Virus record (IMG/VR): IMGVR_UViG_3300027196_000008 | Span: 1-38,074 of that record | DNA length: 38,074 bases | Strand: one strand, 5' to 3' | From: a virus | Lineage: Duplodnaviria; Caudoviricetes | Shown: positions 1 to 38,074 of the stretch, one piece after another | Layout of the letters: the number at the start of each line of letters is the position of its first letter | Numbering within the stretch: the stretch's first letter is position 1 | Notes under the pieces: generated by a model | What the model was told of the DNA's origin: nothing | Database searches by the model: none | The model's input: the letters and a program-made list of their open reading frames with translations, nothing else | Translations under genes and position numbers: made by a program

Positions 1-1
1 A

Positions 2-664
2 ATTATCCGAACATCTCACAATGGATCAAGAACTTTTGTGCAGTATAGACTTCCAGAGCATACTTATCAGACACCAGATGGTGATACAGCAGCGTTAAGT
101 CTATTATCTATATCATCCTTTGATGGGACATGGCCGTTTATGATTAGTGCAGCAGCTATACAGCAAGCCTGTACAAATCTACAGGTCTTTGTTGGCGGTG
201 AGGTTGCAGTGTTTAAAGCTAAACACACTCGCTCTTTGAACATTGAGCATGGTGGTAGAGCAATTACTAAATCTTTAGAGGTCTTTGAAAAAGAAAGAGA
301 GTTGTGGGCAGAGTGGTCTAAAAAACAAGTCACAGATCAGCAAGCGTTTATATTCTTTTGTAAGTCTCTTAAAGCTAATAAAGCATTAGAGTTGATAGCC
401 GATGGTGGAACACCGGAAACAGCGTTGCAAGACATGCCCCGCAGGAATAAAAGTTTAGAGTTTATCTGGGCAAAATATGTAGGAGTATACAAACACAGAT
501 TAGGTAGTAATTTCTGGGCTGTATATAATGCTATGACAGATTGGTCAACTCATGCAGAAACATCAAGGGAATCATCTATGCACAACATAGCAGCTATACA
601 AAATCAAAGACAGCAGACAGTACGATCTGCATTCACTAACCAACGTATACAACTGGCGGCTTAA
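2..664 (+). CDS. DUF932-like phage/plasmid protein, 5'-truncated by the window edge
   Basis: The frame is open from position 2 (IIRTSHNGSRTFVQYR...), upstream of the listed GTG at 38. Motifs S-F-D-G, C-T-N-L-Q, K-H-T and W-A-V-Y-N-A-M-T-D-W-S-T-H match DUF932-type proteins. Confidence 0.7.
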   Translation: MIRTSHNGSRTFVQYRLPEHTYQTPDGDTAALSLLSISSFDGTWPFMISAAAIQQACTNLQVFVGGEVAVFKAKHTRSLNIEHGGRAITKSLEVFEKERELWAEWSKKQVTDQQAFIFFCKSLKANKALELIADGGTPETALQDMPRRNKSLEFIWAKYVGVYKHRLGSNFWAVYNAMTDWSTHAETSRESSMHNIAAIQNQRQQTVRSAFTNQRIQLAA

Positions 665-665
665 T

Positions 666-872
666 ATGTTTTCAATTCATGTAGGTGGATATAGTATATC
701 TTTAGAACTACGCAATGGAGTAGGTTTAGACTTAGAGTTCTGTGATGCAAGACCGATCTGGGTACACAATAGTTTAACAGATGAAGGAGAATATATGTGC
801 TTTGAAGGCATTATAATCTTACTTCCTTTGTTAGTCTTTAGTTTGGGAAAACCTTATCAGGAAGAAAGTTAA
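666..872 (+). CDS. hypothetical protein, 68 aa, hydrophobic C-terminal stretch
   Basis: ORF starts 1 nt after the upstream stop, and its stop overlaps the next ATG (TAATG). Confidence 0.6.
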   Translation: MFSIHVGGYSISLELRNGVGLDLEFCDARPIWVHNSLTDEGEYMCFEGIIILLPLLVFSLGKPYQEES

Positions 873-1033
873 TGGCATCAGGACAGACACATGGCGGTAA
901 AGGATCTACCGCCAGACCAGTAGACAAGGATAAATTTAATTCAAACTTTGATAAAATCTTTAATAAAGAATTTAAAAAGTTAGTAAAAGATCAGGAGAAA
1001 AGGAGTGAAAAAGAAGCTAAAAAGAATGTTTAA
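872..1033 (+). CDS. small hypothetical protein, 53 aa (MASGQTHGGKGSTARPVDKDKFNSNFDKIF...)
   Basis: Read manually; below the ORF-track cutoff. TAATG coupling with the upstream gene. The GKGS..RP...F..NFD.IF pattern is typical of small phage proteins. Confidence 0.7.
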   Translation: MASGQTHGGKGSTARPVDKDKFNSNFDKIFNKEFKKLVKDQEKRSEKEAKKNV

Positions 1034-1145
1034 TCTTAAAAGAACAGGTGTAAGATTACCCAAGATAACTAGAGCCACGTTAGTTTTAGGCTCACTTGTT
1101 ATAATGTATTACACATTTACTGTACTAACAGGAGTAACTGTATGA
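1026..1145 (+). CDS. small single-pass membrane protein, 39 aa (MFNLKRTGVRLPKITRATLVLGSLVIMYYTFTVLTGVTV)
   Basis: Read manually. Fills the gap exactly, with an ATGA overlap into the next gene. Basic N-terminus followed by a ~20 aa hydrophobic segment. Confidence 0.55.
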   Translation: MFNLKRTGVRLPKITRATLVLGSLVIMYYTFTVLTGVTV

Positions 1146-1438
1146 GTATGTTTGAAGAATCCTTATCAGGAAATCCTAGTACAGAAGCAATGGCAACGGC
1201 CAAAGCAGTTATGGCAGTAACAACGCAAGAAATTAAACTATCAGAAGCCTGTAAAACATACAATGTAAAAGAGAAAGATGTGATAAAATTTATAGTAGAA
1301 CAAACAGAATACAACACGATAATAGATATGGAAAGATTATATAATATATCTACACCTCCTACATTACCAGTACCTAATTGCAAAGATGTCGTTAAAGTTT
1401 CTGTGAAAGGTGGACAAATATGGAGTAAGGAAAAATGA
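1142..1438 (+). CDS. hypothetical protein, possible helix-turn-helix
   Basis: AGGAG Shine-Dalgarno upstream and ATGA overlaps at both ends. The segment LSEACKTYNVKEKDV is HTH-like (weak). Confidence 0.6.
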   Translation: MSMFEESLSGNPSTEAMATAKAVMAVTTQEIKLSEACKTYNVKEKDVIKFIVEQTEYNTIIDMERLYNISTPPTLPVPNCKDVVKVSVKGGQIWSKEK

Positions 1439-1770
1439 GCGAAGAGAATAGAGGTATTGAATTATCAATTCAGAATATTGTTTCGTGGCACTTAGCTAGG
1501 AATCTTATTCACGGATCTGATGACAAACAGCAAGTGCTAAAACTTATTCAGGAAGTAGGCGAACTTTCTGACAGCGTTTGCAAGAAGACCACACCCATTG
1601 ATGACATTGGAGACATCATTGTGGTGCTGGTAAACATTGCTGTCCGACACAACTTGTCTTTAAAGGAATGTATAGATCACGCCTATGAAGATATTAAAGA
1701 TAGGCGCGGTAAGATGTTGGACGGTATTTTTATTAAGGAAGAAGCCGTTGAAGTTGACGGAAATAAATAG
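1435..1770 (+). CDS. mazG: MazG-like nucleotide pyrophosphohydrolase
   Basis: KLIQEVGELS and DDIGDIIVVL motifs, and C-terminal AYEDIKDRRGKM.DG.F.KE typical of phage MazG-like proteins. Confidence 0.88.
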   Translation: MSEENRGIELSIQNIVSWHLARNLIHGSDDKQQVLKLIQEVGELSDSVCKKTTPIDDIGDIIVVLVNIAVRHNLSLKECIDHAYEDIKDRRGKMLDGIFIKEEAVEVDGNK

Positions 1771-1771
1771 C

Positions 1772-1800
1772 TTGACAGCAGTTTTTAAGCATGATACAGT
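1772..1800 (+). promoter_or_regulatory. sigma70-type promoter for the replication genes
   Basis: TTGACA (1772-1777), a 17-nt spacer, then TACAGT (1795-1800) with an extended TGn. It lies in the intergenic gap upstream of SSB. Confidence 0.8.
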
Positions 1801-1834
1801 ACGAATTCACTCACCTAACCAAAGGTAACATAGC

Positions 1835-2263
1835 ATGGCTATACTACAAGGCGAAGCTTATTGGGCTTCAGTAACATCACCAAACACAACCTATGATCCT
1901 GTATACACAGTAAATCTAGTGGTTGACGAAGCAACAGCAGAAGACTTTCAATCACGAGGGTTCACTGTAAAACAAATGGATGAAGGACAGGCACTGGTTA
2001 TTAAACGTAAAGTTAATGGCCCGAACGGAATGGTACGCCCTGCTCCACGTTTAGTAGATAAGTTTAAAAATCCACTAGATGCTAGAGTAGGTAATGGTTC
2101 TAATGTGCGTGTTCAGTACAAGGAGTGGGAGTCGGAATGGAAAGGGAAAGTCTTTAAGGGACTAGATTTCCAAGCAATGCAGGTTATTGACTTAGTAGAA
2201 GTTGGTTCACCTGACGGATCAGAGTTCGATGCGTTTGACTCAAACATGGAAGACGAGTTGTAA
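1835..2263 (+). CDS. single-stranded DNA-binding protein (T7 gp2.5/DUF2815-like)
   Basis: G.AYWA, VGNGS.V.V, and L..QAMQV.DLVE motifs. Acidic C-terminal tail. Positioned upstream of the primase-helicase. Confidence 0.85.
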   Translation: MAILQGEAYWASVTSPNTTYDPVYTVNLVVDEATAEDFQSRGFTVKQMDEGQALVIKRKVNGPNGMVRPAPRLVDKFKNPLDARVGNGSNVRVQYKEWESEWKGKVFKGLDFQAMQVIDLVEVGSPDGSEFDAFDSNMEDEL

Positions 2264-2264
2264 G

Positions 2265-2495
2265 ATGTCTGATTCTATCATAACAGTAGATGATTGCTCT
2301 TATGATACAGAGAAGTTCACTGCCGAAGGTAAAGCTCTTGTTAGGGCTTTACTGGAGGCAGATTTAAAACTTCAAGAAGCTATAACTACTGTATCTATTA
2401 TGCAAGCAGCTACAGTAACATTAATAAATAATCTTAAAACCCATCTAACGGAAGAGGCTATAGTAGTAAGGAGTGCTACATCTAATGAGGAATAA
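2265..2495 (+). CDS. hypothetical protein, 76 aa
   Basis: In-frame ATG at 2265, 1 nt after the SSB stop, preferred over the overlapping start at 2202. Helical C-terminal half. Confidence 0.65.
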   Translation: MSDSIITVDDCSYDTEKFTAEGKALVRALLEADLKLQEAITTVSIMQAATVTLINNLKTHLTEEAIVVRSATSNEE

Positions 2496-2497
2496 CA

Positions 2498-4168
2498 ATG
2501 CCTTTTGTAAAATTTCATCAACCTTGTTTCGAGTGCGGGAGTTCTGATGCCGCATCAATAAATGAAGATGGTTCAGCTTGGTGTTTTAGCTGTTCTAAAT
2601 ATTTTAAAAACTACAGTACACAGGAAGTACAACAACCAGATACAATAACGGAATTTGATACGTATCAGAGAAATAAAAACATGTCTGATAACAACCCTTC
2701 TGCTCAGTTCAATGAGTTGATTGATCGCAAGATCAGTTTAGCAACAGCTAAAAAATACGGTGTAAAATCTACACTATCCAATAACTCTATCACTACCCAT
2801 CATTATCCCTACTACCACAAGAACGAGTATGTGGGATCTAAAATCCGCAAGCCCAATAAAGACTTTGTTTGGACAGGTAATGCTAAAGAAAGCGGCCTGT
2901 TTGGTGAACAGCTATTCAAGTCGGGTGGTAAATTTATTACCTTAGTTGAAGGCGAGTGTGATGCTATGGCAGCATATGAACTTATGGGCAGCAAATGGCC
3001 TGTAGTTTCTGTAAAGAATGGTGCTGGTGGTGGAGTGAAAGATGTTAAAAATAATCTAGAGTTTTTAGAATCTTTTGATTCTGTTGTTATTTGTTTTGAC
3101 AACGACTCTGCTGGTCAGGAGGCTTCAAGAAAAATAGCGAAGCTACTGACCCCCGGCAAAGCCAAGTTAATGACCCTCCCTACGGACTTCAAAGATCCCA
3201 ATGATATGTTGCGGCAAGGTAGACATTCTACTTTTGTTAGCTGCTTCTGGGATGCTAAAGTCTACACACCCTCTGGCGTATTAAATTTATCAGAGCAGCT
3301 TGAGGCTTATCAAGAACTAAGGGCTAACAAAATAACCGCTATCCCTTACCCTTGGTTCGGCCTCAACAGAAAGCTAGAAGGACTAAGAGCAGGAGAACTT
3401 CTGACGCTCACTGGAGGTACAGGTCTTGGTAAGTCTAGTGTTACCAGAGAGCTAGAACACTGGCTAATACAACACACCAAAGATAACGTAGGGGTTCTCG
3501 CTTTAGAAGAGAACTGGTCTAGAACTGCCGAAGGCATAATGTCTATTGAGGCTAATGCAAAGCTACACTTGGAAAGCGTAAAGAATAGATTCACCCCCTC
3601 AGAACTAGATGCTTGCTTTGAGAAAGTCTTTATGGGTGAGAACACAGGAAGGGTTTGGATACACGCTCACCACGGTGTTAATAATCTTGATGATATATTC
3701 AGCAAGCTTAGATATATGATTATTGGATTAGACTGCAAGTGGATAGTTGTTGATCACCTGCATATGTTAGTTCTCTCTACACTGGAGAATGACGAACGTA
3801 AAGCTATTGATAGTATTATGCACAGACTCAGAACACTGGTCGAAGAGACAGGCTGTGGCATGATTCTAGTGTCTCACTTGCGGAGAATAGATGGCAATAG
3901 AGGCCATGAGAATGGTATTGAGACAGGGCTATCGCACCTTAGAGGCTCTCAGAGCATTGCACAGTTGTCTGATTGTGTCATAGCTTTGGAACGAAATCAG
4001 CAGAGCGATGATGAGATTGAAGCATCTACTACTAGAGTCAGGGTGTTGAAGTCTCGATACACAGGGGATGTCGGTATAGCTACTCACCTTTTATATGAGA
4101 ATGAGACAGGAAGACTCAAAGAGATTTTAGATTATAGTGATGATGAGTTTACTGGAGAAGAGCTATGA
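2498..4168 (+). CDS. T7 gp4-like DNA primase-helicase
   Basis: Zn ribbon CFEC...CFSC. TOPRIM motifs EGECD, FDND and KDPND. SF4 helicase Walker A GGTGLGKS, Walker B IVVDHLH, plus LRGSQSIAQLSD and K.R.TG. Confidence 0.96.
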   Translation: MPFVKFHQPCFECGSSDAASINEDGSAWCFSCSKYFKNYSTQEVQQPDTITEFDTYQRNKNMSDNNPSAQFNELIDRKISLATAKKYGVKSTLSNNSITTHHYPYYHKNEYVGSKIRKPNKDFVWTGNAKESGLFGEQLFKSGGKFITLVEGECDAMAAYELMGSKWPVVSVKNGAGGGVKDVKNNLEFLESFDSVVICFDNDSAGQEASRKIAKLLTPGKAKLMTLPTDFKDPNDMLRQGRHSTFVSCFWDAKVYTPSGVLNLSEQLEAYQELRANKITAIPYPWFGLNRKLEGLRAGELLTLTGGTGLGKSSVTRELEHWLIQHTKDNVGVLALEENWSRTAEGIMSIEANAKLHLESVKNRFTPSELDACFEKVFMGENTGRVWIHAHHGVNNLDDIFSKLRYMIIGLDCKWIVVDHLHMLVLSTLENDERKAIDSIMHRLRTLVEETGCGMILVSHLRRIDGNRGHENGIETGLSHLRGSQSIAQLSDCVIALERNQQSDDEIEASTTRVRVLKSRYTGDVGIATHLLYENETGRLKEILDYSDDEFTGEEL

Positions 4169-5931
4169 GTAATTTAGTTTTTGATATAGAAGCTGATGGA
4201 CTAAACCCCACTAAAATATTTTGTATTGTAGCTATGGATGTAGACACTAAGGATGTGTTTACATTTGACAACACTCAGCTACAAGAAGGATATGATATGC
4301 TAATGTCTGCAACAAAGTTAATAGGACATAACATAATAGGGTATGACATCCCTGCGGTAGAAAGAATTGCAGGTGTAGACTTATCTAAATCTAAGGCTGT
4401 AGATACTCTAGTTCTTTCCCGCTTATTTAAACCTACAAGAGAAGGAGGCCACGGCCTTGAGAACTGGGGCTATCGTATAGGGTTTAACAAAGGAACATAT
4501 GGCGAACAGGAAGATGCTTGGGACTACTATCGCCCTGAGATGCTAGATTATTGTCGCAGAGATGTCGAGTTGAACTATAAAGTATATCAAGCTTTGAAGT
4601 TAGAAAGCAGAGGCTTCACCCCTACATCTGTTAAGATTGAACACGCTACAGCTAAGATTGTAGATCAACAAAGAACTAACGGGTTTGTACTTGATCAACG
4701 TAAAGCAATGCTTCTTGTTGCAATGTTCCAAGAAAAGCTAGATGAAGTTAAACAAGAAGTTCAAGAAAGATTTAAACCTACTGTTGTTACTCAGATACTA
4801 ACCCCTAAGTTTACTGCTACCGGAGCGTTAGCTAAAACAGCAGTTGATCAACACGGAAAAGGTGTAAGACTTAATGATAGGGAATATGAAATACTTGCTT
4901 TAGATATTGAACGCAAACCTATTGCACGAAAAACATTTATTGAGTTTAACCTTGGATCACGCAAACAGATCGGAGAGTATCTTATTCGGTTCGGATGGAA
5001 GCCCAAGAACTATACTCCTACAGGACAGCCTATTGTTGATGAAGGTACTTTAAATAAAGTTAAGCATATTCCCGAAGCTGCCCTTATTGCTAACTATCTA
5101 ATGCTTCAAAAGCGTTTAGCTCAAGTGAACAGTTGGCTTAAAGAGTTGAATGAAGATACAGGAAGAGTGCATGGCTATGTTAATCCTAATGGAGCAGTGA
5201 CATCTAGAATGACACATTCCCACCCGAACATGGCTCAAATCCCCAGTAGCAACTCCCCTTATGGCAAAGAGTGTAGGTCGTGTTGGACTGTGCCAAAAGG
5301 ATATAAACTTGTAGGCATTGATGCGTCTGGCTTAGAACTTAGGATGCTTGCACATTATTTAAATGACGAGGCTTATACAAATGAAATACTCAATGGAGAC
5401 ATCCACACAGCTAACCAAAAACTTGCAGGACTTGAATCTAGAAATCAGGCAAAAACTTTTATCTATGCACTCTTGTACGGAGCAGGAGATGCAAAGCTTG
5501 GCTCAGTGGCTGGAAGAGGCAGAGCAGCAGGTAAAGAACTTAGAAAGTCTTTCTTTGATAATCTCCCATCATTTAAAAATCTTTCAGGAAAAGTACAAAG
5601 AGAAGCTAAGTCAGGCAAAATAAAAGGTCTTGATGGCCGCAAGCTTTTAGTCCGGTCTGAACACGCAGCTTTAAATACTTTATTGCAGGGAGCAGGGGCG
5701 ATTGTAATGAAACAAGCGTTGATTATTCTGGATACAAAAATACGACACTTAGATGCTAAGTTTGTCGCTAATGTACATGACGAATGGCAAATAGAATGTA
5801 ACGAAACTGTAGCTGATACTGTAGGAAAACTAGGAGTAGAAGCTATTATTGAAGCAGGTGTAGAATTAAACCTTAACTGTCCACTAGACGGAGACTATCA
5901 TGTTGGAAACAACTGGAGCGAAACACATTAA
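4165..5931 (+). CDS. family A DNA polymerase (T7-like) with 3'-5' exonuclease
   Basis: ExoI FDIEAD, ExoII HNIIGYD, ExoIII YCRRD. Polymerase motif A DASGLELR, motif B RNQAKTFIYALLYG, motif C VHDEWQ. Confidence 0.97.
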   Translation: MSNLVFDIEADGLNPTKIFCIVAMDVDTKDVFTFDNTQLQEGYDMLMSATKLIGHNIIGYDIPAVERIAGVDLSKSKAVDTLVLSRLFKPTREGGHGLENWGYRIGFNKGTYGEQEDAWDYYRPEMLDYCRRDVELNYKVYQALKLESRGFTPTSVKIEHATAKIVDQQRTNGFVLDQRKAMLLVAMFQEKLDEVKQEVQERFKPTVVTQILTPKFTATGALAKTAVDQHGKGVRLNDREYEILALDIERKPIARKTFIEFNLGSRKQIGEYLIRFGWKPKNYTPTGQPIVDEGTLNKVKHIPEAALIANYLMLQKRLAQVNSWLKELNEDTGRVHGYVNPNGAVTSRMTHSHPNMAQIPSSNSPYGKECRSCWTVPKGYKLVGIDASGLELRMLAHYLNDEAYTNEILNGDIHTANQKLAGLESRNQAKTFIYALLYGAGDAKLGSVAGRGRAAGKELRKSFFDNLPSFKNLSGKVQREAKSGKIKGLDGRKLLVRSEHAALNTLLQGAGAIVMKQALIILDTKIRHLDAKFVANVHDEWQIECNETVADTVGKLGVEAIIEAGVELNLNCPLDGDYHVGNNWSETH

Positions 5932-6394
5932 TTTAAATGCTGTTGAACAGCGCATTGCTAAACACATGGCTAAGTCTAGATACGAAACATCTAGAGCAGC
6001 GGGTATTAAGAATAACCGGAAAGGCCCACAGTCTGATTTTGAAACTGACCTAGAAGGATTTGGTTCGGAGTTGGCCGCAGCAAAACTTTTAAATGTCTGG
6101 CCCGATTTAGATTTAGATGTTATCCCTGACCATGATCTTATGTTTAATGGTAAAACTATAGACGTTAAATCTACTAAGTATAAAACTGGAAGGCTGTGTG
6201 CAGGACTTCATAAAGTAAATAAGTCTTGCGATTACTATATGTTAATGGTAGGCTCTTTTCCTAGTTATACATTTGCAGGTCTTGCTTCTAAAGAAGAACT
6301 GTTAAATCAAAAAAACATTATTAATCTAGGTTGGGGCGAATTGTTTGCTTTAGATCAGTCAGCCCTTAAAACCTTAGAAGTTTTAAAGGAGTAA
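5900..6394 (+). CDS. putative PD-(D/E)xK-fold endonuclease
   Basis: G..SE..AAK helix and D-L....K.IDVKST motif. GGAG 6 nt upstream of the ATG. Overlaps the polymerase 3' end by 32 nt. Confidence 0.55.
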   Translation: MLETTGAKHINLNAVEQRIAKHMAKSRYETSRAAGIKNNRKGPQSDFETDLEGFGSELAAAKLLNVWPDLDLDVIPDHDLMFNGKTIDVKSTKYKTGRLCAGLHKVNKSCDYYMLMVGSFPSYTFAGLASKEELLNQKNIINLGWGELFALDQSALKTLEVLKE

Positions 6395-6397
6395 GGC

Positions 6398-6877
6398 ATG
6401 AACGCAATCAATCCCAAGACAGGTAAAGAGTATTACTATAAAGATAACCCCCAAGCTGTTAAAGCTAGAGATCAAAAACGTATGTTTGTAGATAGTAAAG
6501 AAGTTAAAAAACTACATCCCTTATATAAAGCTGGTAGATATAAAGGATTTGAAGATGCAGCTTTTAAGTCTTTACCTAATTATACTGACAGCATCTCAGG
6601 TGAAATTTATATTATTACTAACCCTGCTTGGGAAGGTTGGGTTAAAGTAGGCATGGCAGTAGAAGCGTCTGATAGAGCTAAAAACTATCAGACCTCTTCC
6701 CCTTTTAGAGACTATGAACTTGCTTATGTTGTCTCTGCTCTTGATCGAAGAGCCGTTGAAACAGAAGCACACAAAAGACTTGCAGACTTATTTGAACAGC
6801 GTAATGAATGGTTTAAATGTAGCGTTGCTATTGCCACTAGAATTATAGATTCCGTTATTGGAGAACAAGATGAGTAA
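6398..6877 (+). CDS. T5orf172/GIY-YIG superfamily nuclease
   Basis: GEIYIITNPAWEGWVKVG, R...YQTSSP.RDY, E...H and EWF motifs. AAGGAG upstream. Confidence 0.85.
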   Translation: MNAINPKTGKEYYYKDNPQAVKARDQKRMFVDSKEVKKLHPLYKAGRYKGFEDAAFKSLPNYTDSISGEIYIITNPAWEGWVKVGMAVEASDRAKNYQTSSPFRDYELAYVVSALDRRAVETEAHKRLADLFEQRNEWFKCSVAIATRIIDSVIGEQDE

Positions 6878-7727
6878 GCTATCAACAGTAGTGCCTGATA
6901 TTTATAAGCACTTAGAAAATTTAAGTGCAGGAGAGCCTCTCCCTCTTACAGACGAAGACATAGATAAAACGGTAGAAGACATTAGAGCCGCCTTAAAGTC
7001 TTGGGCAACTCCTCGTAAACAAAACGAAGACTTTACTGTGCGTATGTCTAATGCAGGTAAGCCCCATCGTCAGTTGTGGTACGAGAAAAGAGATCCACAA
7101 GGACGCAGCGATATTGATGGGCCGACACAGATAAAGTTTCTTTATGGGCATTTGCTGGAAGAAGTTGTACTAATGTTGGTACGTATGGCTAAACACGAAG
7201 TTACCGATGAACAGAAAGAAGTGGTTGTCGAAGGTGTTGTAGGCCATATGGATTGTAAAATTAATGGGGAGGTTGTCGATGTTAAAACAGCATCACGGTT
7301 TGCATTCAATAAGTTTCGTGATGGGAGACTAGCACAGGACGATCCTTTTGGTTATCTTGGGCAGCTTTCAGGATATGAAGAAGCTGAAGGAACTACTGAA
7401 GGCGGGTTTTTAGTTTTGAATAAAGAAAGCGGTGAGCTATGTATGTATGTTCCCGATGATTTAGATAAGCCCAACATTAAGTTTAAAATTAACCAGCTAA
7501 TCCCTTCTTTAGATCTTGACACGCCCCCCGACTATTGCTACGATCCAGTAGAAGATGGCAAGAAAGGAAACATGAAACTAGCCAAAGGCTGTAGCTGGTG
7601 TAAATATAAATATCAATGCCATGCTGATTCAAATGATGGTGAAGGATTACGGACATTTAAATATTCTAACGGCCTTTCATATTTGACTAAGGTTGTTGTT
7701 GAACCTAAAGTAGAGGAACTACTGTGA
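6870..7727 (+). CDS. PD-(D/E)xK exonuclease (Cas4/RecB-like)
   Basis: R.S..G...RQLWY, KFLYGH..E, GHMD....G.VVDVK, Y..Q..GY and C.WC.Y...C motifs. ATG at 6870 follows GGAGA. Confidence 0.85.
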   Translation: MSKLSTVVPDIYKHLENLSAGEPLPLTDEDIDKTVEDIRAALKSWATPRKQNEDFTVRMSNAGKPHRQLWYEKRDPQGRSDIDGPTQIKFLYGHLLEEVVLMLVRMAKHEVTDEQKEVVVEGVVGHMDCKINGEVVDVKTASRFAFNKFRDGRLAQDDPFGYLGQLSGYEEAEGTTEGGFLVLNKESGELCMYVPDDLDKPNIKFKINQLIPSLDLDTPPDYCYDPVEDGKKGNMKLAKGCSWCKYKYQCHADSNDGEGLRTFKYSNGLSYLTKVVVEPKVEELL

Positions 7728-8017
7728 ACAGTAAAAAAGCAAAAAGCATTCGCAAACAAACAGATGTTTTATTGGTAGAGTGGCTAAGATCTTTGTTAAA
7801 TGAAGAAGAAGCAAACGCTGTCACACTTGATAACTACAAAGAATTAATGCCTGATCAAACACATATCTTTGTATCTAACAATATGCGGTTGAGTGCTTAT
7901 CACCCTAAGTGGATGTCTAAAAAAATCAAACAGCTTATTAAAATTTTTCCAGAACTTGAAATTAAAGATATAACTTTGGAGATGGTACAATGGAAAATGG
8001 CAAAAAGTCAGGTATAG
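7724..8017 (+). CDS. hypothetical protein
   Basis: GTGA overlap with the upstream stop and GAGG Shine-Dalgarno. Confidence 0.65.
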   Translation: MNSKKAKSIRKQTDVLLVEWLRSLLNEEEANAVTLDNYKELMPDQTHIFVSNNMRLSAYHPKWMSKKIKQLIKIFPELEIKDITLEMVQWKMAKSQV

Positions 8018-8160
8018 AAATTGAAAATGCAATTATTGCTGTAGGTAGTTTCCTATACAATACTGATAACTCTATCATGGATCTAGATAAAAACTTTTTA
8101 GAAGACCTTATGGATTTAATAGAGGCAGAACTAGAAAGAAGAGAGGCACAGTTACATTGA
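7990..8160 (+). CDS. small acidic hypothetical protein, 56 aa (MENGKKSGIEIENAIIAVGSFLY...ELERREAQLH)
   Basis: Read manually. GGAG upstream. Fills the gap, and its TGA overlaps the TTG start of the next gene. Confidence 0.6.
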   Translation: MENGKKSGIEIENAIIAVGSFLYNTDNSIMDLDKNFLEDLMDLIEAELERREAQLH

Positions 8161-8621
8161 AAAATAAAAAAGGATTTAGAAAAGCAAGAGTCAAGCGGCC
8201 TGTTGAGAAAAATGTTATGACAGGATATGATTCTAACTGGGAGTATGAATTACATTCAGGTATCTTAGATGCTTGGAGTTTCCACTCTGATAAAATTGAG
8301 TATACTGTTCAACATAAATATGAACCAGACTTTGTTAAAGAAGTTGCGGGGAAGACAATCCTTCTAGAAGCTAAAGGACGTTTCTGGGACTATTCTGAAT
8401 ACAGTAAATACATTTGGATAAACAAAGTGTTACCCGAAGATACTGAACTTGTTTTTCTTTTTGCTAACTCTTCTGCTCCAATGCCTCAAGCCAAGCGTAG
8501 AAAAGACGGTACTAAAAGAAGTCATGGAGAATGGGCAACAGCAAACGGATTTACTTGGTACAGCGAAGATACTATACCAGATGGTTGGATTAATGTTGCT
8601 AAAAGAGAAACATTCAAATGA
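8157..8621 (+). CDS. T7 endonuclease I-like Holliday junction resolvase
   Basis: YDS.WE, Y.PDF, LEAKGRF, and H.EWA..NGF.W motifs. Confidence 0.88.
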   Translation: MKNKKGFRKARVKRPVEKNVMTGYDSNWEYELHSGILDAWSFHSDKIEYTVQHKYEPDFVKEVAGKTILLEAKGRFWDYSEYSKYIWINKVLPEDTELVFLFANSSAPMPQAKRRKDGTKRSHGEWATANGFTWYSEDTIPDGWINVAKRETFK

Positions 8622-8755
8622 ACGAGCAGAGTCGCAAAGATGAAAGAAGGTCTAGATTTGACAGAAAGAAGAAGTTTAAGAAAGTATCTTCTGCGACAGA
8701 GCTAAAAAAAACTAAACGTAAACATAATAAGGCACATGAAAATGAGCATAGATGA
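8618..8755 (+). CDS. small basic hypothetical protein, 45 aa (MNEQSRKDERRSRFDRKKKF...)
   Basis: Read manually. ATGA coupling to the endonuclease stop, and it fills the gap to DUF3310. Confidence 0.5.
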   Translation: MNEQSRKDERRSRFDRKKKFKKVSSATELKKTKRKHNKAHENEHR

Positions 8756-9098
8756 TGCAACACCAGCAGATTGGGACAGGCTGCGCCAGCAATCACCCGC
8801 TATTGAAAAGAAAGCCACAGGGTTAGATGTGTGGATGAGGGCAGCACACGATGAAGCGTCTGAGGCGTGGGAAGAGGATGTAGTTAACAAGCCTAGTCAT
8901 TATAACACTGGCAACATAGAGTGTATTGATGCAATAGAGGAGTCCATGTCCAGTGTTGCATTTAAAGGCTACCTCAAGGGCAACTGTATGAAGTACCTTT
9001 GGAGGTACGACTATAAGGGCAAGCAGGTACAGGACTTGCAGAAGGCTGGCTGGTACTTAAACAAACTAACAGACATGGTAGCAGAGGAGAACAACTAA
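8736..9098 (+). CDS. DUF3310 family protein (T7 gp1.7-like)
   Basis: D.VN.PSHY..G.IECIDAI, GN..KY.WR...KG..VQDL.KA.WYL signature. Confidence 0.9.
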   Translation: MKMSIDDATPADWDRLRQQSPAIEKKATGLDVWMRAAHDEASEAWEEDVVNKPSHYNTGNIECIDAIEESMSSVAFKGYLKGNCMKYLWRYDYKGKQVQDLQKAGWYLNKLTDMVAEENN

Positions 9099-10978
9099 TG
9101 GATCAGTATCAACAGTTTATACACAAGAGCAGGTACGCACGTTGGCTTCCAGACGAGAGCAGACGAGAGCGTTGGGATGAGACAGTCAACAGATATGTAT
9201 CCTTTTGGAAAGATCGTGGACAGATAGATGATAAAACAGCACTCAAGCTTTTTAATTCTATTTATAATTTAGAAGTAATGCCATCTATGCGCTGTATGAT
9301 GACAGCGGGCATAGCTTTAGATAAAGATAATGTAGCTGGATTTAATTGCAGTTACCTACACATTGATTCTCCCAGAAGTTTTGATGAATTAATGTATGTT
9401 CTTATGTGTGGTACAGGCGTAGGGTTTAGTGTTGAGCGTAACTTTATTTCTAAACTGCCTGAGATAGCAGAAACTTTCCATGAAACAGATAGTATTATTG
9501 TAGTTGCTGATAGTAAGATTGGATGGGCTTCAGCTTTCCGTGAACTTATTGCTATGCTTTATGCAGGTAAAATACCAAAGTGGGATGTAACTAAAGTAAG
9601 AGGTTCAGGTGAAAGACTAAAAACTTTTGGTGGTCGTGCTTCTGGCCCAGAACCCTTGATAGATTTATTTAACTTTTGTATTGAAGTATTTCAAAAAGCA
9701 CATGGACGAAAGCTAACGTCTATTGAGTGTCACGATATTGTATGTAAAATTGCTGACATTGTAGTTGTTGGAGGAGTAAGACGTTCTGCATTGATTAGTC
9801 TTTCTAATCTCTCTGATCAACGCATGGCTAAAGCTAAGTCAGGAGACTGGTGGCGTACTGAAGGACACAGGGCTTTAGCAAACAACAGCGTAGCGTATAC
9901 TGAGAAGCCAGACTTTGAAGCGTTTCTAAATGAGATGCAGACAATGTATGAGTCAAAAGCTGGTGAGCGTGGTATCTTTAGCCGTGTAGCCGCACAAAAG
10001 ATTGCAGCGCGTAACGGTAGGCGTGACAGTGAACAGGACTTTGGCACTAATCCCTGCTCTGAGATTATCCTGCGTAGTAATCAGTTCTGTAATCTTTCAG
10101 AAATTGTTGTACGTGCTGACGATACGTTAGCTTCTCTTAAAAAGAAAACAGAAATAGCAGCTATCATTGGTACACTGCAAGCTACACTAACAGACTTTCG
10201 GTACTTACGAAATATATGGAAAAGGAATACGGAAGAAGAAGCATTGTTAGGTGTAAGCATGACGGGAATAATGGATCATAGGGTATTAAGCGGTGCAGAA
10301 CCTGAAGAACTTGGAAAATACTTGGAAGTCATTCGTGACGTTGCTGTTAAAACAAACAAAGAGTGGGCTGCAAATCTTGGGATTAATCAGTCTGCGGCTA
10401 TTACATGTGTTAAGCCTAGTGGTACTGTTTCTCAGCTTGTTGATTCTGCTTCTGGCATTCATCCAAGGTTCTCTAAGTATTACATTCGGAGAGTACGTAG
10501 CGACAAAAAAGACCCGCTTGCAGTCTTTATGCAAGAAAAAGGATTCCCCGTAGAACAAGATGTAATGTCACCCAGTTCTTCAGTGTTTAGTTTCCCAGTT
10601 GCTGCCCCAAAAGAAAGCGTAACTGTTGCTGATGTAGGTGCAATGCAGCAGCTAGAACTCTGGAAAGCTTACCAAAACCACTGGTGCGAGCATAAACCAA
10701 GCATTACTGTTTATTATACAGACGATGAATTCTTGGAAGTAGCACAGTGGATATGGAATAACTTTGATTTGTGCAGCGGGATTAGTCTTTTGCCAGTCAG
10801 TGATCATGTATATCAACAAGCTCCATATGAAGACATTGATAAAGCTCAGTATAAAGATTTACTTTCCTCAATGCCTGTAGATGTTAATTGGGAAGATTTA
10901 GGTATGTTTGAAAAAGAAGATAATACAACAGGCTCTCAAGAACTAGCTTGTACAGGTGGGGCTTGTGAAATTGTCTAA
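9098..10978 (+). CDS. nrdJ: class II (adenosylcobalamin-dependent) ribonucleotide reductase
   Basis: FNCS, GTGVGFSVE, VVVGGVRRSA, catalytic TNPCSEI, TCVKPSGT and C-terminal C.GG.C pair. No class I beta subunit nearby. Confidence 0.92.
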   Translation: MDQYQQFIHKSRYARWLPDESRRERWDETVNRYVSFWKDRGQIDDKTALKLFNSIYNLEVMPSMRCMMTAGIALDKDNVAGFNCSYLHIDSPRSFDELMYVLMCGTGVGFSVERNFISKLPEIAETFHETDSIIVVADSKIGWASAFRELIAMLYAGKIPKWDVTKVRGSGERLKTFGGRASGPEPLIDLFNFCIEVFQKAHGRKLTSIECHDIVCKIADIVVVGGVRRSALISLSNLSDQRMAKAKSGDWWRTEGHRALANNSVAYTEKPDFEAFLNEMQTMYESKAGERGIFSRVAAQKIAARNGRRDSEQDFGTNPCSEIILRSNQFCNLSEIVVRADDTLASLKKKTEIAAIIGTLQATLTDFRYLRNIWKRNTEEEALLGVSMTGIMDHRVLSGAEPEELGKYLEVIRDVAVKTNKEWAANLGINQSAAITCVKPSGTVSQLVDSASGIHPRFSKYYIRRVRSDKKDPLAVFMQEKGFPVEQDVMSPSSSVFSFPVAAPKESVTVADVGAMQQLELWKAYQNHWCEHKPSITVYYTDDEFLEVAQWIWNNFDLCSGISLLPVSDHVYQQAPYEDIDKAQYKDLLSSMPVDVNWEDLGMFEKEDNTTGSQELACTGGACEIV

Positions 10979-11198
10979 GCCTCAAGAAGCCACTGTATTA
11001 GGTTTTAAAATACTTATAGATTCTAAGGGGAGTGTCGTTACAGAAATGTGCGGCATCCCCCTAGAGGATCTACATAAAGCTTTCAAAGGTGAAGAATTGG
11101 AAACTATAAGAAACATTGTACATCTTACGAAACCAAAACTAGATGTCTTACATGCTTTTCTTGAAGAAGAACTGAATGCTTTGAATCACAAAGGTTAA
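10956..11198 (+). CDS. hypothetical protein, last gene of the + arm (start uncertain)
   Basis: ORF overlaps the RNR 3' end. Alternative in-frame starts at 10965 and 10971. Confidence 0.6.
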   Translation: MGLVKLSKPQEATVLGFKILIDSKGSVVTEMCGIPLEDLHKAFKGEELETIRNIVHLTKPKLDVLHAFLEEELNALNHKG

Positions 11199-11205
11199 AA
11201 GCAGA

Positions 11206-11523
11206 CTACCACTTTTCACGGTCTGCCCAGTAAGCAGCAGACATTTTACCTTTCTTTATGTTCCTAGCATGACGCGCTTTAAAACTTGCGCGTTTCTTTT
11301 TCATTGCTGCTGATTCTCCAGCTTTAGGTTTCCCTGCTGTTTTTGCTCCTTGTTCTCCAAAACGAATAGTTTTGATTTTGTCGCCTTCCTTCGCAACAAC
11401 AACATGGCTTTTCTTCGGGTGATTCGGTGTACGCTTGGGCTTGTTATAACCGCTTACTCCTGCTTTAGTTAAACGAGAATCTTTGTTTTTAGCCTTACCG
11501 CCTTTCTTGTAATCTTCTCTCAT
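11206..11523 (-). CDS. basic hypothetical protein (DUF5754-like pattern), last gene of the - arm
   Basis: KK..V......K.IRFG..G...R.SF.ARH...SAAYW....W pattern. N-terminal REDYKKGG motif. Confidence 0.75.
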   Translation of the reverse strand: MREDYKKGGKAKNKDSRLTKAGVSGYNKPKRTPNHPKKSHVVVAKEGDKIKTIRFGEQGAKTAGKPKAGESAAMKKKRASFKARHARNIKKGKMSAAYWADREKW

Positions 11524-11525
11524 AG

Positions 11526-11771
11526 CTATTTCTTCCTATATTTCCTTGTCTTTGCCGCTATCTTTTTTGGCTGCTTACTATGCTGCTTACCTTTTTTAGT
11601 ATCTTCTTTTTTCTTTTTAGAAGTTGCAGCATATTCCTTTTTAGTTAAAGCCTTAATAGCTTTTTCAGGTAAGTATCGCTCACCTGTTTTTGCGCTAGGC
11701 TTACCAGACTTTGTACGCCACTTCTGTTCAGTCCATTTCTTTAAAGACTTCTGTGATTTTTTAAGTGCCAT
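11526..11771 (-). CDS. Lys-rich protein resembling the C-terminal half of DUF5872 proteins
   Basis: Q.SL.KWT.Q.W.T, RYLP.KA and KGKQ motifs. Confidence 0.75.
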   Translation of the reverse strand: MALKKSQKSLKKWTEQKWRTKSGKPSAKTGERYLPEKAIKALTKKEYAATSKKKKEDTKKGKQHSKQPKKIAAKTRKYRKK

Positions 11772-11914
11772 TACTTATGTACCTTCTGCACTGAGAAGTT
11801 AGCTTCCAGACTTGCTCCTTTATGCTTAACAAACTTTCCGGTATGCTTCATTAATTTAAACGAACCGTTCTTTTGTTTCATCCAATGATGTCCTGCTGGT
11901 GCTTTTACTTTCAT
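11771..11914 (-). CDS. small basic hypothetical protein, 47 aa (MKVKAPAGHHWMKQKNGSFKLMKH...VQKVHK)
   Basis: Read manually. GGAGG Shine-Dalgarno, ATGA overlap with the upstream gene and TAATG overlap with the downstream gene. Confidence 0.75.
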   Translation of the reverse strand: MKVKAPAGHHWMKQKNGSFKLMKHTGKFVKHKGASLEANFSVQKVHK

Positions 11915-12096
11915 TTGTAACCTCCTCCTGCTGCTTTATATTCTTTAGCTAACATTTGGGCTTTCCGCGCAGACCACTGACCCGCTTTACCGCCCTTAGT
12001 CCCTGCTTTAATCTTTTCAAATAAGCGTTTACGCATAGCGGGCTTAGTGTAGTTTTCTGCTTTATTTACAGTAGATTTCTTTTTCTTTGCTGCCAT
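11911..12096 (-). CDS. basic protein resembling the N-terminal half of DUF5872 proteins
   Basis: YTKP..R...KGG.AGQWSARKAQ..A.EYK..GGGY signature. Confidence 0.78.
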   Translation of the reverse strand: MAAKKKKSTVNKAENYTKPAMRKRLFEKIKAGTKGGKAGQWSARKAQMLAKEYKAAGGGYK

Positions 12097-12097
12097 G

Positions 12098-12475
12098 CTA
12101 TTTCTCCCTTTGAACGCCTTTAGATTTTTCTACGGTACGCATTGCACCTAAACCTAACATACCCATTAGCACACTTGTAAGTAATGAGCTATCAACAGGC
12201 GGGACAGAAAACCAAATGCCCAGTATTGGAGCTAAGATAGTAGAATAGAGTAAGGCTAGTCCACATATCCAACCTATTGCGGGTCGCCAACCTGCCACAA
12301 ATAAACTCTTATGTGCCGCTTCAGTCTTATTAACTTCAAGCTGGCCTTTCGCAAGCTCTTGCGCGTGTCTTTCAGCCATTGTAGTAAGTTCAAATGCGAT
12401 GGCATTCTTCTTGTCTTTATCTTCTATAAATTTATCTAGTAGTCCGGTAACTGGCCCAATCAATGATTGCAACAT
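12098..12475 (-). CDS. holin, 3TM gene-transfer-release type (DUF3154-like)
   Basis: QLEVNK.EA.H.S.FVAGWRPAIGW and MLGLG.MRT.EK..G motifs with hydrophobic segments. Adjacent to the endolysin. Confidence 0.85.
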   Translation of the reverse strand: MLQSLIGPVTGLLDKFIEDKDKKNAIAFELTTMAERHAQELAKGQLEVNKTEAAHKSLFVAGWRPAIGWICGLALLYSTILAPILGIWFSVPPVDSSLLTSVLMGMLGLGAMRTVEKSKGVQREK

Positions 12476-12487
12476 AAGTCTATCTCC

Positions 12488-12853
12488 TTAATAACACCAC
12501 ATAACAGGTTTATGATCATCTCGCATATCAACGTGTACAAAACCTTTAGCTATGCCTATGCCTACAAAACCCAAAGCACAGGCATGACGCACAATCTGCA
12601 TACGCTGCCTACCTCCATTTACTGCAATATCAGCGGCAATCCCCCTAGTGTGCGTTCCACCACCATTGGGTTTATGTCTTTCCGCGCTGTGTTGAAGATC
12701 TCTATAGCCGCTTGTAACAATAAAAGGAAAACCACAAACATCTCTCAAGTGGTCTAGCTTTCTAATAAAGGCAACATCCATTTCATTCTTGCCTGTTTCT
12801 TGGCAATTAAAATCACTTAGTTTAAAATACTTAAACTTTATTTCTTCAGTCAT
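12488..12853 (-). CDS. endolysin, peptidase M15A family
   Basis: VTSGYR, H..G.AADI and G......FVHVD.R zinc-binding motifs. Confidence 0.9.
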   Translation of the reverse strand: MTEEIKFKYFKLSDFNCQETGKNEMDVAFIRKLDHLRDVCGFPFIVTSGYRDLQHSAERHKPNGGGTHTRGIAADIAVNGGRQRMQIVRHACALGFVGIGIAKGFVHVDMRDDHKPVMWCY

Positions 12854-15800
12854 TAGCTGTCCTTGCTCCTTTTAAATTGTGTAATGTTTCTTCTACGAGT
12901 CCACCTGATACAAACATTTTCAAACCTTTAAGAATATCTTCTCGCATCTTATCAGTTATTTTAAGAGTGGGAAGTTCTACAGTTTTATCTCCTTGATTAT
13001 ATTTAATCATCTCAATATCAACATCGTATTTGTCAGCAAAGTCTCGTTTCCATATTTTTTGTAAAGTACCATCATAAAAATCTATGTACTTCTGACCACC
13101 CATCTTCATGGTCATTGGTTGTTTAAGTGCATATTCTCCTGCATCATCAGGGGTTGAAGCAAGTAATTTTTCTGCATTTTCTTTTCCAAGAACTTTAGGT
13201 AGTTTTTGAACAGCTTCTTCAAAAGTATCAAAGACAACTAAAAAATCATTAAACTCGTCGTCTGTATTAACACCTTGTATTGCCCAACCTCTAGGCTCTC
13301 CAGTTTTTATGTCTTGTTTTTTAAACAATAAAGCTTCTTTAATATTACCTATCTTATTATTTCTTATAGCTTGTAGTTGACCAGTAGTCAAAGCAACTTG
13401 ATCATAGCCTTCTTCTGCTGCTACTTTCATAGCTTGGCGTAGACCCGCAGCACCCCATTGCTTTCCTTGTTTAAGCGGAAGTTCTGGAGTTTTGGTTTCA
13501 AGTTTCATTATTAAATCTAAAAATTCATCTTCTTTAGCAAGCATGTCGTCTGCTGAAGCTAAATCTTTATTAACCTCACCTATTCGGGTTTGAAGAGTAT
13601 CTCGTCTTTGTATATATTCTGCTTCTGTTATAATTTCATCATCTATCATATCGTCTAGTTGATCAAGCTTATCTACAAGGTTCTCTTTTTCATTACTCAG
13701 TTTAATAAAATCGTTTGTATAAGTTATTTCTTTTTTCTTTTCCTTTAATAGTTTTTCATCTTCTATAGTATAGTAGCCTTTCCCGCTTTTTCCAGTTGCT
13801 CTTTGATGTGCGTCTGATTGTATTTCATCAACCAATAAAGTTGTATTAAACGCATCATCAGTTTGCTGTATATCAGATAAACGAACATGAGCAAATTGAT
13901 TTTTAGCTTGCGGATGGTGATCCTCATATTCAAAATCAAGATCTACTTTCTTATATTTGTCTGGAATAGAAAGTACAAGTTCACGATAATTTTGAGTATT
14001 CTCACCTTCAAATGAATAATTTAAATGTTCAGGCTGAACTTTAAAATCTGCATCTGGTCTATCAACATCAGAGCGTCCTACTGCAACATCAAAGTCAAAA
14101 TCATTTTCTTTAAAAAATTCCTGAACTTCTTCTTTTGTTACCTTCTTATCGTTAGCAAACTTTTCATTAGCTTTTGTCCACTTTAATTCTTCATCAGTAA
14201 CATCTGGATCTTTTTTAATTTCATTTAAAAATGCTTGACCTTCTCTGGGTTTAGAACCTTCAAGTTTCTGAGAAGCTTTTTCTGCGGCACTATACAGCCC
14301 TGATGATTTTTTAGGCGCAAAAAACATCTTGGCAACAAGACTGCCTTTACTATACCCACGCATTCGATCACTTTCTGAGGGTGTCATGTACATAGCTTCT
14401 TTGTCAGCAATGAGTTTATCTATCTGAGCTTCTGCTTCTTTAAAAGTATTAGCCTTAATAGTAGCCCCTAGATTGTTGTTGTGTTGATCCATTGGCTTAT
14501 CTAAACGTCTAAGGCTCAAGTTTTCGCGGAAGTTTGCAGCCTTCAATGCTAGATCAGGATTCTCTGCTCTTTGAGTAATCCAACCTAAAGCAAGGTGACG
14601 GGCTGCATCTCCTTTACCGTCTAGTTCTTCAGATTTGCTATAACGCTTGTCTTGACTTTTAGCCCACTCAAGATCTTCTTTAGAGATGCCTACAAGGTTA
14701 GCCACCATCTCACCGCCACTGCTTTTACGTACTCTTCCTCCAGCAGCCATAACTAAAGATCTAATAGGATCGGACTCTTCTAAATAAGCTGCACCTGCCT
14801 CTAAATTATATGGCATCCCTGTAACCTTATTAATTCTATCTGAAGGGTTTTCAGGAGCATTAGGCACAAGCTTGTCTACGACACCGCCCATAACTTTTTG
14901 AAGTCTTTCTTGATCGCCCTTCTTTTCACCTGTAATAGGATCGTTAAGCCTTATATCCCATAAATCTAGGTATACTTGTTCAAGCTCTTCTGAAACATTA
15001 ATTGCTTGCTTTGTGCTTGTTACATTAGGAGTTTTTTCTTCTAACGCCACAGTGCTTTTTTGCGGTGGTCTGCTAGGTTTAAAATATCCCATGCTTATAG
15101 CGGCTAAATCTTTTCTGCTCAGTCCGTTTTCTAAAGCAAAACTATACATTTCATCTTCATCTATAAGATATTCAGCAGCTTTTAAAGTTCTATAAAGCTC
15201 TTTATAAGACTTTAAACGAACTTTTTGTTGTTGCTTATATCTTTTAATAACTTCATCAGAATTGCGTTCAAAGTTTATTCCTGTAGTTATAGACAAACTA
15301 GAGTCTCTTTTAAAATCAGAAACAGCAAACTTAATAGCACTTTCAATATCTACTTCTGTAAACTTTACTCCTGTCATGTTTGCAACAAGTTCAGCAGGTT
15401 TAGATTTAGTCTTACCTGTAGTTCTATTTGGTTTTTCATTCATCGTGTCTATTAAACTTTTAATACTTAACGCAGATCCGGGAACTAAAGTTTTTCCTAA
15501 ATGTTGCAAAACATTTGCAGATTTTTCTGCAACAGTAAGACCGGGGGTAAATATTTCTTTACCGTTAGGAGTTCTTCCATCTTCATTTAAAGCAGCTAAA
15601 GTTACATCTGTAATAGCAGACGTTAAAATAGCTTCATCAATATATGGTTTAAAAAAGCTATAAGCGAAAGCCGCAGTAGAATCTAAAACTTTTATTTCAA
15701 ACTCGTCTTCGTTTATTTCTCCTTTACTCCATGCGTAAGCCGCAGAACGTAAAGGATCTTTTAAAGCACTGTATGAGTCAATGTATTGCGTATCGTTGGT

Positions 15801-18554
15801 GTATATCTTACCATCTATTTTTACAATATTGCGCGGAGCAGTATTTGACCAAGGAGTTTCGCTCAATATTGCAATAGCCTTCTGTTCTTCTTCGTTAAAC
15901 CCTGCTAGTTTTGCAGACATGTCGGCTACTTGACCAAACGCCATTGTTGTAACAGTAAATCCTGCCATTCTTTTTAATCCTCTGTCTCGTATAAGAGGAT
16001 TAGTAGATTGCATTTCTTTAGCTGATTGCCTAGCAATGTGGGCAGAGGTTCTAATTATTTCTGCTGGGAATGAGAAAAAACTACCGACAGGAAGCTGCCT
16101 TAAAGATTTTACGCCTTTAGGAACACGATCATAGTTTGGCATTGTATTACGAACAATGTTTGCAGCTTGCTCTTCTAAAACGTCTGGGGCCACATCAGGA
16201 TATGCTTTTTGAAGCAAGCTTAACTCTTGATTAAAATAATTTATTTTATAAAAATCATCTGTTGCAACATAAAGATTGTCAAAAAACTCGCGTCTATTTT
16301 TAGTTAAACCTATCTTATCTAAACTAGAACCTACTTTCTTTTGAAAGCCGTCTATATTTGTTTCATATCCAGATTCTAAAATTGCTCTAAACTCATTTAC
16401 TCTGACGTTAGTATTAATAATTCCTAGTCGTAAGTATTTTTCATACGTGTTATTAAATGATTTATCTCCACGTTTTAAAATAGAATCTAGTAAAACTTTT
16501 CTAGTTTCGTTTGCTCCTCCACCAAAAGGATTTACTCCATTAGCAAAACCAAACTGCATACCGCCTGTCAAGTTACGAATATGTGTCATGTGGCTGTAAA
16601 CAGTTTTTAATTTTTGCGCTTGTCCTTTAAAACTTAAAAACTCTTTATAATATTTTGAACCCCCGTTTGTAAAAAAGTGAGAAGTGTTATTTTGAAGCTC
16701 GTCAAATATTTCAGGAGTTGTAAATTGACCATCTAGTTTAGAGTTAGTCCCTGCTATTTTTGTGTCGTACCCTTCTGGACGAGGCTCACCTTTTCTAAAT
16801 ATATATCCACCAGAATGACCTAGCTGCTCTAAGTTGTTGTAAAACTTTGTACTGTTTACAAGGTTTGTCATTTTTGAAACAGTTAAGATAATATTTTCAG
16901 AAGGTTGTTCAACTTCGCCCATCAACCTTCTAATTTCTAAAGGTATAGTTTCTTGTTTCTTTAGTATATCTTTATTTATCTTTTTAAGATTACTAAAATA
17001 ATCAGAAAATTCTGCTTGGTCGCCCTGCTTTAAAATTTCTTTTACAGTATCAACAGCTTCTTGATAAGCAAAAGCTTCAGAAATATCTGGCTTGTTGTCT
17101 AAAATATTTCTATAAATATAATCTGTTGCATCTTTTTGAACTTCAGGAGTTGGAACATATCCCGAATCTTCAAAAAGACGGTAAGATCTTCGGATATATT
17201 CTCCTACGTTTTCTTGAATTGTTTCTTTTAAAGAATCACTAACAGAAGTAGAACCTATAAGTTCATTAGACATATCATCAATTAATTCTCTAGCATTCAA
17301 AAACTCTTCTGCTTGAACATCAGTTAAATTATATTTGTCTGCAAGATCAATAATCTTATCTTCTTTAGTGCCTTTTAACCATTTTAAATCTTGAGTAAAA
17401 AGTTTATTTATAGTTTCAATTACTTCTTCTTGATCAGTAGACTCAGCCATTTCATCTATAGATTGTTGAAGTCTTAACGCAATGTTCTCTGCTTTAGCAA
17501 TAGTTTGTCTTTTAGCATATTCTGAATCTTCAAAAGCGTTATATCCTTTAGGCGTAAAATATCCTCGCGTTGTAAAAAATCTATTCACGAATCTGTGTAA
17601 CTTGCTAGAATTCTGCAATGCAACCTGTGCTGAACCTTCAGGAGTTTCAGTAAGTTGTACATCTGTTACCTGACTTTGTTGCTTAAACTGTGTATTAATT
17701 TTAGCTTCTTCTAAAACTTCTAACATTACATCAGCTTTTTCTTCTAACTCTAATTGTTCTACAGGCTTACCATATAGCTGCTTACTTTTCCTACTTAAAT
17801 ATTTAACACTTTCAATAGCTCCAATACCAAAATATTTTAATATTTTAGGAGTTGTTAGTACAATATCAATAGCACCGCCAATGACTGCACCTTCCAGCAC
17901 CACTTTACTTTTTGCTTTTAACTTAGAATCATTTTCATTTGAAGACATATACTCTATAATAACATTAGATTGAGTCTCTGGAAAATATTCACCAACTACA
18001 TCAGCAAGTGTTCCGTCTTCAACATCACTTAAAACAGCATCAGTAACTGCACCTGCTGCTAGGCCCCTTATATACTTTGATCCGCGTTCACCTAATTCTT
18101 TATATACTTTTGTGCCTCCAATTACATAAGGAACAAACTCTGCAACAGCCCCTGCTGTAGTTTCAGTAGGTTTAACATCTCCTTCAGGCGTATATATATC
18201 ATCAGTTTTATTAAATGCGTTTAAAAGCTGATCAAAACCACTTATAGGATTATCACGAAAGAATTTTTTAAATGCTTGCTGTTGTGCTTCTAACTCTGAT
18301 GATTTACTGTCCAAACCTAAAAGTTGTTTTACATCTTCTGTTAAAATTCTTGCACCGTACAAAACATTTAAAGGCTCTAAATTTTCTCTTGTGTCTGCAA
18401 GCACTCTTAAAATATCTGTTCCGACTCCTGTTGATTTTGCATCTTCTTCAGGTTCGGGTACAGCAATAGGATCTGCTAAAGTTTCAGATTCTTTAGCAGC
18501 TTCTATTGCTTTAGCGGCTGCTTCTTCGGCTGTGTTTTTTACATCAACATCCAT
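12846..18554 (-). CDS. large internal virion/DNA-ejection protein with appended C-terminal domains (1902 aa)
   Basis: Size and position as the last internal-protein gene. Helical body. C-terminal modules DAARH...MDQHNNNLG and AHVR.SD...LVDEIQSD.HQ. Confidence 0.75.
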   Translation of the reverse strand: MDVDVKNTAEEAAAKAIEAAKESETLADPIAVPEPEEDAKSTGVGTDILRVLADTRENLEPLNVLYGARILTEDVKQLLGLDSKSSELEAQQQAFKKFFRDNPISGFDQLLNAFNKTDDIYTPEGDVKPTETTAGAVAEFVPYVIGGTKVYKELGERGSKYIRGLAAGAVTDAVLSDVEDGTLADVVGEYFPETQSNVIIEYMSSNENDSKLKAKSKVVLEGAVIGGAIDIVLTTPKILKYFGIGAIESVKYLSRKSKQLYGKPVEQLELEEKADVMLEVLEEAKINTQFKQQSQVTDVQLTETPEGSAQVALQNSSKLHRFVNRFFTTRGYFTPKGYNAFEDSEYAKRQTIAKAENIALRLQQSIDEMAESTDQEEVIETINKLFTQDLKWLKGTKEDKIIDLADKYNLTDVQAEEFLNARELIDDMSNELIGSTSVSDSLKETIQENVGEYIRRSYRLFEDSGYVPTPEVQKDATDYIYRNILDNKPDISEAFAYQEAVDTVKEILKQGDQAEFSDYFSNLKKINKDILKKQETIPLEIRRLMGEVEQPSENIILTVSKMTNLVNSTKFYNNLEQLGHSGGYIFRKGEPRPEGYDTKIAGTNSKLDGQFTTPEIFDELQNNTSHFFTNGGSKYYKEFLSFKGQAQKLKTVYSHMTHIRNLTGGMQFGFANGVNPFGGGANETRKVLLDSILKRGDKSFNNTYEKYLRLGIINTNVRVNEFRAILESGYETNIDGFQKKVGSSLDKIGLTKNRREFFDNLYVATDDFYKINYFNQELSLLQKAYPDVAPDVLEEQAANIVRNTMPNYDRVPKGVKSLRQLPVGSFFSFPAEIIRTSAHIARQSAKEMQSTNPLIRDRGLKRMAGFTVTTMAFGQVADMSAKLAGFNEEEQKAIAILSETPWSNTAPRNIVKIDGKIYTNDTQYIDSYSALKDPLRSAAYAWSKGEINEDEFEIKVLDSTAAFAYSFFKPYIDEAILTSAITDVTLAALNEDGRTPNGKEIFTPGLTVAEKSANVLQHLGKTLVPGSALSIKSLIDTMNEKPNRTTGKTKSKPAELVANMTGVKFTEVDIESAIKFAVSDFKRDSSLSITTGINFERNSDEVIKRYKQQQKVRLKSYKELYRTLKAAEYLIDEDEMYSFALENGLSRKDLAAISMGYFKPSRPPQKSTVALEEKTPNVTSTKQAINVSEELEQVYLDLWDIRLNDPITGEKKGDQERLQKVMGGVVDKLVPNAPENPSDRINKVTGMPYNLEAGAAYLEESDPIRSLVMAAGGRVRKSSGGEMVANLVGISKEDLEWAKSQDKRYSKSEELDGKGDAARHLALGWITQRAENPDLALKAANFRENLSLRRLDKPMDQHNNNLGATIKANTFKEAEAQIDKLIADKEAMYMTPSESDRMRGYSKGSLVAKMFFAPKKSSGLYSAAEKASQKLEGSKPREGQAFLNEIKKDPDVTDEELKWTKANEKFANDKKVTKEEVQEFFKENDFDFDVAVGRSDVDRPDADFKVQPEHLNYSFEGENTQNYRELVLSIPDKYKKVDLDFEYEDHHPQAKNQFAHVRLSDIQQTDDAFNTTLLVDEIQSDAHQRATGKSGKGYYTIEDEKLLKEKKKEITYTNDFIKLSNEKENLVDKLDQLDDMIDDEIITEAEYIQRRDTLQTRIGEVNKDLASADDMLAKEDEFLDLIMKLETKTPELPLKQGKQWGAAGLRQAMKVAAEEGYDQVALTTGQLQAIRNNKIGNIKEALLFKKQDIKTGEPRGWAIQGVNTDDEFNDFLVVFDTFEEAVQKLPKVLGKENAEKLLASTPDDAGEYALKQPMTMKMGGQKYIDFYDGTLQKIWKRDFADKYDVDIEMIKYNQGDKTVELPTLKITDKMREDILKGLKMFVSGGLVEETLHNLKGARTAND

Positions 18555-18567
18555 AACTTATCCTTTC

Positions 18568-19824
18568 TTAGTTAGAGTATTGTTCTTTTAAAAGAGTTCC
18601 AAGTTCTATAATCTTTGTTACAGCGTCTTCAACTTCATCATCAGTGCCTTTAGCTAAAATTCCTTGAGTAGAAATACTGTTTGATACAAAGGAACTTAAT
18701 ATTGCTTTAATTGCATCGTTTCTTTCTGTATCTTTTAAGTTTTGGTTGTCTACTGTAAATGTCTGTAAAATTTCTGCTACTGTATTGTACTGTTCAATAG
18801 TTTTTATATTGCCTAGTACAATATTTTTATCTCCTACAGCTTTAACAAATTCAGCATATGCAGGGCTAGTTAAAAGCTGTGCAGGTTCTTTAGATAAATT
18901 AAAAGCTGTGTTTGCTGTTTTTAAAACATTTGCTTTTGTTTCCTCAGTATTTGTTCCAAAGAACTTTGTAGCTTTAGGTTTAGAAACTATATCAGGAAGT
19001 TGTTTGTACCTGTCTTTTTTTGTTGTAGTTTCTATAAGATATGCAACATCATTTAATACTTGTATTTCATGCGTTGTTGTGTCTTGAAATCGTTCTTCTT
19101 CAGGCGTTTTTACAACAGTCATATCTGCAAAGTTTTTAGCAAGAATTGCATTGCCAGTTCTTTCAAACTCTTTTGCAAGCGCAATAGTTCTTTCTCTATT
19201 AGGATCATTTTTTATAATAGATTGTATAGCTGCTTGTTCTCTTTCTTGCTTAGAAGTCCCAGTAAATAGATTTGCAATTCCTGAAGTTATAAGATCTCCT
19301 ACTTTTTGTGGACGCGCTGATTTTATTTCTTTTACTATAGAAGCATTTACAGTGTCAACATCTTTAATTTTTAAAGTAGATTCATAAAGGTTTTTGTGTG
19401 CGTCAGCCCTTGCTGTTGCTAACTTTGTAAGTTCGTCAAACATTTTTGCATCATACAACTTAGTTCCTATTTCATCAGGATCTTGTTGCAGTTTAAACTG
19501 TGTTTCAAATTCAGTTTTCATTTGATCTCTATAAAAGTCTACTGCTGTTCCTTTATGCTGATCAATTTTTTTTTGTTCATCGGCAGCTTGTGTCCTAGCT
19601 AAACTAGCATTTTTAAACAATACATTAGAAGCTAAAATTTGTTCATTGTTTAAAAAATCTGCTGTTCTATCAGCTAACATTTTGTTACCAACACCTACAG
19701 CTAAAGTCATACCCAAAGTTTTTAATTCATCTTTACGCTCTGCTTTTCTGGTTTGACGAGCAATTTTATCATTTCTTTGCCGTACATTAGAAAGCAACGA
19801 CTCGCCTATATTTTCAATCGCCAT
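18568..19824 (-). CDS. putative internal virion protein (418 aa)
   Basis: Long ORF within the ejection-protein cluster. Short hydrophobic segment near the N-terminus. AAGGA Shine-Dalgarno. Confidence 0.55.
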   Translation of the reverse strand: MAIENIGESLLSNVRQRNDKIARQTRKAERKDELKTLGMTLAVGVGNKMLADRTADFLNNEQILASNVLFKNASLARTQAADEQKKIDQHKGTAVDFYRDQMKTEFETQFKLQQDPDEIGTKLYDAKMFDELTKLATARADAHKNLYESTLKIKDVDTVNASIVKEIKSARPQKVGDLITSGIANLFTGTSKQEREQAAIQSIIKNDPNRERTIALAKEFERTGNAILAKNFADMTVVKTPEEERFQDTTTHEIQVLNDVAYLIETTTKKDRYKQLPDIVSKPKATKFFGTNTEETKANVLKTANTAFNLSKEPAQLLTSPAYAEFVKAVGDKNIVLGNIKTIEQYNTVAEILQTFTVDNQNLKDTERNDAIKAILSSFVSNSISTQGILAKGTDDEVEDAVTKIIELGTLLKEQYSN

Positions 19825-19836
19825 TATTATATCCTT

Positions 19837-20439
19837 TTATTGAGCAGCAGCTAACAAGCTTGCAGGTTGCTGCATTGGTTCAGGTGTTGGTTCAGGTACT
19901 GGTTCATCCTGTGTTTCTTCTAAACTATTTTCGGGTATAGCTTCAATCTTAGAAAGCACTTCATTACTAATTACACCAGCAGGAACTTTAAGAGGAGCAG
20001 AAGTTTTTGCTATTTTCTGCATTGCTAACTCTTCAAACTGAGTTCCAAAGTTTTGTTCGTCTTCTATTTCATCTTGTTCTTCGTCTTCATAAACTACAAA
20101 GTCAATGTCTAAGCGTTCTGCTAAAGCTATAATCATATATGCAACAGGCTCAATTAACATTATTAACAAGTCAGGATTCCACTTGCCTTCTGTAAAACCT
20201 TTAAACAAGATTACCTGAACAATTTCCATAACAGGTGTTCCACTTTCAACCGCTTGCATCAGCGGGATGTATACTTCTTTTTGTAGCATTTTTTCAAACA
20301 ATACTTCAGAAGCTTGGTGAACACTTGTATATTCTGGTTGCTTTTCAAACGGAGCAGGGTTTTCGGGATCGTTTGTTAAAGACTGACCCGCAATAGGTCG
20401 GCCTCCTTTTTGTTGTAGTTTAAGATATGCTTCTTCCAT
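19837..20439 (-). CDS. putative virion-associated protein (200 aa)
   Basis: GQSLT..P...P.E..P and G.WNPDL motifs recalled from marine podophage proteins at this position. Confidence 0.55.
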   Translation of the reverse strand: MEEAYLKLQQKGGRPIAGQSLTNDPENPAPFEKQPEYTSVHQASEVLFEKMLQKEVYIPLMQAVESGTPVMEIVQVILFKGFTEGKWNPDLLIMLIEPVAYMIIALAERLDIDFVVYEDEEQDEIEDEQNFGTQFEELAMQKIAKTSAPLKVPAGVISNEVLSKIEAIPENSLEETQDEPVPEPTPEPMQQPASLLAAAQ

Positions 20440-20441
20440 TA

Positions 20442-21590
20442 TTAGCCTACTCCTCTCATACTTTGACCGTAGTTATATATAGCTGCTGTGTGTCCATAAG
20501 GAGAAGCATTCATGTAGTTAGTGTTGTCCATGTAAGCATTTAAATTAACATCTCCTGCATAATCACCTGATCCGATAGACAGTGATGTAGGCATAGAAGC
20601 AACTGAAGCTACATTTGTAGTATAATTAACATCAGGAATCCCTCCTCCTGCTTTTTGCCCTGCGGTTGTTACTGCTGTACTTACAAATTTAGAAGGTGCA
20701 TCTGTAAGAGCTTCTCCAAGTTTTACTCTAGCGTCACCCGCCTTTTCTACTACAAAGTCACTAGCTTTGCTAAGTAAACTTTTTGGTTCAGTAGCTACAT
20801 TAGTTACTCCATCAGCAACGGTTGACATTTGTGCTGTATTAGAAGCTATTGTCCCATCCAAGCCTCGAGACATGTTTTCTACACCTGTTAAGTTCGGCCC
20901 TGTTGCTAAAGCTTTAGCTTTTGCCATAGAATCTTCAAGAACTATATCGGGTGTTTCAACAAGTTTACCTGTAAATTCATTAGTGACCGAATCCATTTCG
21001 GCTGACACATTAAGATCAGGAACTAAAGCATCTCGCTTAACTTTTAATTCATCTAAGTATTTAGATACGCTTGCGTGTTTACCTGTAAGTGTGTCCATGC
21101 TAAACAGGTCTTGACCTTTTGATAAGAGATCAGTACCTGCATTAGAAACTGTGTCCATAACAGAGTTAAAGCCTTTACCTGCTACATTCCAACCATTTCC
21201 TTTATTAATACCTAAAGCACCTGTAAAGTTTTTTATAGGATTAGCTAAACCAAGTTGATTTGCGGCAGCACCAACAACTTCACCAACAACATTTGTAACG
21301 CCTTTTGTAATACTACTAAAAACATTACCTACTTTAGTACCTATATTTAGTGCGGCATTAATAAAGTTTCCTGCCGCAGTAGCTACTGTGCCGCCAGTGC
21401 CTATTAAAGCACCAGCAAACTTTCCGAACATTGAGCCTATTCCCGGCATTAAAAGCCCTAAACCAATTTGACCAATAATGCCTAGCTTCCCCATAAATTT
21501 ACCAACAGACTTAAAAGCACTTTTAATACCTTTGCCTATTTTCTTTACTACTTTTTTAACGCCTTTAAAAAGTTTTGAAATAAGTCCCAT
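20442..21590 (-). CDS. putative ejection/DNA-transfer protein, Gly-rich (382 aa)
   Basis: Cationic amphipathic N-terminus followed by Gly/Ala-rich hydrophobic segments. GAGGA Shine-Dalgarno. Confidence 0.6.
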   Translation of the reverse strand: MGLISKLFKGVKKVVKKIGKGIKSAFKSVGKFMGKLGIIGQIGLGLLMPGIGSMFGKFAGALIGTGGTVATAAGNFINAALNIGTKVGNVFSSITKGVTNVVGEVVGAAANQLGLANPIKNFTGALGINKGNGWNVAGKGFNSVMDTVSNAGTDLLSKGQDLFSMDTLTGKHASVSKYLDELKVKRDALVPDLNVSAEMDSVTNEFTGKLVETPDIVLEDSMAKAKALATGPNLTGVENMSRGLDGTIASNTAQMSTVADGVTNVATEPKSLLSKASDFVVEKAGDARVKLGEALTDAPSKFVSTAVTTAGQKAGGGIPDVNYTTNVASVASMPTSLSIGSGDYAGDVNLNAYMDNTNYMNASPYGHTAAIYNYGQSMRGVG

Positions 21591-21603
21591 TTTGTACTAT
21601 CCT

Positions 21604-24291
21604 CTATATAATCCCATTAACCATAGAAACTAAAGAACTGCTTGATGTTCTACTGTCTTTAGTTGCTCCTGCTTCATTACCAATAGCTGTAGCATAAAGC
21701 TGTGTCTTTCTGTTTTCTTCATTTTCATATGATTGTCTAATATAAGATGCTTCATCACGATATTGCTGCCAGATTTGAGCTTGCTCTAACGCTGTTAAGT
21801 TATATGCGTTTTGAACATTCTGTTGATTAGCTGCATTAATAGCCGCAGTTTCTGCGGTGTTAGCAGATCTACGCCATGCAATATTAGATTGTTCAATTGC
21901 TTGAGCATTTTGAGCATTCCAAGTATCACGCTGTAATTCAACCTGTTCATTGTATTTAGCAACATCTACTTCTAATTGAGCAGTAATTTGTTCAGCTTGT
22001 AGTTCATTCCCTGCTTCTATAGCTGCTTGTCTATTAGTTTCAGCAGTGTTGAACTGTGCCATAGCATTAGATTGAGTTGAATTAAACTGTTCCATAGAGC
22101 TTGCTAGACTTGCCATAAACTGATTAGTTTGATTTTCAGACGTAGCATTAAACTGTAAAGAAGCATTTGCAGCAGCCGCATCAGATAACAAACGCTGTTG
22201 CTGCTGTTGCTGATCTAAAACAGTTGCTTGCTGTTCATTGTTTAAGTTAGCCATGTCCATACTTAAAAAGTTTTGAGCGTTAGTAATAGCTAGTTTAGTA
22301 GCTTGGTCGGCTGTAGCCATATCCATTGCTGCAAGAGTTGTGGCATTCTGCATCGCTGCTTGTTGTGAAGCATTGAAGTCAGCCATAGTCATAGACTGCA
22401 TAAACTTACTGTTTGCTAATTCTACTTGCTGTTCAGCATTAAACTTATTTAAATCAACATTAGCAACCATTGCTGCATTTTGTACTGCCCGTTGTTGATC
22501 TACATTTAACTGAGCAAGCCCCATTGACTCTGCAATTTTACCTTGAGTTAAATTAGTTTGCAACGTAGCATTAAGATTAGCTAACTCAGTTTGTTGTTCT
22601 GCATTTAGATTATCAGCACTTGCTTGATTAAGTGCAGAAAGATTTGCAAGTCTTGTTTGTTGATCGTTGCTTAAATTTGCTAAATCCATTTGCTGTTTAA
22701 ACGCAGCATTCTTAGCTAAAAAGTCTGCGGCAGTTTGCATTTGAACTAAGCGTGTTTGTTGTTCCGCTGACATGTTTTCAGATGCACTAGCATTTAAGTA
22801 TGAAAGATTAGCAAGTTCTATTTGCTGTTCATTACCTAAATTTTGTGAATTTGTAGCTTGTTGATTCTGAACATTTAATACAGAAGCTTGCTGACGATTT
22901 TGCAAGTTTTGCATAGCAGTTTGTTGCTGTTGCTGTGCAGTAGTCATAACAGCGTCTTGTTTAAACTGGCTTTGCAGTGTAGCCATCTGCTGTGCCATCT
23001 GTGCTGTTTGAGATGATGCTGTTTGTTCATTAGCTAAATTAGCCAGCTTTAACTGCATGTCAGCCGTAGACTGTGCTAAGTTAGCTTGTTGCTCATTACT
23101 TAAATTTTGTGCTGCTCTAGTCTGAAGAGCTTGAGCATTGCTTTGAGCAATAGGCATAGCAGTTTGAATAATAGCATTAAATAACGAATCCCTTCCTACT
23201 GTTGATGAAGAAAGACCTCGTTTAGCAAGCATTGAGTTTACTTGTTGTACCGCTGGCCTAGCCCAAACAGGAACTTCTCCATCATCCATAGAAGCTAAAA
23301 GACCTTCCATTTGAGAAGATACTAAAGCTTCAGTTGGTAATGCTGCAATGGCTGCTTTAACTTCAACAGGCTGTGTATCTATAGCTGCTTCTACTGAGGC
23401 AGGGTCTTCAACAATAGCTGCTGTTATTTCTTTAGGAATGTTTCCTACGGCTGCAACCATTTCTGCTGCTGCACCTTTAGCGGCTTCGCCCGTAACGGCT
23501 CTTCTAGATGCAGCTTCAAAACCAACAGACTCAACAATTTTAGATGCTTCTCCTGATGAAACAGTATTATCTGTAATAGCATCGCGTTGTTTAAATTCTG
23601 CTTCTTTTGTAGGAGCAATGTCTGTAACTTTACCTGTAACAGCATCAACATATGCACCGTCACTAATTTCATAATCTTGAGCAGATGCTAAAGAAGCTTG
23701 TTCTTGCTCTGTGTCTCGTTGAGCAGCAGTAGCTCTTTCAGTTAATGTAGGCCCAGCAGCTTCAGCAATTGTTGATACTGTGCCTTGAGCAGCTTGAGTA
23801 GGTGCAGTAGCTTCAGCTTTTTGTGCTGTAAATGTAGAAGCTTCAACAGGTTGTACAGCTTCACCTAAAGTAACATCTCCTTGAGCAGCAGGAGCCATTG
23901 TAGGGGCTTGAACACCATCAGTAGTTACAGGTGTTCCTGCATCTAGTTGTTGAATTTCAGAACCTGTTGTAAAGCCTTGTTCAGCCGCAGATGCGCTAGG
24001 ATCTATAGCTGATTCAACACCTTTTTTTGCATCAAACGTTCTTACAAAACTATAGGGGCTACCACTAGGTCTTTTTAACTTTGGTGTAGGTGGCTTGCCT
24101 GTTGCAGTTTTTGCAGTTGTTGAAGTACTTCCACCACCTGTAGGCTGATTATGCGATCCAAGTTTTGGATTGTGTGGTTGCCAGCCCATACGCCCTGCAT
24201 AGTTATGTCCCCCACTATGATAAGCTGCTCTTTTAGCTTGAAGAGATTTTAATACTTTTTTAGTATTTCTTTTATTTCTTTTTTTGCTCAT
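21604..24291 (-). CDS. putative ejection/pilot protein with long Q/A/N-rich coiled coil (895 aa)
   Basis: Repeating [LF]-x-x-[ED]-Q-Q...L-A-N units over the C-terminal half. R-G-L-S-S-S segment typical of ejection proteins. Confidence 0.65.
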   Translation of the reverse strand: MSKKRNKRNTKKVLKSLQAKRAAYHSGGHNYAGRMGWQPHNPKLGSHNQPTGGGSTSTTAKTATGKPPTPKLKRPSGSPYSFVRTFDAKKGVESAIDPSASAAEQGFTTGSEIQQLDAGTPVTTDGVQAPTMAPAAQGDVTLGEAVQPVEASTFTAQKAEATAPTQAAQGTVSTIAEAAGPTLTERATAAQRDTEQEQASLASAQDYEISDGAYVDAVTGKVTDIAPTKEAEFKQRDAITDNTVSSGEASKIVESVGFEAASRRAVTGEAAKGAAAEMVAAVGNIPKEITAAIVEDPASVEAAIDTQPVEVKAAIAALPTEALVSSQMEGLLASMDDGEVPVWARPAVQQVNSMLAKRGLSSSTVGRDSLFNAIIQTAMPIAQSNAQALQTRAAQNLSNEQQANLAQSTADMQLKLANLANEQTASSQTAQMAQQMATLQSQFKQDAVMTTAQQQQQTAMQNLQNRQQASVLNVQNQQATNSQNLGNEQQIELANLSYLNASASENMSAEQQTRLVQMQTAADFLAKNAAFKQQMDLANLSNDQQTRLANLSALNQASADNLNAEQQTELANLNATLQTNLTQGKIAESMGLAQLNVDQQRAVQNAAMVANVDLNKFNAEQQVELANSKFMQSMTMADFNASQQAAMQNATTLAAMDMATADQATKLAITNAQNFLSMDMANLNNEQQATVLDQQQQQQRLLSDAAAANASLQFNATSENQTNQFMASLASSMEQFNSTQSNAMAQFNTAETNRQAAIEAGNELQAEQITAQLEVDVAKYNEQVELQRDTWNAQNAQAIEQSNIAWRRSANTAETAAINAANQQNVQNAYNLTALEQAQIWQQYRDEASYIRQSYENEENRKTQLYATAIGNEAGATKDSRTSSSSLVSMVNGII

Positions 24292-24293
24292 TA

Positions 24294-24473
24294 TTAATCA
24301 TCCTGCTTGGGGTTTTGTTTAAACTCTTGAATCTGCACATAAATTCTAAGACTTAACCAGACAATTGTCAAGAGAGAAGCTGTAGGTGGTAGCCACGCAG
24401 CTAAAGAAGCTAAAGCCGTAGAAGCTGCTGCAACATCTAACATATCTTTTGTTGGTTCACTAAGCTCATTCAT
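24294..24473 (-). CDS. small holin-like membrane protein, 59 aa (MNELSEPTKDMLDVAAAST...WLPPTASLLTIVWLSLRIY...)
   Basis: Read manually. AAGGA Shine-Dalgarno, two hydrophobic segments and a charged C-terminus. Confidence 0.65.
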   Translation of the reverse strand: MNELSEPTKDMLDVAAASTALASLAAWLPPTASLLTIVWLSLRIYVQIQEFKQNPKQDD

Positions 24474-24477
24474 GTTA

Positions 24478-24918
24478 TTATCCTTTTAAAATACTTACTA
24501 TTAAATAAACAAGTGTGCCAATAACGGGGACTGCTACAAGTGTTACACATATAACAGTAAAAATATTTAACATTAGCTCACGATTTTTAGCTGATTTATA
24601 TGACTTTTGTTTTTCAGCATCTGCTCTTTTACGTTTACAATCAGACTGAAATTGAAGCCAGTCTTGATACATGTTGGCTCTACCACCATAAATCATAATT
24701 TCTCTAAGCTCTTCTTCTTGTTGCTTTAAAGTTTCTAAAGCCATAAAAGCTTGCATGTCTGATTTATTTCCACCTTTATTAGCTTGTTTAGCTATAGAAC
24801 TTTTAGAATCAAAGTATGTGGTTGCTTGTTGTGCTACACTTGCTAGTTCTTGACCGTTAGCTATTGTACTTTTAATAACTGCAAAGGCGGCATTAGCTGC
24901 GGCTAGTTCTGCAAGCAT
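24478..24918 (-). CDS. hypothetical membrane-anchored protein (146 aa)
   Basis: Ala-rich N-terminal helix, coiled-coil middle and a C-terminal hydrophobic segment. Confidence 0.7.
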   Translation of the reverse strand: MLAELAAANAAFAVIKSTIANGQELASVAQQATTYFDSKSSIAKQANKGGNKSDMQAFMALETLKQQEEELREIMIYGGRANMYQDWLQFQSDCKRKRADAEKQKSYKSAKNRELMLNIFTVICVTLVAVPVIGTLVYLIVSILKG

Positions 24919-24936
24919 ATAGTTCCCCTTACTAAA

Positions 24937-25725
24937 TTATAAATTATATCTAGCATAAGCTTTAACAGGCCCATACTCTAAAGTGTCTTTGTTAAACACA
25001 AAGCCCCAGCACCATACAACGTCACAGTCCGTGTGTGTGGTTGGTGGTAATGGATACGACAATCCTTTATCAGCGCAAAACTCACGTATGAGCTTAGGTG
25101 TGGCGTATGCGTAGTAATCCACCCAGTCGCTAGTGGTTCCGTCCTGACTGTGAGTGGCGGCATAGAAGTTACCATCGTTGTATGGTAGGTCAGGAGTTTC
25201 ACCATCGTACAGTTTAAAAACTACTTTGAGCATTATTTCCTTAGTTTCAGAATCAAACTTGAAACCATGCCAATCCATAAGGTTTGTGGTTGGGTAAGAT
25301 GTTCCAAATTCAAGTAATAGCTTTTCACTAGGAACCTGTCCGAAGTTGTAGAAGCTCAAACCACCGTTAGCATATGGCTCCCTGTATGGGGTATACCTTC
25401 CTATGATATTGAACTCCCACCTTAACCAATCCTGATAGTCAGGAAAGCTCGCCTGTAGTTCTTCAGCCATCAATTGCGCCTCTGTCGTACCAGTAGAGTA
25501 GTCCTGACGAACTATCTGCTTGTCACAGTAGACATCATCTCTACATTGGACTGGTTTAAACTTGCTCAACGCTGTATGCAAAAGCGCGTCGTCAATAGCA
25601 AGCTGTACTTCAGCCTCAGTTCTGTTACCTATGGGTACTTCAATGTACAGATTTTCCTTAGCTACACAGGCGAACTCTGTATCTGATTCCATTTCGTCTG
25701 TTTTTTTTGTATATAATCTTTCCAT
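24937..25725 (-). CDS. hypothetical protein in the tail-fibre module (262 aa, acidic and aromatic-rich)
   Basis: TAATG coupling to the upstream gene and GGAG Shine-Dalgarno. No recognisable family. Confidence 0.7.
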   Translation of the reverse strand: MERLYTKKTDEMESDTEFACVAKENLYIEVPIGNRTEAEVQLAIDDALLHTALSKFKPVQCRDDVYCDKQIVRQDYSTGTTEAQLMAEELQASFPDYQDWLRWEFNIIGRYTPYREPYANGGLSFYNFGQVPSEKLLLEFGTSYPTTNLMDWHGFKFDSETKEIMLKVVFKLYDGETPDLPYNDGNFYAATHSQDGTTSDWVDYYAYATPKLIREFCADKGLSYPLPPTTHTDCDVVWCWGFVFNKDTLEYGPVKAYARYNL

Positions 25726-26267
25726 TATGAGAACTCCACTGCAACACTTGATCCGGTTGATCCGAACGGACTACTTGTAGTTGACCACGACCAGTTAGTT
25801 ACCGTACTATTGTTTGAATAAGTTGCTGATGTTCTGGTGTAGGTTGTTGATCCTACTTTCATACTTGTCCATCCACTATTAGCTCTTACCCCACTTACGG
25901 TTAGATACACCCGGTTGAGTACACTTGATCCGGTGCTGTTAGCACCCAGCCAAGCTAATATGACGATTGAGGCGTTACTTACTGGGTTCAGTGTTCCATC
26001 TGAAATAGAACCTACTGATAAAGTTGAGTCAAAGCCCCTTGTCTGAAACGTGTACAAGGATGGGGCTAGGTAGCCGACTGTTACAGTCTGAGTATCTAGC
26101 AGGTTACTGGCCCCATAGAATTGGGAAAAACTGGAAGTAGCCCCACTAGCTTTTCCTATTAGGGAACGCACATCGCTGTCGTTTAGACTTACAATTGTGC
26201 CAGACTGTCCACCAGCTTCAACGTGCATTTGATTAAGACTAATCGCGCCTGAAGTTGGTAGAGTCAT
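25725..26267 (-). CDS. putative tail-fibre tip/adhesin (180 aa)
   Basis: N-terminal TLP.SG.ISL..E motif typical of proteins that follow S74-containing fibres. Ser/Thr/Gly-rich beta body. AGGAGG Shine-Dalgarno. Confidence 0.65.
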   Translation of the reverse strand: MTLPTSGAISLNQMHVEAGGQSGTIVSLNDSDVRSLIGKASGATSSFSQFYGASNLLDTQTVTVGYLAPSLYTFQTRGFDSTLSVGSISDGTLNPVSNASIVILAWLGANSTGSSVLNRVYLTVSGVRANSGWTSMKVGSTTYTRTSATYSNNSTVTNWSWSTTSSPFGSTGSSVAVEFS

Positions 26268-29200
26268 CAGTCACCTCCTTTAAGTTGTGAAACCTCTGCT
26301 TTAAGTTCTTTAATGGACTCTACTAGCAAGGCGATCACTGCGTTGTAATCTACAGTCTTAGTACCGTCCTCTGACTCAGAGACAGCTTCGGGTAATACAA
26401 CTTCAACCTCTTGAGCAATGACACCTGCGTAGCGTCTCTCAGGGTCTTTGTCGAGTAAGTCATTACGCTGGTAAGTGTTACCACTAAGGGTGCTTACTTT
26501 TTCTAAGGCACCTTCGATTGGTTGGATGTCATCCTTTAATCGTCTATCAGAATAAGCAGTTACGTTACCTGTGGCAGTAAAGTGACCTGCGTCATCAAAG
26601 GTAAAGCGAGTTGTAGTTGTGTCACGGATGTAGAAGTTATTACCTCCAGAATTCAAATCCATGTAGAAATGGGTTCCGCTAAAGAACATCTCAACGTCAT
26701 CGCCAGTTCCGAAACGCAGGATGTCACTGTCAGCAAGATCAATTGCATTTCTAACACTTAGGATTCCGCTAACGGTCATGTTTCCCGGCACAGTTACGGC
26801 AGTGTCATTAACTTCTAGACGCTCCGAGCCGCCCGTAACAACACGCCACTGATTAGCCGCATGAAACTGCATGTATGTGTCGGTGTCACCTTCGCCAAAA
26901 ATCTGATCGACACCCAAAATGTCAAAGTTGTTCATGTCTAGCTGGGAGTTACCAGCCCTTCGCATAAACGTACCTTCAGATAGACCATCTAAAAGATCAG
27001 CATCTAAGCCTGAACCTGTACCATCAACAGTTTTAATCGCTGTCAGAATTTCTGCCGCTGTTTGGTCTGCGGTAGCACCTGTCTCTATGCCGTTTAGCTT
27101 AGTATGATCCGCATCTGTAAAAACATTAGAATCTGTAGCTGCTTCAACGGCTGCTCTAATTTCTGCATCTGTTTGATCTGCTGTTGCGCTTGCTTCTATG
27201 CCGTCTAGCTTCGTGTTATCAGCAGAGGTAAAGTTTATTTCAGTAAGTCCACCATCACCAACTGAATATGTTGTGTTAGTATCTGTCCAAGGAACATTAA
27301 CAACACCTTGGTTTGCGCTGTTTAATTGAAGGCCATAAGTTCTTGAAGCAGTAGTAGTTACACTATTTGCAGCCACACTTTGATCTGTATTACTAAATAA
27401 TTCAATGCCTCCTAAAACTGAATCAGTAGCTACTGAAATAGAAGATGAATCAACATAAGCTTTAGTAGCTGCGTCTTGAGCCGATGTAGGATCTGTAACG
27501 CCAGTGATCTTGTTAGATCCCATAGCAATATCACCAGACATTGTGCCTCCAGCTAGAGGAAGTTTAGCAGCTATACTATTTGTTACAGTTGTAGAAAAAT
27601 TAGCATCATCACCTAAAGCAGCAGCTAATTCGTTTAAAGTATTTAAAGCTGCGGGAGCAGAGTCAACAACCCCAGCTACTTCTGTATCAACATAAGCTTT
27701 TGTAGCTACATCTTGGTTGGCTGTAGGATCTCCTGCTCCAGTAATTTTTGAAGTTCCCATAGCAATCTCGCCAGACATAGTTCCACCAGCTTTAGGAAGT
27801 GCTGCGTTTGCCGTGTTTGTGGTGGTAGTTAGCACCCCATCTCTTGTTGCAATATCAACACCGTCAAAAGTGCTGTTAGTTGTTATAGCTCCAGTCATTG
27901 CACCGCCAGATTTAGGCAAAGCATTTGCAGCCAAAGTTCCTTGAGCAGCCGTAGCATAATCAGAAGAGTCAAAAGCTTTAACTTGTGCTAGGTTAGTAAC
28001 TTCACTATCCATTAATGCGCCAGCGGCTGTAACATTAGTAGTATCAGTTACATCTGCGCTTGCTTCAATTGCATTAAGCTTTGTATGGTCTGCATCTGTA
28101 AATACATTTGAATCTGTTGCAGCTTCAACGGCTGCACGAATCTCTGCATCTGTCTGATCTGCGGTTGCAGAAGCCTCTATTCCGTCTAGTTTAGTACCAT
28201 CAGCAGCTACATCACGACCATCAATAGTACCATCAGTAGTTAAGTTCCCTGAAATTGTAGGAGCAGTGAGAGTTTTATTAGTAAGCGTTTGAGTTCCTGT
28301 GAGAGTAGCTACAGTGCTATCAATCGCTACAGTAAGAGTATTAGTAGCTCCAGAGGTGTCAATACCCGCACCGCCCGCTACTGTTAGAGTTTCTGAGTCT
28401 AAATCAATATTTAAAGCACCACCTGAATCTCCTTGGAAATCCAAGTCTTGTGCTGTTACTTGAGCATCTACATAAGTTTTTACAGCTTTAGCAGAAGGAA
28501 GCGTATCGTCAGAGCTTGACACACTAGAAATATCAGTATCTAATACACCTGACTTTAAATTATCAACTTCGAGGTTTTGAATAGTGTTATTATCAGCATT
28601 AATAGTTTTATTAGTAAGTGTCTGCGTTCCAGTAAGTGTTGTAACTGTACCGTCAATAGCAAGAGTTACACCGTTACCAGATGCAGTAGAAGTGATTCCT
28701 GTTCCTCCTAAAATGCTTAGAGTTTCAGAATCTAAATCAATTGCAATAACAGTTGTACCATCAGTAAGGTCAAGATCTTGGGCAGTAACTTGAGCATCTA
28801 CATAAGCTTTAATAGATTGTTGAGTAGCTAAAGCAGTATCAGAATCAGAAGACATGTTATCTTCATTAAGAATAGTAGTTACAGTTGATCCTGACGTAAG
28901 AACTAAAGCATCAATATTAGCAGTTCCGTTTAAAAATAAATCTTTAAACTGAACACTAGAGCTACCTAAATCGACATCATTGTCAGTTACAGGAACTACT
29001 GCACCATCTTCAACTCTAACTTGTTCTATTGCACTGCCACCTACTTCAATAAAAAAGCCAACACGGTTGTTAGCTGTATCTACAACAATTTTATTTAAAA
29101 AGTCTTGGTCGCCTATTGTATGAATATGACCACCTTGGCCCGCAGAACCATCATGTTGATGTCCTGTTGTTCCAGAAGTTGTATATGAAAATGCGCTTAC

Positions 29201-29290
29201 AATTTGATTGTATTCATTATTAAACAGACCCGCAGTGATTGTATCACCGTCTGTTAATGTGCTTTGTCTTGTATAGCTCGTACCTGCCAT
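26267..29290 (-). CDS. tail fibre with C-terminal intramolecular chaperone (peptidase S74-like)
   Basis: N-terminal anchor GH.HDG. Repeats K.YVD, TQTLTNKT, LP.AGGTM.G, TL.ELA.AL.DD.NF and GLDAD.LDG. Autocleavage signature YSDRRLKDDI and G.IAQEV. Confidence 0.92.
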   Translation of the reverse strand: MAGTSYTRQSTLTDGDTITAGLFNNEYNQIVSAFSYTTSGTTGHQHDGSAGQGGHIHTIGDQDFLNKIVVDTANNRVGFFIEVGGSAIEQVRVEDGAVVPVTDNDVDLGSSSVQFKDLFLNGTANIDALVLTSGSTVTTILNEDNMSSDSDTALATQQSIKAYVDAQVTAQDLDLTDGTTVIAIDLDSETLSILGGTGITSTASGNGVTLAIDGTVTTLTGTQTLTNKTINADNNTIQNLEVDNLKSGVLDTDISSVSSSDDTLPSAKAVKTYVDAQVTAQDLDFQGDSGGALNIDLDSETLTVAGGAGIDTSGATNTLTVAIDSTVATLTGTQTLTNKTLTAPTISGNLTTDGTIDGRDVAADGTKLDGIEASATADQTDAEIRAAVEAATDSNVFTDADHTKLNAIEASADVTDTTNVTAAGALMDSEVTNLAQVKAFDSSDYATAAQGTLAANALPKSGGAMTGAITTNSTFDGVDIATRDGVLTTTTNTANAALPKAGGTMSGEIAMGTSKITGAGDPTANQDVATKAYVDTEVAGVVDSAPAALNTLNELAAALGDDANFSTTVTNSIAAKLPLAGGTMSGDIAMGSNKITGVTDPTSAQDAATKAYVDSSSISVATDSVLGGIELFSNTDQSVAANSVTTTASRTYGLQLNSANQGVVNVPWTDTNTTYSVGDGGLTEINFTSADNTKLDGIEASATADQTDAEIRAAVEAATDSNVFTDADHTKLNGIETGATADQTAAEILTAIKTVDGTGSGLDADLLDGLSEGTFMRRAGNSQLDMNNFDILGVDQIFGEGDTDTYMQFHAANQWRVVTGGSERLEVNDTAVTVPGNMTVSGILSVRNAIDLADSDILRFGTGDDVEMFFSGTHFYMDLNSGGNNFYIRDTTTTRFTFDDAGHFTATGNVTAYSDRRLKDDIQPIEGALEKVSTLSGNTYQRNDLLDKDPERRYAGVIAQEVEVVLPEAVSESEDGTKTVDYNAVIALLVESIKELKAEVSQLKGGD
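27092..27214 (-). repeat. tail-fibre internal repeat, copy 2 (41 aa TKLDGIEAS...DHTKLN)
   Basis: Peptide identical to that encoded by 28073-28195. Confidence 0.92.
28073..28195 (-). repeat. tail-fibre internal repeat, copy 1 (41 aa)
   Basis: Peptide identical to that encoded by 27092-27214, with many synonymous differences. Confidence 0.92.
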
Positions 29291-29294
29291 TTGG

Positions 29295-30896
29295 TTATCT
29301 CCTGCCCGATGGAACGTAATTAATATATAAACCGTTTATTGAATAAGATGCCTTTTTATCTAAACTGCTAATTCTAAAACTAACAGCATGTCCACTACCT
29401 TCAAGTGCTTGTCTTACCATTGGATCATTACTTGCTCCAAAGACTCCTGTACCGAATAAAGAAGTACCAAAAGTAGCTGGCAAAGGTATTGTAGCTAACG
29501 GATAATCAGATGGTTGAGGAATATTAGGATCTTCATAATCATACCTAACTCTTAAAGTAGGGCTTACTCCCCCTTCAGGAGACACAGAAATTTTAGCATA
29601 GTGCATTGTTTTTCGCGTACCCACATCACCAAAATCAAAATTAGGTGTAATGTATTGAGCATCTATATTTTGTTCTGCTCCTGAAGATAAAAAAGAGGAT
29701 CCAATATCGTGATTATAAATATAGCCGTCTTTATCTCCATGATATATTTGTTCTATATTTTCTTCATCAAAACCACTGTCAAGCCCTAAAGCTTGAATAC
29801 CTTTTGTTTCAGAAAACTCAAAACCGTTTGCTGTTAAAGTTCCTATAATTCCTTTAGCATCTGCTACATTTCCTGTAGCTGGGGAATAAAATAAACGATA
29901 TTGTGATTTTTTTCTTAATACTGCACTTGTTATTACATGTGTATCTATTAATGTTGCTAAGTTTGAAATAAGATCTTGTACTTGTCTACTTACAGATCCT
30001 AATTCAACATCTCCGATTCTTGCAGTACCCGCAACTGAACGAATACCGTCAGGACTTAAAAATACTAAGTCACCGCCAATTTCTTGAACACTGTGAGAAC
30101 TTAAACAACCAACATTTTTAGTTATTGGAACTACTGCAATATTAGAAGAGTCATTAATATTAATAAGTTTATGTATACTATTTTTACAAAAAACCATTAA
30201 GTCATTACGAAAACTTTTAATTGCTACTACTTGGTCACTTAGCTTTATGCTTCCTGCTCCAGCACCAGTAAAGTTATTTGGCTCAAAATTATGACTATAA
30301 TAAATAGTATTTTTATTTTCTGAAGTTCCTGAAACTACTAAATGATGATCATGTATTGCACAAACATCAGGAGCTTCAGTGCTATTTACAGTTATTTCTT
30401 CAGCAAAAAAAGTACGAGTATTTAAATCACCTGTACCTGTCATGTAAAAATAATAAGGTTTATTTGCACCATCGCAAATAATTAATGCTCCATAATCTGT
30501 ATTACCTTCAAACACCGCAAAAGATGTTTGTTTTTGTCCTGATCTAGTTAAAACACTTCGTCCTGTAAATGTAGAATAATTATCTCCAGAACTATGTACA
30601 CCAGATCTATTAATTTGTAACCAGCTATTGCCATCAACACTAAAATATATATTTGTGCCAGAACAAACAACTACACCGTCTGCATATACTTGAATACCTA
30701 AAACTCTATTACTGCCGTTGGGTCGTGTAGAACCGAAAGCTGTAAAACCATTAATTCGTCTATAACCACCGTCAGGGTCTACTTCAAAGTTTTGTAACTT
30801 TGTAGCAAGTCCCGGCTGTGAGAGCATTTCAAGCTGATTAAGATTAGTGTTTAATCCACCTTTGCATGAAATACCAAAAGGTTGTGAAGCTGCCAT
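29295..30896 (-). CDS. tail nozzle / tail tubular protein B-like
   Basis: N-terminal GGLN...N.E...GGYRR..G, beta-propeller-like composition, VGC.....QE.GGDL.FL..DG.R. Positioned between adaptor and fibre. Confidence 0.8.
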   Translation of the reverse strand: MAASQPFGISCKGGLNTNLNQLEMLSQPGLATKLQNFEVDPDGGYRRINGFTAFGSTRPNGSNRVLGIQVYADGVVVCSGTNIYFSVDGNSWLQINRSGVHSSGDNYSTFTGRSVLTRSGQKQTSFAVFEGNTDYGALIICDGANKPYYFYMTGTGDLNTRTFFAEEITVNSTEAPDVCAIHDHHLVVSGTSENKNTIYYSHNFEPNNFTGAGAGSIKLSDQVVAIKSFRNDLMVFCKNSIHKLININDSSNIAVVPITKNVGCLSSHSVQEIGGDLVFLSPDGIRSVAGTARIGDVELGSVSRQVQDLISNLATLIDTHVITSAVLRKKSQYRLFYSPATGNVADAKGIIGTLTANGFEFSETKGIQALGLDSGFDEENIEQIYHGDKDGYIYNHDIGSSFLSSGAEQNIDAQYITPNFDFGDVGTRKTMHYAKISVSPEGGVSPTLRVRYDYEDPNIPQPSDYPLATIPLPATFGTSLFGTGVFGASNDPMVRQALEGSGHAVSFRISSLDKKASYSINGLYINYVPSGRR

Positions 30897-30897
30897 A

Positions 30898-31668
30898 TTA
30901 TACGAATCTCATTCGATCATCTTTAAAATACGCAGGAGTAGGCTCTAATAAATTAGACCTCATGCTACGCAAGCCTTTTTTGTAATCGTCTAATGCAAAC
31001 GCTGCTGCTTGTGGATTATCTTTAAATTGATGTATGTAATATCTAGCTCTTGATAATAAAACAGAACTGTATACTTCAGGAAAAACTAAAGTGTCTGTAG
31101 CACTCGATAGTTTTGTAGGAAGGCTCCATGCAAAAAACCAAATACGATAAACTTTATCTGGTATTGGACTTAATCCAAATTTTCTAGCATCTGGGCTTCT
31201 AGTAACAGCATTAGGAACGCCATAGTTTTGAGTGTTTGCATCATCTAAATTTTCAGAAACTCTCCGAAAATCTTTAAATTCTTCTGTGGTAATATAACGT
31301 AAATTACGCCCTTCAAAGGGAGCAGATTCACCGCTAACACCTACAGTTGTGAGATAAAAGTTATCCCAATCTATTGAACCATAATCAGTAGTAATAGAAC
31401 TACTTGCAGGTTTCAATTCATAATATCTTTGTCCGACTACTGTTTCTACATATACGTTTCCGTACATAGGATCTACATCACCGCTTTCAGTAACTGCTAA
31501 ATAAGGCCATTGCGGTTCTTCATTAATTATATCAAAGTACGCACGATTTACAGAATCTTTAACATGTTGTTGAACGCCAATAGAAGCAGCAAAATTTCCT
31601 GCTGTTAAAGGAACTTCGTTTAGTTCGCGGAGAAGCTCATTTGTTAAATCTAAATAACTTGTTGACAT
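30898..31668 (-). CDS. tail adaptor / tail tubular protein A-like
   Basis: YL.L.N..L..LNE, W-P-Y/F and P.PD..Y motifs. Positioned downstream of the capsid gene. Confidence 0.78.
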   Translation of the reverse strand: MSTSYLDLTNELLRELNEVPLTAGNFAASIGVQQHVKDSVNRAYFDIINEEPQWPYLAVTESGDVDPMYGNVYVETVVGQRYYELKPASSSITTDYGSIDWDNFYLTTVGVSGESAPFEGRNLRYITTEEFKDFRRVSENLDDANTQNYGVPNAVTRSPDARKFGLSPIPDKVYRIWFFAWSLPTKLSSATDTLVFPEVYSSVLLSRARYYIHQFKDNPQAAAFALDDYKKGLRSMRSNLLEPTPAYFKDDRMRFV

Positions 31669-31670
31669 AA

Positions 31671-31838
31671 TTACTGTGCCTTTGATTTAGTTTCATCTTT
31701 TCTAAAGATAGCATCATAGTTATCTTCATATTTTTTCTTATTTTCTTTTGTGTACCAACTTCCTGTATCGCCTAAAATCTTTCCAGTTTTTTTGCCTTTA
31801 ATCATTATAGGCTTTGCATTACTTCCAACTTGAGGCAT
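31671..31838 (-). CDS. small hypothetical protein, 55 aa (MPQVGSNAKP...KKKYEDNYDAIFRK...)
   Basis: Read manually. Strong AAGGAG Shine-Dalgarno. Fills the gap between the terminator and the adaptor gene. Confidence 0.75.
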   Translation of the reverse strand: MPQVGSNAKPIMIKGKKTGKILGDTGSWYTKENKKKYEDNYDAIFRKDETKSKAQ

Positions 31839-31850
31839 TTATTTCTCCTT

Positions 31851-31883
31851 AAAAAGTGCGGGGGCTTTTACACCCCCGACTTT
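31851..31883 (-). terminator. rho-independent terminator after the major capsid gene
   Basis: On the - strand: AAAGT-CGGGGG-TGTAAAAG-CCCCCG-CACTTTTT. Confidence 0.8.
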
Positions 31884-31893
31884 AATTTACAGC

Positions 31894-32868
31894 TTAGTCT
31901 ATACCGTAGAAGGCAGATACTAGAGCTTCAGGTCGTAGAACCTCTGCTCCAAATACATGCAGACCACGACAGATGTCACCAAAGCTATCTGGATCACGAA
32001 TGACCTCAGTGCTAGTGATAGTCTGTGCAGTTGCAGTAGAACTAACGTGACCAGCAAGGATCTTGCCAGCAGCGTTAGTAGTAGCTGCAATGTTGTTAGA
32101 CTTATACATGTCAAAGCCACGCAGCTTGCCTGAAGAAACCAGACCGTTGCGGATAGAGCCTTGACCAGCGTTAAAGTCTACAGACATCAACTTAGAGCTT
32201 GCTTGTGAAAGCTGCTCGTAGAAGCTAGGCGGTGCTAGGAACCAACGACCTTCTTCTGGCACGTTTTGCTCGTCAAGTAGACGGGCCATGTGAGCCATAA
32301 CATCCAAAGGATCGTGTTCGCCAGAACCTTGACCAATATCCAAGTTACCAGTACCATCAAAAGTACCGCCAGCTAGGTCAGTTGTGCTGTCAGAACCAAG
32401 GACATGGTTAGGAGTAGCAGCCGATACACCAGCAAACATCTCAGCAATTACAGCAGAATCGAAAGCATCACGCAGAGCGTAAGCAGCCGATGAAGATGCA
32501 ACTTCTTTGAAGTTTACATGAGACATAGAAGTTTCGATATCGTCAACGATAAACTTAAAAGCGTTAGCGTTGTCAACAACCAAATTAACTTCTTGGTCAG
32601 TTAGCTTAGTAGCTGTAGTGTCGCTGCCACGGGTGTAAGCAGAAACAGAAATTACAGGCTCTTTGATGATCTTTACAGAGTCACCGAAAGCAGTAATTTC
32701 ACCAGCATAGTCAGTGTTAGTGATTGCTTCACATACAGAAGCTTTACGGAAGAAGTTTAGAACCTTCTTTGAGTAAACTGCTGGAAGGAAGTACGAGTTA
32801 GTTTGGCCTGTGACACTGTTTGCAAAGTTAGCATTAGTATCTGTGCCGGGTTCAAAATATTGAGCCAT
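31894..32868 (-). CDS. major capsid protein (HK97 fold)
   Basis: F.P..YS.K....F, TN.DY.GEI...GD.V.I, LDEQ.VP..GR, and R....FGD..RGLH.FG motifs. Strong codon bias and AGGAGA Shine-Dalgarno. Confidence 0.92.
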   Translation of the reverse strand: MAQYFEPGTDTNANFANSVTGQTNSYFLPAVYSKKVLNFFRKASVCEAITNTDYAGEITAFGDSVKIIKEPVISVSAYTRGSDTTATKLTDQEVNLVVDNANAFKFIVDDIETSMSHVNFKEVASSSAAYALRDAFDSAVIAEMFAGVSAATPNHVLGSDSTTDLAGGTFDGTGNLDIGQGSGEHDPLDVMAHMARLLDEQNVPEEGRWFLAPPSFYEQLSQASSKLMSVDFNAGQGSIRNGLVSSGKLRGFDMYKSNNIAATTNAAGKILAGHVSSTATAQTITSTEVIRDPDSFGDICRGLHVFGAEVLRPEALVSAFYGID

Positions 32869-32898
32869 GTTATATTCTCCTAAAAAGACATTAAATTA

Positions 32899-33753
32899 TT
32901 ATGGGATTACTCTGCCTTCCATAATGGCTTGATCAATTTCACTTTCATATTTGTCAAATTGAGCCATCGAAAGTTTAGAGATTTCCCGTTGAGTCCACAC
33001 CTTCGGTTGTTTTGCATCCACTGCATTTGTTTTAGTAGAAACAAAATCAGCCGCTGATGAAGTAGGTTGCGACTTTTTGTTCTTAGCAGACTTAGTAGAA
33101 CTGAGTCCTGTCTCCAACTTATAAAGATCAATTGCTTTAATGGCTAAAGGTACATTATCTGGGTTGTTATAGATCCAGCCTTGAATTTGTTCTGGCTGTT
33201 CTTTGGCCCATTCGTGAAAACGATCATCGCCTCTTATTTCGTCAAAATCGGGATGCCTATCATGTAGGGCTGTTTCAGCTTCTCTACGTGTTATAGCAGC
33301 TTCTCTTTCTTCGATAACAGAAAGCTTTGATTTTATCTGCTCTAGTTGTTGTTCACTTTGTAGGTGAGCAACACTTTCAACAGTTTCATATAGATCAGGA
33401 TATTGGCTTTTAAATTGTTCAAGATCTTCAAGTGACTTAGGCGGTGCGTAAGCAGGTTGTTGCTCCATAGCCGCTGCTTGTAACTCTAGTTCTCGTTGTT
33501 TAAAATCTGAAATCTTTTGATCATAATGCTTTTTTAAATCATCATAGCGTTTTTTATAGTTAGTTCTTTTTGCTGATGTTTCTTCAACTTCTTCAGGGGC
33601 CGCGCTGCGGGTAGCCTGTGTTTCAGATCTATCATCATAAAACAGCCCATCTGCACTTCCTCTACTTGGAGCATCTGGTACATGCCAGTCCTTTCGTGAA
33701 TTGTACGGATTAGGTGCTTGTTCTTCAGTTATACTTTCAATTGCTTCGGACAT
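32899..33753 (-). CDS. capsid scaffolding protein
   Basis: YKKRYDDLK.H coiled coil, HPDF, F..W...QP and C-terminal EI..A..EGR. Directly upstream of the capsid gene. ATG 33753 lies 10 nt after AGGAG. Confidence 0.85.
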   Translation of the reverse strand: MSEAIESITEEQAPNPYNSRKDWHVPDAPSRGSADGLFYDDRSETQATRSAAPEEVEETSAKRTNYKKRYDDLKKHYDQKISDFKQRELELQAAAMEQQPAYAPPKSLEDLEQFKSQYPDLYETVESVAHLQSEQQLEQIKSKLSVIEEREAAITRREAETALHDRHPDFDEIRGDDRFHEWAKEQPEQIQGWIYNNPDNVPLAIKAIDLYKLETGLSSTKSAKNKKSQPTSSAADFVSTKTNAVDAKQPKVWTQREISKLSMAQFDKYESEIDQAIMEGRVIP

Positions 33754-33771
33754 AATCGTCACACTCCTTTT

Positions 33772-33887
33772 GGGGCTTGCTAGTCTTTCAAGGTGGCTTC
33801 GTTGTTCGCGTTTACAACAAAGGGTCTTGATACTTCAAGGTGGCCTCTAGGTTTATAAAGTGATAAGGGGTCTAAAATAGAGTGGCC
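33772..33887 (-). promoter_or_regulatory. three tandem GCCAC-[hairpin]-CCC elements in the scaffold 5' leader
   Basis: Copies at 33867-33887, 33822-33845 and 33772-33797. Flanks are conserved, while the stems differ in sequence but remain self-complementary. Confidence 0.65.
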
Positions 33888-35504
33888 TTATCGTGGGGTT
33901 ACACTTGGCATACGGTTAGAACTAATCATTTGTCGCTTAATTTCTTCTTCCGTAAGTTCATCCTCAGTAATCCTATTAGACATTTCACCATTTCCCATAG
34001 GATTATAAGCAATACCACCAAATGCTTTTTTCATTAAACCACCGTCATAAGCACGTTCAGCATCGTCCATCATAGTTTGTAGCTGTTCCGCGCCTAGTTG
34101 ATCAGTAGCCTTTCTGGTGAAAACAAATTCACCATCCGATAACCTTGCGGGTATCGAATCTGATACTCCAGTTCCGGGGCCATCTACTTCCCCTTCACCT
34201 GAGAATTCTCCTGCAACATCCATAACTTGATCAAAGATGCTGCTTAGACGTTCATCTTGTTCTAAAACGTCCATTAAATAATCTTGATCGTCTTCTTCTA
34301 AAGACTCGTCAAGTATAAATTGCAAATAGTTATTTTCCATTTCAGCGTCAGGAAGCTGTGACTTTTTAGCCGCTTCTTTTTCTTCTTCTGGAATATTGTC
34401 ATAAGTATCTTGTATTTCTGGGGGCAGTAGCATTGAACCACCTTCAGCTTTAGCTTCTCTTCCTTTAGCTACATCTGTAGTATATTCGCTACCTTCAAAC
34501 ATAAAAGTATTTTCTCCTGCATTGTGAGCTTCGCTAAATGCACTTTCAAACTTTTCACGTTTGCTTTCAGTTAAACTTTCATATACATCTTTAACTGCTT
34601 CTGGGCCTTCTAGTAACAACATTGTTACACCTGCTGTACCCGCAGTATTTTTAGCCATATCACTACGATAAGTTTTTTGTTTCCGTACTAAAGGTTTTGT
34701 AGCTTCTTGGCTTTCAGTTGCATTATCTTTAAGACTTGCAATAATTGAATCTAAATCAGTTTTACCGCCACCACCTGTAGCATAGTTTTCAAAAAACCGT
34801 AAACTCTTTTCGTCTTCTTTATTTTCTTTAGTTAGCTTTTTAATTAAATTAGGATACGTTTCTTTTGTTTCAACTACAGCAGTATCTATTTGTTTGCGTG
34901 TTGGCTTCTTGCCTTGCTTAACATTCTTACGCAACATGCTAACAATTAACTCGCCAACTCTACCGCCCTTGCTATATTCTTCACGCTCTGGTGGTACTAA
35001 CATAGAGCCACCTTCAGCTTTAACTACTCTAGGGCCAGTAGATTCTAAACGATCTAAGGCAGGGCCATATAGATCTACATCTGCTTCATTTACATTCTCT
35101 TTAAACTCTTTAAGACCTTTAGCGTCTAATGTATTTAAATACTGAGAAACTTCGGAAGCACCTGTAAATAGTTCTAAACTGTTTGCTGCTTCTTTAGGTG
35201 TCATAGAAGTCATCATACCTTCTTGAGACTCAGCTATTTCAACGCCATAGTCATCACCTAACATTTTTAAACGCTCTTTTTCAGGAAGAGCATCCATTAG
35301 ATCTATATATTCATCATCACTTAAAGTATCTAAATACTGAGGATTATCAGCTAGACGTTCTTCTAAAGCTTCGCGTATACGTTCAGCATCTACTTTATTC
35401 TTTTTTGTCGTTGATGCTTTAGCACCTGCTTCAGCAACTTCTTTATCAGAAAGTTTAGATAACAAACTTAAAACTTTCTTAGCTGACTTTTTAGGTATTT
35501 TCAT
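33888..35504 (-). CDS. head-module protein with repeated GG motifs and a C-terminal tape-measure-like GPGTG.SDSIPA.LS.GEFV domain (538 aa)
   Basis: Motifs read directly from the translation. GAGGA Shine-Dalgarno. Located between portal and scaffold. Confidence 0.7.
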   Translation of the reverse strand: MKIPKKSAKKVLSLLSKLSDKEVAEAGAKASTTKKNKVDAERIREALEERLADNPQYLDTLSDDEYIDLMDALPEKERLKMLGDDYGVEIAESQEGMMTSMTPKEAANSLELFTGASEVSQYLNTLDAKGLKEFKENVNEADVDLYGPALDRLESTGPRVVKAEGGSMLVPPEREEYSKGGRVGELIVSMLRKNVKQGKKPTRKQIDTAVVETKETYPNLIKKLTKENKEDEKSLRFFENYATGGGGKTDLDSIIASLKDNATESQEATKPLVRKQKTYRSDMAKNTAGTAGVTMLLLEGPEAVKDVYESLTESKREKFESAFSEAHNAGENTFMFEGSEYTTDVAKGREAKAEGGSMLLPPEIQDTYDNIPEEEKEAAKKSQLPDAEMENNYLQFILDESLEEDDQDYLMDVLEQDERLSSIFDQVMDVAGEFSGEGEVDGPGTGVSDSIPARLSDGEFVFTRKATDQLGAEQLQTMMDDAERAYDGGLMKKAFGGIAYNPMGNGEMSNRITEDELTEEEIKRQMISSNRMPSVTPR

Positions 35505-35507
35505 GGA

Positions 35508-35738
35508 TTAATCCTCAATTCTTTGTTTAGCTTCTTTTACTTGTTCTTTAAGATTTATTAAGTTAGCCAGAGAACTCACTTTCCCCTGCTTGCGGAACAC
35601 TTCCAGTTCCGATGTTGCCACCGCCAGTCCCTGTAGCTCCAACATCTTGAGGTTGTTGAGGTGTTCCTTGAGGGCTTCCCATAGCTCCTGATTGGTCACT
35701 AGGGGGGACAGCCTCGCTGCCATTTCCTTGTCCAGCAT
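35508..35738 (-). CDS. small post-portal protein (76 aa), overlapping the portal C-terminus
   Basis: GGAG upstream of the ATG. The L.PLV....W......R.QG....L..L..L...V pattern is typical of the gene following podophage portals. Confidence 0.75.
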   Translation of the reverse strand: MLDKEMAARLSPLVTNQELWEALKEHLNNLKMLELQGLAVATSELEVFRKQGKVSSLANLINLKEQVKEAKQRIED

Positions 35739-37746
35739 TTTGTACTCCTATGATTTTAGCCATAATAGCCGCTTCTTCAGGATCATTTAGAATTTCATCA
35801 GGGTCTAAATCAAGACTGTATGCAAGCTCACTAATGATCTTAGAGATCTTAACAAAAGGTGCAATAGCAGGGTTTTGTGCAGTTTGTAAGAACATTGTCA
35901 ATCGTTGACTACGTACTTCTTTCTGCATCAAGCTATTTGTACCCATAGCTTTAATTTCTAAATCGCCTTCTATTTCTAACTGACCATCGAAAAACTGCAT
36001 GTTCCATTGATAGTATGCTTGACCTAAAGGCTTTAATAAAAAATCATCTAGGTTTTTAACAACAGTTTTAATATTAAGTGACGCAGCACCTAGCAACATA
36101 GACATACCAGAAGCGGTACGGGTCATAGACTGAACGCCTGTTTGACCATGTGAATAACTAGGTATTCCGGTTTGCTCGTCAGCAAGCTGCCTAAACTTAT
36201 CAAACATCATCATATTTTCTTGAGAAGTGTTCGGAAACTTAACTCCATGAATAGCTTGGCCCGGCATTCCTGCTTGTCTGCGGAAGACTTTTCCGGGATA
36301 TATTTCCATTGACTGCCCACCAACTAAAGCAGACTCGTCTACGTCAAAAACTAAAGAGCCACTTAAAGCAAGATTGTCAATTGCCATACGTGCGTGGCCG
36401 TTCATTATCTGTTGCGAGTCGTCCATATTTTCGGCAACACCAATGCCAAAAAAGCTATAAGGATTACGCTCGTAACTAAAGGCATTATAGGGCAGTCGAT
36501 ATGGAGTAAATGGATTAACAACTGTGCGGAGAAGCTTGCCATTACAAACCCAAGCATTAATTTGTACTTCATCTAAATCGTCAACATTTTCATCAAGCTC
36601 CATGCCAGCTTCACGCGCATACTCTGCATCCATGATTCCCCAGTATTCTAAAACTTCAAACTGTCCTGAACCATATTCTTCTGTACGCGCATCGTCTTTT
36701 AACTCATGCTCATAATCTTGTTCAACATAATTAGGCCCAAGCATTAACGCATCACGTATAGCATCTTTATCAAAATAAGGTAGCTTTGATAATGCTCTTA
36801 ACTGAGAACGATTGAGCTTATGACGGTGGAAAGTGTATTCACACTCATCAATTGTGGTTGCGCTAGGGTCGGGGAAAAAGTCCCAAATACTAACAAATTC
36901 AATACGTGGTACACGCACACTAAGAGGGTCATAGTTGCGAGTACCCGTTGCTTCATCCTTTCTCCACCTTCCAATAGTTTTGTTGTGGTTAAACGGGCCT
37001 TTAATAATACCAGTGCCAAATAAAGCCGCTTCAAAAATAGCGTTTCGTAATTCAGAAGATCCGTTTGATTCTTCTATTTGATCGTGAATTAACTTCTGCA
37101 TTTTTCTAGCAGCTTCTTTAGCTGGAGAAACTTCTAATACATTAGGATCAGGAGAAGGGCCATCTGTTAAAGTAATTTCACCGTTTTCTTCTGCTTCATT
37201 TAGAAGTCTTTCAAAACGTGATTCACCTTGTCCAAAGGTTGCTCCAGCTTTTAAAACTTTACCATCCCCTTCATAACCAACATCAAAAGGATTAACAATT
37301 TCTTGTTCTTTTTTTTCTTCTTCTTCTTCTGAAAGAGATGTCTCTATTCCGGGAGTTGTATCAACATGTCGATATGTTGCAACACCTTCGGGAATAAGAG
37401 TTTCTTTAACTCCAATTGGAAACTGACCTGTTCCAAAAATAACATCTACTAACTGCCCAAAAGCAGCTAAAACTTTCGTTTTTGTAACTTTAATAAATAC
37501 TTTAGATTTTTCAGATTCTCTAAAGCTTTGTTGTTTTCCGTACAAGCCTCTAAAATTGTGATAGGCTTTTAGCCAGCGTTGTTCGTCAGCTTCTCTTGCA
37601 CTTTGAGATTGTTCAAAACGATCTTCAATTAACCCAACAAGTTTAGAACGCACACTCTCTTCAAGGTTCATTTCTAAACCATTTTCACCTTCTACTTGGT
37701 AAAAGATGTCGTTTGCATTTGCATATAACGAATTTTCTTCTTGCAT
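35563..37746 (-). CDS. portal protein
   Basis: W...Y....G.Y, S.VF.K.T..KV..A, FGTG..KGP, S.WDF.PDP, PY..FG.G and RTASG.SML motifs. 727 aa. Confidence 0.92.
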   Translation of the reverse strand: MQEENSLYANANDIFYQVEGENGLEMNLEESVRSKLVGLIEDRFEQSQSAREADEQRWLKAYHNFRGLYGKQQSFRESEKSKVFIKVTKTKVLAAFGQLVDVIFGTGQFPIGVKETLIPEGVATYRHVDTTPGIETSLSEEEEEKKEQEIVNPFDVGYEGDGKVLKAGATFGQGESRFERLLNEAEENGEITLTDGPSPDPNVLEVSPAKEAARKMQKLIHDQIEESNGSSELRNAIFEAALFGTGIIKGPFNHNKTIGRWRKDEATGTRNYDPLSVRVPRIEFVSIWDFFPDPSATTIDECEYTFHRHKLNRSQLRALSKLPYFDKDAIRDALMLGPNYVEQDYEHELKDDARTEEYGSGQFEVLEYWGIMDAEYAREAGMELDENVDDLDEVQINAWVCNGKLLRTVVNPFTPYRLPYNAFSYERNPYSFFGIGVAENMDDSQQIMNGHARMAIDNLALSGSLVFDVDESALVGGQSMEIYPGKVFRRQAGMPGQAIHGVKFPNTSQENMMMFDKFRQLADEQTGIPSYSHGQTGVQSMTRTASGMSMLLGAASLNIKTVVKNLDDFLLKPLGQAYYQWNMQFFDGQLEIEGDLEIKAMGTNSLMQKEVRSQRLTMFLQTAQNPAIAPFVKISKIISELAYSLDLDPDEILNDPEEAAIMAKIIGVQNAGQGNGSEAVPPSDQSGAMGSPQGTPQQPQDVGATGTGGGNIGTGSVPQAGESEFSG

Positions 37747-37757
37747 TTAAATTACCT

Positions 37758-38072
37758 TTAAAGTGGCTTAGAAATAGACATACTGCCAGATAATTGGCCT
37801 CGTCCATCTTTATGTGCTTCTACTCTTAAATTAAAGCCGCTTTTTAGTTGTTTATTATAAGAAGCTCCCATACCATATGCTGATTTGTTTGCACCTACAG
37901 AAGACTTATTTTTTAATTGTTTTTCTATACTAATGTTCTTGTTACGAACACCAGCAGAGTCTTTATATTTACTAGCTGATACAACAGCACTTCCTTTTCT
38001 TAAACTTCCTGTCATACTTCCTGATTTAAATCCAGCAGAGTCTTTAAATTTAGTAGCTGATACAGCAGCACT
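37758..38072 (-). CDS. 5'-truncated basic protein with amphipathic beta-hairpin repeats
   Basis: The frame stays open to the window edge (SAAVSATKFKDSAGFKSGSMTG...), so the listed ATG at 38015 is probably internal. Confidence 0.65.
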   Translation of the reverse strand, partial: SAAVSATKFKDSAGFKSGSMTGSLRKGSAVVSASKYKDSAGVRNKNISIEKQLKNKSSVGANKSAYGMGASYNKQLKSGFNLRVEAHKDGRGQLSGSMSISKPL

Positions 38073-38074
38073 TC
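37951..38074. repeat. direct repeat, 43 nt x2, 81-nt period
   Basis: 37951-37993 versus 38032-38074, 40/43 identical. In frame, giving a 27-aa period. Confidence 0.9.

Follow-up and report, generated by a model that had tools for sequence, protein, structure and literature searches.

Phage head-maturation proteases such as T4 gp21, which acts together with a capsid targeting sequence, and gp175 of the phiKZ type trim many internal proteins at one short motif, and leaders are lost after loading. These recognised serine proteases cut after Glu and also process the capsid and scaffold proteins, and the T4-type capsid targeting sequence is a single N-terminal leader motif. Prohead proteases are usually encoded between the portal and scaffold genes, a location that we see for lambda C and T5.150. 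In adenovirus, a cysteine protease of clan CE cuts after GG in (M/I/L)-X-G-G|X sites of basic core proteins (here and below, a vertical bar denotes the bond).

The closest described case concerns the tape-measure protein pb2 of phage T5, cut during maturation after R1127 (PMC10038345; PMC11937500) in the context F-V-P-R|A-E-G-G. The masses that we computed for this cut, 121.68 and 9.702 kDa, agree with the trypsin-free intact masses of 121,683 and 9,702 (PMC11937500), whereas an earlier study, as quoted in PMC11937520, placed the cut at V1148. The R-A-x-G-G string is retained in 9 of the 10 T5-like tape-measure ends shown. A second string of this kind in pb2, R-A-L-G-G at residue 138, is uncut, so the string alone is insufficient for cutting. 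Several other tape measures (lambda gpH, residues 733-782; the JBD30 gp46 'hook', 1022-1066; Douge gp16, with two copies) contain a cassette with x-A-x-G-G on both sides. Lambda gpH is cut near its cassette, the site and the catalyst being stated as unknown (PMC12617516), and the cassette falls inside the piece known to be removed. Finally, the resolved portal-bound domain 425-552 of the crAss001 cargo protein C1 (gp45) starts at residue 425 (PMC10172136), which is the Ala of A-F-G-G and thus has the same register as the T5 cut. The authors of that structure consider C1 one chain possibly spanning both resolved parts and report no cleavage (PMC10172136).

The window analyzed here is a stretch of 38,074 nucleotides from an HTVC103P-like phage, whose closest cultured relatives are podoviruses; HTVC103P- and HMO-2011-type phages are among the most abundant marine groups (bioRxiv 2019.12.14.876532). 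The features considered are listed in Table 1. The preliminary description of this DNA reported seven exact copies of the motif R-x-x-[YK]-x-x-G-G in four non-homologous late genes, along with five variants. All of these are present and each of the seven copies lies in frame at its claimed coordinates, including RVRKSSGG, whose approximate position proved exact, and the carriers show no mutual BLASTP similarity at E<0.05. The count of seven was an underestimate, as an eighth exact copy, in a 262-aa ORF, had been overlooked; the relatives' loci surveyed contain no divergent homologue of it, and it may be a chance occurrence.

Table 1. Tags, their carriers and neighbouring genes in the window (presumed functions and bonds are predictions)
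Feature	Positions	Strand	Remarks
105-aa Lys-rich protein	11206..11523	-	N-terminal tag REDY|KKGG (11497-11520)
61-aa Lys-rich protein	11911..12096	-	C-terminal variant KEYK|AAGG (11923-11946)
1902-aa presumed ejection protein	12846..18554	-	core ~1-1216, then tag-joined modules
C-terminal variant LKMF|VSGG, 1902-aa protein	12900..12923	-	then 17-residue tail
Variant MRGY|SKGS, 1902-aa protein	14340..14363	-	one relative terminates here with MRGYAKGGKVL
Tandem tags LVM|AAGG and RVRK|SSGG, 1902-aa protein	14712..14756	-	LVMAAGG 14736-14756, RVRKSSGG 14712-14735
Tag RLQK|VMGG, 1902-aa protein	14883..14906	-	end of core
895-aa presumed internal/ejection protein	21604..24291	-	basic N-terminal leader, tag at leader end
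Tag RAAY|HSGG, 895-aa protein	24208..24231	-	predicted bond Y24|H25; closes basic leader
Eighth exact copy REPY|ANGG, 262-aa ORF	25360..25383	-
Presumed scaffold and major capsid genes	31894..33762	-	context; without tag
538-aa protein	33888..35504	-	gene flanked by portal and scaffold genes; N-terminal part variable and tag-studded
Variant MKKAFGG, 538-aa protein	34014..34034	-
Tape-measure-type cassette, residues 433-497 of 538-aa protein	34014..34208	-	~65 residues; candidate tag reader
Tag REAK|AEGG, 538-aa protein	34437..34460	-	predicted bond K352|A353; directly precedes conserved C-terminal unit
Variant tag NY|ATGG, 538-aa protein	34770..34787	-	predicted bond Y241|A242
Tag REEY|SKGG, 538-aa protein	34962..34985	-	predicted bond Y177|S178
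Tag RVVK|AEGG, 538-aa protein	35007..35030	-	predicted bond K162|A163
Portal gene	35563..37746	-	context; without tag
152-156-aa gene, 3' part	37758..38074	-	upstream of portal; start beyond window carries KLKY|NNGG

The motif is real. Eight exact copies were observed versus 0.2–0.4 expected, and, in line with the proposed enrichment over shuffled background, at least eight copies were obtained in 0/2000 plain shuffles of the minus-arm proteins (mean 0.17) and in 0/2000 shuffles with GG held fixed (mean 0.41). When all patterns of the same shape were searched in the minus-arm proteins, the observed score was attained in none of 200 shuffles. Two copies in the 538-aa protein, RVVKAEGGSML and REAKAEGGSML, resemble products of one duplication; with this pair collapsed to leave seven copies, the score was again reached in 0/200 shuffles by a narrow margin (8.44 versus a shuffled maximum of 8.33). 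The plus arm indeed has no exact copy, but the distribution of 8 versus 0 by arm is non-significant alone (p=0.065 by residues, 0.18 by GG sites), and the comparison of arms within the window was dropped as standalone evidence. The RNR string ERLKTFGG, previously suggested to be an RNR family motif, is found also in the HMO-2011 RNR and is unrelated to the tag.

Certain side chains are strongly preferred around the diglycine: Arg is enriched 7.9-fold at position -6, and Lys and Tyr 3.3-fold and 5.5-fold, respectively, at -3. Arg six residues before GG occurs in 41% of 362 contexts and is a lineage preference, not a requirement. The general form of the motif is [K/R/Y/F/M]|[small]-x-G-G, with the predicted bond two residues before the first Gly. 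It is matched by K|AEGG (twice), Y|ATGG, K|AFGG, and Y|SKGG, while P1 and P1' are highly variable across the copies and some have H, V, or K at P1'.

Relatives with less than 90% identity to the window were used to assess specificity, the exact motif being compared with the expectation from composition. It occurs 67 times versus 0.76 expected in the 538 family (34/68 proteins), 31 versus 0.38 in the 895 family (29/75), and 20 versus 2.1 in the 1902 family (15/42), so that the tag is conserved in homologues, but it is absent from 47 portals, 57 capsids, 57 scaffolds, 67 adaptors, and 76 533-aa proteins. Its occurrence in relatives is limited to small basic proteins and three families of presumed cargo, which are probably carried inside the phage head. 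The placement of copies at N-termini, C-termini, and apparent domain junctions, noted earlier for the window, is confirmed: tags follow basic leaders, precede short tails, and mark module joints of presumed cargo. A loosened tag lies within the first 45 residues of 46/62 N-termini in the 895 family versus none in nine other late families. The modules of the 1902-aa protein include a DUF6973-like one (1300-1383). The 105-aa module is fused in relatives to large proteins behind AKGG, which is found at the joint in all 12 fused copies, whereas two of its three stand-alone relatives have no tag. In addition, a KVLxxL helix, considered as a general tag partner, proved minor (7/34 C-termini of the 1902 family), and a directly encoded N-terminal A-x-G-G ligand was rejected, as an M-x-x-G-G start occurs in 1 of 894 late-strand N-termini.

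In having many presumed internal proteins marked by one short motif, the window resembles T4 and phiKZ. It differs in that its capsid and scaffold proteins are without the tag, no such serine protease was found, and tags occur at both termini and at internal joints. The adenovirus likeness is a hydrophobic-x-G-G string on basic proteins; here the string is one residue longer, the predicted bond precedes it, and no clan CE cysteine protease is found among the 38 window ORFs, for which peptidase matches were limited to an endolysin (M15) and a fibre chaperone (S74).

The preliminary description attributed the shared signal to a common system, but overlooked the likely reader module at the C-terminus of the 538-aa protein, which follows an acidic helical domain (approximately residues 357-432). 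The core of this cassette, G-P-G-T-G-V-S-D-S-I-P-A-R-L-S-D-G-E-F-V with invariant G458, E459, and V461, ends in S-[D/N]-G-E-F-V and is homologous to the ends of tape measures: a profile built from relatives of the window only matches Douge (1.7e-8), JBD30 (0.0018), and lambda (0.012). A wider profile gives 2e-28 for Douge and 6e-13 for JBD30, its lambda match being circular because it includes a row identical to lambda. PHROG tape-measure families are matched as well. Here, by contrast with the tape-measure cassettes, the gene lies between portal and scaffold and the cassette is not part of a tail tape-measure protein, motif copies also occur on other proteins, and the opening motif is altered to F|S-G-E-G; the core is followed by two helices and the closing AYDGG and KAFGG. 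In a comparison of 119 rows, 11 of them unclassified, GG is present in the opening motif of 61/61 tape-measure-type cassettes versus 0/47 podophage-type ones.

The cassette and the tags occur together. Outside the cassette gene, 3-10 tags were counted in six related genomes with the cassette versus 0-2 in four without it, a sample that includes partial genomes; among Pelagibacter phages, HTVC115P (10 tags) and HTVC103P (4) have the cassette, whereas HTVC033P (1) has not. This co-occurrence rests on about two independent changes on the portal tree, and 36/500 label shuffles were as low. The 895-family counterparts in the four cassette-less phages have no basic leader, and in all six cassette-bearing genomes the cassette gene has the portal–scaffold/capsid position. 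That the motif is read by nothing and is a mere flexible hinge or a remnant left by module shuffling would be consistent with Gly-Gly being a common turn, with the duplication of some copies, and with two tags that sit in low-confidence stretches of a folded fragment (AlphaFold2). Such an origin is very improbable in view of the side-chain preferences, the codon usage, which differs from copy to copy, the Gly-rich fibres nearly free of the motif (1/68 proteins despite 634 GG sites), and the loss of tags together with the cassette.

The earlier alternative of a signal for encapsidation or for cleavage can now be narrowed in part. A shared virion-internal signal is supported by conservation and by the lack of tags in proteins of the shell and tail, and cleavage is favoured by the mapped T5 cut within the same string. 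The predicted bond lies before GG and not at or after it. We consider the tags probably cut by some agent and tentatively suggest, at somewhat less than even chances, that they are maturation sites on presumed head-internal proteins, read by the 538-aa cassette protein. Somewhat unlikely in our estimate is that they are uncut docking peptides whose binding to this protein at the portal would load cargo or set the order in which it is ejected. Co-occurrence with the cassette would fit docking equally, and so would tags at chain ends, 2-4 residues away from a C-terminus or close to a start, micro-proteins consisting of 2-4 tags, the portal-bound crAss C1 domain, and the N-terminal packaging signal of the P1 phage protein DarB (PMC9024508). 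Against docking, the T5 string, the only mapped case, is cut, some stand-alone forms have no tag, and every joint of fused modules keeps one, though one per chain would suffice for loading.

Both anchors, T5 pb2 and crAss001 C1, have to be treated as analogies, since profile comparisons with them are non-significant. T5 pb2, a virion protein that is ejected later, shares with the window the identical string and register (basic|A-x-G-G) and a G-E pair within about 15 residues. It has a single site on a tail protein instead of many on presumed head cargo, lacks Arg at -6, and carries a cassette unlinked to that of the window by profile (HHalign E 0.23-0.39, a score at the shuffled median, with a thin T5 profile of eight sequences). 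C1 is likewise studded with x-A-x-G-G, but its domain is larger and homology is non-significant (HHalign versus PF25725, E 0.17-0.73), with the G-E column aligned each time as the best column match. Among named clusters, language-model features also place it nearest (0.82-0.84), at values that fall short of the reliable range and give a lead only. Cross-HMM tests of the window cassette against C1 and T5 were negative. A tblastn match in cyanophage S-RIM14 was discarded because the motif is absent.

If the tags are maturation sites read by the 538-aa protein, this protein would form an internal core as it assembles at the portal, and cargo would be gathered by basic leaders binding its acidic domain. 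By analogy with T5 and crAss001, cuts in the same register would then trim leaders, split fused modules, and fragment the 538-aa protein itself in its N-terminal part, although merely five residues would be removed from the 105-aa protein and seven from the 61-aa protein. In the weakest step, the cassette, probably oligomeric, would catalyse the cut or be needed for it through the invariant Glu459 with Asp449/Ser456. Tape-measure cassettes would act on their own opening motif, whereas the podophage cassette, its opening being altered, would act on other proteins.

Alternatively, a protease of the host or a different phage protein could cut the tags, with the cassette merely capturing the new A-x-G-G end or anchoring at the portal. 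We regard this as unlikely, even though the T5 cut is real and has no identified catalyst, and the cassette is very small, without a recognisable catalytic set: as to a Ser-His-Asp or Ser-Lys centre, no His is conserved, Ser456 is invariant in the alignment but His in lambda, and Lys465 is conserved in the podophage subfamily only. A 1973 paper, judging from its title, reportedly dealt with the part played by the host in T5 tail cleavage. If a host enzyme were solely responsible, the Pelagibacter phages that have the cassette would not be expected to differ in tags from the one that lacks it. Nor was any known protease family recognised among the window ORFs or in the upstream portion of a near-identical contig, which was read by eye with three ORFs scanned.

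The 538-aa protein has no protease match in Pfam (to E 10), PHROGs, or NCBIfam. Two AlphaFold2 models, of a fragment of this protein and of the cassette, contain helices and no confident core, the cassette model being poor (pLDDT about 49 for model residues 1-30). Searches of solved structures with these low-confidence models gave no match (best Z 2.8), and a search of viral models returned only uncharacterised or tape-measure relatives; these negatives do not demonstrate a new fold. The literature searched, which covered few subscription journals, holds no description of the motif or of the cassette as a protease, and the main text of PMC5512222, on polyvalent proteins, contains none of 'GG motif', 'glycine', and 'tape measure'.

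A bolder proposal, in our view rather doubtful, is that the cassette of about 65 residues is an undescribed peptidase for x|A-x-G-G. It would act in cis in long-tailed phages, clipping the tape measure; in abundant marine podophages it would have moved to the prohead-protease locus, with its self-site disabled, and process modular polyprotein cargo in trans. The tags would then form a code by which injected proteins are processed in HTVC103P- and HMO-2011-type phages, and mature cargo products would be predictable from sequence. How and where lambda gpH is cut has been a question since 1974, for which the peptidase reading names the bond F733|A734, with a possible second site at Y778|A779, and Glu755 (E755) as the catalytic residue. 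The predicted lambda products, 79.8 and 12.5 kDa, miss the reported ~78 and ~14 kDa by 1.5-2 kDa, which counts against the cut as predicted.

The 38-kb contig is a phage genome of two arms, with replication genes (primase-helicase, PolA and class II RNR) on + and the late genes on -. The order on the - strand is portal, 538-aa gene, presumed scaffold, capsid, adaptor, 533-aa tail protein and fibre, followed by the 895-, 382-, 200-, 418- and 1902-aa genes, lysis genes and four small Lys-rich ORFs. The capsid and portal are 59% and 62% identical to those of Pelagibacter phage HTVC115P, and the phage is therefore HTVC103P-like, a group described as podoviruses in bioRxiv 2019.12.14.876532. By size, position and analogy, the 895- and 1902-aa proteins would be internal or ejection proteins; no family names either as such. 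The final 176 bases of the portal gene are shared, in a different frame, with a 76-aa ORF, and relatives also have small genes at this spot.

The tag R-x-x-[YK]-x-x-G-G is a real, conserved signal. The seven exact copies and five variants listed in the preliminary description are all present, along with an eighth exact copy, and chance is rejected by shuffle tests, the observed level being reached in 0/2000, 0/2000 and 0/200 shuffles, the last with correction for a pattern chosen after inspection of the data. The contrast drawn there between the late and + arms is not significant in the window alone. The claim of a tag shared by unrelated virion proteins held in 160 viral loci retrieved with the 538- and 895-aa sequences as entry points (after removal of every protein sharing 90% identity or more with the window), where the motif is restricted to the presumed cargo: 67 exact copies against 0.76 expected in the 538-aa family, 31 against 0.38 in the 895-aa family and 20 against 2.1 in the 1902-aa family, the loci being mutually related and the counts thus not independent events. 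The exact pattern is absent from the portal, capsid, scaffold, adaptor, 533-, 382-, 200- and 418-aa families of these loci, and occurs once in 68 fibres. Across 146 cluster representatives of the 538-aa family, the variable N-terminal parts hold 362 distinct GG contexts, and 30% of these fit the exact pattern. A departure from the late-gene restriction is an early-arm 86-aa protein, gp18 in HTVC115P, whose C-terminal end is the high-scoring tag RFKKETGG. A literature search found no paper on the motif.

The tags occupy recurrent places on their carriers. A basic leader opens the 895-aa family in 52 of 62 distinct N-termini, and in 46/62 a tag closes it, as scored with a pattern relaxed after inspection. 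In the 382-aa family the N-terminus is basic in 41/51 members and tagged in 0/51, so a basic leader is not always paired with the motif. In the 1902-aa family the core ends at a tag, and additional modules follow that are joined on at tags. The first post-core tag is followed by a conserved ~45-residue connector, found in 22 of 34 complete proteins, which ends many short members. The 105-aa protein is fused to large proteins in 12 relatives (11 distinct joints), always behind A-K-G-G, while only one of three stand-alone relatives, nearly identical to the window's, has the tag. It belongs to the four neighbouring Lys-rich ORFs (105, 81, 47 and 61 aa) closing the late arm, two of which carry tags; these are possibly DNA-condensing core proteins. 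Relatives also encode micro-proteins of 40-110 aa made of several tags; those with 2-4 tags and Met/Lys-rich spacers lie near capsid or scaffold genes. The window's 55-aa ORF has no tags. Upstream of the portal lies a gene that the window end truncates; the full protein, of 152-156 aa, starts with the tag KLKYNNGG. By eye it shows alternating, strand-like repeats with a terminal aliphatic residue, resembling a small beta-barrel that lacks a signal peptide; family searches gave no credible match.

At its conserved end the 538-aa protein has an acidic helical domain followed by a ~65-residue cassette, a homologue of a unit found near the C-terminus of many tape measures. In the tape measures x-A-x-G-G stands at the opening of this unit and usually at its closing too. 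Among 119 cassette rows (11 unclassified), the opening motif has GG in 61/61 of tape-measure type versus 0/47 of podophage type, the opening of the latter being altered in every classified row; G458, E459 and V461 are invariant throughout. An AlphaFold2 model of low confidence shows two helices plus a short hairpin, and a fold search with it matched no solved fold. A comparable "hook" is among the predictions of the JBD30 study, whose authors also speculated about a nearby cut (PMC11445458).

T5 pb2 is cleaved after R1127 (PMC10038345), where the sequence is R|A-E-G-G. This site is disputed through an older V1148 estimate (PMC11937520), an objection answered by the trypsin-free intact masses of PMC11937500, which equal the fragment masses computed for R1127. 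A second copy of the string in pb2 is uncut. The ordered portal-bound part of crAss001 C1 begins at residue 425, the Ala of A-F-G-G, and cleavage is not reported in the accessible portion of that paper (PMC10172136); GG is found at this position in 43 of the 50 PF25725 relatives with enough upstream sequence (120 relatives, 70 unscored). Profile comparison gave no link from the window cassette to that of T5 or that of crAss. We consider that the tags are probably cut in the T5 register, by whatever agent; that they serve as uncut docking peptides is unlikely, if worth keeping in mind, and that they are passive hinges very unlikely. Lambda gpH sheds ~14 kDa, its site and catalyst being called unknown in PMC12617516. 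The T5/crAss register predicts a cut at F733|A734, which would yield 79.8 and 12.5 kDa, near, not equal to, the reported estimates.

Ten genomes of the window's portal family were scored with a matrix trained on the viral loci, with the cut-off at the 99th percentile of the scores of 644 GG sites outside cargo, a threshold that misses the window tags RAAYHSGG and LVMAAGG. Tags outside the cassette gene number 7 in the window, 10 in HTVC115P, 4 in HTVC103P, 3 in HMO-2011, 5 in CRP-1 and 6 in ctYwJ313, all with the cassette, versus 1 in HTVC033P, 2 in phiM6, 2 in CHOED and 0 in MQM1, cassette-less and near background. Cassette and tags thus co-occur in this small sample (rank test p=0.005, kinship ignored; 2 changes suffice on the portal tree), in which 8/9 public genomes are covered in part (32-50 kb, portal-to-cargo block always included) and a very diverged cassette might escape detection. 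CHOED and MQM1 have no large gene at the cassette locus. The 538-aa cassette protein could well be the reader of the tag; that the cassette itself catalyzes the cut is doubtful, and cutting by another enzyme is unlikely.

Motif-directed head maturation is known in T4 and phiKZ-type phages, and adenovirus cores are processed at motif sites. The scheme proposed for the window would work in a like manner, and lies outside these systems because the window encodes no such protease and its capsid and scaffold are untagged. The closest known system is the tape-measure maturation of T5 and lambda.

Cassettes also occur in other settings. In HMO-2011 and CRP-1 the protein next to the portal carries the cassette at its N-terminus and differs in its first half. 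The Douge tape measure (PDB 8zdo chain S) has two, at 960-1028 and 1411-1472, far from the C-terminus, and more than one cut is therefore predicted. Bacterial assemblies carry cassettes on proteins unlike tape measures, some of them on short ORFs.

Features of the window and of compared loci (L-numbers; L001 is a contig near-identical to the window)
Feature	Locus	Coordinates	Strand
Gene upstream of portal	window	37758-38074	-
Gene upstream of portal	L001	7274-7744	
Portal	window	35563-37746	-
76-aa ORF	window	35508-35738	-
55-aa ORF	window	31671-31838	
382-aa gene	window	20442-21590	-
1902-family connector	window	14736-14882	-
Four Lys-rich ORFs	window	11206-12096	-
Early-arm 86-aa protein	L081 (HTVC115P gp18)	564-824	+
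Multi-tag micro-protein	L259	570-785	
Multi-tag micro-protein	L260	106-282	
Multi-tag micro-protein	L067	12811-13146	
Multi-tag micro-protein	L313	738-902	
Multi-tag micro-proteins	HTVC115P gp73, HTVC103P gp75		
N-terminal-cassette proteins (HMO-2011, CRP-1)	L083, L363	38772-41060, 37643-39790	
Bacterial ~590-aa ORFs, cassette near N-terminus	L107, L109		
Other bacterial cassettes	L091, L097, L100, L122, L123
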